Below are positions 1-64,000 of a DNA stretch of 64,000 nt, piece after piece. Position numbers and translations under genes: made by a program. Numbering within the stretch: the stretch's first letter is position 1; every line of letters starts with the position of its first letter. The notes under the pieces are model-generated. The model had not been told where the DNA came from. It made no database searches and worked only from the letters and a program-made list of their open reading frames with translations. The stretch is from NCBI GenBank assembly GCA_023261815.1, contig JALNKA010000001.1, positions 97,347 to 161,346 of the forward strand, given 5' to 3'. The stretch comes from Candidatus Wolframiiraptor sinensis (GTDB lineage: Archaea; Thermoproteota; Nitrososphaeria_A; Caldarchaeales; Wolframiiraptoraceae).

Positions 1-1354
1 GTTTGCGAGAATGTTCTATAGAAGGCCTCTCCCCGCGTTGAACGCAAAGGCCGGGATAGCGCTGATAGATGAGGCGGCGGGCATACCTGTACCAATACTC
101 CTAGGATTCAAGAAGAGGTTCTGGAGGGCAGTATACTCATCGACTATTCACGGCTATGAGGGGGCCGGCAGGGGGTTCATGGTCAGGCTCCTCACGAGGC
201 TCAGGAGCGAGTTCCGCCAAGACTTCATGGAGCTTGAGATGAGGGAGCCGATAAGATACGGCGATGGAGACCCTGTTGAGTCTTGGCTCTATGACGTCCT
301 GCTCCTCGACTCGGAGCCGGCGATCCTAGATCGCGAGGAGCTGAATCTGAAGCCCGGGGACTGCGAATACGCCGAGCTCGACAAGGATAAGTTGTTCGCG
401 GAGGATGAGCACATCCTTAGGCAGCTTATAGGGCTCTACGTCCTAACGCACTACAGGAATAGGCCGAATGACGTCGCCATGCTCGCGAATGCTCCGCACC
501 ACATGATAAGAGCGCTGCTATCGCCCAGCGGAAAGGTCCTCGCCGCGCTGCACCTCTGCCTTGAGGGAGATCTCTCAGACGAGCTGCTACGCGAGATAGA
601 GGAGCTGCCGAAAGGCCACATGATCCCCTCCGTGATAAGCCGCTATTACCCCTACATGAGGAGCTTCGGTAGGCTCAGAGGCCTCAGGGTCGTCAGGATA
701 GCTGTTCATCCATCGCTCTGGGGCAGGGGCTTCGGCTCGCATATTCTCCAAAAGCTGTGCGAGGAGCTTGAAGCGAAGGGCTTTGACTGGGTTGGAGCCG
801 GATTCGGCGCTAGCCCACAGCTTCTCAGATTCTGGTTCAAAAACGAATTCTATCCCGTGGCCATAGGGCCTCTGAGAAACAAGGTCTCCGGCGAGTTCAG
901 CGTGATGGTCGTGAGGCCATTAACCCAGAAGGCCGAGAGGTTCATCGAGGAGCTCGGAAGAGAGTTTAGGCTCAGGCTGATAAGCGGCCTCTCGGACCCA
1001 TACTTCGACATGGATCTCGAGACCGCCTGGCTACTCCTATCAAAGACCCACGGAAGCTATAGGCCCAAGCCGTATTTCAGGGGATCTCAGCGGATGAGGC
1101 TCGAATCCTACCTGAGGGGGTACGTGAACTATGAGGGCGCATCCGACGCGATCAGGTGCTTGGTCGAAGCACATTTCCTATCAACTGGGAATGAGCGGGC
1201 CGGGCTTCCGGAGAAGGCTGAAAAGCTCTTGATAGCTAAGACGCTTCAGGGGAGGAGATGGGATCAGGTGGCCAAGATTCTTAGGGAGAAGCCGGAGGAG
1301 CTCATAGGTGTGATGAAGGAGGCGGTCATAAAGCTATCAGAGCACTACTTATGA
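1..1354 (+). CDS. tmcA: tRNA(Met) cytidine acetyltransferase TmcA, C-terminal ~447 aa; the 5' end lies outside the window
   Basis: The ORF is open to position 1. It has the end of a helicase-like domain (HGYEGAGRGF) followed by a GNAT acetyl-CoA motif (RIAVHPSLWGRGFGSHIL) and a basic C-terminal tRNA-binding tail. Confidence 0.7.
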   Translation, partial: FARMFYRRPLPALNAKAGIALIDEAAGIPVPILLGFKKRFWRAVYSSTIHGYEGAGRGFMVRLLTRLRSEFRQDFMELEMREPIRYGDGDPVESWLYDVLLLDSEPAILDREELNLKPGDCEYAELDKDKLFAEDEHILRQLIGLYVLTHYRNRPNDVAMLANAPHHMIRALLSPSGKVLAALHLCLEGDLSDELLREIEELPKGHMIPSVISRYYPYMRSFGRLRGLRVVRIAVHPSLWGRGFGSHILQKLCEELEAKGFDWVGAGFGASPQLLRFWFKNEFYPVAIGPLRNKVSGEFSVMVVRPLTQKAERFIEELGREFRLRLISGLSDPYFDMDLETAWLLLSKTHGSYRPKPYFRGSQRMRLESYLRGYVNYEGASDAIRCLVEAHFLSTGNERAGLPEKAEKLLIAKTLQGRRWDQVAKILREKPEELIGVMKEAVIKLSEHYL

Positions 1355-1424
1355 GCTAGAGCCGCTCATCCGCTCAAAAATATCAAGACAAGAAAATCAA
1401 GAGCTGAGAAACCCTCAGTGCCCC

Positions 1425-2541
1425 GTGATCTCAATAGTTTATGTATGTGACCATAGATTATGTAGGGATGATATTTATCGTGATTATACCTCTCATTCAT
1501 CGACTTTGGATTTAGCTATAATCGCCATCGGGATCGGCTATTTTCTTACATTCCTGATGGGATTGCTCTCGGCGGGAATGATGCCGCGACTCCATGCGAT
1601 ACATCCGTGGGCGCTAGGGTCATTTCCATAAGGAACGCGCTCATACTCTTCGCGGTTTTCACGAGCCTCGGAGCGCTAACTCAGGGATACATGGTCATGA
1701 AGACCATCGGGAGGGGCGTGGTGCCGGCCATAGACCTGCTCGGAGTCCTGATAACGGTCTCGGTGGCATTCGCCTGGATAATGTTCTGCAATTACTATGG
1801 ACTCGAGATCTCCGTCACGCACTCGATAATAGGCGCCGTCCTGGGCTATGGAATCGCCGCATACAGGCTCGAGCGAGTCAACTGGAGCCTCATGTACAAC
1901 ATAATCGCGAGCTGGATAGCATCCCCCCTTCTAGCGCTGCTCATGGCCTACCTCGTCTACAAGCTTATCGCACGCGCGGTTAAGGGATATAGCTTGATGG
2001 CAACAAGGCTTATGCCAGCTCTACTCATAGCGACTCTCTGCTACTCCGCATACGCCTTCGGCACCAACGACATAGCGAACGCGACGGACGTCTATGTGAC
2101 GGTCAGCCAGATAGTCTTCGGGGGGATGCCGGAGCAGAATGTAATGCTCATCCTCGCTGCGCTGGGAAGCATCGGGGTGGCAGCTGGAGGATTCCTCCTA
2201 GGAGCTAGGGTCATAGGAACCGTGGCCTTCAAGATAACCAGGCTGGACCGATCTCGGGCTTCGCGGCCGAGCTCTCAAACGCTTTCATAGTTCACATGTT
2301 CACGACGATACCATATTTCCTACTCGGATACGGGATACCGATCTCGACGTCGCTCGCGGGGGTTGGCGCGGTGATAGGAGTTGGCCTCGCGATGTACAGG
2401 TCCGCCGGCGTGAACAAGAGAACTGTTCTAAAGCTCTTCATGGCCTGGATAGGAACCGTCACGGTGACAGCGCTCGCGAGCTACATTCTCTACACGCTAA
2501 TCGCTCCAATTACAGGCCCCATACTCAAACCAAAAGTTTAA
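1425..2541 (+). pseudogene. pit: PiT-family inorganic phosphate transporter, split into three ORFs by two apparent 1-nt deletions; may be an assembly artefact
   Basis: The PiT signature GxNDxAxxxxTSVG...AVFxxLGA appears (as GGNDAATPCDTSVGARVISIRNALILFAVFTSLGALTQG) only when reading passes from frame 0 (1425..1631) into frame 2 near 1575-1580. The C-terminal motif GFAAELSNAFIV...GIPISTS is recovered by a second shift near 2245-2250 that joins ORF 1607..2290 to ORF 2296..2541. Confidence 0.6.
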
Positions 2542-2600
2542 TTATAGTCTATGACGGAGGGTTTCAGAGGAGGTGGTTTTGGCGTTTAAAAGGCCATCCG

Positions 2601-3257
2601 ATGATCTGGATTGGCAGAAAAAGGGAGCGGGAGATGCTGAAGCTCTCCAAGCTACACTTCAACAAGGTCATGGAGCTCACGAAAACATTCAAGGAATATA
2701 TCGCCCTATACTCCGATTGCAGGCCCGAGGAATATTCCAGCAAGTATCAGCTGATCTTCAAGCTCGAGAGGGAGGCGGATGAGGAGAAGGAGAAAATACT
2801 CTCGGAGGTCTCGAGGGGGCCGTTCCACCCGATAGACCGCGAAGACATAATAGGCCTAGTCCTAGCGATCGACGATATAGCGGCTGACCTGAAATCGGCT
2901 TCCCGGAAGCTCCTATACACGGACTCGAGGAATGTGCCCGAGCCCGTTAGAAGGAAGCTCAATGGCCTCGCGAATCTCATGATGGAGATCGTCGAGAGGC
3001 TGGAAGATGCTCTCAGCGCGCTGATAGACGGGTCAAAGGACGCGCTGGGTCTCGCAGACCTAGTCGAGCGAAAGGAGGAGATAGATGAGTTCAGACACGA
3101 CCTGATAAGCGATGTGCTGATTTGGGGCGGCTCATCGGGGAAGCTCAGCGACGTCCTGATGGTGAAGGAGGCTGTGGAGAGTATCGAGAACGCGTCGGAT
3201 AGGGCTGAGGATGTCGCCGACCTCATAAGAAGAATAACGATTACTAGGACCTTGTAG
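2601..3257 (+). CDS. PhoU-like DUF47-family protein, the usual accessory protein of Pit transporters
   Basis: Lies immediately downstream of pit and has the typical helical DUF47/PhoU-like composition. Confidence 0.7.
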   Translation: MIWIGRKREREMLKLSKLHFNKVMELTKTFKEYIALYSDCRPEEYSSKYQLIFKLEREADEEKEKILSEVSRGPFHPIDREDIIGLVLAIDDIAADLKSASRKLLYTDSRNVPEPVRRKLNGLANLMMEIVERLEDALSALIDGSKDALGLADLVERKEEIDEFRHDLISDVLIWGGSSGKLSDVLMVKEAVESIENASDRAEDVADLIRRITITRTL

Positions 3258-3648
3258 CCTCGCCCATGGCTTCCTGCTCCTCCCTGAGCTTAAGAGCCTC
3301 CTCCACGGCTTTCTTAACAACGCCCTCCCCTATCTCCCTGAAAGCCCTAACTCTGAGGCTCGAGTAGTCCCAGATTATCCTTCCCTCTGATACGGTATAT
3401 GGGGCCTCTATTCTGACCAGATCGCCCTTAGATAGAGCGAGGTATTTGACGAAGGCCTCGTAGAGCACCGTGTTGAGCTCGCCCGCCGCCCTCGCGACCT
3501 CCTTAACATCAACCTCGCCGGACTTTACTTTCTGGGAGAGCTGGGCGAAGAGAACCCTCCTAACCCTATTCGCGTATGCGCCTGTAAGGACTATCCCCGT
3601 TCTCATAATCTGCTTTTCTTCGGGTTTGCCAGCCCCCTCCATAACCAA
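3244..3648 (-). CDS. hypothetical protein
   Basis: 134-aa ORF with protein-like composition; I do not recognise a family. Confidence 0.4.
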   Translation of the reverse strand: MVMEGAGKPEEKQIMRTGIVLTGAYANRVRRVLFAQLSQKVKSGEVDVKEVARAAGELNTVLYEAFVKYLALSKGDLVRIEAPYTVSEGRIIWDYSSLRVRAFREIGEGVVKKAVEEALKLREEQEAMGEATRS

Positions 3649-3732
3649 GTATATGATAATGTTAGCAGGCTTATAAGCGATCGAGACCCGGTAATCGGAA
3701 GACTTACATTATGCGCGTATACTGCTTATTTC

Positions 3733-4380
3733 ATGGCCATCCTCGGCGAGAGGGAGAGAAGGTACCTCAAATCCAAGTTCGAGAAGGAGCTCTCGGGCAG
3801 GGTTAGGCTCATCGTCTTCACGCAGGAGTTCGAGTGCGAGTACTGCGCTGAAGTCAGGGGTCTCGCAGAGGAGATAGCGGAGCTAGATGATAGGATAAGC
3901 GTCGAGGTCCACGACTTCCAGTCGGACAGGAGCCTAGCCGAGAGGCTTAAAGTGGATAAGATACCTGCCCTGCTGCTCTTCGGCGAGAAAGAATATGGTG
4001 TCAGGTTCTTCGGTATCCCGAGCGGATACGAGTTCACCACGCTCATCGATGACATCATCCAGGTCTCGAGGGGCTCTTCAAGCCTTCCTGCAAGCCTCAG
4101 GGAGAAAATTAGGCAGATAGATCGCCCCATTCACATACAGGTCTTCGTTACGCCGACTTGCCCCTACTGCCCAATAGCCGTTAAAACAGCTCATCAAATG
4201 GCCATAGAGAACGCGAACATCACCTCGGACATGATCGAGATCCTCGAGTTCCCCCACCTCGCCCACAAATACCAGGTCATGGCAGTGCCGAAGATCGTGA
4301 TCAACGATAGGGTCAGCTTCGAGGGAGCATTACCCGAGCCGATATTCGTCGAGTACGTCCTAGCCGCGGTGAAAAGCTAA
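3733..4380 (+). CDS. protein disulfide oxidoreductase with two thioredoxin-fold units
   Basis: Two CxxC motifs (CEYC and CPYC) in tandem Trx-like halves, as in the Pyrococcus PDO family. Confidence 0.75.
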   Translation: MAILGERERRYLKSKFEKELSGRVRLIVFTQEFECEYCAEVRGLAEEIAELDDRISVEVHDFQSDRSLAERLKVDKIPALLLFGEKEYGVRFFGIPSGYEFTTLIDDIIQVSRGSSSLPASLREKIRQIDRPIHIQVFVTPTCPYCPIAVKTAHQMAIENANITSDMIEILEFPHLAHKYQVMAVPKIVINDRVSFEGALPEPIFVEYVLAAVKS

Positions 4381-4416
4381 GCTTAAGCCAGGCCAGCATT
4401 ACGGGTCTAATGAAAG

Positions 4417-4785
4417 ATGTCTCTCGCGAGAATCCCCATAAAGATCGAGATAGAGGGGCTTGGAGAGCTCGATGGAGAGCTGATCAGGTTTCACGCTCCG
4501 CTAACAGTAAACGCCCTCGTCAGGATGCTTCCGATAAGTGGCGCGATCGCCAAATGGGATTACGCGATATACTTTCAGGCTCCGCTTGAGAGGGGGGCTG
4601 AGAAGCCGGTGAGCCGCGTGAGCGCGGGCGACATCCTCTACTGGCCTCCGGGAAGCTGCGTGGCGCTAGCCTTCGCCGAGGCCACTCCACCGGCTCAAAT
4701 GACTAGGATAGGCAGATATCAAGCCGACTATGAGAGGCTCAGGGATATCCGAGTGGGAGCGAGAATAATGATTAGGAAGGCCTAG
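4417..4785 (+). CDS. hypothetical protein
   Basis: 122-aa ORF with coding-like composition; function unknown. Confidence 0.35.
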   Translation: MSLARIPIKIEIEGLGELDGELIRFHAPLTVNALVRMLPISGAIAKWDYAIYFQAPLERGAEKPVSRVSAGDILYWPPGSCVALAFAEATPPAQMTRIGRYQADYERLRDIRVGARIMIRKA

Positions 4786-4788
4786 AGC

Positions 4789-5133
4789 TCACTTCTTTTT
4801 AGGCTTCTTCACCTTGACCTCGGCGAGCGCCTCCTTCACCGGCGCGTAGATCTTAAGCCTCCTATCCCCTACGATCAGCTTAACATAGCCTTTTCCGGCG
4901 AGATCGCGGAGAACCTGCCTGGCGATCGAGATCCTTACCCCAAACTTCTCAGCAAGAAGATTAGGTGTCACGTATGGTTGATCCCTCAGGAATTCTAGAA
5001 CCTCATCGGTCGGCGGTGGGATCACGCTGGCAACAGCCTTCTCCTTAACCTTGGAGCCGGCGGCTGCTCCGCCCTCCCGCGCTCTCGCGGCCTTCTTCTC
5101 AAGCTGGCTCAAGCTCGGCTTCTTCGGCGGCAT
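4789..5133 (-). CDS. rps25e: 30S ribosomal protein S25e
   Basis: The sequence MPPKKPS...VLEFLRDQPYVTPNLLAEKFGVRISIARQVLRDL is the S25e fold. An internal ATG at 5133 is preceded by GGAGGTG. The longer annotated ORF to 5298 is an upstream extension. Confidence 0.85.
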   Translation of the reverse strand: MPPKKPSLSQLEKKAARAREGGAAAGSKVKEKAVASVIPPPTDEVLEFLRDQPYVTPNLLAEKFGVRISIARQVLRDLAGKGYVKLIVGDRRLKIYAPVKEALAEVKVKKPKKK

Positions 5134-5232
5134 GACCGCACCTCCCCGCTGGAAGAAGCCAATACTCTTCATAAATATTTTCCAAGGAGGCGGTAATAGT
5201 CTAATCCAGCCAAATATGTAATAGGCCTTGGC

Positions 5233-6063
5233 GTGAGGCTGAGGGATTACTTGGCAGAGAGCATTCGGGAGGCTCCCATCGAGCACCTCCCATCCCATGC
5301 GAAGTTAATCGATAAGGTGGCCCTCGTCAGGCTGAGGGAGGAGATTGAGGGGCTGAAGCACGAGATAGGCGAGCTCATCCTCAGATTCTATAATGCTCGA
5401 GCCGTGTATCTTGTGCGGGGCGTTGAGGGTGTTGAAAGAAGGCCCCGCCTCGAGCTGATAGCAGGCGACCCCATCCGAGAGATAACGCACCGCGAATATG
5501 GCTGCATCTTCAAGCTAGATCTCACGCAGCTGATGTTCTGCCTCGGCAACAGCTTCGAGAGATTGAGGGTGGCTGGATTGACGGGCGAGGGCGAGGTCGT
5601 TGTGGACATGTTCGCTGGCGTGGGGCAATTCGCGATACCGGTAGCGGTTCTCGGAGAGCCCGAAAAGATCTATGCCATCGAGATAAACCCGCTCGCGCAT
5701 AGATATCTCCTGGAGAACGTGCGCCTGAATGATGTGGGCGATAGGGTTGAGGCGATTCTGGGTGATTGCAGGGAGATCGCGCCGAGAATGCTTAGCGGCG
5801 CCGCCGATAGGGTCATTATGGGGTATTTCGGGGGCACGATCGAGGCGCTCCGCGCGGCGCTATCAGCTCTGAAGCCGGAGGGCGGAATAATTCACTTCCA
5901 CGAGCTCGCTAGAAGAGGCGGCGAAGAGAACCTCGTGAAAGAGTTGCTGGAAACCGCCGCGAGCCACGGGTTTCACGCGCGATTGCTATTGTGGAGGAAG
6001 GTCAAGAGCTACTCGAGGACGAGGAACCACATCGTGATAGACTTTTTCGCGGCCAGAGCTTAG
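5233..6063 (+). CDS. Trm5/Taw2(TYW2)-family SAM-dependent tRNA methyltransferase
   Basis: Has the VVDMFAGVGQFAIP motif (D-x-F-A-G-x-G) and the NP motif EINPLAHRYL of the Met-10+ / Trm5 family. Confidence 0.65.
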   Translation: MRLRDYLAESIREAPIEHLPSHAKLIDKVALVRLREEIEGLKHEIGELILRFYNARAVYLVRGVEGVERRPRLELIAGDPIREITHREYGCIFKLDLTQLMFCLGNSFERLRVAGLTGEGEVVVDMFAGVGQFAIPVAVLGEPEKIYAIEINPLAHRYLLENVRLNDVGDRVEAILGDCREIAPRMLSGAADRVIMGYFGGTIEALRAALSALKPEGGIIHFHELARRGGEENLVKELLETAASHGFHARLLLWRKVKSYSRTRNHIVIDFFAARA

Positions 6064-6223
6064 ACCGCCAAACCGCGCTAGCGGTAGAGCGGAGCCGGGA
6101 ACATCGTCCTTGCGCGGAGGTATTCTCGTGAAACTACCGAGGAGGTAATGGGCTTGAAGATGAAGCATCGCGGCAGCGTGTTCCACAATCTTTATTAATG
6201 GTGGCCATGACTTCGGATTGGTA

Positions 6224-7216
6224 ATGCGGCTTAATCTTTCCAGGAGGATTTTCATCAAGCTAGCGGGAGGATTGGCTTTAGCATCTCTGGGCTTGGGAGC
6301 GCTGGGGTATTCGCTTGGATGGTTTAGTCCTTGGGAGCAAGCAGTCTTCGAGAAAGAGAGTAGAAACACTTTGCGCGCCGATGGCGAGAGGTCTCTAGTA
6401 TCCTTTGTCAGGGGTCGAGATGCTCGTGAGATGGTGAGGGCCGCGGTAGAGATCATAGGTGGCATCGAGGGGGTCGTGAAGCCGGGATCTAGGGTCCTAA
6501 TCAAGCCTAATGTCGGGTTTAACAGGGTGGAGGCGGTAACATCGCCCGAGATATTGGGCGCGGTGATAGAGCTGGTTAAAGAGGCCGACCCGGCGGACAT
6601 AATCGTAGCCGAGAGCGCCGTTCGCGGCTACGATACATCGAGCAACTTTGATAGAGTTGGGGTAAGAGAGGTTGCCAGGGAGCTGGGCGTCCGCCTGATA
6701 GATCTAGATAAGGAGGATAGGGCTGTCAAGACTAAGATTAGGGGGAGGGTTCTTCAGGAGGTTTCAGTCTTCAAGCAAGCGCTCGATGCCGACGTCATAA
6801 TAAGCGTGCCAAAGCTCAAGAGGCATTCGCAAGCAGTAGTCACGATCTCGCTGAAGAACATGATGGGCATAATGCCGGATGATCAGAAGGGAATGTTTCA
6901 CGTTCTCGGATTGGATCAGTGCATAGCCGACCTCAACACAGCGTTCAAGCCGGATCTGGCGATAGTGGACGCGATCGAGGTCATGACGGTCAGCGGCCCC
7001 GGGATGGGCAAGATGGTCCCGGGAAACGCGGTATTGGCGAGCAGGGATCCAGTGGCATTGGATCTCGTGGCCGCGGAGTACCTATTCAAGCTCGAGGGGC
7101 ACGCGGATCCACTCAGAGCCGCGATGAATGTTCCGCACATAAGGCTGGCGGCGGAGCTCGGCGTGGGCACGAACGACATATCGAGAATAGAACTGATTAG
7201 AAGGGAGCCGGGTTGA
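6224..7216 (+). CDS. DUF362-domain protein with a twin-arginine (Tat) signal peptide
   Basis: N-terminal SRRIFIKLAGGLALASLG Tat motif, and a DUF362-like core (VLIKPNVGF...TSPEILGAVIELV...VPKLKRHS). ATG at 6224. Confidence 0.6.
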   Translation: MRLNLSRRIFIKLAGGLALASLGLGALGYSLGWFSPWEQAVFEKESRNTLRADGERSLVSFVRGRDAREMVRAAVEIIGGIEGVVKPGSRVLIKPNVGFNRVEAVTSPEILGAVIELVKEADPADIIVAESAVRGYDTSSNFDRVGVREVARELGVRLIDLDKEDRAVKTKIRGRVLQEVSVFKQALDADVIISVPKLKRHSQAVVTISLKNMMGIMPDDQKGMFHVLGLDQCIADLNTAFKPDLAIVDAIEVMTVSGPGMGKMVPGNAVLASRDPVALDLVAAEYLFKLEGHADPLRAAMNVPHIRLAAELGVGTNDISRIELIRREPG

Positions 7217-7821
7217 TCAGCCGGAGGAGCCTTCTCAGGGCGATGCTGGGAGCTCTCCTCGTGCCCCTCGCAGGGGTATCAATAGCAGCCTTGCCGAGCA
7301 GGAGGGTTGTGCGGCCCCCGGGCGCAATCGAGGAGGAGCGCTTCCTAGAGATCTGCGTTCGATGTGGAGCATGCATCGAGGCCTGCTTCAGGGATGGGCG
7401 AGGGACGCTGGAGCCATGCGGGCTTCCAGATGGCCCGCCGCTAATAGGAACCCCTAAAGTCAATCCGCTTAGAGCTCCATGTGAGGCTCTTTATGGAAAA
7501 TGCGAGAATAAGTTGCCATGTATCAGGTCCTGCCCCACGGGCGCCCTGAAGTGGGTCGAGCCGGATGAGATAAAGCTCGGGTCCGTAAAATGGAGTCCAA
7601 GGCTCTGCATCGCCTTCCTCGGAGGAACATGCCTCGTCTGCGCCGAGGTATGCCCAGTGCCAGGCGCAATAACTCCGGAGGGTAGAATCCCGATCTTCCA
7701 CCTCGATAGATGCGTGGGATGTGGGCGGTGCGTATACGCGTGTCCAGCTGATCCAAAGGCTCTAGTCCTCGTGCCGGATGGGGAGGTGAGGTATCGCTGG
7801 CGAAGAGGCTCATCAAGATAA
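7213..7821 (+). CDS. Tat-exported polyferredoxin, NapG/MauM-like
   Basis: SRRSLLRA Tat motif and four Cys clusters (CVRCGACIEAC, CIRSCP, CLVCAEVCP, CVGCGRCVYACP). The TTG start overlaps the DUF362 stop. Confidence 0.6.
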   Translation: MISRRSLLRAMLGALLVPLAGVSIAALPSRRVVRPPGAIEEERFLEICVRCGACIEACFRDGRGTLEPCGLPDGPPLIGTPKVNPLRAPCEALYGKCENKLPCIRSCPTGALKWVEPDEIKLGSVKWSPRLCIAFLGGTCLVCAEVCPVPGAITPEGRIPIFHLDRCVGCGRCVYACPADPKALVLVPDGEVRYRWRRGSSR

Positions 7822-7994
7822 ACCTGCTCATAATCGCGATTGCAATCGCCATTTATCTAGCGCTGAACCTATCGGGCATAGCGAGAGGAGCATATTGCTC
7901 GCTATCAGCCGGGGGCGTAACTTTCCTGTGCCCGCTCGGCTTTCTCCAGCGCCCCGGGCTCGCTGGGGCATCATCCTGCGCGATAATCATAGGC

Positions 7995-8588
7995 GTGGCC
8001 GCGGTATTGATGGCAATACTGCTCTTAGGGAGATTCTTCTGCGGCTGGATCTGCCCCATGAGCATAGTGCTCCGCCTCCTGGGCAGTAAAGGTGCGGGGG
8101 GTAACGGCCGCCTATACATCCCCGCATTCTCGGTGAGCCTAGCCCTCATCCTACTCGCATCATGGATCATGGGATTCCCCGTATTCTGCATCATATGCCC
8201 CATCGGCATCGTAAGCAGGCTCATAATCTCGGCGCTAAGCGGGATATTGGATATATGGGGCATACTGTGGGGGGCAGCTATCTTCACGGCCACCATTACG
8301 CTGATCAAGGCGCGCGCATGGTGCAATGGCCTATGCCCATTGGGCGCGCTCCAAACGCTTCTAAGCCCTCTCAAATTAACGAGAATAAAGGCATCCCATG
8401 AATGTAAAAAGTGCAATGCTTGTGTCGAAGCCTGCCCGCTGAAGCTCGAGATTCATGAGGATCGCAGAGCTGATCAGATGAGCTGCACCACGTGCTTGGA
8501 ATGTGTTAAAACATGCCCATTTAACGCACTTAAGCTAGTCGTGATCCGCCCCCTCTCATCAGACAAATCTGGCGCGAAGAAGGAGTAA
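7995..8588 (+). CDS. NapH/MauN-like integral-membrane 4Fe-4S protein; the 5' end is uncertain
   Basis: FCGWICP and CNGLCPLGALQ motifs plus two CxxCxxCxxxCP motifs. The reading frame stays open and hydrophobic back to about 7803 without a canonical start codon. Confidence 0.6.
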   Translation: MAAVLMAILLLGRFFCGWICPMSIVLRLLGSKGAGGNGRLYIPAFSVSLALILLASWIMGFPVFCIICPIGIVSRLIISALSGILDIWGILWGAAIFTATITLIKARAWCNGLCPLGALQTLLSPLKLTRIKASHECKKCNACVEACPLKLEIHEDRRADQMSCTTCLECVKTCPFNALKLVVIRPLSSDKSGAKKE

Positions 8589-8604
8589 TCAGCTGTTGCA
8601 AAAG

Positions 8605-8610
8605 TTTTTT
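8605..8610 (+). terminator. oligo-T tract downstream of the NapH-like gene
   Basis: A T6 run 19 nt after the stop codon, in an AT-rich spacer between convergent genes. Confidence 0.35.
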
Positions 8611-8689
8611 GGGGAGCACTTCGCAAAAATTAAAACAGCATCCTGTTGCAATAATACTTCAAATTTTCACGCGAAATTGAGGCGCGTAT

Positions 8690-9124
8690 CTAGATTATTA
8701 TGCTTGCGGCGTTGGCTATTCTGGGCCAGCGCTCCGCAGCCTCCCTCGCCACGGGCCCCTTGATCTCCGTCGCCTTGAGATCGCCCTCGGGCGTGACTAA
8801 AACCGCCGCGGTATCCTCAAACATTATCCAAGTTCCATCGGGTCTCCTGTAGGGCTTCTTCTGCCTTATTATCACGGCATGCATTGGCTTCTTCCTCAGA
8901 TCTATCGGCCCCTTCTTCACGGTAACGGATACCAAGTCTCCAACGGCCGCGCATGGATGCCTTCTCCTCCTAGTCTTGATGCCATGCACCTGTATTATCT
9001 TGAGAAGCTGGGCGCCGGAGTTATCGGCGCATGGGATGAGCGAGCCCACGTTAATGGTTCTAGGTATGTCGGGCCTTCTCTCGAGAATCCCCACGGCTGC
9101 TACGGCCCTGCTCCTCTTTGACAT
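8690..9124 (-). CDS. rpl14: 50S ribosomal protein L14
   Basis: Strong uL14 similarity across the whole protein (for example GSLIPCADNSGA, TPEGDLKATEIKGPVAREAAE). Confidence 0.9.
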   Translation of the reverse strand: MSKRSRAVAAVGILERRPDIPRTINVGSLIPCADNSGAQLLKIIQVHGIKTRRRRHPCAAVGDLVSVTVKKGPIDLRKKPMHAVIIRQKKPYRRPDGTWIMFEDTAAVLVTPEGDLKATEIKGPVAREAAERWPRIANAASIII

Positions 9125-9164
9125 GCCGCACCTCCTCCTCCAAGATCTCGGGGGCTTTTAAGGA

Positions 9165-9497
9165 TCACTTTCCCTCGAGCTTCTCGATTACCACGAAATG
9201 GACGGTCTTGCTGAGCGGCCTGCACTCCGCGATTCTCACCCTATCCCCTTCCTTAACGTCCATGCACGGCGGGAGATGGGCTGGTATATTGCTCCTCCGC
9301 CGCTCATAGCGCTTATACTTCCTAACATAGTGAAGATATTCCCTCCTGACTATCACGGTCTTCGCCATCCTCTTCTTGTGGATGACCCCCGTGAGAATGA
9401 TTCCCCTAATCTTAAGGTGGCCGTGGAATGGGCATTTCGGGTCATCGCACTCCCTCTCCGGGGGCTTAACCGGTATCCCTATGTTCCTCGCGGGCAT
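9165..9497 (-). CDS. rps17: 30S ribosomal protein S17
   Basis: The uS17 pattern ([23 protein letters not shown]...[18 protein letters not shown]). Confidence 0.9.
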
Positions 9498-9575
9498 GCT
9501 CGTATCACCCTATCCTCCATAGCGCCGGTGCTGGGGCTGACTCGGAGCAGCCTCCTAAATAACGTTTCCAGACTC

Positions 9576-9863
9576 CTACCACCTCCTCAGCCTCCTCTTC
9601 AACCTCTCCTCCGGCCTGCCGACCAGAATCCTTCCATCTACCAGAACTTTCTCCCCCGAGGGTAACTCGAATATAAACCTGTAAGCGTTCTTCGGCAGGC
9701 TCACGATCCTGCCATCATCTCTCAGCATTCTCAGCATATTCCTGGTCTCCCCGATGATCTCGCCGGCGTGCGCGAGGCCCACCCTCAGGGGCATAGCTTT
9801 GGCCCTGAGGCCCAGAAGCTCATGCCTCGGCAGATTTCTCGGGGTCAGCGTCCTAATCTTCAT
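9576..9863 (-). CDS. rnp1: RNase P protein component 1 (p29/Rpp29)
   Basis: Rpp29 signature (GEIIGETRNMLRMLRDDGRIVSLPK...VDGRILVGRPEERLK) and the conserved position directly upstream of rps17. Confidence 0.75.
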   Translation of the reverse strand: MKIRTLTPRNLPRHELLGLRAKAMPLRVGLAHAGEIIGETRNMLRMLRDDGRIVSLPKNAYRFIFELPSGEKVLVDGRILVGRPEERLKRRLRRW

Positions 9864-9886
9864 CGCGGAGAGTATGCTCAGGCAGC

Positions 9887-10609
9887 TTAAATCTCGATCG
9901 CGAGATCGGGGTTTAGGAGGATTATCGAGGAGCTCTCAGGCTCATAGGCCATCTGAACTCCTCTGACCTCGAGCCCGGCCGCATGTGCTCTCGCTATTAG
10001 ACTGCATAACGCTGGATCCGCCTCGTAGTTGAGCTTGAAGCCCCTGATATTAGGTATGGCCGCGATGAAGGCGATGATAGCCCGTGCGCCGCGCTCGACC
10101 AGCCCCATCATCTCCCCCACCTGTTTTACCGCTCTCGTGGATGGGCAGTCGGGATAAGAGGCGTAATCGCCAAGCCTGAGAGCCGCGCTCTTGAGCTCCA
10201 GGATCAAGTCCGCGCCCTCGCGTGACATCAAGTAGTCTATTCTCGCCCCAGCGAGTGGGATATTTCTTCTCGAGATCTGATAGCCCTCGAGCCATGGGAT
10301 GAGACCTCGATTAACCGCCTCCTCGAAAGCTCTCGACTGGAGGTACGTATCTACTACAGCGGCGAGCCCGTCCTCGGAGATCGCGAAAAGTCTTCTCCGA
10401 AGTTTCTCCGGCCTCACGGTCGGCGCGCAGAACCCTCTCCTCCCTCGCACGATGTACTCCAGAAGTCTCCCGGTATTCTGCAGGAATACGAGATCCTCCT
10501 GATCATCAATCTTCACCCTGATCGTAAACCTGTTCAATCTCTCGAGTATCAGGCACTCCTCTACGCCCTGTAAAACCAGTAGCCTAGAGTATTCGCGGGC
10601 GGGGCACAA
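9887..10609 (-). CDS. sfsA: SfsA-family (sugar fermentation stimulation protein) nuclease-like protein
   Basis: The SfsA N-terminal pattern (ERLNRFTIRVKI...FLQNTGRLLE) in a protein of the expected ~240 aa. Confidence 0.65.
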   Translation of the reverse strand: MCPAREYSRLLVLQGVEECLILERLNRFTIRVKIDDQEDLVFLQNTGRLLEYIVRGRRGFCAPTVRPEKLRRRLFAISEDGLAAVVDTYLQSRAFEEAVNRGLIPWLEGYQISRRNIPLAGARIDYLMSREGADLILELKSAALRLGDYASYPDCPSTRAVKQVGEMMGLVERGARAIIAFIAAIPNIRGFKLNYEADPALCSLIARAHAAGLEVRGVQMAYEPESSSIILLNPDLAIEI

Positions 10610-10619
10610 AGCCTAGCCC

Positions 10620-11828
10620 TCAAGATAATTCGAGAAGCATTTTCACCCCTTCTCTAATTCTCCGGATATCCTCCTCGCTCGCGGAGCCTTGGAATTCTAT
10701 CTTGTCAATGATCTTAAAGCCGACGCTCGCAAGCTTCTCAGAGATCTTTCTCGCGGCGGCGGGGCCCCAGCCATACGACCCTATCACGAGCACGGGCTTC
10801 TGCGGAATCTTCCTAGAGATTAAATCCACCAGATGCTCAAGCGGCGGATAAACTCCAGCTTCATACGTCGTCGCGGCGATGATTATTGCCCTCGAGTCCA
10901 TAGCATCGCTCAGTATCTCCGAGAACGGCGGCTGGCTCGAGTCGTTGAACCTGTAGAAGATCGCTCTGCCTCCCAGCCTCTCAACCTCATTCGCCGCGAT
11001 GGCCGCGGCCGCCTCAAGCAAGCGATACATGGAGCCGGTGATGATCAGGATCTTATTGCCATCGGGGCGGCCCTCAGCCAAGCTCCTGTAGTAATCGATG
11101 ATCAGCTGCGGATTCCTCCTCCAGATGAGCCCATGAGCTGGCGCGAGCATCCCTATGCTCAGCTTAAGGCTCTGAATTTTCTCTATGTTCCGGGTTATGT
11201 GCTGCCTGTAAAATCCTATTATGTTCGCGACGTATTTCCTGACGCTGGGCAGGTACTCCTTCACGACGCTTTCATCATCATCGAATATTGCTCTAGGTGT
11301 AGAATATCCTCCAAAGACATCACACGTTATCAGCGCCCTCCGGTCCGGGAGGTAGCTCATTATGGTCTCGGGCCAGTGGAGCCATGGCGTATAAATTATC
11401 TTGATCTTCTCGCCCGCCAACGCGAGCTCCTCCCCATCCTTCACGAGCCTAAATCTCGGAGCTATCCTGTAGAATGTCTCGATCATGGGCTTGGCCATGG
11501 GATGGGCTACGACCTCCGCCCTAAACCCGTTTGCCTCGAGAACTTTCGGGAGGGAGCCTGAGTGATCCGGCTCAGCATGATGAACTATCACATGCGTTAT
11601 ATCTTTCAGGTCCACGATCCCCATAATTGCCTCAATCAGGCCGTCGGCGTAGATGCTCTTCCAGCCGTCGAAGAGAACCGCGCCGCTATCCCCCACGAGT
11701 AGATACGCGTTATAAGTCACCTTCTCCGGTATACTCCAGATGCCCTCAAAATACTCGATATCCACATCATCAATTCTCAGCAGGTGAAATCCGGGCTCAA
11801 TCTCCTGAGATAAGACTCTCGAAGCCAT
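10620..11828 (-). CDS. fprA: flavodiiron protein (FprA; metallo-beta-lactamase plus flavodoxin domains)
   Basis: The diiron motif HHAEPDHSG and a C-terminal flavodoxin-like domain. Confidence 0.85.
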   Translation of the reverse strand: MASRVLSQEIEPGFHLLRIDDVDIEYFEGIWSIPEKVTYNAYLLVGDSGAVLFDGWKSIYADGLIEAIMGIVDLKDITHVIVHHAEPDHSGSLPKVLEANGFRAEVVAHPMAKPMIETFYRIAPRFRLVKDGEELALAGEKIKIIYTPWLHWPETIMSYLPDRRALITCDVFGGYSTPRAIFDDDESVVKEYLPSVRKYVANIIGFYRQHITRNIEKIQSLKLSIGMLAPAHGLIWRRNPQLIIDYYRSLAEGRPDGNKILIITGSMYRLLEAAAAIAANEVERLGGRAIFYRFNDSSQPPFSEILSDAMDSRAIIIAATTYEAGVYPPLEHLVDLISRKIPQKPVLVIGSYGWGPAAARKISEKLASVGFKIIDKIEFQGSASEEDIRRIREGVKMLLELS

Positions 11829-11993
11829 TTTTCAAACACTCTCCAATCGCAGAATCTCGCATAAAATGGGGAAGAATTGGTGTGGGGAAAGAATAGGGGG
11901 TTGCCGGCTCCTCAGAGCCCACACAAGCTGCAGTATTCTCCTGCCGGAACCTTTTCAGCCTTAACATCGAGTTCAACCTCTGAGGCGTTGCCA

Positions 11994-12412
11994 TTAGATT
12001 TCCTCGAGGAGGCTTGTGAAGAAATCGTGGTGCTCCTCCTCATCCGCGAGTATCTTCTCGAAGAGCGTTGCAGTTGTCGTGTCGCTAAGTCCCGGGCTTT
12101 CTGGATTATCTGCTTATAGAGCTTTATCGCCTTCTCCTCATCCTTGACATCCTGCTCGATCATCTCCTTGAGGGTCTTCCCGACGTTTATGGGATCGGGC
12201 TGGGTCGTCGGGGTGCCTCCGAGGTAGTTCAGCCTCTCAGCTATCATCTCGGCGTGCTTCATCTCGGTTATCGCGATCTTTTTCAGCTCATCGCTCACCG
12301 CGAATCCCTTGACTCCTTTCCACTGGACGTGCTGCCACATGTATTGTATCGAGACTTGGAGCTCCCTAGCGATGGCCGCATTCAGCAAATCGAGAAGCTC
12401 CTTGGACGACAT
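11994..12412 (-). pseudogene. bacterioferritin/Dps-like ferritin-fold protein with an apparent 1-nt deletion near 12091-12096
   Basis: The N-terminal portion (TEMKHAEMIAERL...) is in frame A. The conserved C-terminal helix (ATLFEKILADEEEHHDFFTSLLEEI, ending at stop 11994) is in the +1 frame after a cccggg run. Confidence 0.6.
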
Positions 12413-12437
12413 AGCCGATCACCGGCTTCAATGAGAT

Positions 12438-13097
12438 TTAAAGCTTCTTGTAGCAGAACCACCAGTCATAGCACTCGATCTCCTTGGCCCTCGCTTTTTC
12501 GAGCCTCTCCTTGGCGGTCTTCTCGTCGCGCGGCGGCGGGATTATCACCTTATCCCCGATCAGCTCGTTATTCGGCCAGTTGGCCGGCATGGCGACCTTC
12601 TTCTCATCCGAGATCTGGAGTGCCTTGACGATCCTCAGTATCTCGTCCATGTTTCGGCCTATCTCCTGCGGATAATATAGTATCGCCCTCACGATGCCCT
12701 CGGGATCGATTACGAATACAGCTCTAACGGTGTTGGTTCCCTTCCCAGGATGTATCATACCCAGCATGCAGGCTATCTTCCCCTGATCGTCGGCGATTAT
12801 CGGGAACTTGATCTCGACGCCGAGCTTCTCCCCGATCCACTCGACCCATTTGATATGAGAGAATACTTGGTCTATGCTGAGGCCTATGAGCTCGCAGTTT
12901 AGCCTCTTGAACTCTTCATATCTCTTCTGGAACGCAACGAATTCCGTCGTGCAAACAGGCGTGAAATCGGCTGGATGCGAGAACAATACTACCCACTTGC
13001 CCTTATAGTCGTCCGGGAATCTTATCACGCCATGAGTCGTCTGAGCTTCGAAGCTCGGAACCTTTTCACCCAATAACGGAATGCTTGGACGCTCCAT
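12438..13097 (-). CDS. peroxiredoxin (Prx6/1-Cys-type archaeal Prx)
   Basis: FTPVCTTE peroxidatic-cysteine motif with a full-length Prx fold. Confidence 0.9.
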
Positions 13098-13121
13098 TTT
13101 TCACCACCTCATTCCACGTTG

Positions 13122-13132
13122 CGTATATATTA
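13122..13132. promoter_or_regulatory. palindromic TATA box (CGTATATATTA) shared by the divergent prx and lrp genes
   Basis: Centred about 26 nt upstream of the lrp ATG at 13153 and about 30 nt upstream of the prx start at 13097 on the opposite strand. Both genes therefore look leaderless. Confidence 0.5.
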
Positions 13133-13152
13133 TGGCCGAAATCATAAATTTT

Positions 13153-13575
13153 ATGGTTCGAATATCGGACCAGGAACTCCTAAAGATGTTGATGGAAAAT
13201 GCAAGGATGTCCTACGTCGAGATCGCGAGGGCGCTGAATGTATCGGAGGCGGCGGTGAGGAAGAGGGTTAAGCGTCTCGAGAATCTTGGAATCATTAGTA
13301 GATACACGATAGAGGTGGATCCTAGGAAGCTGGGCTACGAGGTTGTGGCGATCATAGGCTTGGACGTGGATCCGGAGCACCTACTCTCGGTAATGGATGA
13401 ATTAAAGAAGCGGGAGGAGGCAGTGAGGCTCTATCTGACGAGCGGAGATCACATGCTCGTGGCGGAGTGCTGGTTTAAGAGCTCCCAAGAGCTCTCGAGC
13501 TTCATCAGGAGGCTCGAGTCCAGGGAGGGTGTCAAGAGAGTCTGCCCAGCAATAGTCTTGGAGAGGCTCAAGTAA
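13153..13575 (+). CDS. lrp: Lrp/AsnC-family transcriptional regulator
   Basis: HTH (SYVEIARALNVSEAAVRKRVKRLE) plus a RAM domain. I take the start at ATG 13153 rather than at the longer upstream extension of the annotated ORF. Confidence 0.85.
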   Translation: MVRISDQELLKMLMENARMSYVEIARALNVSEAAVRKRVKRLENLGIISRYTIEVDPRKLGYEVVAIIGLDVDPEHLLSVMDELKKREEAVRLYLTSGDHMLVAECWFKSSQELSSFIRRLESREGVKRVCPAIVLERLK

Positions 13576-13588
13576 AATGATTGGGGTC

Positions 13589-13792
13589 CTAGAGCTTTAT
13601 CCCCCTCTCCCTGAGCATCGTCAATATTCTCGCGATTCTCCTCCTCACGTTTCTTATCTGGGCTGTTTTCTCCAATCCGCCGCCAGCGGTCGTTTTGCTC
13701 CTGATTAGCGCGAGCTCCGCCCGGAGCCTATCGAGCTCGCTTATCAGCTCCTCGCTACTCTTTTCCCTCAGCTCCCTCACCTCTCTCACCAA
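13589..13792 (-). CDS. rpl29: 50S ribosomal protein L29
   Basis: uL29 signature (ELRELREKSSEELISELDRLRAEL...IRNVRRRIARILT). Confidence 0.85.
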   Translation of the reverse strand: MVREVRELREKSSEELISELDRLRAELALIRSKTTAGGGLEKTAQIRNVRRRIARILTMLRERGIKL

Positions 13793-14414
13793 ACTCGACC
13801 ACCTCCATCTCGCCCGGCTCCCGCGCCACCACCCTTATCTCCTCGGGCATCGGCGCATCAGGCGGATAGATCTTCACCTTTATCCCATATATTCCCGGCT
13901 TCAGTAGTATCGTCGCCTTACCAACCTTGATGTACTTGAGCGCTGGGTCGCCGGACTTCGGCATTATCCCGGCCGTGTACTTCTCAGTTCTATGTCTGGC
14001 CGAGGTCAGCTTACCGCTTATCTCGATCTCAACTCCCCGGGCTCCGGCCTCCATGATCCTCCTCAAAGCCCAGAAGGCCACTCTCCTATGCCTTACACCT
14101 CTCTCCATCGCCTGGGCAATCCTGTAGGCCATGACCTGCGGATTCAGCTCCGGAACCTCTATCTCGGCGACCGTGACATTCGGGTTCTCAACGCCGAACC
14201 TCTTCTCGAGCTCCTCGGTTATCTCCCTAATCGTCCTCCCCCTAGGCCCGATAACCCTGCCCGGCCTCATAGCGTAGATCGTGACCCTAGTTCCCATCGG
14301 CGTGAATGTTATATCGACCCCCCCGAAGCCGGCATCTTTCAGCTTCTCAGCCAGATACTCGTGGATCTCGGCCTTCTTTATCTTGCTGGATAAGATATTC
14401 TTGATCGCCGACAT
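13755..14414 (-). CDS. rps3: 30S ribosomal protein S3
   Basis: uS3 KH domain and C-terminal domain, with a Gly/Glu-rich tail. It overlaps rpl29 by 38 nt. Confidence 0.9.
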   Translation of the reverse strand: MSAIKNILSSKIKKAEIHEYLAEKLKDAGFGGVDITFTPMGTRVTIYAMRPGRVIGPRGRTIREITEELEKRFGVENPNVTVAEIEVPELNPQVMAYRIAQAMERGVRHRRVAFWALRRIMEAGARGVEIEISGKLTSARHRTEKYTAGIMPKSGDPALKYIKVGKATILLKPGIYGIKVKIYPPDAPMPEEIRVVAREPGEMEVVEFGERGEGAEGKE

Positions 14415-14415
14415 C

Positions 14416-14883
14416 TCAGCGCCTCACCTCTCCTATCACCTCAATATGAACTAGCTGCTTATCGTAGGGCGTGGCCCTCCCGAAAGCCCTGGGCATGAAC
14501 TTGCTAATCCTCCTAGCCTTATGAGCGGCCGCGTGGACTATGACGACCTCATCCGGGTCAAGGCCCTTGAAGTCGGCATTAGCCTCCAAGCTCTCCAGAA
14601 GTTTGAGCATGTGCTTGGCGACCTTCACGGGGTATCCTCCAGCCCCCCTGGTCTCGCTATGATGAGCTCTATTCTTCTTGTACCTGCGGTAGGGTATCAT
14701 CCTCCTCATAGCTATAACATCCTCCATTAGCTTCCTAGCCTCTGGTATCGTCAATCCTATGATCGCCCTACAAACCTCCCTAGACCACTTAGGAGATACA
14801 TCAATCTCCCTCAAGCTAGCCTTGACCGTTCTCGCCTCATCCAGCTCCTTAACCGAGTAGCCCCAATGAGGCATCCCGAGCAC
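14416..14883 (-). CDS. rpl22: 50S ribosomal protein L22
   Basis: uL22 similarity (for example KASLREIDVSPKWSREVCRAIIG). Confidence 0.9.
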   Translation of the reverse strand: MLGMPHWGYSVKELDEARTVKASLREIDVSPKWSREVCRAIIGLTIPEARKLMEDVIAMRRMIPYRRYKKNRAHHSETRGAGGYPVKVAKHMLKLLESLEANADFKGLDPDEVVIVHAAAHKARRISKFMPRAFGRATPYDKQLVHIEVIGEVRR

Positions 14884-14924
14884 CCTTAGCCTCCCTTCCG
14901 ACCCCTTTTCCGCAAGCCATTCTT

Positions 14925-14932
14925 GAGACCTC
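14925..14932 (-). promoter_or_regulatory. TATA box (TTTAAATA on the minus strand) of the rpl22-rps3-rpl29 operon
   Basis: About 40 nt upstream of the rpl22 start, in a 270-bp non-coding spacer. Confidence 0.4.
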
Positions 14933-15155
14933 TATTTAAAGCGTGACCTAGTTTGGTCATAGCAGAACGAGCAGAATTTTCAATCTAGCTAGTAAGGTTA
15001 TAAGATTGAAGGGGGAAAAGAGGGTGGTGAGGGGCATCTGGACAGTCCTTATTAATCTTTGAATGAGCCCGGCGAGAGGAGATGCTAGTGCTTCCTAATC
15101 TTTTCGGCAGGAATTTTGGGAAAAGAAATTTAGGAAGATCTTTAGGAAAAAAGCC

Positions 15156-16751
15156 TTGGCAAGGCGCGCTATGAAGCTCTCGGAGCTACTCTTTCTCGAG
15201 GGCCCACCTCCATTCTTAGAATCTCGTGGTAAGCTTGAAGAGATTCTTCGGAGGGCTGAGCTTCCTCTCGACCTTGAGCTCCGAGCTCTTACGAGAGAGA
15301 ATCTTGAGGCACTTGCGAGCATCTCGATCGAGGTGCTCAGGCCCGATGAGCGTAAGCAATTCTTTGAGATTCTGGTCAAGCTCTTGAGAGAGGAGGGCAA
15401 TGAGCTTCACGGAGTTTTCGAGCCTAAAATAATCGTTGAAAGAGCGGAGAATCGGAGAGGCTTCCATGAAGTTATCTCGGCGATCGATTTGAGAAGCGCT
15501 GAGCTCGAGGCGGACAGGTGTCTTAGGTGCAGAATCCCCAGATGCGTTAACGCGTGCCCCGTGAAGTTTCCGGTTCCAGCATTTTTGAAGGCTGCGGCAA
15601 GCGGCAAGCATGATGTGGCGTATAAGATATCCCTGACCATATATCCGACTCTCGGAATCTGCGGTAGAATATGTATTGGCTTCTGCGAGACTGCCTGCAC
15701 TCTTAATCAAGTATTCGGGAACCCCGTTAGGATTAGGATGGTTAAGCGCGCAGTCGCAGACGCGGTGTCAATGGGGGATAACCTACCTAAGCCTAGGCCG
15801 CGCTCCGGGTTTAAGGTTGCGATAATAGGCTCCGGCCCCGCGGGGATTACCGCGGCATATCACCTGAGGCTCATGGGCCACGATGTTACGATCTTCGAGG
15901 CCGGGAAGAAGCCTGGGGGCAGGCTCATTGACGCGATACCAGAGTTTAGATTACCCTCACACATCGTTGAGAAAGAGGTTGGGATATTGAGCATGCTTGG
16001 GGTGGAGTTTGGGCTGGAAGTAAAGCTCGGCCGAGACATGACCATTGATGATCTTTTCAAGGAAGGGTATGAGGCGGTTTTTATAGCGGTGGGCGCGGGC
16101 GAGTCCAATGTTCCTCGGATAAAGGGGAGCGAGCTGGATGGTGTTCACGCTGCGTTGGAGTTCCTGAAGCTTGTCAAGGCGGGCGTCATCAATTCCATCT
16201 CGGGCAAAGTCTGGGTTATCGGCGGAGGTAATGTGGCGATGGATGCGGCTCGAACAGCGTTGAGGCTGGGAGCAGACTCGGTCAAGATAATGTATCGGAG
16301 AAGCGCGGAGGAGATGCCCGCTAGGAAGGAGGAGGTCGAGGAGGCAATTAACGAGGGAATAGAGATAATGTTTCTCACGCAGCCCATAGAGCTGATAGGC
16401 GATAGGCGGCTCCGAAAAATAAGATGCATCAGGATGATGCTTGGGGAGCCGGGGCCGGATGGCAGGAGAATGCCCATACCGGTAGAGGGCTCCGAGTTCG
16501 AGGTCGAGGCCGATCACGCGATATTCGCGACAGGTGAAGCTCCCTCAACAAGATGGCTCTTGGAAAAAGATGGAATAGAGGTTATGGAGGATGGAAGGAT
16601 AAAGGTTAATGAGAGATTAGAGACTAGCAGGCGCGGGGTATTCGCGGGCGGAGACGCCGTTAGAGGCCCCTCGCTTTACAGCATAGCATCAGCTGATGGA
16701 ATAAAGGCTGCCAGGGAGATTGACCGGTATCTGAGGAGCCTTTCTTCCTAG
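15156..16751 (+). CDS. GltD/SudA/NfnB-like NAD(P)H oxidoreductase (FAD/NAD(P)-binding plus an N-terminal 2x[4Fe-4S] region), with an extra ~100 aa N-terminal extension
   Basis: Cys motifs CLRCRIPRCVNACP and GICGRICIGFCETAC, followed by GSGPAG and GGGNVAMD dinucleotide-binding motifs. Confidence 0.75.
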   Translation: MARRAMKLSELLFLEGPPPFLESRGKLEEILRRAELPLDLELRALTRENLEALASISIEVLRPDERKQFFEILVKLLREEGNELHGVFEPKIIVERAENRRGFHEVISAIDLRSAELEADRCLRCRIPRCVNACPVKFPVPAFLKAAASGKHDVAYKISLTIYPTLGICGRICIGFCETACTLNQVFGNPVRIRMVKRAVADAVSMGDNLPKPRPRSGFKVAIIGSGPAGITAAYHLRLMGHDVTIFEAGKKPGGRLIDAIPEFRLPSHIVEKEVGILSMLGVEFGLEVKLGRDMTIDDLFKEGYEAVFIAVGAGESNVPRIKGSELDGVHAALEFLKLVKAGVINSISGKVWVIGGGNVAMDAARTALRLGADSVKIMYRRSAEEMPARKEEVEEAINEGIEIMFLTQPIELIGDRRLRKIRCIRMMLGEPGPDGRRMPIPVEGSEFEVEADHAIFATGEAPSTRWLLEKDGIEVMEDGRIKVNERLETSRRGVFAGGDAVRGPSLYSIASADGIKAAREIDRYLRSLSS

Positions 16752-17434
16752 CGGTACTCTAGGACTACCATGACGTGGTCGCGCTCATACGGCTCGAGGG
16801 AGATCACCTCGATGGGCTTGAGCCCGTTTTTCTCGAGCACCTCGACCTCCCTCTTGTAGATCACCTCGGGCTCCTGGACGCTGTCTATGCTTCTCGCCTT
16901 GACGGCTAGGTAGCCGTGGCCGCCGCTCCTGAGCATCAACCTCGCATTGTCTGAGAATAGCTTCGCCTGCTCCGGCTGCGCCACGTCGCAGTAGATGACA
17001 TCCACCTCTCCAACGATCGGCGCGTAGGCCTCCGGTTTTCTAGCATCTCCGAAGATAGGGGTGACGTTCATCCTCTTATCTGAGACGTTTCGCTTAAACT
17101 GTATCATGACCCTGGCGGCGAACTCAACTCCATATAGCACACCTCTCTCGCCTATTATGTCAGAGACGTGGCTCGACGTCGTCCCGGTGGCCGTTCCGAG
17201 GTATAGAACTCTCGAGCCGGGCTTGATGAACATGTTCTCCATGCCCTTCATTATGGCCGCGGCCAGCTTGCTCCGATATGGTATCCAGCTCCGATACTCC
17301 TCGCCCCTTATCCTGTAAAGCTTCTCGCCATAGACCTGAACTCCTGGAACAAGGTTCCTCGTGGCGAGCACTTTCTCCTCATCTTTTATCCAGTAGACCC
17401 CCTCGAACTTCTCATGAGGTATGAGTTCCACCAT
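16748..17434 (-). CDS. flpA: fibrillarin (rRNA/tRNA 2'-O-methyltransferase)
   Basis: Full-length fibrillarin similarity (VLYLGTATGTTSSHVSDI). Confidence 0.9.
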   Translation of the reverse strand: MVELIPHEKFEGVYWIKDEEKVLATRNLVPGVQVYGEKLYRIRGEEYRSWIPYRSKLAAAIMKGMENMFIKPGSRVLYLGTATGTTSSHVSDIIGERGVLYGVEFAARVMIQFKRNVSDKRMNVTPIFGDARKPEAYAPIVGEVDVIYCDVAQPEQAKLFSDNARLMLRSGGHGYLAVKARSIDSVQEPEVIYKREVEVLEKNGLKPIEVISLEPYERDHVMVVLEYR

Positions 17435-17491
17435 GCTTCCTAACCACCTCTACGTAATGGCAAGCATCATAATTATCTTTCGTCTCCGGTG

Positions 17492-19312
17492 TTAGAGCAC
17501 CGTCACGCTTTTAGCGAGGTTTCGGGGCTTGTCGGGATCCAGCCCCCTCTCCAACGCCAAGTAATATGCTAAGAACTGGAATGGGATGACGTATATTATC
17601 GGGCTCAGGATCTCGTGCACCCTCGGGAGGCCGAGCCACCAATCCGAGTTCTCCTTCAGCTCATTATCGCCCTCCGTTCCGACACAGTATATCCTCGCGC
17701 CTCTAGCCTTCATCTCCATGATGTTTCCGAGTATGTGCTTTCGGGTGGAGTCATGTGGGGCGATGAAGAATACCGGGTAGCCATTCTCGATCACGCTTAT
17801 CGGCCCATGCTTGCTCTCCCCGGCGGGATATGCTATGCATGGTATGTAGCTGAGCTCCATGACCTTGAGCCTCGCCTCAAGCGCGGTCGCGTAGCTTATC
17901 CCCCTTCCGAGGAAGAATATGCTCCGCGCGCTCGCGAGCTCCTTTGCCAGTTCCCTCACCGGCTCATCCGAGATCTTTAAGGTCTTCTCGACGAGGTCTG
18001 GAAGCTTTCTAAGCTCATCATTAAGCTCATCTATCTCGTATTGAGCGAGCTTCCCCCTTCTCCTAGCTAGGCGGAGGGCCAGCTGCGCCAGGACTGTTAG
18101 CTGAGCCGTGAAGGTCTTTGTGGCGGCGACCCCGATCTCCGGGCCGGAGTTCTGGAGCACGTATGCTCTCGATATTCTCGTCAGGGTGGAGCCAACGACG
18201 TTCGTGACGGCGAGTATGGTCGCGGCGGTCATCCTCGCGTAATCCACAGCTGTCAAGACGTCCGCGGTCTCCCCAGACTGGCTCACCGCCAATATTATGG
18301 CGTCAATGCTGATTGATTTCCCATAATTCTCGATGAACTCTGATGCTATTACGGGGATCGTGGTGAGCCTGGCAATCTTCGAGAACATGTAAGACGCGGC
18401 CACGCATGCGTTATACGAGGTCCCGGCGGCGAGGAGGAATACATCCTTACCCTTATCTAGGAACTCCGTTAGGAGCTCCAGGTACTTCTCCTGCGCCTTA
18501 AGAGCCTCCCTTATTGTCTGAGGCTGCTCATATATCTCCTTCAAGGTGAAGTGAGGATACCCGGACTTCTCCGCCTCTTCTATCGTCCAGCTCAGCTCAA
18601 TTATCCTCTTCTCGACCTCAACGCCGGAGTCGATCTTGAATACCCTGGCCTCGGAGGGCGTTATGTACCCGGCCTCGCCATTATCTAGGAATATCGCTCT
18701 ACGAGTATGCTCTATAAAGGCCGCGACATCGCTCGCGATGAAGTTCACGCCATCTCCGAGTCCGATTACGAGCGGCGACTCATTTCTTGCGAAAACTATC
18801 TTGTCAGGTTCCTTGGGCGATATAATCGCGAGGGCGTAGCTCCCTTTAAGCCTCCTAACGGCGGCCATAGTCGCCTCAAGCAAGCTCTTGCCGAGCTTCA
18901 AGTTCTCCTCTATGAGGTGCGCGATAACCTCGGTGTCGGTCTTGGATCTGAAAACGTGCCTCCTGTCAATTAGCTCCTCCTTGAGCTCGAGGAAGTTCTC
19001 TATCACGCCATTATGGACGATGGCCACAATGCCGTTGCAGTCGAGATGAGGGTGAGCATTAACCTGGCTCGGCGCTCCATGAGTCGCCCACCTAGTATGA
19101 GCTACCCCGATCGATCCGGGTAGATCATCGAGGTTCAGCCTAGCATGTATTTCATCGATTTTCCCGGAGTCCTTCTTGAGGTGGATCGCCCCTTCATGGA
19201 TTGTTGCGATTCCAGCCGAGTCGTATCCCCTATACTCGAGTCTTTTCAGCCCCCTGTGGAGCATGGGCGCGGCTTTTCCAGCGCTCAGCGCGCACCCTAT
19301 GATCCCGCACAT
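17492..19312 (-). CDS. glmS: glutamine--fructose-6-phosphate aminotransferase
   Basis: N-terminal MCGIIG nucleophile and two SIS domains. Confidence 0.9.
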   Translation of the reverse strand: MCGIIGCALSAGKAAPMLHRGLKRLEYRGYDSAGIATIHEGAIHLKKDSGKIDEIHARLNLDDLPGSIGVAHTRWATHGAPSQVNAHPHLDCNGIVAIVHNGVIENFLELKEELIDRRHVFRSKTDTEVIAHLIEENLKLGKSLLEATMAAVRRLKGSYALAIISPKEPDKIVFARNESPLVIGLGDGVNFIASDVAAFIEHTRRAIFLDNGEAGYITPSEARVFKIDSGVEVEKRIIELSWTIEEAEKSGYPHFTLKEIYEQPQTIREALKAQEKYLELLTEFLDKGKDVFLLAAGTSYNACVAASYMFSKIARLTTIPVIASEFIENYGKSISIDAIILAVSQSGETADVLTAVDYARMTAATILAVTNVVGSTLTRISRAYVLQNSGPEIGVAATKTFTAQLTVLAQLALRLARRRGKLAQYEIDELNDELRKLPDLVEKTLKISDEPVRELAKELASARSIFFLGRGISYATALEARLKVMELSYIPCIAYPAGESKHGPISVIENGYPVFFIAPHDSTRKHILGNIMEMKARGARIYCVGTEGDNELKENSDWWLGLPRVHEILSPIIYVIPFQFLAYYLALERGLDPDKPRNLAKSVTVL

Positions 19313-19397
19313 CGCTCCCGATTTGTTGGAGGCTATCCGCCTTAAGGCTTTAACTATTCTAGAGCTTCAGTGAGTCAGCTCTCTAATGAGTAGAATC

Positions 19398-21704
19398 TTA
19401 GTCAGCCTCCAGATATCCGGCGGCATAAACTTGACCAACGGCGGTTCCACCATCTCCAGGTGGAATCGCCTCATTCGCTCGGATCCTGAGCCCCGAGGCG
19501 CGCTCTATCGCCGATAATATTATGCGGTTGACCGCGGCCCCACCTGAGATGCATATAGTTTTAACACCCAGCTCGCGTGCTTTCTCGGCCGCGGCGAGCC
19601 CGAGGCATTCTCCCAGCACGTATTGCGCCGTGTAGGCTAGATCATGTCTTGAGTTGTTGTCAAGATTCTCCACAAGGGCTCTCATGATCTCGCCGGTCAT
19701 TATGATGAGCGCGCCGCCCTTATCGGAGATGAAGTTATCTAAGCTCTCAATTATCGGCTCTCCGCCATGGGACGCCTCCTCCAGCATTATCGCCGGCTCA
19801 CCCTCATATGTTCTCTCGAAGCAGAGGTTTAGGAGGGCTGAAACGCTGTCCAAGAACCTGCCGGTGCTGGATGTCATGGGCCCCCTTCTCTGCCTGATCT
19901 GGGATAGAACAGCATTGAGCTCCTTGGCCCCATGCTTGAGCCCTCTTAGGAGGCCGCGCTTCCGAATGAACAATTCAACTTCATCTAAATCCATGAACTT
20001 GGAGAGAATTGATGCGAGCATTCTGACGGGTCTGATAGCTGCCAGGTCTCCGCCGGGCATAAGCGAGTATTCTAGGAATCCGGCGCGCTTGAATGCTCCA
20101 TCAGCCCATGTCAAGATCTCGCCTCCCCAGATTGCTCCATCAAGCCCGTAGCCCGCGCCGTCGATCATTATGCCCACAGCAGGCTCCTCTGGGTCGTGGC
20201 CCATCTCAGCCATGACGGAGGCGAAGTGAGCTAAATGATGTTGAACCAGCCTCAGCTCGAGCCCATTGCCGGACGCGTATTTCTCCGCGGCCTTCCTTGA
20301 ATGATAGGCTGGATGAAGATCAGCTGCGATTATGGACTTCCTCTCCTTCAGGCCATAGCACTCCGCGAGGAACTCTAGGTTGCTGATATGCTCCTCGAGC
20401 ACCTTGGGGTTATCCATATCCCCGGAGTATGGGGCTAAAATTATCTTGTCGTCGAATCCAACAGCGCCATTAGTCTCGAGATCTCCTCCAAATGCTATTA
20501 CGGGCTTCCTGAGATTATGCCTGAGCTTGAGAATTCTCGGAGCATAACCTCTCCCATATCGTAGGATCACGAGGCCGCCGTGTGTCGGCCTAACAACAGA
20601 GTCGTCAACTCTGTGAACTATCCTCCTATTATGGGTTAAGATGTAGTCAGCTATGCTCGTGAGCTCCCTTAGCCTCGAGTCATCGCTTATCATCGGGTCG
20701 CCGTGAACATTCCCGCTGGTCATCACGAGGAACTTATCCCTGGTCTCCATGAGGAGCAGGTAATGGAGCGGAGTATATGCGAGCATTATTCCGAGGCTAC
20801 GAAGCGATGGGGCCACGTAGTCGGAGACAGGGCAGCCCTCCCTCCTCGGGAGGATTATTATGGGCTTGATGAATCCGGAGAGCAGCTCGATCAAGTCATC
20901 GGGTATCTCGACTAGCTTACTCGCGACCTCCAGGTTGAGCGCCATTATCGCGAAAGGTCTCCTAGGCCTTCTCTTCCTCCTCCTGAGCTCCGACACGACA
21001 TCATCATCGCTCGCGAGGCAGGCTATATGGTAACCGCCAATTCCCTTAACCGCGACGATCATCCCCTCATCGATGAGCCTCGCCGCCTCACTCAGCGGAT
21101 CTTCGACCTCAACTCTCTCCAGATTCCTATCTAGGAGGAATAGCTTGGGGCCGCATCTAGGGCAGCTTATCCCCTGAGCATGATATCTCCTCTCATTCCA
21201 GAGATCATTATACTCGCTTAAGCACTCGCCGCATAATGGGAAGTCCCTCATCGCGGTATTCTCCCGATCATAGGGCGGCCTGTAGATCATCGAGTACCTG
21301 GGCCCGCACCAGGCGCAGCTGTTGAATGGGTACCTATACCACCTGCTCGCGGGGTTCACTACCTCCTCCAAGCAGTGATTGCATGCCGCAATGTCCTGCG
21401 GAATCTCCGAGGCCATAACTCTCTCACTGCCGCTATCGAGAATCATGAAGTCTTGGAAGCCCGCTGGCTCCAGCTCCTCGATCCTCACGACCTCGAGCTT
21501 GGCCGGCGGAGGATGCTTACTCCGAAGCAGCCTGAGGAACTCATTAACGCGATCATCCTCCGACTCGATGACAATCTCGACCTCGCCGCCGCCGAGATTT
21601 CTCACATATCCCCTCACGCCCGCGATCTTCGCTATTCTCTTGACGAAGGGCCTGAATCCCACGCCCTGAACCATCCCAGTAACGTAGATCCTCAAAGCTC
21701 TCAT
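19398..21704 (-). CDS. hypF: [NiFe] hydrogenase maturation carbamoyltransferase HypF
   Basis: Acylphosphatase domain, two Zn-finger CxxC pairs, and YrdC and Kae1-like domains (768 aa). Confidence 0.9.
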   Translation of the reverse strand: MRALRIYVTGMVQGVGFRPFVKRIAKIAGVRGYVRNLGGGEVEIVIESEDDRVNEFLRLLRSKHPPPAKLEVVRIEELEPAGFQDFMILDSGSERVMASEIPQDIAACNHCLEEVVNPASRWYRYPFNSCAWCGPRYSMIYRPPYDRENTAMRDFPLCGECLSEYNDLWNERRYHAQGISCPRCGPKLFLLDRNLERVEVEDPLSEAARLIDEGMIVAVKGIGGYHIACLASDDDVVSELRRRKRRPRRPFAIMALNLEVASKLVEIPDDLIELLSGFIKPIIILPRREGCPVSDYVAPSLRSLGIMLAYTPLHYLLLMETRDKFLVMTSGNVHGDPMISDDSRLRELTSIADYILTHNRRIVHRVDDSVVRPTHGGLVILRYGRGYAPRILKLRHNLRKPVIAFGGDLETNGAVGFDDKIILAPYSGDMDNPKVLEEHISNLEFLAECYGLKERKSIIAADLHPAYHSRKAAEKYASGNGLELRLVQHHLAHFASVMAEMGHDPEEPAVGIMIDGAGYGLDGAIWGGEILTWADGAFKRAGFLEYSLMPGGDLAAIRPVRMLASILSKFMDLDEVELFIRKRGLLRGLKHGAKELNAVLSQIRQRRGPMTSSTGRFLDSVSALLNLCFERTYEGEPAIMLEEASHGGEPIIESLDNFISDKGGALIIMTGEIMRALVENLDNNSRHDLAYTAQYVLGECLGLAAAEKARELGVKTICISGGAAVNRIILSAIERASGLRIRANEAIPPGDGGTAVGQVYAAGYLEAD

Positions 21705-21759
21705 GAGGTGCCCGGTGGAGAATGGTATCGGGGAGAATAAAAACTAGATCGGAGACCCC

Positions 21760-23058
21760 TCATTCATTGATTATCCTCAGCTTGATAACGTGGACTGAGC
21801 ACGAGATGCATGGATCATAGTTCCTTATCGTCATCTCCACAATCCGCTGCGCAGTCTCCGGCGGCCCTTTCACGATCAGATCCCCAACCTTGAATATGTC
21901 CTCCTCCATCGCCATGTAGTTCTGGGTTGTCGGCGGGATGATGTTCGCGTAAACTATTCTGCCCAGCTCATCTATCCTGTAGCGGCGATAAAGCATCCCC
22001 CTTGGAGCCTCGACTATCGCCGCCGCCTCACCAGCCCTCACCCTCGCATCAACGTATGGCGTCTGCGGCTCGGAGTACTCCTCAACGAGCCTCCCAACCT
22101 CGATTATCGAGTGAAGATTCTCGGCGGCCCTCGCAACGATGCTCTGATAAGTATTCTTGAGCGGAGCCCTATAGCCCGCCGCCTCGAGAACATCTCTAAC
22201 CTCGGGTGCTAGGAGGTCATAGTTTAGGTTGAATCTCGCGATGGGGCCCGTGATGTAGGGCTTGCCGTTCCTCAGCCTGTAATGGAGCCCATTCGAGTAC
22301 ATCTTTTGCTCGACGGTGATGTTCTCCTCGAAGGAGTCCTCGGGAAACTCCCAGCCAAGATTATTCGCGACCAATCCCTCAAGTATCGGATATTCCTTTC
22401 TGCCTTTCAGGGACATTAGTGTCATGTCGTACTGGATGTCAGGCAGATCCATGTTGAGCACGAATTCCAAGAGCTCTTCCCCCTTCCTCCTGATCTCCTC
22501 ATAGTTGCGTGATAATGGCTCAAGCTCCTCCTTTCTGATGATCCTATAGAGCCCTCCAATCCTGAAGCCTATCGGATGGATTGCTCTGCCGCCGATTATC
22601 TCTATTGCTCTATTGCCCCAGTCCCTTACGGCGATCGCGTTCCTGACGAGGTTGGGGTAATCCTTCGCCATCTCGAGCGCCGAGTGATATCCGAGGAAGT
22701 CCGGCGCATGGAGGAAGGCGAAGTGCAGGACATGACTCTCAATCCACTCGCCGTAAAAGGCTATTTTTCTCAGCACCTGTATCTCCTCCGGGACATTTAT
22801 CTCGAGTATCTTCTCCATGGCCCTGCAAGCAGCGAAGATATAGGCCAGCGGGCATATCCCGCAGATCCTCGCCGTTATATCAGGCGCCTCAAGATATGAT
22901 CTTCCACGGAGAAATGCCTCGAAGAATCTGGGAGGCTCGAATATATTGACCTCGACGTAGTCTATCTTGCCGTTCTTCACTCTTACCCAGACTCCTCCTT
23001 CGCCCTCGACCCTCGCCAGCTGGCTGACTTTTATCTCGAAGCTCTTATCCCCGCTCAT
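21760..23058 (-). CDS. hydA: sulfhydrogenase (group 3b [NiFe] hydrogenase) alpha / large subunit
   Basis: RICGICP at the N-terminus and DPCISCSVH at the C-terminus, which are the Ni-Fe ligand motifs. Confidence 0.85.
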   Translation of the reverse strand: MSGDKSFEIKVSQLARVEGEGGVWVRVKNGKIDYVEVNIFEPPRFFEAFLRGRSYLEAPDITARICGICPLAYIFAACRAMEKILEINVPEEIQVLRKIAFYGEWIESHVLHFAFLHAPDFLGYHSALEMAKDYPNLVRNAIAVRDWGNRAIEIIGGRAIHPIGFRIGGLYRIIRKEELEPLSRNYEEIRRKGEELLEFVLNMDLPDIQYDMTLMSLKGRKEYPILEGLVANNLGWEFPEDSFEENITVEQKMYSNGLHYRLRNGKPYITGPIARFNLNYDLLAPEVRDVLEAAGYRAPLKNTYQSIVARAAENLHSIIEVGRLVEEYSEPQTPYVDARVRAGEAAAIVEAPRGMLYRRYRIDELGRIVYANIIPPTTQNYMAMEEDIFKVGDLIVKGPPETAQRIVEMTIRNYDPCISCSVHVIKLRIINE

Positions 23059-23830
23059 ACCTCTCTAGGAACCTCCTTAAGGGCTCAGACCAGCTACTAA
23101 AATTCCTCAACTTGAGGATGACCTCCTCCCTTGGAAGCCCGATCTCCTCGAATCCCCTAGCGAGCGCCTCGGGCTTCGGGTCGATCATCGGGCCAAAGCA
23201 CCCATAGCATCCGCGAGCATAACTTGGGCAGAGGGCGCCGCATCCCTCAACCATTATCGGCCCGAGGCATGGTGTGCCTCGTGACACCATCACGCAGACA
23301 TTTCCCCTGCGCTTGCATTCTTGGCATAGGCTCTCGAGCCTGTGATAGGGCCTCTTCCCGACAAGCACCTGCTTCAAGACGCTCAGGAGCTGGAGCCTAT
23401 TAACTGGGCAGCCGCTGACCTGATAATCCACCTTAATGTGCTCGGATATCGGGGTGGTCTTATCAAGGCTGTTAATCCACTCGGGCCTGGGGTAAACTTG
23501 TCTGACGACATCCCCATGATCCATCCAGTTTCTCAGCGACTGAGGCCCGCCATGGACTGCGCAGGTGCCTATCGGGATCACGATCTTCGAGTTTCTCCTG
23601 ATGCTCTTTACAACCTCCATCTCGTGGGGCGTTGGGATCGATCCCTCGATTAAAGCGACATCATAGGGCCCTGGATCAATCCTGCTGCTGGCCTCGAGGA
23701 AATACGCGATCTCGACCTTCTCAATTATCGAGAGCAGGTCTTCTCCTAGGTTTATCAGCTCATCTTGGCATCCGCTGCATGAAGAGAATTTGAAGACCGC
23801 CAGCCTCAGCTTTCCACCATTCCTGCTCAT
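23045..23830 (-). CDS. hydD: sulfhydrogenase delta / [NiFe] small subunit
   Basis: SCSGCQ, GTCA and GCP cluster-binding motifs. Confidence 0.8.
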   Translation of the reverse strand: MSRNGGKLRLAVFKFSSCSGCQDELINLGEDLLSIIEKVEIAYFLEASSRIDPGPYDVALIEGSIPTPHEMEVVKSIRRNSKIVIPIGTCAVHGGPQSLRNWMDHGDVVRQVYPRPEWINSLDKTTPISEHIKVDYQVSGCPVNRLQLLSVLKQVLVGKRPYHRLESLCQECKRRGNVCVMVSRGTPCLGPIMVEGCGALCPSYARGCYGCFGPMIDPKPEALARGFEEIGLPREEVILKLRNFSSWSEPLRRFLERYERG

Positions 23831-23833
23831 ATC

Positions 23834-24661
23834 TCATCCACCCAGAAGTATTTTTTTAATGAGCCAGTACGGGAACACGGGTCCATTCTTGCGAACGAAG
23901 TAGGGGCCCACCTGGCAGTGGCCGCATAGACCGACTCCGCATTTCATCCTCCTCTCCAGGGAGAGGTAGATTTGATTCTCCTTAAACCCGACTTCCTCGA
24001 GGGCCTTGACCGTGAAACGCATCATTATCTCGGGGCCGCAAACGAGCGCAATAGTCTTTTCAATATTTATCCTAGCCATGGGTATGAGCTCGGTGACGAC
24101 GCCGACGTTATCCCTCCAAGTTTCATCGGGGTGATCAACCGTTAGCAGGAACTCTGTGTTCGGTATCTCCCTATATCGGTCGAACTCATAGCGGTAGAGA
24201 AGGAGGTTAGGCGTCCTCGCACCATAAAGTATGGTGAGCTTACCATATTTTTCTCGGTTTTTCTCGATCTCCAAAATGACCCCCCGGAGTGGAGCTAGCC
24301 CAATCCCGCCGGCCACTATGAGAACATCCTTTCCCACAAGCCTCTCAAGAGGCCAGCCCTTGCCATAAGGCCCCCTTAGGCCCACAATACTTCCCTCGCT
24401 CAGCTTAAACAGGTAATCTGTTAGGGCGCCCACGGACCTCACCGTCTGGACTATGATCCCGCCCTCTTCGCAGCCGCAGATGGAGACCGGTGTCTCGCCT
24501 ACGCCGGGAACATAAATCTCCGTGAATTGTCCGGGTTTAGGCTGCTCCACGAGCCCCCCATGAACTCTGAAGTAAAAGGTCTTGGTATCCGGCGTCTCCG
24601 GCACAACCTTAACTATCTCGGCTCTGCCAGGCGCCATGAGGGTTCTAACTATCTCTTGCAC
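23834..24661 (-). CDS. hydG: sulfhydrogenase gamma subunit (FAD/NAD(P)-binding with 2Fe-2S, PyrK-like)
   Basis: PyrK-like fold ending in a C-terminal CGVGLCGHC motif. GTG start. Confidence 0.8.
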   Translation of the reverse strand: MQEIVRTLMAPGRAEIVKVVPETPDTKTFYFRVHGGLVEQPKPGQFTEIYVPGVGETPVSICGCEEGGIIVQTVRSVGALTDYLFKLSEGSIVGLRGPYGKGWPLERLVGKDVLIVAGGIGLAPLRGVILEIEKNREKYGKLTILYGARTPNLLLYRYEFDRYREIPNTEFLLTVDHPDETWRDNVGVVTELIPMARINIEKTIALVCGPEIMMRFTVKALEEVGFKENQIYLSLERRMKCGVGLCGHCQVGPYFVRKNGPVFPYWLIKKILLGG

Positions 24662-25739
24662 CTCGTCTCCACCTCCTTAACCACATCTCTCACAACCTGC
24701 CTGACATCTATTCCCGCGGGGCACCACGTTATACATCTGCCGCACCCCACGCAGCCGAACGTTCCAAATTGCCTAAGCCAGTACACGAACTTGTGAAGAA
24801 CCCAGTGCCTATACCTAGCATAGAGACTTTTCCTGAAATGTCCTCCCGCAACCTGCGCGTAGCTGTAGCTGTGGCATCCATCTCAGATTCTAATACGTTT
24901 CGCCGATCCATCGAGCTCCGGCTCATCGAGCACGTCGAAGCAGAAGCACGTGGGGCAGACCATGTTGCAGTTCGCGCAGCCGAAGCATTTCTCAGCAGTC
25001 TTCCTGTAAACCTCAGAATTCATCCCTATCTCAAGGGTTTCAGGGAGGTTTTCCAGCGTGAACTCAACTCGAGCTCTCTTGGACGCCTCCAGCATGAGTT
25101 CCTTAAACCGGTCAACCTGCTCATCCTCAGCCGGCCTGAGATTAAGCTCGCTGAGAACATCCACGCCAAGATCGCTTCCCGGCTGAAAGATGACGACGCC
25201 ATCGCCAATTCTGGTGTAGGCTATGTCAAATCCCTTGAACGCGAAGGGGCCGGTGCCCATGGTCGCGCAAAAACAAGTCCCGCCGGGCTCTACGCAGTTC
25301 TCAACTATGAGGAGCAGGTCCTTCCTAACTTTTCTGTAATACTCGTCTCCCAGCTCGCCTTGAACACCATCCATAATGCTTATCGCGGCGAGATCGCAGG
25401 GCTTTATGCCGAAGAAAGCCGTCTTAACAAACTCTAAGCTCGGGTACTCCACGCTCAGATCAGGCTTGATGACGAATAGGAGAAGCTCGGGGGGATATAG
25501 GAATCTCTTCGGCGAGTCCGGGCCGTTCCTGAACCTGCCACCATTATTGGCGACGCGATAATATCCGGGAGCCTGCTCATCCCCATAGCCGTAAGTAATC
25601 TCGTCAATGTCTCGAGCCTAATAGCTGAATCCACGAGCTTAGGCCCTATAACCCGATAACCCCTAGAAGTCACAGCCTTAAATAGCGCCCTAAGCTCATA
25701 CTCTATTCCAGAGTAAATCGGCCCACGAAACAACACTTG
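24649..25739 (-). pseudogene. hydB: sulfhydrogenase beta subunit HydB, with a 1-nt deletion near 25607-25616 and an in-frame TGA (24873-24875) at a conserved Trp position
   Basis: Frame A reads continuously as YRVANNGGRFRNGPDSPKRFLYPPELLLFVIKPDLSVEYPSLEF...CPTCFCFDV...RIRI-TGA-DGCHS...HWVLHKF...GCVGCGRCITWCPAGIDVRQV, ending at stop 24649. The N-terminal 45 aa (MLFRGPIY...SAIRLE) are in a different frame. Confidence 0.65.
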
Positions 25740-25747
25740 TCCCGGAA

Positions 25748-25765
25748 AGGTATAAAAGGTATAAA
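25748..25765 (-). promoter_or_regulatory. tandem direct repeat of AGGTATAAA, giving two TATA boxes upstream of hydB
   Basis: Two adjacent 9-bp copies. The distal copy is centred about 25 nt upstream of the hydB GTG/TTG start, consistent with a leaderless transcript. Confidence 0.45.
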
Positions 25766-25913
25766 GTTGTTATGATTTTAACTTTTCTTTTCTCAACGAT
25801 TCTAGGACTTCAAAATTGTTGCGAATTTGATAAGGTGGTGGCAGGAGGTCGTCCATAAACTGTGGCCACGACCCGCTCGACACTGTGGATGTGATTAAGA
25901 GATCTTTACCATC

Positions 25914-26902
25914 CTATGATTGGGCCATCATCAGCCCCTTCAAGTTCGCACTTTCCACACTCACCATGTCACGGCTCAATTTGACGTTCATGTCTATTAT
26001 TATCTCCGCGATCTCAGCTGAGAGCTCGGCCTGCCTCTTCATGCTCCATATAAACTGCGTGAAGTTCGGGCAAAGCACGTTCACATCACACTTAATCGAC
26101 TTATACCTTAGTTGGTCTACGAGCTCGCTCTCCCCGAATTCCAGGTCCTCGAAATACTTCCTTATGGCCTCATTGGCCAGCTTAACATCCCTCGAGAATA
26201 GGGCTTTCATGACTTTTTCGCGAATATCTCTGCACCGCTCATAATATTTCGTCAATTTTGAAGCGTTTCTTGATCCAGCTCAACCTCGCAAGTTAGTATC
26301 TTTAGGACGCTTCTGGCGCCTAGTTTGGATAAATCTGCCATCCTCTCGAGACAGTATCCCACTATCGCGAGGAAGGATATCTCTGAGGACCGCGTAACCC
26401 CGAGCTTCTCGGCAAAGCCTTTCTTCTTATGAGCTATCGAAAGCGCCCTGGAAAACAGGTAGTAGAGCCTATTGACCTCCTCATCCCTGATCATTACCGT
26501 TTTGGCCAGCTCCCGGTTTCCCTCGATGAACGCCCTGAAATACTCCTCTTGCATAGATGAGGCCAAATTACATATTCTCTCCAGAATCGAGTATATTGGA
26601 GACTTAAGGACATCCAGCATGCATTGTAGAATGACATGCTGCTCATTTTCATCCATTATGGAAACCCCGGTCAATAGTTTCGCCGCCTCGCGAATTTCCT
26701 TAATATGCCTATAATTCAAGCGGGTCTCCGAGGAGACCTCAATCAAATCGACACCGGCAATATAGCTTCCAACAATCAGCCTATGCAGGAGGCCGGGCTG
26801 ATCGCATAAATCCGCGTTTATCCTGCATGCTTCAAGAACGTAATCCGAGCCAGCCTGGGCGGGCCAAAGAATGAGCGAGCCATCATGAGCCTCCTCAACC
26901 AC
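25914..26902 (-). pseudogene. PhoU-domain protein (two PhoU repeats) split by a 1-nt deletion at the A-run 26255-26258
   Basis: PhoU repeat (ELAKTVMIRDEEVNRLYYLFSRAL...YCLERMADLSK) in ORF 26252..26902. The second repeat continues in ORF 25914..26255 in the -1 frame. Confidence 0.55.
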
Positions 26903-27037
26903 GAGGATATCCCCCCGCTGAAGGTTATGCTCCCTAACCCACCAATAAGGTAAAGATATCGCTTAGAGTCCCCTTACCGACACGCTGTATTTTGCGCTGC
27001 TCCATCATATCCATTAGATATATGATATATATCGAGT

Positions 27038-27080
27038 CCTCTTGATACTTATCCGATGTTCTCGGATAAGTATCAAGAGG
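27038..27080. promoter_or_regulatory. perfect 19-bp inverted repeat with a 5-nt spacer (CCTCTTGATACTTATCCGA-TGTTC-TCGGATAAGTATCAAGAGG)
   Basis: Read directly from the sequence. It sits at the 5' end of the nuoE-like gene, just downstream of an AT-rich divergent promoter region (TAGATATATGATATATATCGA). Confidence 0.7.
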
Positions 27081-27485
27081 AACGGGGAAAGGAATTCGGC
27101 GAATCTTATCGAGTCTTTGCAAAAGCTGCAGGAGAGATATGGGTTCTTGCCGAAGGACGCTCTAATGAAGCTTTCCAAGGATGTGGGAGCTCCTTTGAGC
27201 AGGATATTCGGCGTCGCGACTTTCTATCACCAGTTTAAGCTGGAGTCGCCTGGAAAAGTCCTGATCTCGGTTTGCATGGGAACAGCATGCCATCTTAGGG
27301 GCGATGCCAACAACTACGAGTTCCTGAGGAGGTTTTTAAGAATAGCACCAGGCAAATCCGTCAGCGATGATGGCCTATTCTCCTTAGAGAAGGCTAGGTG
27401 CTTCGGCTGCTGTAGCCTGGCCCCAGTAGTGAGAGTTGGCGATAAGCTCATCGGCAAGGCCACGCCCAGGAGCTTCAGAGAATAA
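27042..27485 (+). CDS. NuoE/HoxE/HydC-like thioredoxin-fold [2Fe-2S] protein; the start is uncertain
   Basis: GVATFYHQF...CMGTACHLRG...CFGCCSLAPV motifs. The annotated TTG start lies inside the palindrome. An alternative ATG at 27056 in another frame gives a NuoE-like MFSDKYQEERGKEF start, which would need a frameshift. Confidence 0.7.
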   Translation: MILIRCSRISIKRNGERNSANLIESLQKLQERYGFLPKDALMKLSKDVGAPLSRIFGVATFYHQFKLESPGKVLISVCMGTACHLRGDANNYEFLRRFLRIAPGKSVSDDGLFSLEKARCFGCCSLAPVVRVGDKLIGKATPRSFRE

Positions 27486-27549
27486 TCTCCCAGGTAAGGG
27501 AGTCGATCTTGAGGGAGGAGACTGTTCGCGGAGCTGGAGGCGATAAAAC

Positions 27550-29523
27550 ATGATGAGACAGGAGTATTGGACGCTAATGGATCCATGCTGCGATTACTGC
27601 CTTCATTCGGCGAGCAATCCTTGCGTGAAGTATGTTGTCTGCCGGGTGCGCGGGCCATTCTGTCACAAGAGCGTGATGTGCAGGAATAGGAGGCAGCAGA
27701 GGATCAAGAAGGTGCTCTATGGTCCGCAGGGCGTTAGAATCAATGTCGGCGCGTCGAGTTGCGGCTTGGCCGCTGGGGCTGAGAAGGTTCTCGAAGCGGT
27801 GAAGGATAATCTCAGGTCTATGGGTGTGGAGGCGGAAGCCTCTGCAGTGGGCTACCTGGGATTATGCTTCATGGAGCCCTTCATCGAGATACGCAGCGAG
27901 GATGGCCCCTCCCCGATTTACGGCCATGTATCCCCGGATAATGTTGGTGAAATATTTGCAAAGTATTTTGAGGAGGGTAGCGTGGATGGCGCATTTGAGA
28001 TCAGAAGGCGCACAGGCAGATTCAAGGACGAGGATAAGGTTCCATTACTTGATGAGCTCGATGTATGGAGGAAGCAGGTAAAATGGGTTTCTAGGAACTG
28101 CGGAGTGATTAACCCGGAGTCGATTGAGGAGTACATCGTCTCGGGCGGATATGAGGGGCGCTCGAGAGCGCTAATGATGAAACCCGAGGAGGTTATAGAG
28201 GAGATCAGGTTATCGGGGCTTAGAGGCAGGGGCGGAGCCGGATTCCCAACCTGGCTCAAGTGGAAGGTGTGCCGAGAGCAGCCATCTAAGGAGAAGTACA
28301 TCATCTGTAATGCCGATGAAGGGGATCCGGGAGCTTTCATGAATAGGCTGCTCGCGGAGTCCGATCCACATAGAGTTCTGGAGGGCCTCATAATTGCCGG
28401 CTACGCGATAGGAGCCTCTCATGGCGTGATATTCGTTAGGGCTGAGAAACCCCTCATGGCCGCCAGACTCGAGAAGGCCGTGGAAGATGCTCGCAGATGG
28501 GGCCTCTTGGGTGAGAACATTCTAGGGACTGGATTCAATTTCGACGTGAGGGTGATGAGGAGCGCCGGCGCATTCGTATGTGGAGAGGAGACGGCGATGA
28601 TAGCGGCCATAGAGGGGAGGCGGGCGATGCCTAGGCAGAGGCCTCCCTACCCGGCTTCGAAGGGTCTCTGGGATAAGCCGACGGTAGTCAATAATGTCGA
28701 GACGCTGGCACACGTCGCGACGATAATGGCTCATGGATGGCAGGAGTTCGCGAAGTACGGCACCGAGCGGAGTAGGGGGACGAAGATGTTCTGCGTAACC
28801 GGTGGCGTGAAGAGAACTGGTGCATTCGAGGTCCCCATAGGAACCACCATCAGAACCCTCGTGTGCGATATAGCTGGAGGGCCGCATGAGGGCAGGAAGA
28901 TAAAGGCGGTCCAGATAGGCGGCCCATCAGGCGGCTGCCTCCCGGAGAGGCTATTCGATCTGCCCATCGATTATGAGAGCCTCCAAGAGGCCGGCGCGAT
29001 AATGGGCTCCGGGGGATTGGTCGTGATAGACGACTCCAATTGCATGGTTGATGTCGCCAGATACTTCACGTCATTCACGCTGGCGGAGTCATGCGGCAAA
29101 TGCGTGCCATGTAGAACAGGCACGAAGACCCTGTATGATCGCTTATCAGCCATAGTTGAGGGGCTGGGCGATCCAGATGATCTGCGGCTGCTGGAAGAGG
29201 TTGGAACGATGATGAAGGATGCGGCCCTATGCGCACTGGGCGGAACAGCGCCCAATCCGATACTATCCTCGCTCAAGTACTTCAAAGACGAGTATGAGGA
29301 GCATATAGTGGGGAAGAGGTGCCCGGCGAAGGTTTGCAGCAAGCTCGTGACATACAATATAAACAGAGAGCTTTGCGTCAAGTGCGGGTTATGCGCTAAA
29401 TCATGCCCAGCAAACGCGATAATTAAAACCGACGATGGATTCTTCGCGGTTGATCAGCATAAGTGCATCAAGTGCGGCACATGCTTCATCACATGCCCGA
29501 GGGACGCTGTTGAGAAGAGGTGA
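27550..29523 (+). CDS. NuoF/HoxF/HydB-like NAD(P)H-binding flavoprotein with an N-terminal Trx-like domain and C-terminal 2x[4Fe-4S]
   Basis: GLRGRGGAGFPT (NADH), the FMN and N3 cluster region (ESCGKCVPCR), and C-terminal CVKCGLCAKSCP / CIKCGTCFITCP. The true start may instead be ATG 27676. Confidence 0.85.
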   Translation: MMRQEYWTLMDPCCDYCLHSASNPCVKYVVCRVRGPFCHKSVMCRNRRQQRIKKVLYGPQGVRINVGASSCGLAAGAEKVLEAVKDNLRSMGVEAEASAVGYLGLCFMEPFIEIRSEDGPSPIYGHVSPDNVGEIFAKYFEEGSVDGAFEIRRRTGRFKDEDKVPLLDELDVWRKQVKWVSRNCGVINPESIEEYIVSGGYEGRSRALMMKPEEVIEEIRLSGLRGRGGAGFPTWLKWKVCREQPSKEKYIICNADEGDPGAFMNRLLAESDPHRVLEGLIIAGYAIGASHGVIFVRAEKPLMAARLEKAVEDARRWGLLGENILGTGFNFDVRVMRSAGAFVCGEETAMIAAIEGRRAMPRQRPPYPASKGLWDKPTVVNNVETLAHVATIMAHGWQEFAKYGTERSRGTKMFCVTGGVKRTGAFEVPIGTTIRTLVCDIAGGPHEGRKIKAVQIGGPSGGCLPERLFDLPIDYESLQEAGAIMGSGGLVVIDDSNCMVDVARYFTSFTLAESCGKCVPCRTGTKTLYDRLSAIVEGLGDPDDLRLLEEVGTMMKDAALCALGGTAPNPILSSLKYFKDEYEEHIVGKRCPAKVCSKLVTYNINRELCVKCGLCAKSCPANAIIKTDDGFFAVDQHKCIKCGTCFITCPRDAVEKR

Positions 29524-29529
29524 TGTTGG

Positions 29530-30147
29530 ATGAAGATCAAGATAAACGGATTGGAGGTTGAGGCCAAGGAGGGCGAGAGAATACTCGATGTAGCTGATCG
29601 CCTAGGAATCAGGATACCAACCTTATGTTATCTCAGGGGCATATATGAGGGTGCCTCCTGCAGGATATGCGTCGTCGAGCTGAATAATGGGAAGCTCATA
29701 CCTGCATGCGCATACGAAGTATCCGACGGCCTCGTGCTCAGCACGGATACTCCTAGGATTAGAGAGAGCAGGCGCCTAACCCTGGAGCTGCTGCTCTCCG
29801 CCCATAGAATCTCATGCCAAGATTGCCCCAAGAAGGGAGAATGCGCCCTAGTAGAGTTATGCTCAGAGTACGGCGTCGAGGGGATACCGGTCTGCGCCGA
29901 ATGCTCCCTCCACGAAGAGGACTGCTTCCTCGGGAGAGGCGAGATCTGCTTGGGCCCGATCACAATCAGCGGCTGCAAAGCTGAATGTATTCGTGATGGA
30001 AAGCCGTGCGAGGGATGTAGGGGCCCCGTCACTAGGAGAGACGTGTTAGAGCGGGGTCGAGCAATATACCTCGAGCATGGCATACCGCTTGAAATGTTCT
30101 CGAGAAGCTCAAGATCTACTGCGCCTCCTCACGCGAATTCGATCTAA
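29530..30147 (+). CDS. HydA/NuoG/HoxU N-terminal-type iron-sulfur protein (2Fe-2S ferredoxin plus His-ligated 4Fe-4S) as a stand-alone 205-aa protein
   Basis: C33-x10-C44-x2-C47-x12-C60, then H92-x3-C-x2-C-x5-C, then a non-canonical 8-Cys segment. Confidence 0.7.
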   Translation: MKIKINGLEVEAKEGERILDVADRLGIRIPTLCYLRGIYEGASCRICVVELNNGKLIPACAYEVSDGLVLSTDTPRIRESRRLTLELLLSAHRISCQDCPKKGECALVELCSEYGVEGIPVCAECSLHEEDCFLGRGEICLGPITISGCKAECIRDGKPCEGCRGPVTRRDVLERGRAIYLEHGIPLEMFSRSSRSTAPPHANSI

Positions 30148-30184
30148 TTCGTGAACGCCTCATGGTGAGTGAGGTGATCGAGAA

Positions 30185-31474
30185 ATGATGAGCATCTCGG
30201 GTATTGATAGGATAGTGGGCCACGCCACCCTGGACGTGGATATCGATGGAGGAGCGCTGAATGCGCGTTTCAAGGTACTGAATGATCCGCGTTTCATAGA
30301 GGCCATAGTGATCGGCAAGAAGTACCATGAAATTCCGTCAATCGTTTCGAGGATATGCGGGCCTTGCAGCGTCAGCCACACGATAACCGCCATAATGGCC
30401 GTGGAGAAAGCTCTCGGGATAAGCGTCCCCGAGCCCGTGAAGATCCTCAGGAAGATAGCCGTGCTCGGAGAGGTGGCAGAAAATCACCTACTGCATCTCA
30501 CGCTCGTCGTCATGCCGGAATACTTTGGATACGATGATCTTCTCGAGGTCGCGAAGTACAAGCCCGAATCCCTCAGGAAGATACTGCTCATCAGATCCCA
30601 GCTTTCCAAGGTGATGGAAATGATATCAGGGAGGCTCGTCCACCCAAGCGCGCTATCAATAGGCGGGTTCACGAGAATGCCTGGAGAAGCGAGGCTCGAG
30701 GATGCAAAGAGCATCTTGAAGGAGATCAAAAGCAGGATAAGCGAGATCGTAGAGCTATTCCTCGAGACGGAGTTCCCCGAGTTTGAGGTATTAATGGAGG
30801 CCTGTGCATCCCTCAAGGACGGCTACCTCTACATCGGCGATGAGATCATCACCTCAGATGAGCGCGAGGTTAGAGCCGAGGACTATAAGAGAATATTCAT
30901 AGAGGATGTACAGCCTTACACAACTTCAAAGAGCGTAACGCTCGAGGGAATGCCAGTATACGTTGGGCCTAGGGCCAAGGTAAACTTGAAAGCGGACCTG
31001 CTTTCAGATCAGGCTAAGTCTTATCTCAAAATGAGGAGCTTCCCCCTGAGAAGCCCGTTCGATAATCTCCGGGCGCAAGCCATCGAGCTAATTCACTGCA
31101 TAGATGCCATGCAGATGTTGATCGAGGATGTGGCGAGCATTTCCAGCATAGGATCCGAGCAGAGAGAATCTAGGATCATGGCCAGAGAGGGGGCTGGAGT
31201 TGGCGTGTCCGAAGCTCCACGCGGCCTACTAATACACCATTACGAGTTTAATCGATGGGGGAATGTCATCTACGCAAATGTGATAACGCCGACGACGATA
31301 AACTCCAGGCACGTGGAGGTCGCCGCCCTAGAATTAATCAGGCACTACTTCTACGAGGACATGCCGGTCAAAGAGATAGAGCGCTATCTAAGAAAGCTCG
31401 TGCAAGCGTTTGACCCGTGCCTAGGCTGCGCAACCCACTCCGTCAAGATAAACATCAGGGGGCTCAAGCCATGA
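30185..31474 (+). CDS. [NiFe] hydrogenase large subunit (group 3, HoxH-like)
   Basis: RICGPCSVSH (L1) and DPCLGCATH (L2) ligand motifs; 429 aa. Confidence 0.85.
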   Translation: MMSISGIDRIVGHATLDVDIDGGALNARFKVLNDPRFIEAIVIGKKYHEIPSIVSRICGPCSVSHTITAIMAVEKALGISVPEPVKILRKIAVLGEVAENHLLHLTLVVMPEYFGYDDLLEVAKYKPESLRKILLIRSQLSKVMEMISGRLVHPSALSIGGFTRMPGEARLEDAKSILKEIKSRISEIVELFLETEFPEFEVLMEACASLKDGYLYIGDEIITSDEREVRAEDYKRIFIEDVQPYTTSKSVTLEGMPVYVGPRAKVNLKADLLSDQAKSYLKMRSFPLRSPFDNLRAQAIELIHCIDAMQMLIEDVASISSIGSEQRESRIMAREGAGVGVSEAPRGLLIHHYEFNRWGNVIYANVITPTTINSRHVEVAALELIRHYFYEDMPVKEIERYLRKLVQAFDPCLGCATHSVKINIRGLKP

Positions 31475-32859
31475 GAATCGGGATTTACTCGTTCGGCGGA
31501 TGTGAGGGCTGCAGATACTGGCTAATAGACTCCCTTCTGAGGATATGCGGGGAGCTGGGCGCCGAGATAGCCTACGAGCCGCTCATAGGCCTCTCCAAGG
31601 AAAGCCCGGAATACGATGCGGTGGTAATCGAAGGGGCTGTTTGCACGGAGGAGGATCTCGAGAAGATTCGAGGTCTGAGATCGCGGGCGAAATACGTCAT
31701 AGCCCTGGGGTCATGCGCCCTTCTAGGCGGGGTGCCGGGCAATAAGAGGTTCGCGGACCAGCATGCTGTTGAAAGAGTTTACCTCGGCAAACCTCTGCCG
31801 AAAAAGCCCCTCGACGTGAAGCCCGCAATCGCTCATGTGCGAGTGGACTACTGGATTAGAGGCTGCCCCCCGAACCGGGAAAACTTTGAGAAAGTCTTTC
31901 GAGCGATAATCTCCGGTATAGCCTCCGGAGAGCCGTTCAAGCTCCATGAGAGGCGCATAGAGTTCTGCAGGGATGAGTTCGCCAAGATCGAGGGAAGCGT
32001 GCTCAGGCTCGATGGAGACAAGTGCATAGTCTGCGGGAGATGCGTGGGCGTATGCGAGAAAATGGGAGTCTACGCGATAGACTTCGCCTACAGGAGCGTG
32101 AGCACGATGGTGACAACGCCCTTCGAGCTGCCATTCGATGAGAGCGCGTGCGTGCTATGCGGCCAGTGCGCGCTGGTCTGCCCGGTCGGCGCCATGCGCG
32201 AGAGAAGCGACTTGGAGAAGGTTCAGAGAATGCTGGCCAAGCCCACGGCGTTGAAGGCGTACATCGAGCCGGAGAGCCTGGCGGCCATGTCCAGCTACTT
32301 CAACCGCGAGGTTGAGGTAATAGTCGGAGCATTACTCGCGAGGGGCTTCGAGAGCGTCGCGATGTACGTGCCGGAGCCCCGCGCCGATGCCGATAAGCCG
32401 CTGATCCCCATGAGCGAAGCTGAGCGGAGGTTCGTCAACCTGCTTCATCCCGGGTTGGCTGAGAAGCTCTCGGATCCCCCAGCTCTGCCAATCGGCTCAT
32501 CAGTCCTGATAACACCATGTCTGGCCAAGAAGGCGCAGGCACGCGAGGGGGTGGTCTTAACGACGCGGGAGGCGATCAAGCTCATCTCCAGCGTGGACTT
32601 GGATGAGGTTGATGAGGTCTCGCCGATAACGCCCGCCAAGATGGGCGGAGCCTACGGGGAAGTTCATGGACCGGATGCCGTGATCAGGTTCTTGGATGAA
32701 TGCGCCGAGGGGCTGAGCGTCAGGGAGCCGACAGTGCTGAAAATATGTCCCGGCGGATGCATCAGAGGTGGTGGGCAGCCATATTACAGCGAGGACCTGT
32801 ATCGGAGGATGAGCAAGGCGGCGGCGAAGATATCCTCCGCGCTCATGGCCGTCGGCTAA
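31471..32859 (+). CDS. [NiFe] hydrogenase small subunit (HoxY-like) fused to a 2x[4Fe-4S] ferredoxin and a reduced, Cys-depleted [FeFe]-hydrogenase H-domain-like C-terminus
   Basis: MRIGIYSFGGCEGC...GSCA...GCPP (proximal cluster). Then CIVCGRCVGVCE and CVLCGQCALVCPVG. Then EKVQRMLAKPTALKAYIEP..., ITPCLAKK (L2-like), VVLTTRE and ICPGGCIRGGGQP (L3-like). There is no cysteine where the L1 TSCCPGW motif is expected. Confidence 0.8.
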   Translation: MRIGIYSFGGCEGCRYWLIDSLLRICGELGAEIAYEPLIGLSKESPEYDAVVIEGAVCTEEDLEKIRGLRSRAKYVIALGSCALLGGVPGNKRFADQHAVERVYLGKPLPKKPLDVKPAIAHVRVDYWIRGCPPNRENFEKVFRAIISGIASGEPFKLHERRIEFCRDEFAKIEGSVLRLDGDKCIVCGRCVGVCEKMGVYAIDFAYRSVSTMVTTPFELPFDESACVLCGQCALVCPVGAMRERSDLEKVQRMLAKPTALKAYIEPESLAAMSSYFNREVEVIVGALLARGFESVAMYVPEPRADADKPLIPMSEAERRFVNLLHPGLAEKLSDPPALPIGSSVLITPCLAKKAQAREGVVLTTREAIKLISSVDLDEVDEVSPITPAKMGGAYGEVHGPDAVIRFLDECAEGLSVREPTVLKICPGGCIRGGGQPYYSEDLYRRMSKAAAKISSALMAVG

Positions 32860-33350
32860 GAGGGCCGCGAAAAGTTCGATGGATTGCGCTTGAGGAATCG
32901 GGATACTTCCTCCAAAATTTTTGGGATTGCTTTCTCCACCTCAACGCTCAATTTTATTCCCGGGCTTATGTCCTTGACCCCCACGCCGATCAAGAAGATC
33001 CTTCGGGGCATTTTCTCCCCGAATAGCTCATAGCCCAGCTTTATGGCCGAGACCACATCGATGTCATGCAGCGATTGGATCTCATCCATGGATCCTTGAG
33101 TGAGTTCCCCTAGATCGATCACGACAACCTCTCCGGGGGCTAGTCCCGATTTTATGGAATCTATTATCACCACTTCATCGAACTCCATGATCTCATCGAG
33201 TAGCGCGAAGACGTTTGAGCCGCTCTCGAAGATTCTCACCTCGGCGGGCATCTCGCGCTCGAGCAGGATCTCGCCCACGATTAAGCCGACAGCATCATCG
33301 CCCATCAGCCTGCTGCCAACGCATAGGATTAAAGTCCTTTGAGCCCCCAT
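32856..33350 (-). CDS. hydrogenase maturation endopeptidase (HycI/HoxW family)
   Basis: The ILCVGSRLMGDDAVG motif typical of hydrogenase C-terminal proteases. Confidence 0.8.
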   Translation of the reverse strand: MGAQRTLILCVGSRLMGDDAVGLIVGEILLEREMPAEVRIFESGSNVFALLDEIMEFDEVVIIDSIKSGLAPGEVVVIDLGELTQGSMDEIQSLHDIDVVSAIKLGYELFGEKMPRRIFLIGVGVKDISPGIKLSVEVEKAIPKILEEVSRFLKRNPSNFSRPS

Positions 33351-33409
33351 TCTGAGCAGCTAAATCCAATCGAGCGATATAGCTGTTTAGCGAGCGATCT
33401 CTGCAGAGG

Positions 33410-34474
33410 CTAGCAGATTCTCGGAATCGGGTCTCCAATGGGCATCGGCAGATACCTTAATCCGCCTATCTCGGTCTCGACCACGACGCCCTCATGCTCG
33501 CCCGAGAACCACCCTATGATCTCGGCCTCGCGGCCCATCGGGTGGGATCGAAGAGCTTCCAGAACATCTTCCGCGAACTTCTCGGAGACCGCTAAGACCA
33601 CTCTTCCCTCGCATGCCAGTTCAAGGGGGTCTATGCCGAGTATCTCGCAGCCGGTTCTCACCTCATCGCGGATCGGTATGAGTGCCTCTTTAACCAAGAT
33701 GCCGAAGCCCGTGGCCTCGCTCCACTCGTTTAGAAGCGCCGCCAACCCTCCTCTCGTTGGATCCTTCGCCGCTAGGACTCCTCCAGCCTCGAGAGCCCTC
33801 TCCATTAGGTGGTTTAATGGCGCGGTGTCGGATCTTAGGCCCGGCGCCTCGAAGCCAAGCTCACCCCTCGCGGCTATTATCGTCATTGCGTGATCTCCGA
33901 TGGGCCCTGAAACTATCAGCCTATCTCCCGGTTTTATATTTCGTGGATCAAGCCACCTCGATCTCAGGGACCTGCCATCAGATGCCGCCTTCTCCAAGTT
34001 CTTGTCCAGATGCGGGCTTCTCCTCCCGATGCCGGCCGTATTGATTATCATCTCATCGAGCTTTCCCCTCTCGACGACCTTCGTGTCTCCTGTCACGATC
34101 TCGACTCCCGCCTCCTCGGCAGCCTCCTCCATGCTCGATAATATTCTATCGAGCTTCTCGATCTCGAATCCTTCCTCGATCACGAGGGCGCATGAGATCG
34201 CCAGCGGCTCGCTCCCGATCACGGAGAGGTCGTTCACGGTCCCTGAGATGCTCAGCCTCCCGATATCCCCTCCGGGGAAGAAGAGGGGCTTAACCGTGTA
34301 TGAGTCTGTCGTGAAGGCTATTCCGTTGACCACGGCTGAGTCCGTGAGAAGCGTAAGAGGGATTTCAACGCTTCTCCTCTGCTTGAACCTCGGTAGAATG
34401 TGCTCCTTGATGAGCTTGTGCATGTATAGGCCGCCAGCACCATGCGCTATGCTTATCTTCTCATCCGCCTTCAC
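33410..34474 (-). CDS. hypE: hydrogenase maturation protein HypE
   Basis: AIR-synthase-related fold ending in the conserved C-terminal PRIC. Confidence 0.9.
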   Translation of the reverse strand: MKADEKISIAHGAGGLYMHKLIKEHILPRFKQRRSVEIPLTLLTDSAVVNGIAFTTDSYTVKPLFFPGGDIGRLSISGTVNDLSVIGSEPLAISCALVIEEGFEIEKLDRILSSMEEAAEEAGVEIVTGDTKVVERGKLDEMIINTAGIGRRSPHLDKNLEKAASDGRSLRSRWLDPRNIKPGDRLIVSGPIGDHAMTIIAARGELGFEAPGLRSDTAPLNHLMERALEAGGVLAAKDPTRGGLAALLNEWSEATGFGILVKEALIPIRDEVRTGCEILGIDPLELACEGRVVLAVSEKFAEDVLEALRSHPMGREAEIIGWFSGEHEGVVVETEIGGLRYLPMPIGDPIPRIC

Positions 34475-34496
34475 CAGCGAAGCCCACCCCCAAACC

Positions 34497-35675
34497 TCAT
34501 AACCTCCTTACATATTTTGTTCCATGATTTATCCTGCATGCTTCACTCATACACCTGAAATCCTTGACGAGAATCCTGTTCTGCGCCCAGATCCTGCATG
34601 TTCCCTCAAGCCCCACCATCGGTGGGCCGATCGGGGTTGATGGCGTGCACGCCTTCATGTATAACGGGCAGTCCGGTGGATTTATTATCCCCTTTATTAT
34701 CTCGGCGCATCTGGCCTCTTGCGGGAAGTAGTCTCCCCCACCGCGCTCTAGCCCGTAAACCCGCCTCGCGTCGTCCTGGGAGAACTTCTCCTTGAGATTC
34801 ATCGCGCTCGCGGGTATGATCGCGACCCCCCTCCAGTAGCCATCCTCGAAATCGAAGACCTCTTGTAGCGCTTTCTGCGCCTTCAGGTTTCCTTCCCACG
34901 TCACGGATCTCACGTACTCGTTTTCCATTCTCGGAACATTCTCCCTCAACTGCTTGAGGATCATGTATATGGCTACAAGGACATCTATGGGCTCGAATCC
35001 CGCGAAGACCATGGGCTTCCCGCACTTATCGAAGTACGGCTTATACGCCCTCATGCCGCTCACGGTCGAGGCATGGCCTGGGTTTATGAAAGCATCTATC
35101 TCGAGATCCTCAGATTCGGCTAGAAACCCCACCGCCGGCGGAACATACCTATGAGCCGAGAGAACCTTAAGATTTCTCGGAAGGCCTTTCAGAATATAGT
35201 ACGCTACTGTGGGCGCAGTCGTCTCGAATCCAGCTCCCAAGAAGACGTACTCGCTATCAGGATTGCTGCTGGCGATCCTAACGGCGTCCATGAAGCTGTA
35301 CACGACCCCGACCTTCCCTCCATCGGCCGCGCAGTCCTCGAGCGAGATCATCCTCGAGCCCTTTGCCCTCGACACGTCGCCGTATGTGAGGACGTTGATT
35401 CCATCTAGTGCGAGCTTCACCGCCACGTCTATATCAGATGCGGGGGTTATGCAGACGGGGCACCCGGGTCCACCCCTAACCTCGATATTATCCGGGAGGA
35501 GAGCCCTAATACCCCAGTGAGTTATAGTCCATTCATGAGTTCCGCACACGTGCATTATCCTTATCTTTGGAAGATCCCTCGCGAGATCCCAAATCCTCGC
35601 GACTAACTTTCTAGCTAGAGCCGGGTCCCTATATCTCGAGAGAACGGCTTTCATGGGATCGGCGGAATCCACCAT
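34497..35675 (-). CDS. hypD: hydrogenase maturation protein HypD
   Basis: CGTHE and GPGCPVC motifs. Confidence 0.9.
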   Translation of the reverse strand: MVDSADPMKAVLSRYRDPALARKLVARIWDLARDLPKIRIMHVCGTHEWTITHWGIRALLPDNIEVRGGPGCPVCITPASDIDVAVKLALDGINVLTYGDVSRAKGSRMISLEDCAADGGKVGVVYSFMDAVRIASSNPDSEYVFLGAGFETTAPTVAYYILKGLPRNLKVLSAHRYVPPAVGFLAESEDLEIDAFINPGHASTVSGMRAYKPYFDKCGKPMVFAGFEPIDVLVAIYMILKQLRENVPRMENEYVRSVTWEGNLKAQKALQEVFDFEDGYWRGVAIIPASAMNLKEKFSQDDARRVYGLERGGGDYFPQEARCAEIIKGIINPPDCPLYMKACTPSTPIGPPMVGLEGTCRIWAQNRILVKDFRCMSEACRINHGTKYVRRL

Positions 35676-35760
35676 TCCTAATCACGCAGTCATACTAACT
35701 TGGGCGCAGCGATAATAAAGGTTTAACCCTCAGCTTTCTCATGATTTAGCGGGCTCCTAG

Positions 35761-36252
35761 ATGAGCTGGAGGGAGAGGCTCGAGCAGATCCTCAACAGCG
35801 TATCGGTGAGCGGCGGAGACCTGGTTATCGTCGGGATAGGAAACACGCTTCGCGGAGATGATGGAGTTGGAGTCGAGCTCGCAAGAATCCTGAAAGAGTC
35901 CATGAAGAGCGAGCGCGCAAAAGTATTCATCGTGGAGGATAAAGTTGACCTAATTCCGAAAATGCTGAGGGATGTGAATCCCGGGATCATTCTGCTCTTG
36001 GATGCGGCGGACTTCGGAGGCAGGCCAGGAGAGATCAGAATCATGAAGCTTGAGGAAGCCTCGAGAAAAGCCATCTCGACGCATGAACTGCCCCTAGACC
36101 TTATCATGAAAGCAGCCGGAATAAGCGCACCGGCATACGTCCTAGGAATACAAGTTGAAAACCTAGAATTTGGAAAGGAAGTGAGCCCCCAAGTTAAGGC
36201 AGCGGCGAATGAGGTTGCGAGCCTCCTATTAAAGCTCGTGGTGAGCTTGTGA
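35761..36252 (+). CDS. hydrogenase maturation endopeptidase (HycI family), second copy
   Basis: GIGNTLRGDDGVG motif. Lies immediately upstream of the group-4 hydrogenase cluster. Confidence 0.8.
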   Translation: MSWRERLEQILNSVSVSGGDLVIVGIGNTLRGDDGVGVELARILKESMKSERAKVFIVEDKVDLIPKMLRDVNPGIILLLDAADFGGRPGEIRIMKLEEASRKAISTHELPLDLIMKAAGISAPAYVLGIQVENLEFGKEVSPQVKAAANEVASLLLKLVVSL

Positions 36253-36329
36253 TATTACTGCGTTATAAACTCCGCATGCGCCGAGACTAAACTTAAATTT
36301 GGGTTACCGGACTGTAGTGTTGACCTTTC

Positions 36330-36659
36330 ATGGAGGAGCTCATCATCGCGCTTACCGTAACATTTCTTGTGATCCTCCTCATTTATCTCTTAGGCGGCAG
36401 GTTATCCGTTAAGGCTCCTAAAAGCAGGATGAAGCTCGAGCCCTATGCTTGCGGGGAGAGCCTTCCCCCGGCTAGAAGTCCGATAAGGCTACTCTTTTTC
36501 AACTTTGCCGCGCTATTCCTAGTATTCGATGTCATCGCCCTCTTCCTGGCATTCACGATAAATATTCCGCCAGCATATAAGCCCGGAGTAATCAGCCTTC
36601 TCATGCTTTACATGCTCGTGCTCGGGATCGCGATCCAGCTCCTGGGAAGAAGGAGGTGA
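36330..36659 (+). CDS. NuoA/ND3-like membrane subunit
   Basis: Three TM helices and the LEPYACGE motif. Confidence 0.75.
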   Translation: MEELIIALTVTFLVILLIYLLGGRLSVKAPKSRMKLEPYACGESLPPARSPIRLLFFNFAALFLVFDVIALFLAFTINIPPAYKPGVISLLMLYMLVLGIAIQLLGRRR

Positions 36660-36666
36660 ATGCCAT

Positions 36667-37107
36667 TTGGGCCTTGTCGAGAAGCTCGTGAGAAAATGTA
36701 GGGCGAGAAGCCCTTGGATACTCCTATTCGATACCGGAGCATGCAATGCATGCGATATAGAGATCGCCGCTTGCCTCACACCGCGCTATGATGTCGAGAG
36801 ATTCGGGGTTCTCGCGAAAGGCAGCCCTAGGCACGCGGACATACTCGTCATTACCGGGCCCGTTACCAGGCAGGTCAGGGATAGGCTCATTAGGATCTAT
36901 GAGCAAATGCCGGAGCCGAAGTACGTGGTCGCCGCAGGCACCTGCGCTACAAGCGGCGGGGTATACTGGGGGTGCTACAATACGTATCCGAGCCTTGACT
37001 CCGTCATTCCGGTTCATGCGTATGTCTCGGGTTGCCCAGTGAAGCCTGAGGCGATTCTGAGGGCGATCAGCGTGCTCGTCGAGAAGATCGAGAAGGGGGA
37101 GGCTTAA
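36667..37107 (+). CDS. NuoB/PSST-like (group-4 hydrogenase small subunit type)
   Basis: DTGACNACDIE, GTCATSGG and GCPVKPE cluster N2/proximal-cluster motifs. Confidence 0.85.
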   Translation: MGLVEKLVRKCRARSPWILLFDTGACNACDIEIAACLTPRYDVERFGVLAKGSPRHADILVITGPVTRQVRDRLIRIYEQMPEPKYVVAAGTCATSGGVYWGCYNTYPSLDSVIPVHAYVSGCPVKPEAILRAISVLVEKIEKGEA

Positions 37108-37108
37108 G

Positions 37109-37579
37109 TTGAGCGAGGAGGGTCTTCTCAGAAAGATTACTGAGAGATTTGGAGATAAGATAATTGAAGCTAAGGTTCTCGGGAAGAGAAGGGTCTCCAT
37201 CCTAGTTTCTCCTGATGCTTACAAGGATGTCGTGAGATATGCCGCCCAAGATCTCGGCTTGGAGTTTCTCAGCTGCCTGAGTGGGGTTGATCGGGGAGAT
37301 AGCCTTGAGGTCGTGGTGCACTTGGGATACTCGATGCACGTGCTCATCAAAACCCGCGTCTCTAAGGATGATCCAGCCGTGGACTCGATAACCGATATTC
37401 TCCCAGCCGCGAGCCTCTACGAACGGGAAATACATGATCTGCTGGGCATCGCATTCAAGGGCCACCCGAATCTCAAGAGGATCTTCTTGCCCGAGGATTG
37501 GCCCGAAGGAGTTTACCCGCTTAGGAAGGATTACTCTCCAGAGCATCCAAAGCCATTGAGGGGTGGTGAGGCCGTGTGA
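37109..37579 (+). CDS. NuoC (30 kDa)-like subunit
   Basis: NuoC fold (ERExHDLLGIxFxGHP). Confidence 0.8.
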   Translation: MSEEGLLRKITERFGDKIIEAKVLGKRRVSILVSPDAYKDVVRYAAQDLGLEFLSCLSGVDRGDSLEVVVHLGYSMHVLIKTRVSKDDPAVDSITDILPAASLYEREIHDLLGIAFKGHPNLKRIFLPEDWPEGVYPLRKDYSPEHPKPLRGGEAV

Positions 37580-38769
37580 ACTTCGAGGTTCCGATAGGCC
37601 CCCAGCACCCAATACACGTCGAGCCCCTGATGCTCAGGCTGAAGGTCGAGGGGGAGCTGATAGTAGACGCCGACGTAGATGTCAGCTATATTCATAGGGG
37701 CATCGAGAAGGCTCTCGAGCTCAGGCCATATATTCAGGGACTCTACCTCGTTGAAAGAATATGCGGCATATGCAATGCCGCTCAATCGCTCTGCTACTGC
37801 CTCAATGTCGAGCAGCTTCTCGGCAAGGAGGCTCCCCCTAGGGCGAGGTATCTCAGGATCGTGGTGGAGGAGCTTAGCAGGATTCACAGCCACCTCCTCT
37901 GGCTCGGCCACTACCTCCACACGCTGGGATTTGAGACCCTCTTCATGTACTTCTGGAGGGATAGGGAGAGGGTAATGGACATGCTGGAGCTCATCACGGG
38001 TAATAGAGTCACCACGGCCTATAACACGATAGGCGGAGTGAGGAGGGATCTGCCTCCGGGTGCGGAGCAGAAGCTCAGGAGAACATTGGATTACATCGAG
38101 GAGAGAGTGCGCTACTATGAGAAGGTGATAGACTCGGAGCCGACCATCCTCGCGAGAACTCAGCGGGTTGGGATCCTCAAGCCGGGAGATGCGGTGAGAA
38201 TGGGCGTCACGGGCCCGCACCTAAGAGCCTCAGGAATAAAGCACGATGTCAGGCTCGATGACCCGTATAGCGGGCATGATGAAATCCCGTTCAACGTCAT
38301 CACGTGGGACACGTGCGATTGCTACGCCAGAGTGAAGGTTAGGCTCAGGGAAACCAGCGAATGCGTGAACATGATACGCTATGCTCTCGATCACATGCCA
38401 TCCGGCGACTATAGGCTGAAGATCCCGCCGTTCTTCAAAGCCCCTCCCGGGGAGTCGTTATCGAGGGTTGAGGCGCCGAGGGGCGAGCTCGTCCATTACT
38501 CGATCTCGGATGGCGGTGATAGGCCATACAGGTATAGGGTTAGGACGCCGACGCTCGCGAACCTCCTATCCGTAGTAGAGATGCTCAGGAGCAGGGGCGA
38601 CTACGAGGTCTACATAGCCGATGTCCCGGCGATCCTCGGCGGAATAGATCCATGCATATGCTGCAGCGCGAGGATCTTGATCACCGACGAGGCCAAGAAA
38701 AGGAGGATGATCACGACGCTCGACGACATCATAAGATTCTCGCGCGGAAGGAGGGTTGAGAGAAGATGA
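37576..38769 (+). CDS. NuoD-like / group-4 [NiFe] hydrogenase large subunit with Ni-Fe ligand cysteines retained
   Basis: ERICGIC near residue 61 and DPCICCSAR near 38647-38673. Both Cys pairs that true NuoD has lost are present here. Confidence 0.8.
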   Translation: MNFEVPIGPQHPIHVEPLMLRLKVEGELIVDADVDVSYIHRGIEKALELRPYIQGLYLVERICGICNAAQSLCYCLNVEQLLGKEAPPRARYLRIVVEELSRIHSHLLWLGHYLHTLGFETLFMYFWRDRERVMDMLELITGNRVTTAYNTIGGVRRDLPPGAEQKLRRTLDYIEERVRYYEKVIDSEPTILARTQRVGILKPGDAVRMGVTGPHLRASGIKHDVRLDDPYSGHDEIPFNVITWDTCDCYARVKVRLRETSECVNMIRYALDHMPSGDYRLKIPPFFKAPPGESLSRVEAPRGELVHYSISDGGDRPYRYRVRTPTLANLLSVVEMLRSRGDYEVYIADVPAILGGIDPCICCSARILITDEAKKRRMITTLDDIIRFSRGRRVERR

Positions 38770-39731
38770 TCGAGAAGATCCTTGCCACGGTATTCTTCCC
38801 CGGAGCAATCTTCATACTGGCGGTCTCGCTCTTTTACGAGTGGGTTGATAGAAAGCTGTATGCGAGGTTCCAGAACAGGGTTGGCCCCCATCTGGCGGGC
38901 CCCTTTGGGCTCTTCCAGCCGATCGCGGACCTCATCAAGCTACTCTCGAAGGAAGATATCGTTCCAATGGCCACCGATAGGTTCCTCTTCACGCTGACGC
39001 CGATTCTAGCTCCAGCCCTGATCCTCTTCGCCTGCATGTTCCTGCCAGTGGCCGGGCCATCCGGCATAATCTCGTTTGAGGGAGACCTGATAGCAGTGAT
39101 AGCACTTCTCTCGATCTATACGATAACGGTGTATCTCGCCGGCGAGGGCTCGAATAACAGGTTCGCCTCTGTGGGCGCTGTCAGGGCCGCTGTCCAGCTG
39201 CTGGGCTACGAGATACCGCTGACGCTCAGCCTCCTGAGCGTGGCCTTAGCCGCGGGCTCGCTGAGTATTCGCGGAATAGTTGAGGCTCAGGCAGAGAGAG
39301 GTCTCTGGTTCATCGCCGGAATACAGGCAATAGGTTTCGCAATCTTCATCATTGCATCGCAGGCCGAGATGGAGAGGATACCATTCGATATACCGGAGGC
39401 CGAACAAGAGATAGTCGCCGGGTGGGAGGTCGAGTACTCCGGGAAAAGGCTTGCATTATTCAGGCTCTCAAAGGATCTCGAGCTATTCCTCCTCTCGGGG
39501 CTCGGCGCCGCGGTATTCCTGGGAGGCCCAATAGGCCCGGTGATACCGGGGCTCGAGCCGATGCTCTACACAATCTACTTCATCCTGAAGTCCATAATAG
39601 TCCTCGCGATATTCACTTTGGTCAGGGCCCTTTTCGCGAGGCTCAGGATCGATCAAATGGTCTCCTTCTCATGGAGGTATCTCATGCCCCCGGCCATGAT
39701 TCTCATAATCCTGACGGAGGTGATCATGTAG
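38766..39731 (+). CDS. NuoH/ND1-like membrane subunit
   Basis: Eight-TM NuoH pattern ([14 protein letters not shown]). Confidence 0.85.
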
Positions 39732-39733
39732 GG

Positions 39734-40084
39734 ATGAAGGTTCCCGGGCGCCTAGTGGCGGAGGCCCTGAAAAGCTTGTTCAGGAGAAGGGCCACGATTC
39801 TCTACCCATACAGGGAGCTCGACAAAGTTCATCTACCCGAGGGATTCAGGGGAAGAATAGAGTTCGATCGCTCGAAGTGCATCGGGTGCCAGCTCTGCTT
39901 CAGGGTCTGTCCCGCGAAGGCCATCGAGATCGTAGATGATGAGAAGGGAAAGAGGCCGATCTTCTACATCTACAGGTGCATATACTGCGCTCAGTGCGCC
40001 GAGGTCTGCCCGACCAAGGCGATAAGCATGAGCAAGATCTTCGAGAACATCGCCCTAAGAAAGGAGGACATGGTGGTGAGATGA
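39734..40084 (+). CDS. NuoI (TYKY)-like 2x[4Fe-4S] subunit
   Basis: [12 protein letters not shown] and [12 protein letters not shown] motifs. ATG at 39734 directly after the nuoH stop. Confidence 0.85.
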
Positions 40085-40326
40085 TGGAAGCAGTTCTCCA
40101 CATAGCGATGATAGCGCTCACACTCGTCTTCGCGATAATGGCCGCCGAGCTGAAGGACATGATGAAAGCCGTGCTCGCGTTCATGTGCGCGAACATAACC
40201 ATGGCCGCGATATTCTACCTCCTTGGAGCGCCATACCTCAGTGTTTTCCAGCTGCTAGTGTACGCGGGCGCGGTCACGATACTCCTTCTAGCAACGATAC
40301 ATGCTGGCGAGGAGAGGGGTGACTGA
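40081..40326 (+). CDS. NuoJ/ND6-like N-terminal half (3 TM)
   Basis: Small hydrophobic protein in the NuoJ position. Its ATG overlaps the nuoI stop. Confidence 0.5.
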
Positions 40327-40327
40327 G

Positions 40328-40585
40328 ATGGAGATTACGAGAATAGCCGCCGCGATACTCGCGATACTCCTAGCAGCAACTTTACTGGCCTACTCGCCTA
40401 AAATAATCCAGAACATCCGGGCGCCGAGCCTCGAGCCCACGAGGATCGAGGAGAACCCGCAGTTCCTCTGGGCTAATCGCTGGCTCGACCTCCTAGTCCA
40501 GGCATTCATGCTCTTTGCGGTCATCGCGGCGGTCTCCGCCCAGCTTAGGAGGGATATGGGCTCCCGGAGGGCGGAAGGAGAATGA
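40328..40585 (+). CDS. NuoJ/ND6-like C-terminal half (2 TM)
   Basis: A second small membrane protein, one nucleotide after the previous stop. Together the two are NuoJ-sized. Confidence 0.45.
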   Translation: MEITRIAAAILAILLAATLLAYSPKIIQNIRAPSLEPTRIEENPQFLWANRWLDLLVQAFMLFAVIAAVSAQLRRDMGSRRAEGE

Positions 40586-40902
40586 GCCTCCACGAGATCT
40601 ATTTCGCGGGCTCCCTTCTCCTGATAGTCGCCGGTCTCTACGCGATCGCATCGAAGAGGCATCTGGTCAAGATCGTGATAGGTCTCGAGGTCGTGACTCT
40701 GGGAGTGAACTTGGCGATAGCATCCATGGGTGTGAGGATAGTGGATGGCGCCCTTGTGATGGATGCTCTGGCCCAGAGCATGATCGCGATCTCGATAGCG
40801 GTGGCCGCGGCGATAACCGCATTAGCCCTATCAATAGCCCTAAACATCTACAGGCATTATGGGACATTCGACATCAGGAAGCTTAGGAGGCTGAGATGGT
40901 GA
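40582..40902 (+). CDS. NuoK/ND4L-like subunit
   Basis: Three-TM protein with the conserved Glu-containing helices (GLEVVTLGVNLA). Confidence 0.75.
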   Translation: MSLHEIYFAGSLLLIVAGLYAIASKRHLVKIVIGLEVVTLGVNLAIASMGVRIVDGALVMDALAQSMIAISIAVAAAITALALSIALNIYRHYGTFDIRKLRRLRW

Positions 40903-42455
40903 TAATCGTGAATCCTCTTAACATAATCTTGATCCTGATCGGAGCCGCGTTCCTCATCGTAATCCTCGACCCGATCTTCAGGAGGGCGAGGTTAATAGAG
41001 TTCGGGGGCGTGATCGCGAGCCTCGCGTTCACCGCGACGCTGATAATCTTGGCGATTGAGGCGGCAGCCGGGGCCACAGCTAGAACGGTGATATTCGGTC
41101 CGGATTCCCCTTTAACAGCCTCGCTCAAACTCGACGCACTAAGCATCTACCTCTCGATGATCTTCTCCGGCCTCGGCCTCATGGCCTCAATATACTCGAT
41201 CAGATACATGCTCTTCGATGTCGAGCATCTGCCCCTCGATGACCTCCTCTGGACCAGGAGAAGAGAGCTGGGCTTTGACAGATACTATGCCCTCCTCCTG
41301 ACACTGGTCGCGGGGATGATCGGCGTCACCATGGCAAACGATTTCTTCACGCTCTACGTATTCTGGGAGCTCATGGCGATCTCATCATATTCGCTCGTCG
41401 CTTTCAGGAAGTGGTCTTGGGAGGCGGTCGAGGCGGGCTTCAAGTATCTCGTAATGAGCACCCTCGGATCGCTCGCAGCGCTCCTCGGGATAGCCCTGCT
41501 CTATGGGCTCGCTGGCTCGCTCCGATTCGACGCCGTAAGGGCCGCGGTCTTCGGCGGAAACATTGCGGCCACATTCTCCCTCGCGATGATCGTGATAGGC
41601 TTCGGCGTAACGGCCGCGATCGTCCCATTCCACTCCTGGCTCCCCGACGCGCACTCCGCAGCGCCAACCCCCATCGTAGTCCTATCCGGGGTCGTGATCA
41701 AAACCGGCGTCTACGCGATACTCTGGTCCATGTTCAGGGTATTTGGCCCGGCAACATACGGCTTCGGCCCAATCCTGATAGGCCTCGGCATCCTTACGAT
41801 GAGCTTCGCCAACATCGCCGCCCTGATGCAGACGGATATCAAGAGATTTCTAGCATACTCGAGCATAGCCAACATAGGTTACATAGTCATGGGGCTGGGG
41901 CTCGCAGCCCACATCCTGAAAGCACATCCATCCGAGATCGGGCCAGCGGCTCTCGCGCTAGCCGGAGTACTCCTCCACGTGCTCAACCACGCGCTCGGAA
42001 AGGGCCTCTCATTCCTCTCAGCAGGATGTTACATAATCAGGACGGGATCCAGAGAGATAGGAAGCCTCGAGGGAGTCGGGCCCAGAATGCCCATAACAAC
42101 GGCATCGCTCGGAGTTGGGCTACTGAACCTCGCCGGAGTCCCGCCGCTGAGCGGATTCTGGAGCAAGCTCCTCATAATCTCGGCCGGCCTCGGTGTTCCC
42201 TCGGACAACCTGATGCTCGCGGCGACGATAATCTTCATACTGAACAGCATCTTAGCGGCCGGCGGCTACCTCTGGCTCCTCCAAAGGCTGGCCTTCAAGA
42301 GACCGGGATCGAGCGGGGCTTACGGGGAGATTAAGGAGGCGCCCCCGCTCATGCTAGCGCCCCTAATAATCCTCGCGGCCGCCTGCATAATGGTCACGCT
42401 CATGCTGAACCCGATCCTCCAGTTCATACAAAATATCCTGGAGGTGATCATGTGA
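40896..42455 (+). CDS. NuoM/ND4-like (Mrp antiporter-like) subunit
   Basis: FHSWLPDAHSAAPTPIVVLSGVVIKTG motif. Confidence 0.75.
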   Translation: MVIIVNPLNIILILIGAAFLIVILDPIFRRARLIEFGGVIASLAFTATLIILAIEAAAGATARTVIFGPDSPLTASLKLDALSIYLSMIFSGLGLMASIYSIRYMLFDVEHLPLDDLLWTRRRELGFDRYYALLLTLVAGMIGVTMANDFFTLYVFWELMAISSYSLVAFRKWSWEAVEAGFKYLVMSTLGSLAALLGIALLYGLAGSLRFDAVRAAVFGGNIAATFSLAMIVIGFGVTAAIVPFHSWLPDAHSAAPTPIVVLSGVVIKTGVYAILWSMFRVFGPATYGFGPILIGLGILTMSFANIAALMQTDIKRFLAYSSIANIGYIVMGLGLAAHILKAHPSEIGPAALALAGVLLHVLNHALGKGLSFLSAGCYIIRTGSREIGSLEGVGPRMPITTASLGVGLLNLAGVPPLSGFWSKLLIISAGLGVPSDNLMLAATIIFILNSILAAGGYLWLLQRLAFKRPGSSGAYGEIKEAPPLMLAPLIILAAACIMVTLMLNPILQFIQNILEVIM

Positions 42456-44452
42456 TGAGCCTCGAGCTCTGGGCTATGCAGGCCTGGGCTAGCTGGATTA
42501 TACCGCTGGTCGGCGCACTGCTGACGCCACTTCTCGCCAGGATCGGCGGCAGGGCGAGGGATTATGGAGCCGTGGCATTCTCATTCCTCGCGATGCTGAT
42601 GACCTTGAGCCTGATACCGCTATTGTTCGAGGATGTTAGCTGGCCTTTGAGGAGCCAGGTTTCATGGGTGCTTCTGCCGGAAGCGCCGGCGCTCTCGGAG
42701 ATAAAGGCCGGGATTATGCTCGACCCGCTCAGCATAATAATGGCTAACATCGTCTCGGCGGTCAGCTTCCTGATAATGGTCTACTCTCTCGGATACATGC
42801 ACGGGGACCCGGGCCTCACGAGATACTGGTTCTTCATGAACTTCTTCATCGCGAACATGCTCCTCCTAGTGCTCGCCGACAACCTCATTCTCATGCTGGT
42901 CGGCTGGGAGGGCGTGGGCCTCTGCAGCTACGCGCTCATAGGCTACTGGTATCAGGACTCGAGGGGGGGCTGGCTGCACTACTGGGTCGGCGAGCCGCCA
43001 GAAACTTACCCGCCATCACACTGCGGCATGAAGGCCTTCATGGTAACTAGGCTCGGAGATCTCTTCATGATCGCGGGGATACTGATCCTAGCGGCCGCCG
43101 TCAAGACCGTGAGCTTCCCAGAGCTCATACACGCCGACTCGCTAGCCCCAGCGGACCTTAGATGGCTCCTCCCGATCTCCCTCATACTGATCCTCGGCGG
43201 GGCCGTGGGCAAGTCGGCTCAGCTGCCGCTAATGGAGTGGCTCCCGGACGCGATGGCCGGCCCATCATCCGTCAGCGCGCTGATCCACGCTGCCACGATG
43301 GTTAAGGCCGGGGTATACCTCGTCGCGAGGCTCTTCCCCATAGCTGTCAGCTGGAGCGCGAGCCTGCCGGCGACGATGAGCTTCTTCTATACGGTCATGT
43401 GGATCGGGGCTTTAACGGCATTCATCGCCGCTAGCCAGGCAATAGTCTCCACCGAGCTCAAGAAGGTTCTAGCATACTCGACCGTCAGTCAGATAGGATA
43501 CATGATGATGGCCCTCGGCGCCGCCGGCCTCTCGGCCGAGATAATAAGCGGATATATGGCCTCGATATTCCACATGATGAATCACGCTGTCTTTAAGGCT
43601 GCACTCTTCCTCGCGGCCGGCTCGATAATTCACGCATCAGGATCGAGGTTCCTGAGGGATATGGGCGGCCTCCGGAAAAGCATGCCGATAACGTTCTACA
43701 GCACGCTTCTCGCGACCCTAGCTCTCATGGGCCTACCCCCCTTCGGCGGATTCTGGAGCAAAGACCTAGTCCTCTCAGCAGCATTATCCTCCGGAGAATA
43801 TGCGGTCTTCATTCTCGGCTTAGCCACGGCGATCCTAACAGCATTCTACAGCATCAGGATGATAGGGCTGGCCTTCTACGGCGGGAAGCGCGAGAAGGCA
43901 CATGAGGCGCCGAGGATCATGTGGGCGCCATACTTGATTCTAGCGGCTCTCAGCCTCGCGCTGGGCCTGATCGCCCCTATGCTCGAGGGATTCCTCGAGG
44001 AATCCCTATCACGCATCCTACCCATCCACGCGCATAAGGTGGGCGAGACTCATGGAGCGCAGTTCATCATCCCGCTGGCATCGATTATCGCCATCATCGT
44101 TGGAGCGGCTCCAGCCTACCTGATCTACGTGAGGAGGGTTAAGAGCTCGGAGGAGATAGTCGAGAGGCGCGGCTACATGAGGGTGCTCAGGACACTACTG
44201 GTTAGAAGATACTACATCAATGCCTTCTACTACAGGGCCATCGCCTATCCCTCAATAAGGCTCGGTTGCGCGATCCAGAGAGCATTCGAGTCCAGGGTGA
44301 TAGAGGGAATGAATGAAGCGCTATCCATCGGAGCGAGAAGATTCTCTGACATCATTAGGAGGGTGCACACGGGCTTATTGAACCACTATGTTATTGGGCT
44401 CATCCTCGGTGCCCTAATACTCATAATCCTAATCCTGGCTGGAGGTGCCTGA
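42452..44452 (+). CDS. NuoL/ND5-like antiporter subunit with a long C-terminal extension
   Basis: 666 aa with the WLPDAMAGPSSVSALIHAATMV motif and a C-terminal amphipathic arm. Confidence 0.8.
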   Translation: MMSLELWAMQAWASWIIPLVGALLTPLLARIGGRARDYGAVAFSFLAMLMTLSLIPLLFEDVSWPLRSQVSWVLLPEAPALSEIKAGIMLDPLSIIMANIVSAVSFLIMVYSLGYMHGDPGLTRYWFFMNFFIANMLLLVLADNLILMLVGWEGVGLCSYALIGYWYQDSRGGWLHYWVGEPPETYPPSHCGMKAFMVTRLGDLFMIAGILILAAAVKTVSFPELIHADSLAPADLRWLLPISLILILGGAVGKSAQLPLMEWLPDAMAGPSSVSALIHAATMVKAGVYLVARLFPIAVSWSASLPATMSFFYTVMWIGALTAFIAASQAIVSTELKKVLAYSTVSQIGYMMMALGAAGLSAEIISGYMASIFHMMNHAVFKAALFLAAGSIIHASGSRFLRDMGGLRKSMPITFYSTLLATLALMGLPPFGGFWSKDLVLSAALSSGEYAVFILGLATAILTAFYSIRMIGLAFYGGKREKAHEAPRIMWAPYLILAALSLALGLIAPMLEGFLEESLSRILPIHAHKVGETHGAQFIIPLASIIAIIVGAAPAYLIYVRRVKSSEEIVERRGYMRVLRTLLVRRYYINAFYYRAIAYPSIRLGCAIQRAFESRVIEGMNEALSIGARRFSDIIRRVHTGLLNHYVIGLILGALILIILILAGGA

Positions 44453-44455
44453 AAA

Positions 44456-45940
44456 ATGATGGACGCGCATCACCTGCTCCTCCAATCCATAATCGCCCCT
44501 CTCATAGCCTCGCCGATAATCCTGGCACTCGGCGGCAGGTTCGGGAGAAAGGTTGGCTGGGTCGCGCTGATCCCGCTAGTCTATTCCGTGTTATGCCTAA
44601 TCACCGCGGGATACGTGGTCCATGAATCCGGCTCGCCACTCCAGGCATCCTATCCATGGGTTCAGCTCCTCGGAGACTTCATACTCCTCTTCGACGGCTT
44701 GAGCGGCCCAATCGCCATGACGATCGCTGTGGTCGGGCTCCTAGCATGCATCTACTCGATCGCCTACATGGATCTCCGCGATGGATGGGGAGGCTACTTC
44801 TCCTTATACCTCCTCTTCGACGCTGGCATGCTAGGTGCAGCTCTCTCCGCGAACCTTGCAGCCTTCTTCATCTTCATCGAGCTCATGCTGATAGCATCAT
44901 GGCTCCTGATAGCATTATGGGGCGGTGAGGATAGATGGCGCGCGGCCCTCAAATACTTCCTCTACACTAAGGCGGGAGCCTTGATCCTCTTGGCAGGCAT
45001 AGGGCTAACATACTCCATCGTGGGAACGCTGAACATCCTCGAGCTCGCCTCGAAGGCCGCCGGCCTGAGCTCTTCCATGATCTCCCTAATAGCCTCGCTG
45101 ATGATAGTAGGCTTCCTCGTTAAGATGGCGATCTTCCCGCTCCACTCCTGGCTTCCCGACGCCTACGTCCAGTCTCCAGCCCCCGTTACGGCGATATTCT
45201 CGGCTGGGACCGGCATAGGGGGCTACGCTGCTCTTAGGATAATCTACACCGCCTTCCCGCAAATGATCTCGCAGAGGGGCTTCATGCTCGCGCTGCTCGC
45301 CCTCGCCCTGATAACGATGATCTACGGCGGATACCTGGCCCTCGCGCAGAACAATCTGAAGAGGCTTCTAGCGTATTCCAGCATAAGCCAGATGGGCTAC
45401 ATGCTTCTCGGCGTAGCCTCGGCTTCAATCATAGGGCTGGCCGGAGCCGCGCTGATATACGTGGCCCACAGCCTCTCGAAGGCTATACTTTTCATGATCT
45501 CGGGAATGCTCTCTAGGACCATTGGCACAGATAACTTGGACGAGCTCGGCGGCCTAGCCGGAAGAATGCGAGCCATGAGCATAGCCTTCATGGTGGGATT
45601 CCTGAGCCTGATGGGCTATCCGCCGCTCCTCGGATTCTGGGGGGAGCTCCTCATCTTCGCCGGATCGATATACTCAGCGCTCCACCCCCCATTCGATGCG
45701 CTGAGGCTCGTGCTAACGATGATCGCGATAATCTTCTCGCTGATCACCGCGGGATACGGGCTCTGGGCAATAAGAAGAAGCTTATTTGGGGAGGAGTCCG
45801 AGGCCGTGAGAAGAAGCGGGCCCGAGCCGCGGCTCATGCTAGCGCCCATAATCGCCTCCGCAATACTCTTGGCGGCTCTGGGAATCTACCCGACCATGTT
45901 GACGAAGCTCCTTGAAACCTTGGCCTTAATCCTCGGCTAG
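44456..45940 (+). CDS. NuoN/ND2-like antiporter subunit
   Basis: LHSWLPDAYVQSPAPVTAIFSAG motif. Confidence 0.75.
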   Translation: MMDAHHLLLQSIIAPLIASPIILALGGRFGRKVGWVALIPLVYSVLCLITAGYVVHESGSPLQASYPWVQLLGDFILLFDGLSGPIAMTIAVVGLLACIYSIAYMDLRDGWGGYFSLYLLFDAGMLGAALSANLAAFFIFIELMLIASWLLIALWGGEDRWRAALKYFLYTKAGALILLAGIGLTYSIVGTLNILELASKAAGLSSSMISLIASLMIVGFLVKMAIFPLHSWLPDAYVQSPAPVTAIFSAGTGIGGYAALRIIYTAFPQMISQRGFMLALLALALITMIYGGYLALAQNNLKRLLAYSSISQMGYMLLGVASASIIGLAGAALIYVAHSLSKAILFMISGMLSRTIGTDNLDELGGLAGRMRAMSIAFMVGFLSLMGYPPLLGFWGELLIFAGSIYSALHPPFDALRLVLTMIAIIFSLITAGYGLWAIRRSLFGEESEAVRRSGPEPRLMLAPIIASAILLAALGIYPTMLTKLLETLALILG

Positions 45941-46150
45941 GCTCATGGCCTCCTCGATCGCTCTCAGCATCTCGAGAGCGCTCTTCTCATCTAGGACCCT
46001 TATCGCATATCCCGCGTGGACTAGGACGTAGTCGCCCACTCCGGCGTCAACCATCGCCAAGATAACCTCCCTCCTAACACCATTGCCGAAGTCCACGACC
46101 CCGATATCCCCCTTTACCTCGACGACCTTGCCGGGAACTGCGTAGCACAT
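45926..46150 (-). CDS. hypC: hydrogenase maturation chaperone HypC
   Basis: MCYAVPGKVVEV N-terminus in a 74-aa protein. Confidence 0.85.
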   Translation of the reverse strand: MCYAVPGKVVEVKGDIGVVDFGNGVRREVILAMVDAGVGDYVLVHAGYAIRVLDEKSALEMLRAIEEAMSLAED

Positions 46151-46187
46151 CCAGGATAATGGGGATCCAGCCGCCTATTAAGGAACT

Positions 46188-46595
46188 CTAATGGATGGGC
46201 ATAATCATGTAGGTCAGCTGCTTTATCCTCCCAATACCCCTCAGCCTTCTAACAAGCTCCTTGATCTCGGAGGCCCTACCCCGGACGGCCACGACGAGCA
46301 GGCAATCCTCTTCCGAGAGATGAATGTGGAGGCTCGATGGTATGAGCTTCAGGAACTCGTGCTGGGCATCGGTCAGCTTCTCCTCGATGCCATGCTCCTC
46401 GTGAGAGTAGTGGATGAGAATCGCGCCGGCAACCTCCTCATCAGCAATCCTCCAGGAGTTCATCGCGATGAAGCCCCTCACAGCTTCTTGAATCGCCTGA
46501 GATCTAGACGCTATCCCAAGATCCCCGATAATCCTATCGAATGTCTTCAGGAGGTCCTCGGGAAAGGAGACGCCCGTCCTAATAATCCTCCCCAT
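46188..46595 (-). CDS. nikR: nickel-responsive regulator NikR
   Basis: Ribbon-helix-helix N-terminus and a Ni-binding C-domain (HYSHEEH...HIHLSEEDC). Confidence 0.8.
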   Translation of the reverse strand: MGRIIRTGVSFPEDLLKTFDRIIGDLGIASRSQAIQEAVRGFIAMNSWRIADEEVAGAILIHYSHEEHGIEEKLTDAQHEFLKLIPSSLHIHLSEEDCLLVVAVRGRASEIKELVRRLRGIGRIKQLTYMIMPIH

Positions 46596-46645
46596 AATGC
46601 TGGGTTATGGTGCTCGGCTCTTATAACGATATTCCAGCCGCCCCC

Positions 46646-47071
46646 TCAGGGACCCTCGACGAGCTCCTCCTCGAAGAGCTCCGCCAAGCTCATTCTCATG
46701 ATCCTCCTCGCGTCCTCTTCTGCCGAGTTCAGCGATCTCTCAAGCTCGGATAAAATGCTCCTCCTAGCTCTGAGCTCAAGCCTTCTAAGGCCCAGCGCGA
46801 ACACCGCTTTCAGATCTGGCCCCTCAACGATCTCTATATTCAGCTTTCCGAGCGTGCACCCGGTGATGTACTGGATGCCGTCCGCGAAGCACGTGTACGG
46901 CGTGGAGATCTTTGGGACGATTATCCTCGCCCTCATCTTGAAGGGATCGTATCCCAGCGCCTCGATCGCCCTGAGCCCAGCCCTGACGCCTAGAGCTAGG
47001 AATGGGCCGATGTGGCAGTGGAGCATTGACGCTTCCTCCAGAATCCTATCGAGAATGTTCGATGGCTTCAT
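46646..47071 (-). CDS. FmdE/FwdE-domain protein
   Basis: MLHCHIGPFLALGVRAG and CFADGIQYITGCTLGK motifs. Confidence 0.65.
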   Translation of the reverse strand: MKPSNILDRILEEASMLHCHIGPFLALGVRAGLRAIEALGYDPFKMRARIIVPKISTPYTCFADGIQYITGCTLGKLNIEIVEGPDLKAVFALGLRRLELRARRSILSELERSLNSAEEDARRIMRMSLAELFEEELVEGP

Positions 47072-47889
47072 GCACGCCTCCCCGCTGCCAAGCTCGCCCT
47101 CAGCCTAGAGTAGGCTGACGCGGCCAGCAAAATAATCAGGGCAGCGATCGTTATACATGAACCCGCCGGCAGATCATATAGGAAACTCATTAAGAGGCCC
47201 ATGGAGGCCGATGCGGATCCAAAGATCCATGAGGCGGCGATAATGCCCTTCATGTTAGCCTGTAGCTGGAGCGAGGCCGCGGCCGGCACGTAGAGAAGCG
47301 AGAAGACGAGAAATCCCCCCGTCATCCTGAGGGCCAGGGTCACCGTCATCCCCGCTATCACGAGCATCGCGTACTTGTATGCCTTGACGTTAACTCCCTC
47401 AGCCTCGGCCAGCCTGATGTCGAATAATATCGAGCTTATCTTCCCCCAGAAGATGATTAGGAGGGACAGGACGATCATCGATGCGAGGAGGAGGTAAGCT
47501 ATGTACGTCGGCCTGATCGCGAGGATGCTGCCCCAGAGGAGCTGGCCCACGCTCTCGATCATCAGCGCGGGCCCCGGCGCCGAGATTATGAATATGAAGG
47601 CCAGGGCATTATACAGGGAGAAGAGGGTCATCGAGGCAAGGTCGATGGGTATTCTGAGGTGGTCTGCCAGCGGCCCAAGTATCATCGCGGTCACTATTGC
47701 GAGGAGCATCGCAAGAGAGATTATGTCGGCGCCGAGGGCGAGGGCTAGAGCTGATCCGGCTAGAGCCGCGTGAGCCATCGAAAAAGCCATGGTTGTGAGC
47801 TTGAGCCTGTTGCATATGGCCCCCACCACGCCGCATAATCCTCCGGCCAGCACGCCGCCGATTATCGAGCTAATGAGTAGCATGAGCAT
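47068..47889 (-). CDS. metal ABC transporter permease (ZnuB/TroC-like)
   Basis: ABC-3 family topology and sequence. Confidence 0.8.
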   Translation of the reverse strand: MLMLLISSIIGGVLAGGLCGVVGAICNRLKLTTMAFSMAHAALAGSALALALGADIISLAMLLAIVTAMILGPLADHLRIPIDLASMTLFSLYNALAFIFIISAPGPALMIESVGQLLWGSILAIRPTYIAYLLLASMIVLSLLIIFWGKISSILFDIRLAEAEGVNVKAYKYAMLVIAGMTVTLALRMTGGFLVFSLLYVPAAASLQLQANMKGIIAASWIFGSASASMGLLMSFLYDLPAGSCITIAALIILLAASAYSRLRASLAAGRRA

Positions 47890-48586
47890 CCCTCATGATC
47901 ACCTGACTCACTCGCCCATCCACCACCCGGATAACCAAGTCGGCGTCCATAGAGGAGTAGTCCAAGTCATGGCTGACGAGCAGTATAGTGCAGCCGCCTC
48001 TCAGGAGGCCCGGGAAGATCTCGCCGACTATGTATGAGCGTGTTTCTAGGTCTATCGCGCTGAAAGGCTCATCCAGCAATAGCAGCTTGGGCTCCCGGAC
48101 GATGGCCCTCGCGAGCAACACCTTCTGCTGCTGGCCGCCGCTGAGCTTACCAAATGGCTTATCAGCGTGATCCATCATCCCGAGCAGCTCAAGTGCTCGA
48201 TCGACCTTCTTCCAGCCGCTCTCCAAGAGCCTGCCAGAGAAGCTGCTTGACGCCAGCCCCATCGCGACAACTTCCCTGGCCGTGAAGGGCTCTATTGGGG
48301 GCTTCATGAAGTCCTGGGGGAGATATGATGATAGGGCCCTAGCCTTCGAGGCCTCTGCGGGGATATTGTACCCGAGGACCTTTATCCTCCCGCTACGCGG
48401 CTTCAATAATCCGAGAATAGTCTCGAGGAGCGTGGTCTTGCCGGCGCCATTCGGCCCGACGATCAGCGCCAGAGACCCGACGGGTATCCTCAGCGTGACA
48501 TCCCTTAGAGCGGGCCTCTTCTCGCCATAATAGTATGTTGAGACCGAGTCCAATTCCACGGCATTTTGTTCTAAGCCTTTCTCCAT
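47870..48586 (-). CDS. metal ABC transporter ATP-binding protein (ZnuC/TroB-like)
   Basis: Walker A (GPNGAGKTT), signature (LSGGQQQ) and Walker B (LLLLDEP) motifs. Confidence 0.85.
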   Translation of the reverse strand: MEKGLEQNAVELDSVSTYYYGEKRPALRDVTLRIPVGSLALIVGPNGAGKTTLLETILGLLKPRSGRIKVLGYNIPAEASKARALSSYLPQDFMKPPIEPFTAREVVAMGLASSSFSGRLLESGWKKVDRALELLGMMDHADKPFGKLSGGQQQKVLLARAIVREPKLLLLDEPFSAIDLETRSYIVGEIFPGLLRGGCTILLVSHDLDYSSMDADLVIRVVDGRVSQVIMRDAHATH

Positions 48587-49536
48587 CTCCTCACCACCAG
48601 GACATATGCCAGGATTATGGATTCGGCCGCAGCCACGGCCGCGAGGCAGTAGCTCAGAGCACGGTAGAACTCGGCCTCCGCCCTAGCCCTCGATAAATCC
48701 CTCCTAACCTCGAGCACGTCAAGCGAGCTGAGGAGCTTTTCCGCATTCCTCCTCATCAAGTCTATCAGGGTCTTGGTCTCAGGCTCGACTCCCGGGAAAT
48801 TGGATAGGACCACGTGGACCGCGCCGATCATTCCCGCGAGGTTTTCTCCGAGCTCGATGCCGCTCTGTAGATTGCTTACCACCACGGCGACATCATTCTC
48901 TCTCCCGATTTTTACTAGTTTCTCGACGTCTGCGGATGATACCTTCTCGGGCGGGCCGAAGGATCCCGCGATCTTGAAGCCGAGCCACTCGACGAAATCC
49001 CTTTGCCACTCCATCACGATGACGTTAATCGAGGAGGCGCCCCTATTCCCAGCCTCATTCATTATCCTCCGCGCCGCCTCATCGAGCTCCATAAGCCTCT
49101 GCTCGAGCCTAGCGGACACATCTAGCCCCAGCCTAGAGCTAAGCGCGCCCGCAACCTCCTCATAGTATCTTCTCACTCCATTGGGCGTGGACCAGCCGCC
49201 CGAGATCTTGATTAGCTCCGCGCTCGATCCGGAGGCCTCGTAGAGCTGGCTAAGCCATCCTTCCATGCCGTGATAAAAGATCAGCTTGGCCCTCGAGATC
49301 GCGTAGACGTCACTCGGCTTCACGTCATAATGTGCCGGGCAGATCGTCGGGCTGACCAGGATGATGACCTCGACATCATCCCCGGCCAGGTCCTCGATTA
49401 CGCTGCCGAGAACGCTGGTTGTCGCAACCACTAAGGGCTTTTCGCCGGCAACCGGCTGGATAGCGGGGAGCCAGCTGGCGAGCACCAGCAGGATCAGGAT
49501 TATGATCGGGGGAGCCGCCCCTCTTAGTAACACCAT
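48571..49536 (-). CDS. metal ABC transporter substrate-binding protein (TroA/ZnuA-like) with an N-terminal TM anchor and a C-terminal hydrophobic tail
   Basis: Cluster-A-1 SBP-like fold in operon context. Start taken at the internal Met after the poorly coding 5' extension. Confidence 0.65.
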   Translation of the reverse strand: MVLLRGAAPPIIILILLVLASWLPAIQPVAGEKPLVVATTSVLGSVIEDLAGDDVEVIILVSPTICPAHYDVKPSDVYAISRAKLIFYHGMEGWLSQLYEASGSSAELIKISGGWSTPNGVRRYYEEVAGALSSRLGLDVSARLEQRLMELDEAARRIMNEAGNRGASSINVIVMEWQRDFVEWLGFKIAGSFGPPEKVSSADVEKLVKIGRENDVAVVVSNLQSGIELGENLAGMIGAVHVVLSNFPGVEPETKTLIDLMRRNAEKLLSSLDVLEVRRDLSRARAEAEFYRALSYCLAAVAAAESIILAYVLVVRRWRKA

Positions 49537-49583
49537 GATGGGATAATGGTAACATGCTGTATTTAACCATCGACGCGCGAGGA

Positions 49584-50063
49584 TCACGTAATCTCATAGA
49601 GGTATATTTTGTGGGGTCTCCCGTTAATGCTCGATCTCATGATCGTGATCTCGGAGGGTTTTAGGGATGGAATGGGGAAGTCGTGGCAGATTATTCTCGA
49701 GCCCCTTCTGAGCGAGAGGAGCTTCGGCTTGAGGTCTTTCAGCGTCTCCGGGAGCAGGTAAAGCGTGATGACATCGGCGGCGGAGAAATCGAATTCGTAG
49801 AGGTTTCCATGGATTATTCTCGCCTTATCGTGGAGAAGCCTATCGCGTATGATGCTCATGGATTTCCTGAAGAGATTCTCATCAAGCTCGACGCCGATTG
49901 CCCTGCAGCGATAATCCTCGGCCGCGGACACCACTATCCTGCCATCGCCGGATCCAAGATCGATGAGAAGCTCGTCGGGCCTCGGGTCCGCGATCGCCAG
50001 CATCCTCCTAACCACGTCAAGAGGTGAAGGGACGAAGGGGATTCTTCCCCCACCCCTTCTCAT
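49584..50063 (-). CDS. small class I SAM-dependent methyltransferase
   Basis: LIDLGSGDGRIV motif I. Confidence 0.6.
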   Translation of the reverse strand: MRRGGGRIPFVPSPLDVVRRMLAIADPRPDELLIDLGSGDGRIVVSAAEDYRCRAIGVELDENLFRKSMSIIRDRLLHDKARIIHGNLYEFDFSAADVITLYLLPETLKDLKPKLLSLRRGSRIICHDFPIPSLKPSEITIMRSSINGRPHKIYLYEIT

Positions 50064-50124
50064 GCCAGCAAATCCTGAGGCCCGCCCTCACTATAAACCT
50101 TGTTCAACGCAAGCTTTTCATAGC

Positions 50125-51018
50125 TTATTCATGTGGCGAGAGAAGAGCGGCGCCGACTGTTATCAATATTATCCCGAGTATGGTCTCGAGTCCAGGCCTC
50201 TCCCTCAGCCTGACCGCGGCGATGATCCCGGCGAAGACGGGCGTGGTGGCCGACAGCGGGCCAACGATATTCGCTCTCGAGAGGTCTAGGCCTATCAGGT
50301 AGAGCATGTCTCCGAGGCCGACCCCGAGAATGCCGCCGATCGACGCGAAGATCATCTCCCTTCCCCTCATGCCGAGTATCGAGGCCCTGGTGTTGCTCGA
50401 GAGCATGCTGTAAAGGCCGAGGAATGGGAGGAGGACCAGCATCCTGAAGAAGGCCAGGAAGATCGGGTCCACCATCGGTATTACGCGCTTGAAAAGAGCG
50501 ATTCCAATTGCCCAGAAGAGGGAGGTTAGGAGTGAGGCGGCGAGGCCTATTCTCTCATCTCCGCTAGCGCCCCCAGGCTCTAGAGATCTCGAGATCAGCC
50601 ATATCGCCGCGACGATCATCAGGGTTCCGAGGATGACTTCGAGGCTGAATGGCTCTCCAAGAAACCATGCGCTCATCGGTAGGAGGAAGATTGGATAGGA
50701 GTAGGCTATGGGCACAGCTCGCGAGACCCCTATATTCCTCAATCCGAGGAAGTAAAGCGTGTCGCCGATAAGCCATGAAATTATCGAGGCCACGATGATC
50801 TGGCCCGCGATCACGGTGTCGAGCATTAAGAGCGAGTTCGGGCTTCCAAGGAGAAGCACCATCAGAAATAGGAATATCGTGGCCGGGATGCTGCGGATGA
50901 AGTTTAGGCCTATGGGATTCACACTCTTCATGCTGCTCTTGTAGAAGCCGGCTCCAGCCGCCCAGCAGAAGGCTGCTAAAAGCGCGAGCGCCTCTCCGAG
51001 CATCCTCGAAAATTTCAT
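50125..51018 (-). CDS. EamA/DMT-family transporter
   Basis: Ten predicted TM helices in two EamA repeats. Confidence 0.7.
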   Translation of the reverse strand: MKFSRMLGEALALLAAFCWAAGAGFYKSSMKSVNPIGLNFIRSIPATIFLFLMVLLLGSPNSLLMLDTVIAGQIIVASIISWLIGDTLYFLGLRNIGVSRAVPIAYSYPIFLLPMSAWFLGEPFSLEVILGTLMIVAAIWLISRSLEPGGASGDERIGLAASLLTSLFWAIGIALFKRVIPMVDPIFLAFFRMLVLLPFLGLYSMLSSNTRASILGMRGREMIFASIGGILGVGLGDMLYLIGLDLSRANIVGPLSATTPVFAGIIAAVRLRERPGLETILGIILITVGAALLSPHE

Positions 51019-51122
51019 GAAGCCATAATATTGACTGGCCAGCCTGCACGCGCGTAGATTCACTTAAGAGCTCGAAAGACGTCATGTGGCCCGTGGTGCG
51101 GGTCGGCGCGGGGTGAATTCGC

Positions 51123-51824
51123 GTGGAGGTTTATGTTGGGACCTCGGGCTGGATGTATGACTGGAACTCCGGCGGGACGCTGGACTGGTATCTCGAGAAC
51201 TCGGGGCTCAACGCGGTGGAGCTCAACGCATCCTTTTACAGGTTTCCATTCCCATCCCAGGTTTTGGGATGGGCTAGGAGGAGGGCCGGAGTCAGGTGGG
51301 CGGTCAAGGTCCACAGATCCATAACGCATCTGAGGAAGCTCTCGGATAATGCTCTCGAGACGTGGAGAAAGTTTCACAGGATTTTCCAGCCGCTGGATGA
51401 TCGCGTGGACTTCTACCTCTTCCAGATGCCGCCCAACTTCTCGGCTTCGGAGGCGAGCATCGCTAGGGTGAGGAGGTTTATCGCGGAGTCCGGGCTTGGA
51501 GGAAGATTCGCGATAGAGTTCAGGCATGAGAGCTGGTTCAGCCGCGAGCTCGCGGAGATGATATCCGGCATGGGAGCCACTTACGTCTCCGTGGACTCGC
51601 CCATGGGATCCTTCATACACTCGAGCGGCAGCGTGATCTACCTGAGGATGCATGGGAGGTCGAGCTGGTATGCTCACGATTACTCGGTCGAGGAGCTCTC
51701 CGAGATCGCGGAGACGATACTCTCGCTCAAGCCCAGCAAGGTTTACATATTCTTCAACAACGATCACTGGATGCTCGAGAACGCGAGGCTAATGCTGGGG
51801 CTCCTGAGGCATGGCCTCGGCTAA
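51123..51824 (+). CDS. DUF72 (YecE-like) family protein
   Basis: VGTSGWMYDW...NASFYRFP motifs of DUF72. Confidence 0.8.
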   Translation: MEVYVGTSGWMYDWNSGGTLDWYLENSGLNAVELNASFYRFPFPSQVLGWARRRAGVRWAVKVHRSITHLRKLSDNALETWRKFHRIFQPLDDRVDFYLFQMPPNFSASEASIARVRRFIAESGLGGRFAIEFRHESWFSRELAEMISGMGATYVSVDSPMGSFIHSSGSVIYLRMHGRSSWYAHDYSVEELSEIAETILSLKPSKVYIFFNNDHWMLENARLMLGLLRHGLG

Positions 51825-51857
51825 ACGAATATTACCCCCATCCGCCGATTACTCAGC

Positions 51858-52142
51858 GTGGTCAAGGTAGTTAAGAGGGATGGGAGCGAGGAGGAGTTCG
51901 TCCCGGAGAAGATAGTCGTGAGCTGCCTAAAGTCCGGAGCAACCCCCGAGGCCGCGAGAAAAATCGCTAAGATAATCGAGGGCAGGATTCTCGAGAGGGG
52001 ACTGGAAAAGGTAAACGCTTTCGATCTGACCAAGTGGATACTGGAGCTCCTCAGGAAGGAGAATGAGGAGTGGTATAGGAACTGGATAATATTCGATAAG
52101 GCGGTTAAGAGGCGGGACACCGAGAAGGAGCTGAAGAAGTAG
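51858..52142 (+). CDS. ATP-cone domain protein
   Basis: VVKRDGSEEEFVPEKIVVSCLKSGATPEAARKIAKIIE resembles the ATP-cone of NrdR/RNR. Confidence 0.55.
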   Translation: MVKVVKRDGSEEEFVPEKIVVSCLKSGATPEAARKIAKIIEGRILERGLEKVNAFDLTKWILELLRKENEEWYRNWIIFDKAVKRRDTEKELKK

Positions 52143-52232
52143 AGCATCGCTAAGAATACTCCAAGGGCCGGAGCCCCAGCCGCGCGATTAGTTACACTTA
52201 TATCTCGGGCTCCATAACAATATTATACGAAT

Positions 52233-52727
52233 ATGGGAAGGAAGGCTCGAGAAATAGTTGAGAAGGCTGGAGTAAAGGTCGATGAGCTCATCGAGATGCT
52301 GAAAAAGGCTTATGCCGATGAGTGGATAGCCTTCTACTATTACAATCTCTTGGCTAAGCTGGCCAAGGGCATCGGCTCCACGGAGATCGCGGATCAGATA
52401 AAGAAGATAGCGGATGAGGAGCTCGAGCACCAGTCGGAGCTTGCCGATAGGATCATCCAGCTCGGCGGAGAGCCTCCGAGAAGATTCGAGGATTTAGTTA
52501 AGATCGCGAACTGCCCATACGTCGAGGTTCCGAAGAACACTGGCGACTTAAAAGCAGTGGTCAGGGCGATAATCGAGGCGGAGGGATGCGCGATCGAGGC
52601 CTACGATAAGATACTGAAATGGCTGAAGGATGTTGGCCCCGACCCTGTAACCTTCCACGTCATCAGGCACATACTGCAGGAAGAGGTCGAGCACGAGGAC
52701 TTATTCGAGACAATCCTGGGAGAGTAG
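52233..52727 (+). CDS. ferritin-like / Dps-like diiron protein
   Basis: Four-helix ferritin-like pattern with E-x-x-H pairs (EELEHQ, EEVEHE). Confidence 0.65.
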   Translation: MGRKAREIVEKAGVKVDELIEMLKKAYADEWIAFYYYNLLAKLAKGIGSTEIADQIKKIADEELEHQSELADRIIQLGGEPPRRFEDLVKIANCPYVEVPKNTGDLKAVVRAIIEAEGCAIEAYDKILKWLKDVGPDPVTFHVIRHILQEEVEHEDLFETILGE

Positions 52728-52763
52728 GCGCATTCTCCAAAACCCCAATTCTTTTTCATATTC

Positions 52764-54026
52764 CTATCCTCTCAGTATCTTTAGCCTCGAGAGCTCATCG
52801 GCGAGTATCGGTAGAAATGCTCCCACATCTGATATGACGCCGATTGATTGGGCCGTCCCCCTATCCACGAGCTTGAGGACGACCGAGGGGTTGATGTCCA
52901 CGCACACGACCTTGGCGGTTGATGGGAGCATGTTCCCGACGGCGATTGAGTGGAGCATCGAGGCCAGCATGAGCACCATGCTAGCGTCCTTCAAGTGCCT
53001 CCTATACTCCCTCTGCGACTCGACCACGTCTGTTATCACGTCTGGTATCGGGCCATCATCGCGAATCGAACCAGCGAGCACATAAGGAATGCCATGGACG
53101 ATGCACTCATAGAATATCCCCTTCTTTAAGACGCCCTTCTCTACGGCGCCCCTAAGACCGCCGCATTTCATGATCTCGTTTATGGCGGCCAGGTGATTCC
53201 TGCTCCCGCCGGGCATCCTCACGCCCTCATCGACCTTGAATCCCAGAGATGTTCCGAAGAGAGCGTACTCCACGTCATGGACCGCGAGCGCGTTACCGGA
53301 GAGCAACGCATCAACGAAGCCCATTCTTATTATCCTCGCGAGGTGCTCCGCGGCTCCTGTGTGGACGATGGCCGGCCCAGCGACCACGACTATCTTCCCG
53401 CCCAACTCCTTAACCCTAACCATCTCAAGAGCTATCTTCTTGACTATCGTGGGCGTCGGCTTCTCGGAAGAAGCCCTGCTACTCATGAACTCGAAGATGC
53501 CCGCGCCGGCCCTAGGGTACTCGGGGGGCTTGACGCGAACCCCCTCCTCTCCGACCACTATCAAATCTCCCTTCTTGACCTCCCTGATCGACTTGCAGTA
53601 AGCCCTCTCTTCCAGCGGATCCACGACTATCACCTTATCCATGCAGATGTTCTCGACCTCGATCCACCTGCCCTTATAGCGTATCCAAGTCGGGTGATTT
53701 GTCGTCGCGTAGAACCCGTCTGGGAGGACCATGTCGCGGGGCGCGGGCTCCAGCTTGACGTCAGAGATCTTTTCCGTCACCGCTCCGAGGGATCTCAGCT
53801 CTCTAAGGATTAGCTCGAGGTGCGCCGCGCTCTTCCCGATAATCAGCATCCTCGCGTAGCTAGGTTCATCCTTCCTTTTTCCAATCCTGAAGTCGAGGAC
53901 CTCGAATTCCCCGCCGAGATCCATGATCCTGTCAAAGATCTTCGGGAGTATGTGGGAGTCTATTAGATGACCTTCAAGCTCTATGATCTCCGAATACTTT
54001 TCTTCCGAGTCGTGGAAGGTGGTCAC
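52764..54026 (-). CDS. TIGR00300 / LOR-SDH conserved-region family protein (possibly ornithine cyclodeaminase-like)
   Basis: Overall resemblance to the archaeal ~420-aa family with a Rossmann-like C-terminal half. Weakly supported. Confidence 0.45.
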   Translation of the reverse strand: MTTFHDSEEKYSEIIELEGHLIDSHILPKIFDRIMDLGGEFEVLDFRIGKRKDEPSYARMLIIGKSAAHLELILRELRSLGAVTEKISDVKLEPAPRDMVLPDGFYATTNHPTWIRYKGRWIEVENICMDKVIVVDPLEERAYCKSIREVKKGDLIVVGEEGVRVKPPEYPRAGAGIFEFMSSRASSEKPTPTIVKKIALEMVRVKELGGKIVVVAGPAIVHTGAAEHLARIIRMGFVDALLSGNALAVHDVEYALFGTSLGFKVDEGVRMPGGSRNHLAAINEIMKCGGLRGAVEKGVLKKGIFYECIVHGIPYVLAGSIRDDGPIPDVITDVVESQREYRRHLKDASMVLMLASMLHSIAVGNMLPSTAKVVCVDINPSVVLKLVDRGTAQSIGVISDVGAFLPILADELSRLKILRG

Positions 54027-54104
54027 CTCTCACGCGCACCAGCCTCCCTCGCGGGACGATAAACAATTTCACACGATATTTTAATCCTTCTCTCGTCATC
54101 GCCT

Positions 54105-54770
54105 TTAACGCCTGATGCGCCCCTCCTCCAGCACTATCACCTCATCCGGCTCCAACTCATCCGGCAGCTCTCCGCCCCCATGAGATGCTATCACGATTCC
54201 AGCGCCGTTTCTCCTCCTCTCTTGAAGGGCTGCGGCCACAAGCCTGGATCTCTCACTATCTAGGTGGGCGAACGGCTCATCGAGGAGTATTAGCTCGGGC
54301 TCAACCGCTAGGGCGCGGGCGATCGCGACTAGCTGTGACTGGCCCGTCGAAAGCTCCTTAGCATTCTTATCCGCCAGCTCCATGAGCTCGAGCTCCTTCA
54401 TGATTATCTCCGCTCTCTCGGCAACATTTCTCGAGTCGAGCCCTCTGATCCTGAGAGGATAAGCGATGTTCTCGAGAACGCTTCCGCGGATCAAGATGGG
54501 CTTCTCATGAACGTACGTGATCTTCCTCCTAGCCGCGATCTTCTCGGCCTCACTCATTTCCCAGAAGCTTTGACCATCCACGATGACATCGCCGCGCAGG
54601 GGTCTATAAAGCAGGGCCGCTATCTTAAGGAGCGTAGTCTTGCCGCTGCCATTATGGCCCGAGACGAGAATAACTCTTCCCGATGTGAGCTCAGCCGAGA
54701 TGTTTTCCAGCGCCCACGCCGCCATGCCGGGGTACTTGTGCCAAATGCCCCTCAGCTCGATGACCATCAC
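54105..54770 (-). CDS. ABC transporter ATP-binding protein (tungstate/molybdate WtpC/TupC-like)
   Basis: GHNGSGKTT, LSTGQSQ and LILLDEP motifs in a short (~220 aa) form. Operon context. Confidence 0.75.
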   Translation of the reverse strand: MMVIELRGIWHKYPGMAAWALENISAELTSGRVILVSGHNGSGKTTLLKIAALLYRPLRGDVIVDGQSFWEMSEAEKIAARRKITYVHEKPILIRGSVLENIAYPLRIRGLDSRNVAERAEIIMKELELMELADKNAKELSTGQSQLVAIARALAVEPELILLDEPFAHLDSERSRLVAAALQERRRNGAGIVIASHGGGELPDELEPDEVIVLEEGRIRR

Positions 54771-55453
54771 TGCGCTCTCACCCCCATCAAGATCTTAACG
54801 GATATCGCGGTCATGATCATGAGCACTAGGAGTATGATGCCGAGTATTATGGCGCTTTCGAATTCGCCTCGAGCCACGTCGAGCGCTATCGCCGTCGTCA
54901 TAACCCTCGTGAAGCCCCTGATGTTCCCGCCCACCATCATGGCGATGCCGAGCTCTCCAACAGCCCTCGAGAACCCCATTATCGTCGAGGCCGCGACTCC
55001 GGGCGCCGACTCCCGGAGAACGAGCATCATGGCTTGAGACCTGCCCGCTCCAAGGCTTAGCGCGAGCTCGAGATAAGATGTTGCGATGCCCCTAAGAGCC
55101 CTATAACACGTCGAGATTATAAGGGGTGTTATGAGAATTGCTTGGCCGATTATGATCGCCTGGGGCGTATAGAGGAGCTTGAGGAAGCCGAGGGGACCCG
55201 AGCTACTGAGAAGAAGGAAGAGCAGCAGGCCGAGGAGAACAGTCGGCATCCCTACCAGCGACTCGATGAGCGCCTCGAGAACAACAACTCTCCTCCTAAG
55301 TGAGAGGAGGTATGCGGCTGGAATGCTCCAAGAGGCGGATAAAAGAGTCGCGAAGCCGGAAACGTAAATCGACCTAAGGGACACATCTAGGATCTCGGAG
55401 AATACTTGGCTCATGGGAAGCCCACCTCCATGCCAGATGCAAACTCGCTCCAC
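54767..55453 (-). CDS. ABC transporter permease (WtpB/TupB/ModB-like)
   Basis: Six TM helices and the EAA-like loop (ALSLGAGRSQAMMLVLRESAP). Confidence 0.75.
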   Translation of the reverse strand: MERVCIWHGGGLPMSQVFSEILDVSLRSIYVSGFATLLSASWSIPAAYLLSLRRRVVVLEALIESLVGMPTVLLGLLLFLLLSSSGPLGFLKLLYTPQAIIIGQAILITPLIISTCYRALRGIATSYLELALSLGAGRSQAMMLVLRESAPGVAASTIMGFSRAVGELGIAMMVGGNIRGFTRVMTTAIALDVARGEFESAIILGIILLVLMIMTAISVKILMGVRAQ

Positions 55454-56322
55454 AAATCCCCGAGTTTCTCAATATTCTCATCGGCCGGGCGGAATAGCGG
55501 CTGCCCATACTCTCTCTCGCCGAACACTCTTATCTGATCCTGATTCTCTTGAAGAAACTTTAGGAAGAGCAGGGCATACCTCTTCTCGTCTCCGGAGCAG
55601 GCTTTAGCAACATAGGCCGAGTATATGTTGATCATATCCGGATCATCCGGGCTCGCGTAGAGGATGACGAGGCTTGGGAGCTTCCCCTCGCTTTTCAGCC
55701 TAAGATATGAGCCGATATCTGCCAGAGAGTAGGCTGAGAGCTCATTCGCGATTATCAGGGTCTGCTCCATCCCTGCAGCGGCCTCCCTGTACCATCCTCC
55801 GCCGGCGGGATTTAGTCCAGCCCTACCCCAAATCCCCAGCTCCCTGAGATGCGTTCCCGATAAATCGCCTCTACTGATGAAGATTATTTTGCCCGATTCG
55901 CCGGCCGAGTAGATCCTCCTGAAGGCCTCGATGACGCTTCTCGATCCCCTGACCTCCGCCGGATCCCCTTCGGGCCCCACTATGATAAAGTAATTATATG
56001 CGAATATCACGCCCGCCTCGAGCACGCCCCTCTCCACGTACTGCTTTTCGAGACTCGGCGCATGGGCGAGCACGGCGCAGGCATCGCCGCGCTCAGCGTA
56101 TTTAAGTGCGGCACCAGTTCCAGCCGCTATGAACTCGATCCTAACCCCGGGATACTTTTCCTCGAATTTTCTTTTGAGCTCGTCGAGGAGCCCAGTGGCG
56201 TATAGCGATGTGGTGGTCGCTATCCTGATCCTCACCTCGCTGGATAGGAGCACGTGAGCGGATCCCGCCACGATCGCCGCAGCCAAGATCATGGCAAGCG
56301 CGATGAGCCTCCGGGAGATCAT
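55411..56322 (-). CDS. tungstate/molybdate-binding periplasmic protein (WtpA/TupA/ModA family) with a signal anchor
   Basis: TTTSLYATGLLDEL and the surrounding PBP type II fold. Confidence 0.65.
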   Translation of the reverse strand: MISRRLIALAMILAAAIVAGSAHVLLSSEVRIRIATTTSLYATGLLDELKRKFEEKYPGVRIEFIAAGTGAALKYAERGDACAVLAHAPSLEKQYVERGVLEAGVIFAYNYFIIVGPEGDPAEVRGSRSVIEAFRRIYSAGESGKIIFISRGDLSGTHLRELGIWGRAGLNPAGGGWYREAAAGMEQTLIIANELSAYSLADIGSYLRLKSEGKLPSLVILYASPDDPDMINIYSAYVAKACSGDEKRYALLFLKFLQENQDQIRVFGEREYGQPLFRPADENIEKLGDLWSEFASGMEVGFP

Positions 56323-56372
56323 GCAAGTTTGCCGCGACACCTCGCCACCGAAGGCTTATTGAGCATTTTGAC

Positions 56373-56394
56373 CGTTATCCGAAAACCAATAACG
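56373..56394. promoter_or_regulatory. inverted repeat CGTTAT-N10-ATAACG between the divergent wtpA and modE-like genes
   Basis: Seen directly in the sequence. It is followed by the TATA-like CTTATAGC (56395-56402), and the half-sites resemble E. coli ModE operator half-sites. Confidence 0.5.
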
Positions 56395-56416
56395 CTTATA
56401 GCGCCCATCGCGCCCG

Positions 56417-57457
56417 ATGTGGTTGATGGCGAGGATCACGATTAGATTCGAGTGCATGGTTGAGCTTGGTGGAAGGCCTGTTCTCGACCGGCTCTCCGCG
56501 CAGGTTCTCAGGGCCATAGATGAGCGGCTCTCGATAATCGCGGCATCCAGGGCTCTCGGAATACCATACACGAGCATATGGGAGATAATCTCGAGGATCG
56601 AGAGGCTTGCCGGCGGCCGTATAGTTATCGCTAGAAGAGGTGGGCTGGGCGGTGGAGGCGCCAGATTAACCGCCCTCGGGAGAAGGCTTCTCAACGCATA
56701 TGAGGAGGGGGTTAGGATGCTCGCGACCGCCGGACTCCACGCGCCGCTGCACCCTTCATCGAGCCCGCAGCTTCTCATGGCCCATAGCAGCGACCCGCTT
56801 CTTGACATGATTCTAGAGAGGCTTTCGCATGAGGGCTGCTCGGCGAGATGCTTCTGCGTGGGCTCCGGCTTATCGCTCGCCATGCTCTCCCTCGAGGAGG
56901 CCGATGTCGCGGGAATACACCTCTACGACCCCCAAACTGGGTCATATAATGAGCCGTATCTCGAGAGATTCTGGCTCCGGGATAAGGTTGCGAGGCTCGG
57001 CGGATATGAGAGGCAGCTCGTCATGGCGTATGGCGAGCGGGTGAGAGCGAGAAGCCTAGACGAGATCTTGAAGGCCCTTCTCTCGGGGGAGCTGAGACTC
57101 GCGAACCGGAATCGGGGCTCCGGGACGAGGATCCTTATCGACCACCTCCTCGAGCAGGCTGGAAAAAATGTCGGCGCTGACCCGAGGCGCGTTAGGGGAT
57201 ATGAGAAGGAGCATTACACGCATGAGGAGGTTGCGAGGAGTATTGCGTCCGGAGACGCTGACGCCGGGTTGCTGCTGAGATGCGTGGCGGACGAGCATGA
57301 TCTCCCATGGATGCACGTCGCGTGGGAGCGCTACGAGTACTATGCCCTGAGGTCCCGAGCTGGAGGAGAGGGGGTTCAGAGGCTGAAGCAGATCCTTGAG
57401 TCGAGCTGGCTCGACGACGCGCTTTCATCAAAACCCGGATACAGAAAAATTGATTGA
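56417..57457 (+). CDS. ModE-like regulator: N-terminal ModE/LysR-type HTH plus a C-terminal periplasmic-binding-protein-like domain
   Basis: LSAQVLRAIDERLSIIAASRALGIPYTSIWEIISRIE (ModE N-domain), then a PBP-like domain. Confidence 0.6.
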   Translation: MWLMARITIRFECMVELGGRPVLDRLSAQVLRAIDERLSIIAASRALGIPYTSIWEIISRIERLAGGRIVIARRGGLGGGGARLTALGRRLLNAYEEGVRMLATAGLHAPLHPSSSPQLLMAHSSDPLLDMILERLSHEGCSARCFCVGSGLSLAMLSLEEADVAGIHLYDPQTGSYNEPYLERFWLRDKVARLGGYERQLVMAYGERVRARSLDEILKALLSGELRLANRNRGSGTRILIDHLLEQAGKNVGADPRRVRGYEKEHYTHEEVARSIASGDADAGLLLRCVADEHDLPWMHVAWERYEYYALRSRAGGEGVQRLKQILESSWLDDALSSKPGYRKID

Positions 57458-57471
57458 AGGTGGAGAGGGCC

Positions 57472-58515
57472 CTAGTAGAGTCTCGGCTTAGGTATTCTCA
57501 GGAATCTCCTGATTCCAGCGAGCACCTCGCTCTTCCCGCCGATGAGTGCTATCAGGTCGTATGCGGCTTTAGCGATGATCTTGCCGGAAATGCTTATGCT
57601 CGGCGCCAGCTGGAGCTCTATCTCGCCGAACCTTATGTCGGGGAAAGCCTCAGGCCCTGAGTTATATGATTGAATTGCGGCTCTAGGCAGGTTTGGATCC
57701 CGCTTCGGCACATCAAGGCAATCATCCTGGCTTGAGGGGATATCGCGGCTTCTGAGAATGAGCGCTGACCACTCCCTTTTCCCGATCCTCGCAACGTAGG
57801 CTATGGCGCCCAGCTCGGGATCCCTGAGATCCTCCGGCTTAACCCCGAGCTTCGAGACATACTGCCCATCTATCTTGAATGAGATGTGATCGCTCGAAAC
57901 CCTCAGCCTATCTCTGGGGATCTCGACGAAGTAGTGTATCGGCTCAGCCCTCCTCTTCACGGGAACTAGAGCTGTTCCTGTGCCCACCCCGCTCACCGGA
58001 ACCTGGGCCAAAACCCATGGATTCACCCTAACAGGATACTCGCCGACCAAGGCATCAATGATTCTAAGCCTCATGAATCCCTTCCTCGACTCGAGGAGCC
58101 TGATCTCTCGGCGGACCTGAGCCTCAAGCCGCGCTCCGAGAAGATTATCATCGGCGCGAATCCGCCCCTCTAGCACAGCCCTCCCAGAATCCACCTCGAT
58201 AATCCTGTGCTCTCCGGGATCTATTCCCTCGGGGCAGAACCATTCCTCAAAGGTCTCAGGCTTCTTGTAGAAGAAGTTCCTCTCAGGGGAGATCCAGAGT
58301 CTGAGCCCGCCAGTGTTCCACTCATTCCTCGATAGCACGCTCTCCAACTTGGGATTAACCCATAGTAGATTGGGCGATGAATCGAGGAAGATGCCCAGCA
58401 CCCTAGCTCCCCTCTCGCATACGACGATCCTACAATTCTTATCATGGAGAACAGCGCTCTTGGAGAACCGATCGATTACCCCGACGAGCTCCTCCAAGCT
58501 AATCGACTCGCTCAT
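57472..58515 (-). CDS. hypothetical protein (347 aa)
   Basis: Long ORF with coding-like composition; no family recognised. Confidence 0.4.
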   Translation of the reverse strand: MSESISLEELVGVIDRFSKSAVLHDKNCRIVVCERGARVLGIFLDSSPNLLWVNPKLESVLSRNEWNTGGLRLWISPERNFFYKKPETFEEWFCPEGIDPGEHRIIEVDSGRAVLEGRIRADDNLLGARLEAQVRREIRLLESRKGFMRLRIIDALVGEYPVRVNPWVLAQVPVSGVGTGTALVPVKRRAEPIHYFVEIPRDRLRVSSDHISFKIDGQYVSKLGVKPEDLRDPELGAIAYVARIGKREWSALILRSRDIPSSQDDCLDVPKRDPNLPRAAIQSYNSGPEAFPDIRFGEIELQLAPSISISGKIIAKAAYDLIALIGGKSEVLAGIRRFLRIPKPRLY

Positions 58516-58665
58516 ACCTACACTGGCTGGAGCTATAGCTCATAAATTAATTTTAATTTCATCATGAGCGTCATCCACAGCGCTAATTGATGCTGCCTAA
58601 TACCCCGAAATCCATTAAACGCATAAGTTTTTAAACAATCACCTCAAAGGTCTTGATGAGAGGGC

Positions 58666-59103
58666 GTGAGCATCTTCCAGAAATTTGCGAAAAAGTATTT
58701 CGATGAATCTTTGAGGGATCTCGAGAGAGCTAAAAGAGCGTTCATGATCGAAGACTACCCTCAAGCAGTCTTCTACGCTCAGCAATCGCTGGAGAAGGGC
58801 GTCAAGGCGATGCTGGAGGTGAGGAGGCGCATCGTATACAATCATGGCCCCGAGCTGATAGGGGTATTCGCTGAGGTATTCGAGAGCGAGTGGCGACGGG
58901 AATTCGATCACATTATGGAGGCTCTCGAGTATCTCATGGAGTATTATACTAGGGCTAGATATCCATTCTTGATGAGGGGTGAGGTGCTGGGGCCGGATGA
59001 TATCGTGACGAGGAGTGTGGCCGAGAGGGGAATCGCGCTGGCGGAGAGGGCGCTGGAGGTGGTGCGAGATTATCTCGCGAGAAGAGGCATTATCGGCGGT
59101 TGA
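58666..59103 (+). CDS. HEPN-domain protein (toxin-antitoxin-type)
   Basis: HEPN fold with a C-terminal R-x4-H-like region (YYTRARY). Paired with the MNT gene. Confidence 0.7.
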   Translation: MSIFQKFAKKYFDESLRDLERAKRAFMIEDYPQAVFYAQQSLEKGVKAMLEVRRRIVYNHGPELIGVFAEVFESEWRREFDHIMEALEYLMEYYTRARYPFLMRGEVLGPDDIVTRSVAERGIALAERALEVVRDYLARRGIIGG

Positions 59104-59107
59104 GAGG

Positions 59108-59569
59108 GTGCTGGAGGCGAGAGGCAAGCGCTTAAAATCTCTCGTGATATTTGGAAGTAGCATCTACAGTCCATTGAAAGCGAGAGACGTGGATTTGCTC
59201 GTGGTCACCGATAGAATAGCTGATGCCGACGAGAAATGTGCTCTCGAGTTTGAGATTGCTAGAGCGCTGAGAGCGGTACATCCTAAAATGCCGATTGACA
59301 TAATAGTATTTGATGAGTGCTCCTTCAGGGAAAATTTGGAGCCAGGCACCTTGCTATCAGGCCTAATAGCCGGCTATGAGATCATTTATGACGAGCTGGG
59401 ATTGAATGACTTAATCGTCGAGCTCGCGAAGAGCATTGCCAGCAGCGAGTACATAGTGCAGAAGAGCGGGAAAAGAATAAACTTATCAGCTCTTGCTAGA
59501 GCGAGACTCAGAGCGTTGGGCGCGGGATTCGCAGAAAAGCGCGAGCAGGATGAGATTCATCAAGACTGA
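59108..59569 (+). CDS. minimal nucleotidyltransferase (MNT); the start is uncertain (GTG 59108, or an upstream overlap from 59015)
   Basis: GSSIYSPLKARDVDLLVV nucleotidyltransferase motif. Confidence 0.65.
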   Translation: MLEARGKRLKSLVIFGSSIYSPLKARDVDLLVVTDRIADADEKCALEFEIARALRAVHPKMPIDIIVFDECSFRENLEPGTLLSGLIAGYEIIYDELGLNDLIVELAKSIASSEYIVQKSGKRINLSALARARLRALGAGFAEKREQDEIHQD

Positions 59570-59574
59570 TTTCG

Positions 59575-60333
59575 CTAAATCTGGTCGGGGGGAACCTTGT
59601 CCGGCGCGTGAGCGACCCTATACTTCAGGCCGTACTTCTTTAGTCTCTCGACGACATGCGGGTAGAGTATGAGCTCCTCTATCTCCGCCTCCTCCGCCAG
59701 CTTCTCATCTATCTCGGCGAGCCTGATCATAAGCTCCTTTAAGCTCTCCTCTGTCGAGAATGATGTCATTATTGATGGGTGGCAGCTCACTCCAGCCTTA
59801 AGCAGGTTTTTCAGAGAATTCAGCTGAAGATCGAATCCTCTCGGATCCGCTCCCGTGAGCATGTGGAACTCGTTCTCATTGCATCCCTTTAGGGATACCC
59901 TGACATGGAGAAAGTCATAGCCGGATAACCGGGACGCATAGCCCTCGTCATGGCCTATCAGGATGCCGTTGGTTTCGAGTATGAATAACAACCCTTTTCC
60001 GGAAAGCTGGTCTAGAACTCTCAGCAGGTGCTCCCTGCCTATCGTCGGCTCGCCGCCGCTGATCCTGGCCTGGCTGACACCCCTGCTCCTAGAGAGGCTG
60101 AGAAGCCTAGTAGCAACATCCTCGGGCTCATGGAATGCTCCAACCTTGAGCGGCCTCAATCTAACATTATCTGATACCCAGCAGAATTTGCAGAAGAGTC
60201 CGCATCCGACGCAGTCCGCGGTCACTATGCCGCCATACCATCTATCGACGCGAAACCTGTAGTATTTTCTCTCATAGCCCCTCGCGACGTGCTTCTCGAG
60301 CATTAGATGGGTTTTCACGGGATCATAGCCCAC
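59575..60333 (-). CDS. radical SAM protein
   Basis: CGLFCKFC (C-x3-C-x2-C) motif plus the glycine-rich SAM region. Confidence 0.7.
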   Translation of the reverse strand: MGYDPVKTHLMLEKHVARGYERKYYRFRVDRWYGGIVTADCVGCGLFCKFCWVSDNVRLRPLKVGAFHEPEDVATRLLSLSRSRGVSQARISGGEPTIGREHLLRVLDQLSGKGLLFILETNGILIGHDEGYASRLSGYDFLHVRVSLKGCNENEFHMLTGADPRGFDLQLNSLKNLLKAGVSCHPSIMTSFSTEESLKELMIRLAEIDEKLAEEAEIEELILYPHVVERLKKYGLKYRVAHAPDKVPPDQI

Positions 60334-60448
60334 GGGGAAACTTGATAAGCATGCATGCTATTTATCTTTCTCCAACGCGGGATCAATAATGAGCAGCGCA
60401 TGAAACTCTCAAAAGCTCCCTAACGAGCTCATCATTAATGGAGCGGCG

Positions 60449-61477
60449 TTGGAGCTGATCATCGATTGCGGCGATTACAGCCTGAAGAACTCGCTCACAC
60501 CATCATTCATCTCGAGCCTATATGAGAGCATCAGACCCGATGCGTGGATTAAGGTTGCTGGCAGGCTCGGCGGCAAGCTGAAGATTGAGCAGAGAGGGAG
60601 AAGGCTCATAATAACATCAACGGCCGAGATCTCCAGGGATGAGCTGGAAAGATTGGCTCTATTCGAGTCCGGATTATGGCGCGAGGAGTTCGAGAGCGGC
60701 ATCAGCAAGTTTCCCCCGAGCTTCAGGGATGCTGTGGAGGCTCTGGCGAAGACTTACCCCGGCGTAAGAATACCGATAGCTCCATGGGATTTCGACTACA
60801 TCCTAGTGGCGGTCCTACTCTCCAAGAGGGCGAACTACGAGATGGTCAGGAGATGGTGCAGAAAGCTCTGGAAAGCATTTGGAGATAATTTGCACAACTT
60901 ATCCTCAGCAGGATCATCAATCTTGAGGAGGATTACTCGTAGCTATCAGCTCGAGGATGCGGCGAGGTCCCTGAGGGACTTGATGAGATTGATGAAGGAG
61001 CCCAGGAGAATTCACAGCGAGATCATCCGGAGATTCGGCGCTCCGCGGGAGCCCCTTTCCGAATACCTGCTGAGCCTGCCACCCGAGATCGCGAGGATTA
61101 TTCTGCTCTCGGCCTGGGGCATCGGGCCGAAGGTTGCTGACTCGACGATACTCTCGACATTCAAAGCCCCACACTTCATACCATGTGATGTTCATCTGAG
61201 AATTTTCGTCGAGAGGTTGTCGCTGGTAGAGGATTTCAAGATGCCCGAGAAGGCTCTTTGCAGGAGATTCCTGTGCGGCGATGAGGGCGCTTGGGGTCTC
61301 GCTCCATGCTCCAGCCGGAGATGCCTACGAGCAATTCTCAGGCCTCTTGGCGACCTCGGAGGATGGATTCAAACACTTATTTACCTCCATGGGAAGGAGT
61401 ATTGTAGATCTGTGAAGCCGCGGTGCGGCGAGTGCCCCTTGAGAAGATTGTGCTCGAGTTCTAGTAGGGCCCCCTAG
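60449..61477 (+). CDS. HhH-GPD DNA glycosylase (endonuclease III-like) with a 4Fe-4S cluster loop and a ~100 aa N-terminal extension
   Basis: HhH region with a GIGPKVAD-type motif, and C-x6-C-x2-C-x5-C (CRSVKPRCGECPLRRLC). Confidence 0.65.
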   Translation: MELIIDCGDYSLKNSLTPSFISSLYESIRPDAWIKVAGRLGGKLKIEQRGRRLIITSTAEISRDELERLALFESGLWREEFESGISKFPPSFRDAVEALAKTYPGVRIPIAPWDFDYILVAVLLSKRANYEMVRRWCRKLWKAFGDNLHNLSSAGSSILRRITRSYQLEDAARSLRDLMRLMKEPRRIHSEIIRRFGAPREPLSEYLLSLPPEIARIILLSAWGIGPKVADSTILSTFKAPHFIPCDVHLRIFVERLSLVEDFKMPEKALCRRFLCGDEGAWGLAPCSSRRCLRAILRPLGDLGGWIQTLIYLHGKEYCRSVKPRCGECPLRRLCSSSSRAP

Positions 61478-61478
61478 T

Positions 61479-61871
61479 TCATGGCAGGGATACTTGGAGG
61501 AACTCATCCTTCGCGGAATGCTTTCTCAGGATCTCGGCCATTTTCACAGCCGCTGCTAGGAGCATCTCATATAGTTCTCCGGCGCTTATCCCAGCATCCT
61601 CGCACCTCTCCTCATCCAATGAGTATGGAGCTCTAACCCATATCGTTAAGATCTCACCAATGATTGCCACTCTGAGATGCGGGAGGCCCATGACGGCCAT
61701 CTCGCGCGATGGCATTAGAGCATAGCCCTCAGCCCTCTTCTCGGGATTCAGGCCGGCGGATCTTCCCGCCTCCAGAATTTCCTCGGTGATTTCCTCGACG
61801 CGCTCCGGCGAGGCTTTCAGCGTTATGTGAATCCTCGCCAGCCCATCCCTCATCTCCTCAATTCCGCTCAT
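61479..61871 (-). CDS. hypothetical protein
   Basis: 130-aa ORF; no family recognised. Confidence 0.4.
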   Translation of the reverse strand: MSGIEEMRDGLARIHITLKASPERVEEITEEILEAGRSAGLNPEKRAEGYALMPSREMAVMGLPHLRVAIIGEILTIWVRAPYSLDEERCEDAGISAGELYEMLLAAAVKMAEILRKHSAKDEFLQVSLP

Positions 61872-61895
61872 CTCGCAGACGTCCTCCAGAGCATT

Positions 61896-62159
61896 TTAGC
61901 CCTGCTGCATCTGAAATCTGAGCTTATTGAGGTCGGGGTCTCCGCTAAACACCCTCATCAAAGCATACAGGTGATCTGTTGAGATGAATTTCTCCAGGCT
62001 TGCCTCGCTTTTTCCGAGATCCGCCTTGTATCTCGTCTCCACCCTTATCAATCCTCTTTCGGCGAGCAGCTTCTCAGCGGCGGGCAAGGCTGATGCGGCC
62101 TTGCCCATCTCCTCCAAGCTCATACCTCTAATGCCCCATAAGCAGGTTAGAGTATCCAT
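61896..62159 (-). CDS. hypothetical protein
   Basis: 87-aa ORF in the same frame as 61479..61871, separated by a single TAA. Confidence 0.35.
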   Translation of the reverse strand: MDTLTCLWGIRGMSLEEMGKAASALPAAEKLLAERGLIRVETRYKADLGKSEASLEKFISTDHLYALMRVFSGDPDLNKLRFQMQQG

Positions 62160-62351
62160 TAGATCGCTCTCCCACGCGGATCCATAGAGCAGTAAAAGGG
62201 CTCTTAGATATCCGCGGCCGTGCGCTCAACAACACCTCTGCCCTCAGATCCCAGAACCTCTCTTATAGCACGCTCCATCTCTCCGCTCATGCCTCTTCTC
62301 CCAGATTACCGGGATCTAAGCCCTTTTAAGTGTTTGGATGTCTCTAAGTCG

Positions 62352-63539
62352 TTAGGATGCATCGGTGTAATCCGTGAAGGTCCATGAGGCTCGATCCAGC
62401 AGTATCTCTCTGAGTATCCTTTTCGAGTATTCTGGCTCGAGCTGGAGCATTAGCGCAGCGAGGTGCTTGCAGAAGCTCAGCGCGTCCTTCATCCTCGCCC
62501 AGTCGGCGCAATCATGGATAATCATCTTCCTCTCCAGGTCTATGAAGACCTTGTATTCCTTGACTCTCGCTGATAAGATGTTCGCGGTCTTCTCCAGAAC
62601 CTCTATCTCCCCTCCGCCCATCTCTCTAGCCCTCCTGAGCCTAGCCTCATTCGTCAGGAGCTTCAGCATCTCCTCGACGCTGTCCGGGATCCTCTCAGGC
62701 GGGAGCATTTGAGAGAGCTTGGGATGCTCCGCGGCGCCGCGCCTCAGATTCTCCTCCACTTTCTCGAGAACCCTCCTCTGAGCCGGAGTTATTATCCCGA
62801 GTATCTCGAGCACCTGCAGGGCATCATGAACAGCATATCCCTTGAAATGATTATTGAAGTAGCCGTAGACGCTCTTCACCCTCACAGATACCTCGATTAT
62901 CCTGGGCTTCCAGGCCTCAAGCTCCTCCCTGCTATAATGGTAATAGTACCACGGTCTCTTCCCCCTGCCATGCCATCTCATGTAGGCGAAGTCGGCGGTG
63001 ATGTGTATCTCCGGCGGGAGAAGCGGCTCATCAACAATCGTGTAAGCGACATTATACCTAGACAGGATGCTCATCACATCGCTCCTCAACCACGACTCAT
63101 CCCTGAATTCTATGGCGAACTGGTATTCTCCTGGCAGCTCCGCGAGAAACTTCTCGAGAACATCAGCGCCCTCCTCGTACTCGAATTTCGGGGGCAGCTG
63201 GATGAGCAGGGGGCCGAGCTTCCCCGAATCCCTCAGGGGCCTCAGCAGATCAAGAAACCTGGCCAAGTCCTTCAGAGCGCCCTTCCCCGGATCAAGCTTC
63301 TTCTCATGCGTTATGATGGAAGGTATCTTCGCCGCAAATATGAATCCTCTTGGGGTGTGCCGCGCGAGCCCCTCAACGACCTTGAGATCCGGATAGGAGT
63401 AGAAGGTCGAATCCATCTCAGCGGTATCGAAGACGCTGCAGTATTTCTGGAGCTTACTCTCCTCCCGCTCGTAGAATACTCCCTCCCAGTCCCTGTAGCT
63501 CCAGCCGCTCGTCCCTATTCTGATCAAGCCTGGTATCAC
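62352..63539 (-). CDS. DUF72 family protein with a ~140-aa C-terminal extension
   Basis: IGTSGWSYRDW...FYSYP DUF72 motifs, then an extra helical C-terminal domain. Confidence 0.75.
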   Translation of the reverse strand: MIPGLIRIGTSGWSYRDWEGVFYEREESKLQKYCSVFDTAEMDSTFYSYPDLKVVEGLARHTPRGFIFAAKIPSIITHEKKLDPGKGALKDLARFLDLLRPLRDSGKLGPLLIQLPPKFEYEEGADVLEKFLAELPGEYQFAIEFRDESWLRSDVMSILSRYNVAYTIVDEPLLPPEIHITADFAYMRWHGRGKRPWYYYHYSREELEAWKPRIIEVSVRVKSVYGYFNNHFKGYAVHDALQVLEILGIITPAQRRVLEKVEENLRRGAAEHPKLSQMLPPERIPDSVEEMLKLLTNEARLRRAREMGGGEIEVLEKTANILSARVKEYKVFIDLERKMIIHDCADWARMKDALSFCKHLAALMLQLEPEYSKRILREILLDRASWTFTDYTDAS

Positions 63540-63616
63540 GGGTTGGAATCCGAATCCACGAGATATAAATTTCCGGGATGACCCTTGAGATGTTAGAGCC
63601 TGCGGGATGCGCGAGG

Positions 63617-64000
63617 CATGGCAGAGATAATAATCGGATGTGGGGGATGGAGCTACTTCCAGGCGTTGGGCGTGGATCCGCTGAAGCTCTATTCGCTGGC
63701 ATTCAGGTTCGTCGAGGTGAACTCCACGTTCTACAATCTACCGGACGTGGGGACAGTGGCCGCTTGGAGGAGAAGGGTTCCAAGCAGCTTCGAGTTCTCG
63801 GTGAAGGCCAATAGACTCATCACGCACAAGTGGAGGCTGACTCCATCGAGCCAGCTCATAGAGCTGCTGCAAAGGCATCTCGAGCTGTGCGGAATCCTGA
63901 GATCTAGGATAATAGTGCTGGAGGTTCCGAGAAGAGTGCACTTGAAGGAGATAGCGGTCAATCTCTCGAAGATACTTGATCAGGTGGATCTGGGGAATGT
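63617..64000 (+). CDS. DUF72 family protein, 5' portion only; runs off the window end
   Basis: Not in the supplied ORF list because no stop falls in the window. ATG at 63617 gives MAEIIIGCGGWSYFQALG...VEVNSTFYNLP, which has the DUF72 motifs. Confidence 0.6.

Follow-up and report, generated by a model that had tools for sequence, protein, structure and literature searches.

Interrupted genes at the locus

The window analysed here is a stretch of 64,000 nucleotides (64 kb) from a MAG of an uncultivated Caldarchaeales archaeon close to Ca. Wolframiiraptor (GTDB f__NZ13-MGT, g__EX4484-121); the habitat of this lineage is the Gumingquan hot spring, Tengchong. Thirteen derived lesions are spread across nine genes of the window: pit, DUF47, ferritin, hydG, hydB, PhoU-like, hoxE, hoxU and a gene for a 131-aa protein (Table 1). 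Four of these genes (pit, hydB, PhoU-like and hoxE) carry two lesions each. An earlier note on this DNA had described frame disruptions in pit, the bfr-like gene (here ferritin-like), hydB and the PhoU-domain gene, and this description is borne out: each is split across frames of one strand, and close relatives encode each of these proteins in a single frame.

Table 1. Positions of the genes carrying derived lesions, in window coordinates
Gene	Position	Strand	Lesion
pit (PiT/PHO4 phosphate transporter), probable pseudogene	1506..2541	+	three frames via two 1-nt deletions
DUF47/PhoU_div gene, partner of pit	2573..3257	+	+1 A, AAA>AAAA at 2585-2588
Ferritin-like (bfr/Dps-type), probable pseudogene	11994..12412	-	1-nt deletion at ~12084-12085
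hydG (sulfhydrogenase gamma-like, NAD_binding_1 + DHODB_Fe-S_bind)	23834..24661	-	+1 in A-run
hydB (sulfhydrogenase beta-like, Fer4_22), probable pseudogene	24646..25736	-	two lesions
AbrB/MazE-PhoU-domain regulator, probable pseudogene	25914..27008	-	two lesions: +1, -1
hoxE/nuoE-like (2Fe-2S_thioredx)	27078..27553	+	start-codon loss and -1
hoxU-like (Fer2_4 + NADH-G_4Fe-4S_3)	29524..30188	+	-1 at 30095-30096
Conserved hypothetical 131-aa gene	61896..62290	-	-1 (GG>G) at 62206, codon ~28

The first break in pit, which had been placed at 1575-1580, lies between 1560 and 1561, where a lone C has been lost from ATGG[C]GATT with no contraction of a homopolymer; the second, expected at about 2245-2250, is a CCC>CC change at 2247-2249. 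These breaks fall at residues ~19 and ~248 of the 345 encoded by intact orthologues, which share 97% (P0001, P0257) or 83% (P0002) amino-acid identity and in which the Pfam PHO4 domain occupies residues 23-326. In the neighbouring DUF47 gene, five of five relatives have AAA at the site of the insertion. It shifts the first 8-10 codons into another frame, leaving ATG 2601 as the present start of the ORF. The 218-aa product retains a match to positions 6-212 of the 214-position profile, and the gene is possibly still functional. The ferritin lesion had been assigned to a cccggg run at 12091-12096, but alignment with a sister (CTGGGC versus TTAG-C in the window) moves it to ~12084. It shifts the last ~30 residues, with the ...TTTATLFEKILADEEEHHDFF... 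helix, into another frame, whereas the gene is intact in sister L124 (139 aa) and in L017 (143 aa), with Pfam Ferritin at residues 12-143.

Five of the interrupted genes lie in the hydrogenase region. The frame break in hydB, previously read as a 1-nt event at about 25607-25616, is a 10-nt deletion in which one copy of a tandem GACGAGATTC x2 is gone (junction ~25595-25611, near residue ~47). The same gene has a nonsense change, TGG>TGA at 24883-24885 (W285*), at a position that is TGG in four relatives of ~73-80% identity and in sister L123. Intact hydB encodes 365 aa in sisters (P0121, P0252), including L127, and 362-365 aa in Ca. Wolframiiraptor spp. More long ORFs of the window end in TGA than in any other stop codon (35 of 92), so there is no sign that this codon has been reassigned. 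The hydG lesion is an A6>A7 change (T7 on the + strand at 23851-23857) in a run that is A6 in five relatives; the final seven residues, YFWVDEI, are replaced by ILLGG, giving 275 aa against 277 aa in the sister. The PhoU-like gene is recovered as three tblastn segments in frames -3, -1 and -3, owing to a +1 at 26962 (codon ~15), outside any homopolymer, and to A5>A4 at 26255-26258, the A-run lesion seen earlier; intact 364-aa versions are present in L123, L127 and L128. The 5' end of hoxE had been suspected of a frameshift at 27080-27100; instead, the ancestral ATG start has become AGG (27078-27080) and the frame there is unshifted. A GGG>GG change at 27468-27470 cuts off the final ~24 residues of this protein, which has 158 aa and a Pfam domain at residues 5-140 in the sister. 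In hoxU (sister AACAGTT, window AAT-GTT) the last ~30 residues are out of frame, and the protein has 205 aa against 219 aa in the sister.

At the far end of the window, the 131-aa gene has full-length homologues from several sources at 65-99% identity. A frameshift proposed for napH at ~7800 was not found: the window is the same as sister L124 here, and L017-L019 differ by a 3-nt indel only. Absent from the earlier list were the hydB TGG>TGA, the PhoU-like +1, the -1 lesions of hoxE, hoxU and the 131-aa gene, and the +1 lesions of hydG and DUF47.

Reproducibility and ancestry of the lesions

A set of loci with 99.83-100% identity to the window (L001-L014) comes from 11 separately assembled MAGs. 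They differ from the window by SNPs and a single intergenic indel, at 15152, and because of these differences the assemblies are not copies of one another. There were zero indel differences from the window at the lesion sites among the 11 assemblies, and the split pit gene turns up in pieces on 16 contigs. Five of the 11 MAGs could be traced to separate Gumingquan samples (PRJNA544494; 2016-01, 2018-08, 2019-01, 2019-07 and 2021-01), each with Illumina HiSeq 4000 reads and a SPAdes assembly of its own; the link from accession to sample covers these five. The cross-assembly comparison thus describes a nearly clonal population in which the lesion alleles have been stable for at least five years.

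Intact orthologues of all nine genes are found in sisters (96-98% nucleotide identity; L015, L016, L123, L124, L127 and L043) and in more distant relatives used as outgroups (~72-80%). A gene-by-gene scan of three sister-strain stretches (23 kb) revealed no lesions, and gene calls on two longer sister contigs are full-length. The lesions are therefore derived, are present in many independent assemblies and coexist with intact alleles that persist in sister strains.

These results bear directly on the origin that the earlier note had favoured, homopolymer-length sequencing error. Miscalled homopolymers or systematic assembler errors would account for the context of many lesions: as with 454, Ion Torrent or nanopore errors, there are single-base frame breaks, and over half of the 1-nt events fall in short runs (6 of 10 coding 1-nt indels in ancestral runs of at least 3, which make up 13.5% of bases; P=8e-4). 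However, such errors would not be expected to recur at identical sites in 11 MAGs that were assembled independently and are separated by SNPs and an intergenic indel; the five traced MAGs rest on Illumina/SPAdes data over five years. In five sister MAGs whose accessions share the same prefixes (JAWA/JAWB and JALN series), these contexts are intact. Nor is every case a deletion beside a homopolymer, as had been stated. Runs are enriched, but insertions are present, four 1-nt indels lie outside runs of at least 3 (pit site 1, the PhoU-like +1, hoxU and GG>G at 62206), and the 10-nt deletion, TGG>TGA and ATG>AGG are not homopolymer events. The lesions also cluster by gene, with 8 of 13 inside 6.25 kb (P=7e-6). 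We consider an artefact extremely unlikely. The earlier note had set homopolymer-accurate reads confirming the assembled lengths as evidence against sequencing error, and the five Illumina assemblies provide this in substance; its fallback reading, genuine decay, is supported by derived, reproducible lesions for which sisters have intact alleles.

Probable recent pseudogenisation and competing explanations

We believe that the frame breaks very probably represent genuine, recent, lineage-specific pseudogenisation that has become fixed in a nearly clonal population. Replication slippage and template-switch errors in the genome would have lengthened or shortened short homopolymers, removed one of the copies of a 10-nt tandem repeat and produced a 9-nt tandem duplication as well as a 14-nt inverted duplication, alongside ordinary point mutations. 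Such errors would then escape purging where the affected functions are dispensable or weakly selected. Fixation may have followed from relaxed selection and/or from a clonal sweep or bottleneck.

The consequences are likely to differ between genes. Essential parts are removed from pit (by both breaks), from hydB (by the break at residue ~47 and W285*) and from ferritin (the last helix); on the predicted proteins, pit and hydB would be null and ferritin is probably null. Lesions at the termini of hydG, hoxE, hoxU and DUF47 may do no more than weaken or alter the proteins, and the five terminal lesions (DUF47, hydG, hoxE start, hoxE 3' end and hoxU) may be tolerated rather than disabling. Relaxed constraint is not visible in the substitutions, since pN/pS is no higher in broken genes (0.10-0.27) than in intact neighbours (0.07-0.28), with few substitutions available. 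This pattern fits very recent inactivation without proving loss of function, and it is because the substitutions do not yet show relaxed constraint that we place the inactivation events very recently.

The pN/pS values are low in both halves of the broken genes, as in a gene that still functions, and could also be read as a sign that -1 ribosomal frameshifting or transcriptional slippage restores full-length, functional proteins. Programmed -1 frameshifting is known in archaea from the alpha-L-fucosidase gene fucA of Saccharolobus solfataricus, where, as here, an overlapping ORF pair offset by -1 jointly encodes one conserved protein. Most of the frame breaks would require a -1 shift, and hydG offers an A7 tract. 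Against such recoding, and unlike fucA, no X XXY YYZ slippery heptamer was found at any of the shift sites on inspection, the split is unconserved, with all relatives including the 96-98% sisters in a single frame, and some of the same genes carry additional lesions. Furthermore, hydB would require recovery of 10 nt as well as passage through a TGA in frame, three of the shifts stem from +1 insertions rather than from -1 deletions, tracts other than the hydG A7 are at most 5 nt, and no length polymorphism was detected at the lesion sites among the 11 assemblies. Recoding is very unlikely. A similar argument applies to phase-variable contingency loci, in which simple-sequence repeats vary in length. 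Short-homopolymer indels change the reading frame in the window as they do at such loci, but the tracts are only 2-7 nt and their lengths do not vary in the 11 assemblies, which include the five-year set.

Another possibility is that the clone is a mutator or has passed through a bottleneck, so that elevated slippage, caused by defective replication or repair, or a very low effective population size allows slightly deleterious indels to become fixed genome-wide. All classes of indel are of slippage or template-switch type and the population is nearly clonal. When polarised with outgroups, the window branch has 13 indels and 148 substitutions as compared to 2 and 99 on the sister branches, but this excess is marginal (Fisher P=0.053). 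The lesions are, moreover, strongly clustered within the window, with 12 of 13 falling before 30.2 kb (P=9e-4) and only one between 30.2 and 64 kb. A genome-wide process of this kind is unlikely.

The distribution within the hydrogenase region raises the possibility of adaptive remodelling, whereby catalytic subunits are kept under selection while the electron-transfer partners (HydB, HoxE and the C-termini of HydG and HoxU) and their PhoU-type regulator are shed or altered, and H2 metabolism is rewired, not lost. All six frame-shifting indels in this region are confined to the accessory genes (4.15 kb), and the genes for catalytic subunits and HoxF (hydA, hydD, hoxF, hoxH and hoxY; 6.75 kb) have none (P=0.003). 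The catalytic-subunit genes are equal in length to those of the sisters, and the alleles have been stable for five years. Early decay, before lesions have spread beyond a few genes of an operon, predicts the same pattern, however, and in group 3 [NiFe] hydrogenases the known path of electrons needs HydB and intact HoxE/HoxU, so that it would be broken here. Remodelling is unlikely, if conceivable. A more specific form, in which selective dismantling of the electron-transfer and diaphorase partners (HydB, HoxE and the tails of HydG and HoxU) and of the adjacent AbrB-PhoU regulator, with the catalytic [NiFe] subunits and HoxF still under selection, is rewiring two soluble hydrogenases to new redox partners instead of losing them, possibly aided by elevated slippage, would be a distinctly improbable outcome.

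Relation to known gene decay and implications

Pseudogenisation of the kind favoured here is already known. Unitary pseudogenes arising by slipped-strand indels and point mutations under relaxed selection occur in Mycobacterium leprae, Shigella and Sodalis, and interrupted genes occur in Sulfolobales; the window genes are a further instance, and the decay is ordinary in kind and unsurprising. As in those systems, the lesions are derived and disabling, intact orthologues exist in close relatives, single genes have been hit more than once, short repeats are favoured and the genes that were hit belong together in functional modules (the pit-DUF47 pair and the hydrogenase accessory subunits). The window differs from decay of the M. 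leprae type in that the MAG, of 1.24 Mb, has a normal coding density of 89%, with the lesions surveyed in the 64-kb window, and in that its substitutions do not yet display relaxed constraint.

For the short or oddly split ORFs at 1.4-30.2 kb and at 62.2 kb, the appropriate annotation is that of pseudogene fragments; they should neither be 'repaired' nor read as novel small genes. It follows from the comparison made here that real frameshifts can be told apart from errors by comparing assemblies, even where reads are not at hand. An inventory of the genes present in these MAGs would overestimate metabolic capacity for two soluble hydrogenases, Pit phosphate uptake and ferritin; for the hydrogenases this is because the large subunits are intact while partner subunits are broken. 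The Gumingquan lineage would represent a natural hot-spring archaeal population caught early in gene loss, and as such would be useful for population genomics.

Broken genes and their intact counterparts

The frame splits that an earlier note on this DNA had described in pit, the ferritin-like gene, hydB and the PhoU-domain gene are real: by ORF listing and three-frame translation, pit is scattered across three frames and each of the other three genes continues in a second. Base-level alignments of the window to sister strains (96-98% nucleotide identity) and to more distant outgroups (~72-80%) gave a catalogue of 13 lesions (frame-shifting indels, nonsense mutation or start loss) in nine genes, all derived in the window lineage wherever outgroups align.

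Lesions in the window, with gene extents and strands where given
Gene	Gene extent	Strand	Lesion position	Change
pit	1425-2541	+	between 1560 and 1561	lone C lost, ATGG[C]GATT
pit	1425-2541	+	2247-2249	CCC>CC
DUF47 (PhoU_div)			2585-2588	AAA>AAAA; first 8-10 codons shifted
ferritin-like	11912-12412	-	~12084	-1; CTGGGC in sister, TTAG-C in window
hydG			23851-23857	A6>A7; last 7 residues altered
hydB	24649-25736	-	24883-24885	nonsense, TGG>TGA
hydB	24649-25736	-	~25595-25611	one copy of tandem 10-mer GACGAGATTC gone; two in sisters
AbrB-PhoU regulator	25914-26962	-	26255-26258	A5>A4
AbrB-PhoU regulator	25914-26962	-	26962 (codon ~15)	+1, outside any homopolymer
hoxE			27078-27080	start, ancestral ATG to AGG
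hoxE			27468-27470	GGG>GG; last ~24 residues removed
hoxU			30095	-1, AACAGTT>AAT-GTT; last ~30 residues out of frame
conserved 131-aa hypothetical	61896-62290	-	62206 (codon ~28)	-1

According to Pfam, the breaks in pit, hydB, ferritin, hoxE and the regulator lie within or beside functional domains, and the product of DUF47, the partner gene of pit, still gives a near-whole profile match. We infer that pit and hydB are null; the ferritin gene is probably null as well, while the terminal lesions in hydG, hoxE, hoxU and DUF47 may merely impair their proteins. The hydB nonsense codon is TGG in four relatives at ~73-80% and in sister L123, and hydB is full-length in sister L127; as TGA terminates 35 of the 92 long ORFs in the window, it is read here as a stop. 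That the 131-aa hypothetical is a real gene is confirmed by full-length 131-aa homologues at 65-99% identity. The pit-DUF47 pair carries a third change that is not disabling: compared with sisters L015 and L124, a GAG/AGG repeat of DUF47 (3072-3080) has lost 3 nt in frame.

Conceptual repair of Pit brings out intact matches of 345 aa (97% and 83% identity), and repair of HydB one of 365 aa (96%). Among species-representative genomes, a scan placed the closest named relatives in Candidatus Wolframiiraptor (W. gerlachensis and W. allenii), at ~85% amino-acid and ~80% nucleotide identity. Sister loci at 96-98% nucleotide identity cover 1-12540 (L015, L016 and L124), 17827-35666 (L123 and L127) and 49788-62958 (L043); outgroup loci are L017-L019, L020-L023 and L044-L047. 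Gene calls in the sisters are full length for Pit (345 aa), DUF47 (228), ferritin (139), HydG (277), HydB (365), PhoU-like (364), HoxE (158) and HoxU (219). A tblastn screen with the non-overlapping longest ORFs of relatives as queries detected no lesions in 23 kb of sisters L015, L123 and L043, and about one in each of the 20-kb loci of L017, L018 and L020. Hence, occasional lesions, real or apparent, do occur in the family; the window lineage nevertheless stands out.

In individual relatives, a DUF362 gene is split into 93 and 350 codons (L018, 15918-16968), a thioredoxin-like gene goes out of frame close to its C-terminus (L017, 12172-12904) and, in Ca. W. gerlachensis A8, the PhoU-like gene stops prematurely at codon ~325 (L020, 8723-9856). 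L017 also has a desulfoferrodoxin (superoxide reductase) gene between the ferritin and flavodiiron (ODP) genes (20185-20562), which is absent from the window (11829-11993) and from sister L124, indicating that one gene had already gone from this species' oxidative-stress cluster when the ferritin frameshift arose.

Candidates that are not frameshifts

Two further frameshifts had been proposed as possible in the earlier note, and neither was borne out. At napH (~7800) the window matches sisters L124 and L125, with only a 3-nt indel relative to L017-L019, while the 5' end of nuoE/hoxE has no shift, only a lost ATG start. The napH-like frame (7752-8588) is open from 7752, yet its first ATG, GTG or TTG does not occur before 7995, leaving the first predicted membrane segment without a canonical start; the window, L124 and L125 have CTG where L017-L019 have TTG.

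Additional candidates from a six-frame codon-bias (coding-potential) scan were tested against relatives. Normal nuoA/B/C-like genes account for 36324-37579, three small Mrp/Mbh-like membrane subunits, two of which share one frame in L035 only, for 39943-40902, and an ABC permease/ATPase pair with the usual ATGA-type overlap for 54105-55468. The 61895/61896 boundary is an ordinary indel at a stop/start junction, the indels at 51048, 52177, 58517, 58583 and 61893 lie in untranslated or junction sequence, and large 'deletions' at 27012-27023 in a three-way MAFFT --auto alignment were disregarded as artefacts of a divergent intergenic spacer. In the other two flagged stretches, 47068-49593 and 58660-59569, the relative-ORF scan found no frame breaks, nor did the window-versus-L043 gap list in the part of them from 49788 onward. 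A Mbh/Mrp-type membrane-bound hydrogenase-like cluster with nuoA/B/C/D-like genes and antiporter subunits (36330-45940; scanned to 43378, the limit of the relatives' sequence) and an ABC-transporter permease/ATPase pair (54105-56355), which we suspect to be a tungstate transporter, look intact, in contrast to the decayed soluble-hydrogenase region.

Recurrence in independent assemblies

An exact-protein look-up with the hydG product retrieved 20 contigs from NCBI MAGs and a second, with the flavoprotein gene at 10620-11828, a further 11; a look-up with ORF 11-1354, which is cut by the window edge, gave no match. By BLASTN the window is 99.83-100% identical to 14 loci from 11 assemblies. Over 620-34661 the only gap among these loci is one extra intergenic A at 15152 in L013, and every lesion site in this interval is invariant. 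SNPs relative to the window number 0-28 per locus and are often clustered; the loci are therefore independent assemblies of slightly different strains rather than copies. Fragments of the broken pit (81, 227 and 263 aa) are recorded from up to 16 contigs. The SNPs are tightly clustered at 10378-10436, 18310-18968 and 19720-21113, and all 28 SNPs of L004 across 16 kb fall within 660 bp, which suggests short recombination tracts between strains.

At least five of the 11 assemblies can be traced in the supplement of Qi et al. 2024 (PMC11094006): JAWBIO (GMQS_201601_bins_3), JAWBDW (GMQP_201808), JAWBFQ (GMQP_201901), JAWBFV (GMQP_201907) and JAWBID (GMQP_202101). All five are classified there as Caldarchaeales, f__NZ13-MGT, g__EX4484-121, and the JAWBIO MAG is listed at 1.24 Mb, 97% completeness and 89% coding density; the methods describe Illumina HiSeq 4000 reads assembled with SPAdes sample by sample (PMC11094006). 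The earlier note had favoured homopolymer sequencing error, a reading contradicted by lesions reproduced in 11 assemblies, at least five of them traced to Illumina data spanning five years. Confirmation of the assembled lengths by homopolymer-accurate reads, which it had named as decisive against error, is in substance provided by the cross-assembly comparison and the Illumina origin. Phase variation of the affected genes is likewise unsupported, as the tracts are short and show zero length polymorphism.

Origin and nature of the lesions

Six of the 10 coding 1-nt indels lie in ancestral runs of at least 3, which hold 13.5% of window bases (P=8e-4). The lesions are also clustered: the first 30.2 kb holds 12 of 13 (P=9e-4), and a stretch of 6.25 kb holds eight (P=7e-6). 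In the two hydrogenase operons, the accessory genes (hydG, hydB, regulator, hoxE and hoxU; 4.15 kb) take all six frame-shifting indels, and hydA, hydD, hoxF, hoxH and hoxY (6.75 kb) none (P=0.003). On the evidence of this one window, selection that kept catalytic hydrogenase subunits and shed redox partners is a possible reading of low probability, as is a contribution from a mutator or a bottleneck. Polarised counts gave 13 indels to 148 substitutions on the window branch versus 2 to 99 on sister branches, a marginal difference (Fisher P=0.053). Substitution density at 24-28 kb (31-51 per kb) is only modestly higher than in the flanks (3-36) and hence gives no sign of an imported divergent tract. 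The pN/pS of broken genes (0.10-0.27) is similar to, and does not discriminate them from, that of intact neighbours, in keeping with recent inactivation; the value for tmcA is invalid owing to a frame offset.

Two non-coding changes were also observed. The divergent spacer between hoxE and the PhoU-like gene contains, directly upstream of hoxE, a perfect palindrome with a 13-bp stem and a 5-nt loop (27044-27074; GATACTTATCCGA-TGTTC-TCGGATAAGTATC). Sisters have the left arm only; the additional 14 nt in the window are an inverted copy of it, a duplication that bears the signature of a template-switch mutation. Positioned 10-27 nt upstream of the hydB GTG start is a 9-nt tandem duplication (25746-25763), with AAAGGTATA twice on the + strand (TTTATACC-like on the coding strand) and one copy in sisters, which may double a TATA-like promoter element. 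Short-run gain and loss, tandem-repeat copy loss, the 9-nt tandem duplication and the 14-nt inverted duplication make up a spectrum that would arise in living cells by replication slippage and template switching.

Programmed frameshifting, which would keep the genes functional, finds no support: slippery heptamers are missing from every site, no relative conserves a shift, shifts occur in both directions and one case would need to bridge 10 nt and read through a stop codon. The explanation is very probably pseudogenisation that is genuine and recent and has become fixed in the Gumingquan population, because the lesions recur in independent assemblies (five from Illumina runs over five years), sister strains hold intact alleles, four genes have multiple hits, point-mutation lesions accompany the indels and the lesions are concentrated in particular genes.

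Relaxed selection is well known to give rise to unitary pseudogenes through slippage indels and point mutations, and those described here are of the same kind; what is new is only that these genes, in this uncultivated lineage, are called as separate protein-coding fragments. For the representative MAG, the hydrogenase table of Qi et al. gives at least a group 4g enzyme (PMC11094006). What is useful here is that coordinates and lesion types have been corrected and the sequencing-error reading refuted, together with a caution for annotation: published MAG-based metabolic summaries could count these broken genes as functional.

Follow-up and report, generated by a model that had tools for sequence, protein, structure and literature searches.

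A DUF362 protein with NapG-like and NapH-like partners in Candidatus Wolframiiraptor sinensis: a putative extracytoplasmic redox module with a candidate CTG start codon

Described NapG/NapH-type systems and the layout of the locus

The NapGH quinol dehydrogenases of the periplasmic nitrate reductases of E. coli and Wolinella succinogenes pair a ferredoxin that is exported by Tat and has four [4Fe-4S] motifs with a membrane protein of four helices (PMC5449189). The two are encoded by adjacent genes, and NapH combines two CX3CP motifs with a cytoplasmic 2x[4Fe-4S] domain in a predicted N-in/C-in topology. According to the passages of Tooke et al. (2017, PMC5449189) on NapH, NapG and polyferredoxin, a "polytopic polyferredoxin" (PFD, e.g., Q1NSB0 of delta proteobacterium MLMS-1) is a NapH-NapG fusion that is integrated by both Sec and Tat, and this fused architecture behaves as a dual Sec/Tat substrate by experiment; the paper assigns PFD no client or function, these passages do not name DUF362, and a search for papers mentioning DUF362 did not return it. 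CX3CP membrane domains of the Fer4_5 family (PF12801) together with Fe-S clusters also characterize NosGH/NosR, MauMN, RdhC/PceC and CcoG, which deliver electrons to, or maintain cofactors for, an exported enzyme (PMC5928378).

The stretch analyzed here, referred to below as the window, comprises 64,000 nt of Candidatus Wolframiiraptor sinensis (GCA_023261815.1 JALNKA010000001.1:97347-161346), and coordinates are positions within it. Three overlapping plus-strand genes occupy 6224-8588 and encode a DUF362 protein, a NapG-like ferredoxin and a NapH-like membrane protein (Table 1). The first is a clear DUF362 family member, since its match to PF04015 spans nearly the whole profile (positions 1-199 of 200) and scores 182.9 bits, where the cut-off is 24 (E=9.9e-54), and its SRRIFIK motif is followed by a hydrophobic helix of ~22 residues (model helix 7-30). 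Both this motif and SRRSLLR of the ferredoxin conform to the conserved Tat-substrate pattern, S/T-R-R-x-F-L-K and then a moderately hydrophobic h-region.

As in NapGH, a twin-arginine ferredoxin, with 16 of its 17 cysteines in four [4Fe-4S]-type motifs, adjoins a membrane protein with two CX3CP motifs and a C-terminal 2x[4Fe-4S] domain. The latter has hydrophobic segments at residues 5-23, 60-78, 115-133 and ~142-167, and by a Kyte-Doolittle scan these four segments and the charge distribution fit an N-in/C-in topology. It also matches Fer4_5, as do the Nos, Mau, Rdh/Pce and CcoG proteins. By the NCBIfam cut-offs, however, neither protein belongs to the Nap families. The best matches of the ferredoxin are NapG (NF007012, 86.7 against a cut-off of 269) and MauM/NapG (TIGR00397, 70 against 178.85), whereas the best match of the membrane protein is NapH/MauN (TIGR02163, 85.2 against 213.05; NF007013, 79.7 against 234), with weak NosR and CcoG matches also listed. 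The locus further differs from NapGH in its archaeal host, in lacking napA, napB and napD, and in its order of client, G and H with DUF362 as the client; quinol use would follow only by analogy. It differs from the Nos, Mau, dehalogenase and CcoG systems in that it encodes neither an FMN-binding domain nor a partner of the NosZ, MauA/B or dehalogenase type. In contrast to PFD, which shares its two modules, the window encodes them in two genes that overlap but are kept apart by a conserved stop codon, and a single polypeptide with twin arginines before TM5 was found neither here nor in the archaeal orthologues in which the junction was read; bacterial loci L028-L051 do encode one. The original prediction was sound in all its sequence-level statements, namely, the three genes, the twin-arginine signal of each soluble protein, the four clusters of the ferredoxin, the CGWICP and two ferredoxin motifs of the membrane protein, and the missing canonical start. 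Its "NapG/NapH" label was too strong, given scores far below the cut-offs and the lack of a NapA-type reductase among the genes called beside the trio in the syntenic relatives L001-L006.

Upstream of the trio, TTTATTAA is placed as expected from the known geometry of archaeal promoters and may act as the promoter of a leaderless or near-leaderless operon transcript. A T6 run could serve as the terminator. The convergent rpl14 gene ends at 8690, and tRNA and Rfam scans of the 64-kb window gave no match. Our preferred reading, which we consider probable, is that 6224-8588 forms a single operon of a Caldarchaeales-type (Aigarchaeota) archaeon that would encode a three-part extracytoplasmic redox module, with the NapH-like protein translated from CTG 7797.

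Table 1. Features of the DUF362/NapG-like/NapH-like locus, in window coordinates
Feature	Position	Strand	Remarks
TTTATTAA, candidate archaeal TATA box	6191..6198	+	~29 nt before ATG 6224; read from sequence
DUF362 protein, 330 aa	6224..7216 (ORF 6218/6224..7216)	+	N-terminal twin-arginine signal/anchor; LarA-fold catalytic domain (predicted), residues ~57-330
Tat motif SRRIFIK of DUF362 protein	6239..6259	+	Residues 6-12
Putative active-site stretch of DUF362, K199-R-H201 ... K211-N212 ... H226	6818..6901	+	Conserved in alignment of 34 proteins
NapG-like ferredoxin, 202 aa	7213..7821	+	TTG start overlaps DUF362 stop as TTGA
Tat motif SRRSLLR of ferredoxin	7219-7239	+	Residues 3-9
Four ferredoxin [4Fe-4S] motifs	7354-7386, 7480-7536, 7606-7656, 7711-7743	+	Cys motifs
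TGA closing frame 0 upstream	7749..7751	+	CGA in L001
GGAGGTGA, Shine-Dalgarno	7782..7789	+	Inside ferredoxin coding region, 7 nt before CTG 7797
Proposed non-canonical CTG initiation codon, NapH-like	7797..7799	+	Aligns with orthologues' TTG start
NapH-like membrane iron-sulfur protein, 263 aa if from CTG 7797	7797..8588	+	Two CX3CP motifs, C-terminal 2x[4Fe-4S] domain
NapH-like CGWICP	8040-8057	+	
NapH-like CNGLCP	8322-8339	+	
NapH-like two CxxCxxCxxxCP motifs	8403-8438, 8484-8519	+	
T6 run, candidate archaeal terminator	8605..8610	+	17 nt past NapH-like stop codon

Start of the NapH-like gene

The NapH-like frame (frame 0) is open from 7752, directly after a TGA, to 8588, yet its first 243 nt (7752-7994) contain no ATG, GTG or TTG, the first such codon being GTG 7995. 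The open frame overlaps the 3' end of the ferredoxin gene in a different frame for 70 nt (7752-7821). The earlier observation that it lacks a canonical start before GTG 7995 holds, and orthologues keep this frame open as well. Gene callers have either cut the product to 187, 197 or 234 aa or, in GenBank, over-extended it to 282 aa.

Substitution patterns among relatives show that purifying selection acts on the 66 codons before GTG 7995. These codons have a dN/dS of 0.25 to 0.32, which matches the 0.29 to 0.38 of the rest of the gene in L001 and L005, the two close relatives in which this downstream part can be aligned free of indels, and their synonymous divergence reaches a pS of 0.53 relative to L006. 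They encode TM1, half of TM2 and a conserved CPLG motif. TM1 and half of TM2 would be lost if translation began at GTG 7995, and the alignment to the NapH model begins at residue 26 of this upstream extension.

Where the window has CTG 7797, the orthologues in L002, L003, L004, L007 and L054 have TTG. The CTG is common to the window, L001, L005, L006 and L053, which form one monophyletic clade (64 to 96% identity), and it is also present in L010; in four separate assemblies (window, L001, L005 and L006) it stands without any canonical start. The codon at this site is always NTG in six lineages, whereas CTG and TTG make up only 35% of the local leucine codons. The GGAGGTGA 8-mer is identical in L001, L005 and L006, and the orthologues that start with TTG carry GAGAGGAGG instead. 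L053 alone has gained an ATG two codons downstream. Since it keeps the CTG despite this nearby ATG, conservation of the CTG is not proof of a start.

The most likely interpretation of these data is that the NapH-like gene is neither broken nor fused but begins with a rare CTG, and we infer that this CTG is itself the initiating codon. The gene would then form its own cistron, sharing 25 nt with the ferredoxin gene, and its translation would be aided by the perfect GGAGGTGA Shine-Dalgarno sequence at 7 nt and by coupling to translation of the ferredoxin gene. Genetic code table 11 includes CTG among its starts, but in those bacteria for which measurements exist CTG initiates very weakly, and a literature search for CTG starts in archaea returned no relevant report. 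As with other prokaryotic starts that are not AUG, GUG or UUG, a near-cognate NTG within an operon is preceded by a strong Shine-Dalgarno sequence; the case differs in that the CTG state appears to persist down to ~65% protein identity. Such a start would be a clean, evolutionarily persistent failure case for standard gene callers, which matters for annotation of the Thermoproteota.

Alternatively, ribosomes might initiate at ATC 7812 or ATA 7818, or might terminate and reinitiate at the ATAA overlapping the stop codon of the ferredoxin gene. Several near-cognate codons lie within 7797-7840, L053 initiates two codons past the CTG, the segment AAGATAAAC, which contains the ferredoxin TAA, is invariant in an alignment of three sequences, and AAGATAAA[CT] is read in L003, L004, L005, L006 and L007, though not in L010. 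The invariance of AAGATAAAC is, however, also explained by dual coding (...SR* in the ferredoxin and ...KIN in the NapH-like protein), no candidate but the CTG has the optimal distance of 7 nt to GGAGGTGA, and no other is homologous to the TTG of the orthologues. We regard another non-canonical start as unlikely.

It is very unlikely that the gene is N-terminally truncated or decaying in this lineage, with a start at GTG 7995 or at the "MAILLL" ATG called in L005. Downstream starts were indeed taken by gene callers in L005 (187 aa) and L006 (234 aa), and the TGA at 7749 shuts the frame, but the constraint on the 66 upstream codons and their alignment to the NapH model argue against decay, and a product beginning at 7995 would start in the middle of TM2 with its topology inverted. 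The GenBank annotation of L001, which has CGA at the 7749 site, extends the gene to an upstream GTG. We rejected this GTG as the start; the frame leading to it is shut by the TGA in the window and in L005. The C/T difference at this site is synonymous in the ferredoxin frame (GCT/GCC, Ala), which implies that frame 0 is unconstrained there.

Of the two explanations originally offered for the missing start, the non-canonical start has thus gained support, while a 1-nt error hiding a ferredoxin-NapH fusion is at odds with the conserved ferredoxin stop. Indeed, although the 70-nt overlap, the lack of a canonical start and the existence of natural NapG/NapH fusions would fit a sequencing or assembly frameshift or a programmed -1 frameshift joining both proteins in one polypeptide, we give this reading almost no credence: the ferredoxin TAA (7819-7821) is invariant in the window, L001-L007 and L054; the arrangement recurs in the four assemblies; sister lineages have an ordinary TTG and Shine-Dalgarno sequence at the same place; natural fusions in bacteria run NapH then NapG, with the twin-arginine helix as TM5, and the reverse order would put the NapH N terminus on the wrong side of the membrane; and a programmed event was rejected since 7790-7821 contains no slippery heptamer and the gene has a start of its own in orthologues.

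Conservation of the trio and its likely client

Related loci were collected with an alignment of 16 closer DUF362 sequences, which yielded a survey of 46 genome loci; an alignment of 34 DUF362 sequences had no stretch conserved enough to define them. The order DUF362, NapG-like, NapH-like is kept in Caldarchaeales, Guaymas Thermoprotei (other Thermoprotei) and Bathyarchaeia. At 16 loci of Chloroflexota and Armatimonadota, DUF362 bears the twin arginines and is directly followed by a single protein of 510 to 545 aa with the PFD-like arrangement of a NapH-like module, an RRxF transmembrane helix and a NapG-like module. The motif (S/N/G)RRx(F/Y)(I/L/V)K is retained by DUF362 orthologues in Caldarchaeales, Bathyarchaeia and some Thermoprotei and also by bacterial homologs, while DUF362 variants of Thermoproteales and Desulfurococcales are without it; the ferredoxin keeps its Tat motif in those orthologues that also have a NapH-like partner. 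Since gene order, both twin-arginine motifs and the open upstream frame persist down to ~30 to 40% identity, the arrangement is not due to chance.

A NapH-like gene, split or fused, follows DUF362 at 27 of the 32 assessable loci whose DUF362 protein has the twin arginines (RR+) and at none of the 9 loci without them (RR-). The remaining five RR+ loci have no neighboring NapH-like gene, and RR- DUF362 is paired with an RR- NapG-like protein and no NapH-like gene. L004 and L009 have tatC and a tatA-like gene immediately before the trio; in the 64-kb window, tblastn detected no TatC. All-against-all clustering of neighboring genes revealed no fourth universal component. Clade-specific neighbors include an alpha-amylase-family protein, GNAT and NAGPA in some Chloroflexia and a peptide/nickel-type ABC transporter with TldD/PmbA in one Thermoproteales MAG. 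In L001-L006, the neighbors encode ribosomal proteins, TYW2, thioredoxin-like proteins, SfsA and oxidative-stress proteins.

This survey of genomic context, which the original prediction had proposed along with a check of the Tat motif in orthologues, identifies the trio as a conserved unit in which both soluble partners have conserved Tat motifs. The accompanying idea of an uncharacterized extracytoplasmic redox system with DUF362 as client is reasonable in light of the RR+ and RR- counts, with quinol oxidation a putative trait. We found no paper describing a DUF362/NapG-like/NapH-like system in a literature search.

The trio is best read as an extracytoplasmic redox module; it does not constitute a Nap nitrate reductase. 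DUF362 would be the catalytic part, exported in the folded state by the Tat pathway and probably kept on the membrane by its uncleaved hydrophobic signal helix. The Tat-exported ferredoxin would act as a wire on the outer membrane face, and the four-helix NapH-like protein, with its two CX3CP motifs and two cytoplasmic [4Fe-4S] clusters, would connect this wire to an electron pool of quinol or reduced cytoplasmic ferredoxin. Electrons would flow, inward or outward, between the cell and a substrate outside it that meets the active site of DUF362. We infer Tat export and a physical complex, as well as which donor and substrate take part and which way the electrons run, and quinol dehydrogenase activity of the NapG-like/NapH-like pair is suggested by analogy with NapGH. 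Since the paper on Wolframiiraptor presents these archaea as fermenters with an anaerobic lifestyle and is silent on quinones, any electron source named for the chain is provisional.

A different view is that the pair is an ordinary Nap-type (or Nos/Mau-type) accessory, with a known periplasmic reductase elsewhere as its client and DUF362 as a bystander. While NapG and NapH are the best NCBIfam matches and JGI annotates orthologues as "ferredoxin-type protein NapH," the scores are about one third of the cut-offs, and the adjacency to DUF362 spans two domains of life, survives gene fusion and tracks the twin-arginine motif. Furthermore, no molybdopterin, copper or cytochrome reductase, and specifically no NapA, NapB or NapD, was found among the genes called beside the trio in L001-L006, nor does such a reductase occur among the conserved neighbor families at the other loci. 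We consider this alternative highly improbable. The link with DUF362 also suggests a likely client for the bacterial PFD, which has so far served only as a model for Sec/Tat cooperation.

LarA-like fold and candidate active site of DUF362

In the predicted model, DUF362 has the two-domain fold of LarA, and both belong to Pfam clan CL0471. Decisive support for this link comes from the fold comparison only, not from sequence: DUF362 matches PF04015 and neither PF09861 (LarA_N) nor PF21113 (LarA_C), its profile found no significant match to LarA in the PDB, its HMM detected nothing significant among 120 LarA sequences (hmmsearch), and hhalign gave no significant alignment, whether to a single LarA or to a set of aligned LarA sequences. 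The LarA protein search returned only sequences at least 77% identical and thus no diverse LarA profile. The DUF362 domain is shorter than LarA (~270 versus 424 aa).

Across 34 diverse DUF362 proteins, K199, K211, N212 and H226 are invariant, and H201 is at least 90% conserved. In LarA, Lys184 and His200 bind the cofactor, and His108 and His174 are catalytic (PMC11770544). The spacing H201-x9-K211-x14-H226 mirrors H174-x9-K184-x15-H200 of LarA, that is, its catalytic His, cofactor-tethering Lys and Ni-ligating His, although the equivalence of residues comes from a non-significant hhalign alignment (probability, 0.2%) that places H201 on H174, K211 on K184 and H226 next to H200. In the same non-significant alignment, LarA His108 lies opposite an Ala-Glu-Ser stretch with no His. 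The DUF362 domain is Cys poor, with a single Cys, and has no recognizable cofactor motif. Among the Pfam-annotated neighbors in L001-L006, there was no larB, larC or larE, and the Wolframiiraptor paper and its supplements mention neither the trio cluster nor lar genes.

LarA-family enzymes are redox-neutral racemases with no obvious need for an electron chain, and they are cytoplasmic, whereas DUF362 is predicted to be exported and is partnered with, or fused to, Fe-S proteins. One speculative possibility, which we rate as distinctly unlikely, is that DUF362 represents a second, redox-coupled branch of the LarA fold. Its cofactor, nickel-pincer-like or with another ligand, would be inserted in the cytoplasm, tethered by Lys211 and ligated by His226, and outside the cell the NapG-like/NapH-like Fe-S chain would recharge it one electron at a time. 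Insertion in the cytoplasm would explain why a Cys-poor domain is exported by Tat. If this were true, the trio and the bacterial PFD would represent a novel type of oxidoreductase acting outside the cytoplasm.

The DUF362 family is large: at E<=1e-3, a library of 1.84 billion proteins yielded 7,248 cluster representatives. Searches of the literature turned up no study on the function of DUF362 or PF04015. The locus and its relatives give the family a testable location (outside the cell, via Tat), fixed partners of the NapG/NapH type and a LarA-like His/Lys/His candidate site. Fusions of DUF362 to CBM9 and dockerin have been reported (PMC5742341), and these carbohydrate-binding and dockerin fusions hint at sugars or hydroxy-acids as possible DUF362 substrates.

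Start codon of the NapH-like gene

Three tightly packed genes lie at window positions 6224-8588 (+), and their ORFs, Pfam and NCBIfam matches, and motifs agree in every detail with the DUF362, ferredoxin, and NapH-like genes of the original prediction. The DUF362 protein begins with MRLNLSRRIFIK, followed by a hydrophobic helix of ~22 residues, and its stop codon overlaps the ferredoxin start in the sequence TTGA. The ferredoxin, whose N-terminus is MISRRSLLR, has 17 cysteines, 16 of which fall within four [4Fe-4S] motifs, while the NapH-like protein carries two CX3CP motifs (CGWICP and CNGLCP) and two CxxCxxCxxxCP motifs. The NapH-like frame, predicted to be open upstream with no ATG, GTG, or TTG, is indeed open from 7752, with GTG 7995 as its first canonical start.

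Features of the three genes in the window
Gene	Start	Stop	Strand	Length	Frame and matches
1, DUF362	ATG 6224	TGA 7216	+	330 aa	Pfam DUF362 (E=9.9e-54), matched end to end
2, NapG-like ferredoxin	TTG 7213	TAA 7821	+	202 aa	Best NCBIfam matches NapG, MauM/NapG
3, NapH-like		TAA 8588	+		Frame 0; Pfam Fer4_5; best NCBIfam matches NapH/MauN

A search with the extended NapH-like frame returned clear orthologues in Caldarchaeales (Aigarchaeota) MAGs, and we compared their contigs. In Wolframiiraptor and lineages related to it (L002, L003, L007, L054, and L004/L009), the NapH-like gene starts with TTG behind GAGAGGAGG. In the window, CTG 7797-7799 occupies this aligned column, 7 nt 3' of a perfect GGAGGTGA at 7782-7789. 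CTG without a canonical start was also found in three more assemblies, L001 (protein 96% identical), L005 (88%), and L006 (64%), and L053 (66%) retains CTG plus an ATG two codons downstream. Since these four sequences and the window form one clade in a neighbor-joining tree, the CTG state appears to be ancestral to a clade now diverged to ~65% identity, and explaining the L053 ATG as one gain is more parsimonious than assuming two losses. CTG likewise occupies this position in L010, a more distant Thermoprotei MAG. The start-site codon is NTG throughout six lineages; CTG or TTG make up only 35% of local Leu codons.

The codons upstream of GTG 7995 behave as coding sequence. For the 66 codons from 7797 to 7994, dN/dS was 0.25-0.32, compared with 0.29-0.38 for the remainder of the gene against L001 and L005, the two close relatives (an indel misaligns the remainder in L006, which is not part of this range). 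These 66 codons encode TM1, the first half of TM2, and a conserved CPLG motif, and the NapH model alignment begins at residue 26 of the extension. A product begun at GTG 7995 would have its N-terminus in the middle of TM2.

The NapH-like gene thus has a non-canonical start, the better of the two explanations originally offered given the conserved CTG and the TTG at the same column in sister lineages, and CTG 7797 is most likely the initiation codon. Initiation at ATC 7812 or ATA 7818, or re-initiation past the ferredoxin stop, is possible. The other explanation, a 1-nt error hiding a ferredoxin-NapH fusion, was rejected because the two genes are separate in all of the retrieved orthologue contigs, overlapping by 25-28 nt, with the ferredoxin TAA at the same position; such a fusion does exist in bacteria, but in the opposite order, NapH then NapG.

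Database annotations vary at this start. For L001 (L001:5001-5849; GCA_038735245.1, JAVYNS010000008.1), GenBank lists a 282-aa "4Fe-4S binding protein" from an upstream GTG, giving an 82-nt overlap with the ferredoxin gene. Since a TGA closes this frame in the window (7749-7751) and L005, and the underlying C/T difference is synonymous in the ferredoxin frame, the extension is probably an annotation artifact. The gene has been shortened to 187 aa in L005 (L005:5001-5564) and 234 aa in L006 (L006:5001-5705) by callers choosing an internal ATG, a systematic failure caused by the CTG start; both calls lose TM1, and the L005 call also loses most of TM2.

Conservation of the trio and its twin-arginine motif

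A pattern scan covering a single genome for each GTDB species yielded 46 DUF362 loci, all of whose ORFs were searched with the three window proteins. This survey of genomic context, proposed with the original prediction, recovered the DUF362, NapG-like, NapH-like order in archaea (Caldarchaeales, Guaymas Thermoprotei, and Bathyarchaeia). At 16 Chloroflexota/Armatimonadota loci, DUF362 is instead followed by one 510-545 aa protein whose NapH-like membrane part is linked through an internal (S/G)RRxF helix to a NapG-like domain. Of the 32 assessable DUF362 genes with a twin-arginine (RR) motif, 27 are followed by a split or fused NapH-like gene, compared with none of the 9 lacking the motif; these loci are not phylogenetically independent, and the pattern recurs in two domains of life, in split and fused forms alike. 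Together with the recurring gene order, this count lends comparative support to the suggested extracytoplasmic redox system, which is reasonable. No fourth universal partner was found among the DUF362 loci surveyed.

In Thermoproteales and Desulfurococcales, DUF362 and its NapG-like neighbor both lack the RR motif and there is no NapH-like gene (MAGs L012, L013, L015, L017, L018, and L023); this variant seems either to stay in the cytoplasm or to leave it by a different route. In L004/L009, the trio is immediately preceded by tatC and a tatA-like gene (L004:1200-2318), the latter encoding 81 aa with a TM helix and an amphipathic helix, followed by a 49-aa protein that carries a GRRKFL motif of its own and one hydrophobic helix and has no match in Pfam. 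In Candidatus Wolframiiraptor gerlachensis (L002:3439-4370, identical to L011; JAJPCT020000018.1), DUF362 is split into ORFs of 103 and 202 aa, with the ferredoxin and NapH-like genes intact; the split reflects a frameshift error or else a genuine pseudogene. At L052:5707-8127, in a Bathyarchaeota MAG, DUF362 is broken into short ORF pieces, the only traces of the NapG-like and NapH-like genes are short, weakly matching ORFs, and the locus looks like a decayed copy of the trio.

Fold of DUF362 and proposed mechanism

LarA-family enzymes are nickel-pincer-nucleotide racemases. A confident AlphaFold2 model of DUF362 (pLDDT 89.8, 34 homologues) gave LarA superfamily proteins as its best 19 Foldseek matches in the PDB, and the model has no strong structural relatives besides LarA-family enzymes. 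DUF362 and LarA_N belong to the same Pfam clan; DUF362 has the LarA fold, yet by sequence it is not a member of the LarA families, and it serves only as an outgroup in the LarA literature (PMC11770544). Diverse DUF362 proteins share invariant K94-P95, K199, K211-N212, H226, and several Asp residues, with N96 and H201 at least 90% conserved. The spacing H201-x9-K211-x14-H226 resembles H174-x9-K184-x15-H200 of LarA, in which H174 is the catalytic His, K184 tethers the cofactor, and H200 ligates nickel (PMC11770544). hhalign sets these residues in register, in an alignment that is not statistically significant, and DUF362 has no counterpart of LarA His108. Loigolactobacillus LarA proteins (P0245-P0247), genuine nickel-dependent lactate racemases, have a weak precomputed PF04015 (DUF362) match besides their LarA domains, which points independently to a DUF362-LarA relationship. 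The DUF362 domain has one Cys and no Fe-S motif, yet the protein bears the RR motif of a folded-protein export route, which would fit a cofactor loaded in the cytoplasm.

Both the DUF362 enzyme and the four-cluster ferredoxin would leave the cytoplasm via the Tat pathway. DUF362 would probably remain anchored through a signal helix that is not cleaved, and in several orthologues this helix is followed by a Pro/Thr-rich linker. The ferredoxin would dock onto the NapH-like protein, whose own clusters would lie on the cytoplasmic side; an N-in/C-in topology is predicted for this protein, as reported for E. coli NapH (PMC5449189). Electrons could then move between a cellular pool (quinol or reduced ferredoxin) and a substrate outside the cell, at the DUF362 site.

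By analogy, the trio would work like NapGH from outside that family, since its NapG-like and NapH-like scores each reach about a third of the respective cut-offs and no NapA was found around the trio in L001-L006. The 510-545 aa bacterial protein is the polytopic polyferredoxin, of which the window pair is the split counterpart; the passages of Tooke et al. (PMC5449189) that show its integration by Sec plus Tat and describe it as a NapH-NapG fusion do not name its client. The proposed LarA-fold client of a NapGH-type electron module is previously unreported, and the start codon is unusual; the large DUF362 family and an orphan membrane polyferredoxin become directly testable.

Neighboring genes

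In the Thermoproteales MAG L012 (L012:1-5630 and 7504-10237), the RR-less DUF362/ferredoxin pair is flanked on one side by a complete Opp/Dpp/Nik-type ABC transporter (SBP_bac_5, two permeases, and two ATPases) and on the other by TldD/PmbA; the proximity of a peptide/nickel-type transporter to a LarA-fold protein may be either coincidental or meaningful. Seven Chloroflexia MAGs (L035, L038, L040-L042, L049, and L051) have a ~930-955 aa alpha-amylase-family protein upstream of RR-bearing DUF362 and a NAGPA-type phosphodiester glycosidase downstream; the polyferredoxin is absent at L040-L042. These neighbors and the published DUF362-CBM9-dockerin fusions (PMC5742341) hint at a carbohydrate link.

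In the window, the ribosomal S25e ORF (4789-5298, -) is 169 aa from its first ATG, compared with 114-118 aa in relatives, probably an artifact of mechanical ORF listing. In the region 8690-11828 (-), syntenic in L001, L002, and L006, a ribosomal-protein cluster (L14, S17, and RNase P p29) abuts the trio. Beyond this cluster lie SfsA and a series of oxygen-defense genes encoding a flavodiiron-type ODP protein, rubrerythrin/ferritin, and peroxiredoxin, joined by desulfoferrodoxin in L002 and L006, and a rubrerythrin-like ORF abuts DUF362 in L006.

Follow-up and report, generated by a model that had tools for sequence, protein, structure and literature searches.

An oxidative-stress gene island between uL29 and p29 in the ribosomal-protein cluster of Wolframiiraptor

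The ribosomal-protein cluster of Wolframiiraptor, a genus of anaerobic archaea from hot springs (Caldarchaeales, formerly Aigarchaeota), which ranks among biology's most conserved gene clusters, is interrupted by an island of oxidative-stress genes located between uL29 and the gene for RNase P protein component 1 (p29). The island is a lineage-typical trait of the genus and is neither order-wide, nor recent, nor peculiar to the genome studied here. It is probably best explained by a single ancient insertion of a ready-made stress module into an operon that had already loosened and, as we infer, become separately promoted. As such, it is a genuine, if modest, oddity of gene order that reflects ordinary operon decay.

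The window, which denotes the entire 64-kb stretch of DNA analyzed, belongs to a Wolframiiraptor species. All eleven gene positions proposed in an initial annotation were borne out, with Pfam and NCBIfam profile matches concordant for each of the eleven genes (Table 1). As proposed there, rpl22-rps3-rpl29 (14883–13589) is set apart from rnp1-rps17-rpl14 (9863–8690), with both on the minus strand; the separation, put at ~3.7 kb, measures 3,725 bp between the stop codon of uL29 and the start codon of p29. This gap contains lrp, peroxiredoxin (prx), the ferritin-like ORF, the flavodiiron protein (FDP), and sfsA, all as anticipated. Their "mixed orientation" applies to lrp only, as the remaining island genes are on the minus strand. 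Two starts were revised. That of uL22 is probably ATG 14874, yielding the 152-amino acid protein called by gene callers in identical MAGs. That of Lrp is probably ATG 13153, yielding the 140-amino acid protein given by gene callers in most MAGs, and ATGGTTCGAA at this start is kept in all relatives.

Table 1. Features of the island and the flanking ribosomal-protein genes in the window.
Feature	Position	Strand	Evidence and remarks
uL22	14416..14883	-	NCBIfam PRK04223, 182 bits (cut-off 137); first gene of upstream fragment
uS3	13755..14414	-	Pfam KH_2 + Ribosomal_S3_C
uL29	13589..13792	-	Pfam Ribosomal_L29, TIGR00012; last gene of upstream fragment, left edge of insertion
Lrp/AsnC-family regulator	13081..13575	+	Pfam HTH_AsnC-type + AsnC_trans_reg; divergent from peroxiredoxin gene
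Putative divergent Lrp/Prx control region	13098..13152	.	55 bp, read from sequence
Peroxiredoxin	12438..13097	-	NCBIfam PRK13189, 388 bits (cut-off 211); Pfam AhpC-TSA + 1-cysPrx_C
Ferritin or bacterioferritin-like gene	11994..12412	-	Disrupted; would end at 11994 in restored frame
Ferritin-like ORF as read	11912-12412	-	Frameshifted ferritin + superoxide reductase remnant
Desulfoferrodoxin-type superoxide reductase remnant	11912..11986	-	~290 bp deleted; frameshifted ferritin ORF reads through
Class-A flavodiiron protein (FprA type)	10620..11828	-	Pfam ODP, Lactamase_B, Flavodoxin_1
SfsA nuclease	9887..10609	-	TIGR00230, 159 bits (cut-off 126); right edge of insertion
RNase P protein component 1 (p29/Rnp1/Pop4)	9576..9863	-	Pfam RNase_P-MRP_p29, 47 bits (cut-off 27); first gene of downstream fragment
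uS17	9165..9497	-	NCBIfam PRK08572, 174 bits
uL14	8690..9124	-	NCBIfam PRK08571, 186 bits; last r-protein gene of downstream fragment

The canonical archaeal S10-spc cluster has the core uL22-uS3-uL29-(Rnp1)-uS17-uL14-uL24-S4e-uL5..., which is contiguous in nearly all archaea examined in PMC10833476. The full cluster occurs in our outgroups Bathyarchaeia (L055, L060–L063) and Terraquivivens (L035–L039). The window's genes are like those of the canonical cluster in identity, relative order, and orientation, and uL22-uS3-uL29 remain tightly packed (uL22 and uS3 are 1 nt apart, and uS3 shares 38 nt with uL29). However, the window's cluster is broken three times—before uL22, after uL29 by the 3.7-kb island, and after uL14—and uL24 onward lies outside the 64 kb. 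Using Pfam-verified proteins of relatives as tblastn queries, we found no homologue of uL24, S4e, uL5, uS14, uS8, uL6, uS19, or uL2 in the window, consistent with the proposal that rpl24, rps4e, and rpl5 are elsewhere. Following uL14 are unrelated Fe-S genes on the plus strand (7995–8588). The stop after uL14, also pointed out previously, is real, yet it is an older event common to most of the family and separate from the island. The uL14|uL24 break spans the whole family except Terraquivivens, and the uS19|uL22 break spans all Caldarchaeales sampled; both predate the island insertion.

The comparison covered 59 species-level loci plus additional contigs. The island occurs at uL29|p29 in the window, L001–L021, L070–L072, and L079, and is absent from this position in L023–L031, L035–L050, and L052–L063. 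The Lrp|Prx...FDP-SfsA block is found throughout the Wolframiiraptor clade, with SfsA missing in L071 and FDP-SfsA in L015. There is no stress island between uL29 and p29-uS17-uL14 in the sister group, Benthortus, Geocrenenecus, Terraquivivens, Calditenuaceae, or Bathyarchaeia, where uL29 leads on to p29-uS17-uL14. Island-bearing loci form one clade, with island-free L025, L026, and L028 as sister, in a neighbor-joining tree built from five small proteins (uL22, uS3, uL29, uS17, and uL14) without support values. In these three sister loci uL29 leads to p29 after 36–42 bp, and the two genes overlap in Terraquivivens, most Geocrenenecus, and Bathyarchaeia. Synteny thus supports the initial suggestion of an insertion or rearrangement, and the interrupted order is confined to the Wolframiiraptor clade rather than shared by the whole order (the host belongs to the Caldarchaeales and not, as the earlier mention of "related crenarchaeal genomes" implied, to the Crenarchaeota in the strict sense). 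As the island is present in all Wolframiiraptor and absent from the sister group and outgroups, we conclude that there was one old insertion at the genus level. The stress module would have entered the short uL29|p29 spacer once, in the common ancestor of Wolframiiraptor. Within the island, the flavodiiron protein is as little as 48% and SfsA as little as 46% identical to the window's copy; uS3 remains ≥83% identical.

The spacers of the cluster suggest how such an insertion may have been accommodated. In Bathyarchaeia and Terraquivivens, every junction of uL29-p29-uS17-uL14 either overlaps or measures ≤3 nt. The same spacers are 36–42, 63–64, and 54–55 nt in the sister group (L025, L026, and L028), and 3.2–4.05 kb (1.8 kb in L015), ~78 nt (if there is no extra gene), and 40–43 nt in Wolframiiraptor. 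TATA-like motifs are conserved 5' of uL22, p29, uS17, and uL14. A TAAATAG motif ~55–60 nt 5' of uL22 is conserved family-wide, and both the sister group and Wolframiiraptor have a TTTAA-type box ~28 nt 5' of p29; in the window, a conserved GATTTAAG motif 28 nt 5' of the p29 start contains the sfsA stop codon. The 78-nt spacer 5' of uS17 holds the conserved motif AACGTTATTTAGGAGGC, which is kept in 11 related loci, even those having a different upstream gene, and the 40-nt spacer 5' of uL14 holds a conserved CTTAAAAGCC / TTTAAAGCC motif. Because motif-bearing spacers around p29, uS17, and uL14 already exist in the sister group, these sequences suggest that, by the time of the insertion, the operon had already been divided into units with promoters of their own. 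We propose that the ancestral tight operon uL22-uS3-uL29-p29-uS17-uL14 loosened first, through promoter-like spacers before p29, uS17, and uL14, that the insertion was tolerated because of this loosening, and that owing to these spacers the island would lie between transcription units and not inside one. Promoters were assigned from conserved AT-rich motifs only. Gene identities, distribution, spacer lengths, motif conservation, and gene decay are observed, whereas we infer that the motifs act as promoters, that Lrp exerts control, and that promoters came first and the insertion second. Because the p29 motif coincides with the stop and the C-terminal codons of SfsA, its conservation could also reflect coding constraint; the short FDP|SfsA (10 bp) and SfsA|p29 (23 bp) spacers are equally compatible with p29 being co-transcribed with the island. 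Independent disruptions of the uL29|p29 junction have also occurred in L024 and Geocrenenecus L032–L034, which is a weak point of this explanation.

The inserted module would have been ready-made: a divergent Lrp and peroxiredoxin pair, then ferritin, superoxide reductase, flavodiiron protein, and SfsA. In favor of a module that already existed, comparable gene sets lie away from ribosomal genes in L076 and L074 and directly upstream of uL22 in Geocrenenecus, as described below. It would form three units, lrp, prx(-ferritin-superoxide reductase), and FDP-sfsA, each probably transcribed separately, with the prx unit presumably under Lrp control. The region between lrp and prx contains AT-rich boxes that are conserved (AAAATTTAT and ATAATATATA), along with a Shine-Dalgarno-like element 5' of prx, GAGGTGGTG. 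This region is kept across Wolframiiraptor species and is recognizable in Geocrenenecus L027; judging from its sequence, it may work as the Lrp/Prx control region. The peroxiredoxin is of the archaeal Prx6 type, its translation having the peroxidatic Cys motif PVCTTE and a C-terminal CYDWWFC. The flavodiiron protein combines a metallo-beta-lactamase-like domain, a diiron motif (HAEPDH), and a flavodoxin domain, and relatives in the database carry the name "FprA family A-type flavoprotein." W. gerlachensis lives anaerobically and has tungsten enzymes that are sensitive to oxygen (PMC9246946), and the island would guard an obligate anaerobe relying on such enzymes.

In its ancestral form the island read Lrp | Prx-ferritin-superoxide reductase-FDP-SfsA, and it is partly decaying in the window's species, the ferritin being frameshifted and the superoxide reductase mostly lost. 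The "bacterioferritin-like gene" of the initial annotation does belong to the ferritin family, but it is not a single intact gene; it is a frameshifted ferritin fused to a superoxide reductase remnant. Alignment places a 1-nt deletion at ~12093 ("gcccg-ggac" versus "gcccgcgagc" in orthologues), and adding back one nucleotide yields a 139-amino acid ferritin ending in ...LFEKILADEEEHHDFFTSLLEEI, as in L011. The frameshift occurs in all 10 same-species MAGs. The tail of the ORF, GNASEVELDVKAEKVPAGEYCSLCGL, aligns to residues 95–121 of the 125-amino acid superoxide reductase of L011. An intact superoxide reductase gene occupies the same slot in L070, L071, and L079 (Pfam Desulfoferrod_N + Desulfoferrodox), and sequence similarity identifies superoxide reductase in L011–L016 and L020 as well.

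Lrp(-)|Prx(+)-CydA-CydB-Ogg directly adjoins uL22 upstream in six Geocrenenecus loci, in the same orientation relative to the r-protein genes as in Wolframiiraptor. It is possible, though not likely, that the ancestor of Geocrenenecus and Wolframiiraptor had an Lrp|Prx module 5' of uL22, that this module and uL22-uS3-uL29 traded places in Wolframiiraptor with orientation kept, and that CydAB-Ogg was later replaced as cargo by ferritin-superoxide reductase-FDP-SfsA, or vice versa. In our judgment, it seems improbable that one cassette would by chance land twice, independently, within ~5 kb of these three genes in a genome of small size. The two cargo types are also linked by Ogg, which follows FDP or SfsA in the non-ribosomal contexts of L076 (Lrp|Prx-x-FDP-Ogg) and L074 (ferritin-x-FDP-SfsA-Ogg, in which FDP and SfsA are again adjacent). 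However, Lrp and Prx are the only genes common to both modules, and the two lineages placed between the genera in the tree (Benthortus/L024; L025, L026, and L028) lack stress genes within 10 kb. L024, L025, L026, and L028 have the upstream context of Wolframiiraptor, Fib-GltD(-)-uL22; in Benthortus L023, Fib is directly 5' of uL22, with no GltD match found. Such an exchange would therefore require at least two extra losses.

Acquisition of the block, or of its FDP-SfsA part, from another thermophilic archaeon, with integration into the r-protein cluster as a genomic island, we consider unlikely. The best flavodiiron protein matches outside the Wolframiiraptor clade have only 43–47% identity and stem from mixed phyla (Bathyarchaeia, Ignisphaera, Thermococcus, and Acidilobales), and no copy of intermediate identity was found in a sister genus. 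However, flavodiiron protein divergence within the genus (to 48%) is as large as that to other phyla, making this gap weak evidence. L074, in which the FDP cluster bears the label Bathyarchaeota, has a ferritin 69% identical to that of Wolframiiraptor, and a non-orthologous ferritin-like gene (33% identity) occupies the same slot in some species; both would fit a transfer. Peroxiredoxin is 80–86% identical across archaeal phyla and is therefore unusable for tracing origin. Against transfer, the GC, GC3, and codon usage of the island are the same as those of the flanks and the rest of the window. The initial annotation had put forward this comparison as a check on the insertion, on which it is uninformative because composition does not differ. 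Nor were flanking repeats, tRNA genes, an integrase, or Rfam matches found at the island. As every genus member has the island, any transfer would have to date back to the base of the genus and so would be ancient rather than specific to this genome.

Still less probable is that the position of the island has been selected, with p29-uS17-uL14 co-transcribed with FDP-sfsA or the prx operon and responsive to Lrp or oxygen, and with read-through from the strong uL22-uS3-uL29 unit modulating lrp by antisense transcription. Prx, ferritin, FDP, SfsA, p29, uS17, and uL14 are indeed co-directional, with spacers of 25, 83, 10, 23, 78, and 40 bp. The convergent uL29 and lrp genes have stop codons 13 bp apart in the window, with just a TTTT run between them, and ~2 to 18 bp apart in L014, L018, L019, and L020 (by ORF coordinates, in relatives with both ends readable). 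Stress genes also recur at this cluster, as modules in two genera and as HSP20 in Thor- and Odinarchaeota (PMC10833476). However, promoter-like motifs are conserved before p29, uS17, and uL14, and gene content is variable: SfsA is lost in L071, FDP-SfsA in L015, and unrelated genes (TM1506, or DUF2703 on the opposite strand) lie between p29 and uS17 in some species. This variability disfavors a constrained co-transcript. Lastly, the arrangement is not an assembly or binning artefact, with a chimeric contig fusing r-protein fragments to unrelated genes; although every sequence is metagenome-assembled and several same-species MAGs have runs of N (scaffold gaps) within FDP or SfsA, the order is identical in at least 25 independent assemblies (at least 10 of the same species and 15 of related species) from different studies and sites, at divergences from 100% to 48%, and in the window and most loci the junctions contain no gaps.

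A single ancient insertion has parallels among known exceptions to the S10-spc order, which include an HSP20 gene inserted in Thor- and Odinarchaeota and split clusters in Heimdallarchaeota and Nitrosopumilus (N. aquarius) (PMC10833476). Like the former, the Wolframiiraptor island is a lineage-specific, stress-related, non-ribosomal insertion, and like the latter, the cluster is split in a lineage-specific manner. Unlike HSP20, a single chaperone gene, the island is a module of five to six genes that brings its own regulator, and unlike all these exceptions, its insertion is accompanied by stepwise gain of spacers and several independent insertions in sister lineages. We found no earlier description of such an insertion in Caldarchaeales in the literature searched. 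Oxidative-stress clusters of anaerobic archaea (exemplified here by L073–L078) bring together peroxiredoxin, superoxide reductase, flavodiiron protein, and ferritin or rubrerythrin, and thus contain the same families in similar pairings, such as Prx-FDP-rubrerythrin with superoxide reductase nearby in L075 and Prx-superoxide reductase in L077. These modules lie in ordinary metabolic neighborhoods, whereas a module lies inside the r-protein cluster only in Wolframiiraptor and directly upstream of it only in Geocrenenecus.

The ribosomal protein cluster in the window is broken between the uL29 and RNase P p29 genes, where 3,725 bp and five nonribosomal ORFs separate the stop of uL29 from the start of p29, so that the contiguity of an archaeal S10-spc cluster is lost. 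The initial annotation had proposed that this cluster is split by lrp, peroxiredoxin, bacterioferritin-like, flavodiiron protein (FDP) and sfsA genes in mixed orientation. All of the named genes were confirmed by the ORF list, Pfam, and NCBIfam, and Lrp is on the plus strand with the rest on the minus strand. Matches for uL22, uS3, uL29, p29, uS17, and uL14 exceed curated Pfam/NCBIfam cut-offs. The longest-ORF starts of Lrp and uL22 probably lie too far upstream. Based on conservation and on gene calls in identical MAGs, the probable starts are ATG 13153 for Lrp (140 aa) and ATG 14874 for uL22 (152 aa); the shorter Lrp is favored because the longest-ORF version would overlap the start of prx.

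Genes of the interrupted ribosomal protein cluster and of the intervening island in the window
Feature	Coordinates	Strand	Remarks
uL22	14883-14416	minus	Pfam/NCBIfam; longest-ORF start
uS3	14414-13755	minus	Pfam/NCBIfam
uL29	13792-13589	minus	Pfam/NCBIfam
Lrp/AsnC regulator	13081-13575	plus	convergent with uL29, divergent from peroxiredoxin gene
peroxiredoxin	13097-12438	minus	Pfam/NCBIfam
ferritin-like ORF	12412-11912	minus	166-aa ORF
flavodiiron protein	11828-10620	minus	Pfam/NCBIfam
SfsA	10609-9887	minus	Pfam/NCBIfam
RNase P p29	9863-9576	minus	Pfam/NCBIfam
uS17	9497-9165	minus	Pfam/NCBIfam
uL14	9124-8690	minus	Pfam/NCBIfam

The cluster is also truncated at both ends. A GltD-like oxidoreductase gene precedes uL22 and Fe-S protein genes come after uL14, all on the opposite strand. 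Pfam-confirmed uL24, S4e, uL5, uS14, uS8, uL6, L32e, L19e, uL18, and uS5 from the Terraquivivens locus L039, and uL3, uL4, uL23, uL2, and uS19 from the Bathyarchaeia locus L063, were used as tblastn queries, and none had a match anywhere in the 64-kb window. Thus, both the continuation past uL14 and the uS19/uL2 genes ahead of uL22 are missing here, and the proposal that rpl24, rps4e, and rpl5 are located elsewhere holds. The genes that remain together are also more loosely spaced, with 78 nt ahead of uS17 and 40 nt ahead of uL14 (≤3 nt in outgroups).

The uS3 protein of the window is identical in more than 20 NCBI MAG contigs (e.g., GCA_023252675.1 and GCA_038837735.1), all with the same gene order. 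In a scan of one genome per species, the closest match was Candidatus Wolframiiraptor gerlachensis (95% identity), followed by Benthortus, Geocrenenecus, and Terraquivivens of the Wolframiiraptoraceae, and then by Calditenuaceae and Bathyarchaeia. These matches place the organism in the Caldarchaeales (formerly Aigarchaeota); strictly speaking it is no crenarchaeote, contrary to what had been assumed.

To compare synteny, window proteins and reference ribosomal proteins were mapped onto all loci, and a neighbor-joining tree was built on uL22, uS3, uL29, uS17, and uL14. The Bathyarchaeia locus L063 has the order uL3-uL4-uL23-uL2-uS19-uL22-uS3-uL29-p29-uS17-uL14-uL24-S4e-uL5, at which point the locus ends, and in L055 and L060–L062 of the same class the run goes on from uL22 through uS14, uS8, uL6, L32e, L19e, and uL18 to uS5. 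In all sampled Caldarchaeales the cluster starts at uL22, with the uS19 side detached. Terraquivivens (L035–L039) still has uL22 to uS5 contiguous, while a break after uL14, beyond which lie an opposite-strand TYW2-like gene and S25e, is common to Geocrenenecus, Benthortus and locus L024, the L025/L026/L028 group, and Wolframiiraptor.

The stress block at uL29/p29 is limited to the Wolframiiraptor clade (window, L011–L021, L070–L072, and L079). It was found in 11 of the 11 species-level loci of this clade long enough to judge and in four further contigs, and thus lacks the patchy presence among close relatives that marks a genomic island. In the tree, all loci with the island fall into a single clade, whose sister (L025, L026, and L028) has a uL29-p29 gap of only 36–42 nt. 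The interruption is therefore derived. It is not an order-wide arrangement, and the synteny comparison supports the insertion or rearrangement suggested by the initial annotation. The island is nonetheless old, a genus-wide ancient rearrangement that is neither recent nor peculiar to this genome: identity to the island proteins of the window drops across the clade to 48% for FDP, 46% for SfsA, and 53% for Lrp, with uS3 at ≥83%.

Nothing points to a recently acquired foreign island or mobile element. Island genes have a GC content of 0.51–0.56 and GC3 of 0.67–0.71, with no deviation from the window (mean GC3 0.667, SD 0.062). Codon usage is mildly atypical for the FDP gene only (rank 3 of 28), and GC skew merely tracks the coding strand; the compositional comparison of the island with the rest of the window that had been proposed as a check hence gave no signal. 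ARAGORN detected no tRNA genes in the 64-kb window, flanking repeats were only short ones resembling chance matches, and no relevant Rfam families were found at the junctions. Every ORF in the gap is accounted for, and none is integrase-like. A match to the Rfam family HOTAIR_2 at 4447–4538 (E = 0.026) is well under the gathering score and was dismissed as chance.

The commonest form of the island in the clade is Lrp(-)|Prx-ferritin-superoxide reductase-FDP-SfsA, in which Prx is peroxiredoxin, the ferritin is ~142 aa, and the superoxide reductase is of the desulfoferrodoxin type (125–131 aa). A different ferritin-like gene (33% identity) occupies the ferritin slot in L018 and L071, a comparable match (32%) is directly past Prx in L017, and L016, L019, L021, L070, and L072 are without ferritin. 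SfsA is missing from L071. The island of L015 consists of Lrp|Prx-superoxide reductase only, and a remnant of the 3'-end of sfsA is recognizable ahead of p29; this shorter island is therefore a secondary deletion. Apparent truncations of FDP and SfsA in the same-species MAGs L002–L005 and L007–L009 were rejected as deletion polymorphism because each coincides with a run of 93–100 N, that is, with a scaffold gap.

The window itself departs from the common form through two lesions. A single-base deletion at ~12093 in the ferritin gene shifts the frame ahead of the helix with the EEEHH ligands, and addition of one base gives a 139-aa protein whose end exactly matches its orthologues. The superoxide reductase gene, intact in relatives, is missing ~290 bp; residues 95–121 of 125 (27 codons) persist as the tail of the 166-aa ORF. 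This ORF (11912–12412, minus strand) is thus a chimera, running out of frame past the normal ferritin stop (11994) into the superoxide reductase remnant. In the window it provides neither an intact four-helix ferritin with diiron ligands, including the helix-D E...H pair, nor complete Desulfoferrod_N and Desulfoferrodox domains. As both lesions are present and the same state is seen in 10 of 10 same-species assemblies, the bacterioferritin-like gene of the initial annotation is most likely a pseudogene joined to what is left of another gene. A second, distant ferritin-like gene is located at 52284–52724 on the plus strand (30% identical to the L011 island ferritin, which is intact), and might compensate for the frameshifted one.

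The peroxiredoxin and FDP appear intact. Peroxiredoxin has a PVCTTE motif and a C-terminal CYDWWFC, and FDP has a diiron motif and a flavodoxin domain. FDP fits class-A FprA, with Pfam ODP, Lactamase_B, and Flavodoxin_1 matches and the H-x-E-x-D-H motif present in translation as HAEPDH; it is not a flavorubredoxin, since scores for the NorV equivalog are far under cut-offs (190 vs 635). The Lrp/AsnC protein has both HTH_AsnC and AsnC_trans_reg ligand-binding domains by Pfam, and falls short of the cut-off for each specific NCBIfam equivalog. The divergent Lrp|Prx arrangement and the 55 bp between the two genes are both conserved, which suggests that this candidate regulator controls prx; it may do so by binding that region in response to a redox or oxygen signal.

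The uL29/p29 junction appears to have been loosened before it was interrupted. The uL22/uS3 and uS3/uL29 junctions are tight in Bathyarchaeia, Terraquivivens, the sister group, and Wolframiiraptor, with a uL22/uS3 gap of 41–143 nt in a few Geocrenenecus and Calditenuaceae-like loci. Spacing at the next three junctions varies by lineage.

Intergenic distances at three junctions (negative values are overlaps)
Lineage	uL29/p29	p29/uS17	uS17/uL14
Bathyarchaeia, Terraquivivens	-4 to -17 nt	-7 to 1 nt	-20 to 2 nt
Geocrenenecus	-8 nt	-7 nt (179 in L027)	93-191 nt
Sister group (L025, L026, L028)	36-42 nt	63-64 nt	54-55 nt
Wolframiiraptor	3.2-4.05 kb (1.8 kb in L015)	~78 nt; 506-712 nt with extra gene; -7 in L020	40-43 nt

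Conserved boxes, which we read as putative archaeal TATA-type promoter elements, are found at these spacers. An AT-rich TAAATAG occurs family-wide ~55–60 nt ahead of uL22. The element GAAAC(G/A)TTATTTA(A/G)NAGGC ahead of uS17 stays with uS17 whatever gene is upstream, and TTTAAAGCC is located ~40 nt ahead of uL14 and has a GGTGG element after it. A TTTAA-type box ~28 nt ahead of p29 is found in the 40-nt spacer of the sister group and overlaps the SfsA stop codon in Wolframiiraptor. Because the AT-rich boxes resemble TATA-type promoters, we infer in part that the operon would already have been a string of separately promoted genes before the island arrived, and that the island would have landed in the spacer directly upstream of a putative p29 promoter. 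Insertion was probably tolerated at this already loosened junction.

Other insertions and breaks occur in the same cluster. As read from translations, L024 has ketol-acid reductoisomerase-like and Ldh_2-like genes between uL29 and p29 (10840–12962) and three ABC transporter genes between uS17 and uL14 (13590–17321), and Benthortus L023 (10862–12167) has the order of uS17 and p29 swapped and a toxin-antitoxin-like pair ahead of uL14. In Geocrenenecus L033 and L034, p29-uS17-uL14 is absent within 10 kb of uL29, and L032 ends ~0.8 kb past uL29. In the regions concerned (L032 6958–7515, L033 10895–16416, and L034 10909–14932), a tRNA-splicing-endonuclease-like ORF, judged by eye, is located past uL29 on the other strand. 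Translations of the latter two also contain an isoleucyl-tRNA synthetase-like ORF past uL29, and that of L033 an ORF that looks like part of a transposase, at the break. The uL29/p29 junction has thus been disrupted independently in L024 and in three Geocrenenecus species.

The neighboring p29/uS17 junction has also gained genes. Within the Wolframiiraptor clade, a TM1506-family gene lies there in L014 (5970–6467), L015 (10308–10739), L018 (5910–6359), L070 (9213–9674), and L071 (8542–8988), and is replaced by an opposite-strand DUF2703 gene in L021 and L072 (4679–5122, minus strand); the window species has neither. In Calditenuaceae (L059, 11192–12243 on the minus strand; L056, L064, and L067), two genes judged from translations to be MaoC-like dehydratases are inserted on the opposite strand, the insertion being ~1.3–1.5 kb in all. 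This pair, in one Calditenuaceae lineage, is another independent insertion.

Three origins of the island may be considered. A vertically inherited module may have been relocated from elsewhere in the genome. Related modules occur in nonribosomal contexts of outside genomes: Lrp(-)|Prx-HTH-FDP-Ogg (L076) and ferritin-x-FDP-SfsA-Ogg (L074, whose ferritin is 69% identical to that of Wolframiiraptor) in ordinary neighborhoods, Prx-FDP-rubrerythrin with a superoxide reductase gene nearby (L075), and Prx-superoxide reductase (L077). Ancient horizontal acquisition of the module is also possible. FDP matches outside the genus are only 43–47% identical and come from mixed phyla, and are no more distant than the deepest within-genus comparisons. 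Of ten clusters looked up for the outgroup FDP contigs, a single one, that of the L074 protein, carried taxon names. Peroxiredoxin cannot settle the origin of the module because it is 80–86% identical to proteins labeled Methanomethylia, Thermofilum, Odinarchaeota, Nanoarchaeia, and Bathyarchaeota. Its conservation far exceeds that of uS3, whose identity to Bathyarchaeia is about 50–56%; this reflects either exchange between thermophilic archaea or extreme constraint. For the same reason, L076 was rejected as a close relative showing the preinsertion site despite its 82% Prx identity.

The third possible origin is that neighboring blocks changed places locally, starting from an ancestor that resembled Geocrenenecus. 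In Geocrenenecus (L027, L029, and L031–L034), the module Lrp(-)|Prx-CydA-CydB-Ogg, which encodes cytochrome bd oxidase subunits I and II and an Ogg-type DNA glycosylase, is directly upstream of uL22 (0.1–5 kb), and its Lrp|Prx portion has the orientation seen in the Wolframiiraptor island. However, two intervening lineages are without stress genes near the cluster, and most intervening loci have Fib-GltD upstream, as Wolframiiraptor does (in Benthortus L023, Fib adjoins uL22 and GltD gave no match). No stress-gene remnants were found between GltD and uL22 in L025 and L028, where there are only surface-protein-like, glycosidase-like, and membrane ORFs.

Peroxiredoxin removes peroxides, superoxide reductase removes superoxide, FDP reduces O2 or NO, and ferritin sequesters iron. 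By family assignment, the island enzymes would thus constitute a coherent oxygen and reactive-oxygen defense set, in keeping with the O2/ROS-detoxification module proposed by the initial annotation. SfsA is repeatedly linked to the FDP gene, and in L074 also to an 8-oxoguanine glycosylase gene, which hints, speculatively, at a role in nucleic-acid repair. W. gerlachensis is an anaerobe relying on extremely oxygen-sensitive tungsten-dependent oxidoreductases (PMC9246946). Knowledge of a defense set of Prx, ferritin, superoxide reductase, FDP, and a candidate Lrp regulator in such a tungsten-enzyme-dependent anaerobe may help in its cultivation. Neither peroxiredoxin nor superoxide is mentioned in the main Wolframiiraptor paper (PMC9246946), and no description of this arrangement was found in a literature search that covered part of the work naming the genus.

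The uL22...uL15 gene order is regarded as almost invariant across Archaea and Bacteria, and this core, along with the archaeal Rnp1, S4e, L32e, and L19e, is contiguous in nearly all archaea examined; the exceptions are one Nitrosopumilus genome and some Heimdallarchaeota (PMC10833476). An HSP20 gene within the cluster of Thor- and Odinarchaeota has been described as an unusual acquisition (PMC10833476). The Wolframiiraptor island resembles these cases in being a lineage-specific insertion and split, but differs from the HSP20 case in its larger cargo and its informative series of intermediate states. It adds another example to a known kind of gene-order change and reveals no new kind of system. 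The Wolframiiraptoraceae present a graded series, from a tight operon (Terraquivivens) through spacers with promoter-like boxes (sister group) to multigene insertions (Wolframiiraptor, L024, and Benthortus), which shows how a ribosomal protein cluster can come apart and could serve as a small natural model of operon decay. The island also provides a clean gene-order marker for the genus.

We consider it quite unlikely that the placement of the island is nonneutral, with stress modules recruited repeatedly to the cluster, an oxygen-responsive FDP-sfsA-p29(-uS17-uL14) transcript, and uL29 read-through antisense to lrp. The idea of repeated recruitment comes from the Geocrenenecus module upstream of uL22, the Wolframiiraptor island, and HSP20 in Thor- and Odinarchaeota. 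On such a reading, the ribosomal protein cluster may be a high-expression chromosomal harbor, or stress and ribosomal genes may be co-regulated; translation capacity and RNase P supply would then be coupled to oxidative stress in an obligate anaerobe.

Elsewhere in the window, a HypF maturation gene (19398–21704, minus strand) is followed by [NiFe]-hydrogenase large and small subunit genes and a DHODB-type Fe-S/NAD-binding subunit, extending to ~25 kb. Going by the Pfam labels of L001, an identical locus, these genes resemble a soluble hydrogenase cluster, situated a few kb away from the ribosomal protein genes.
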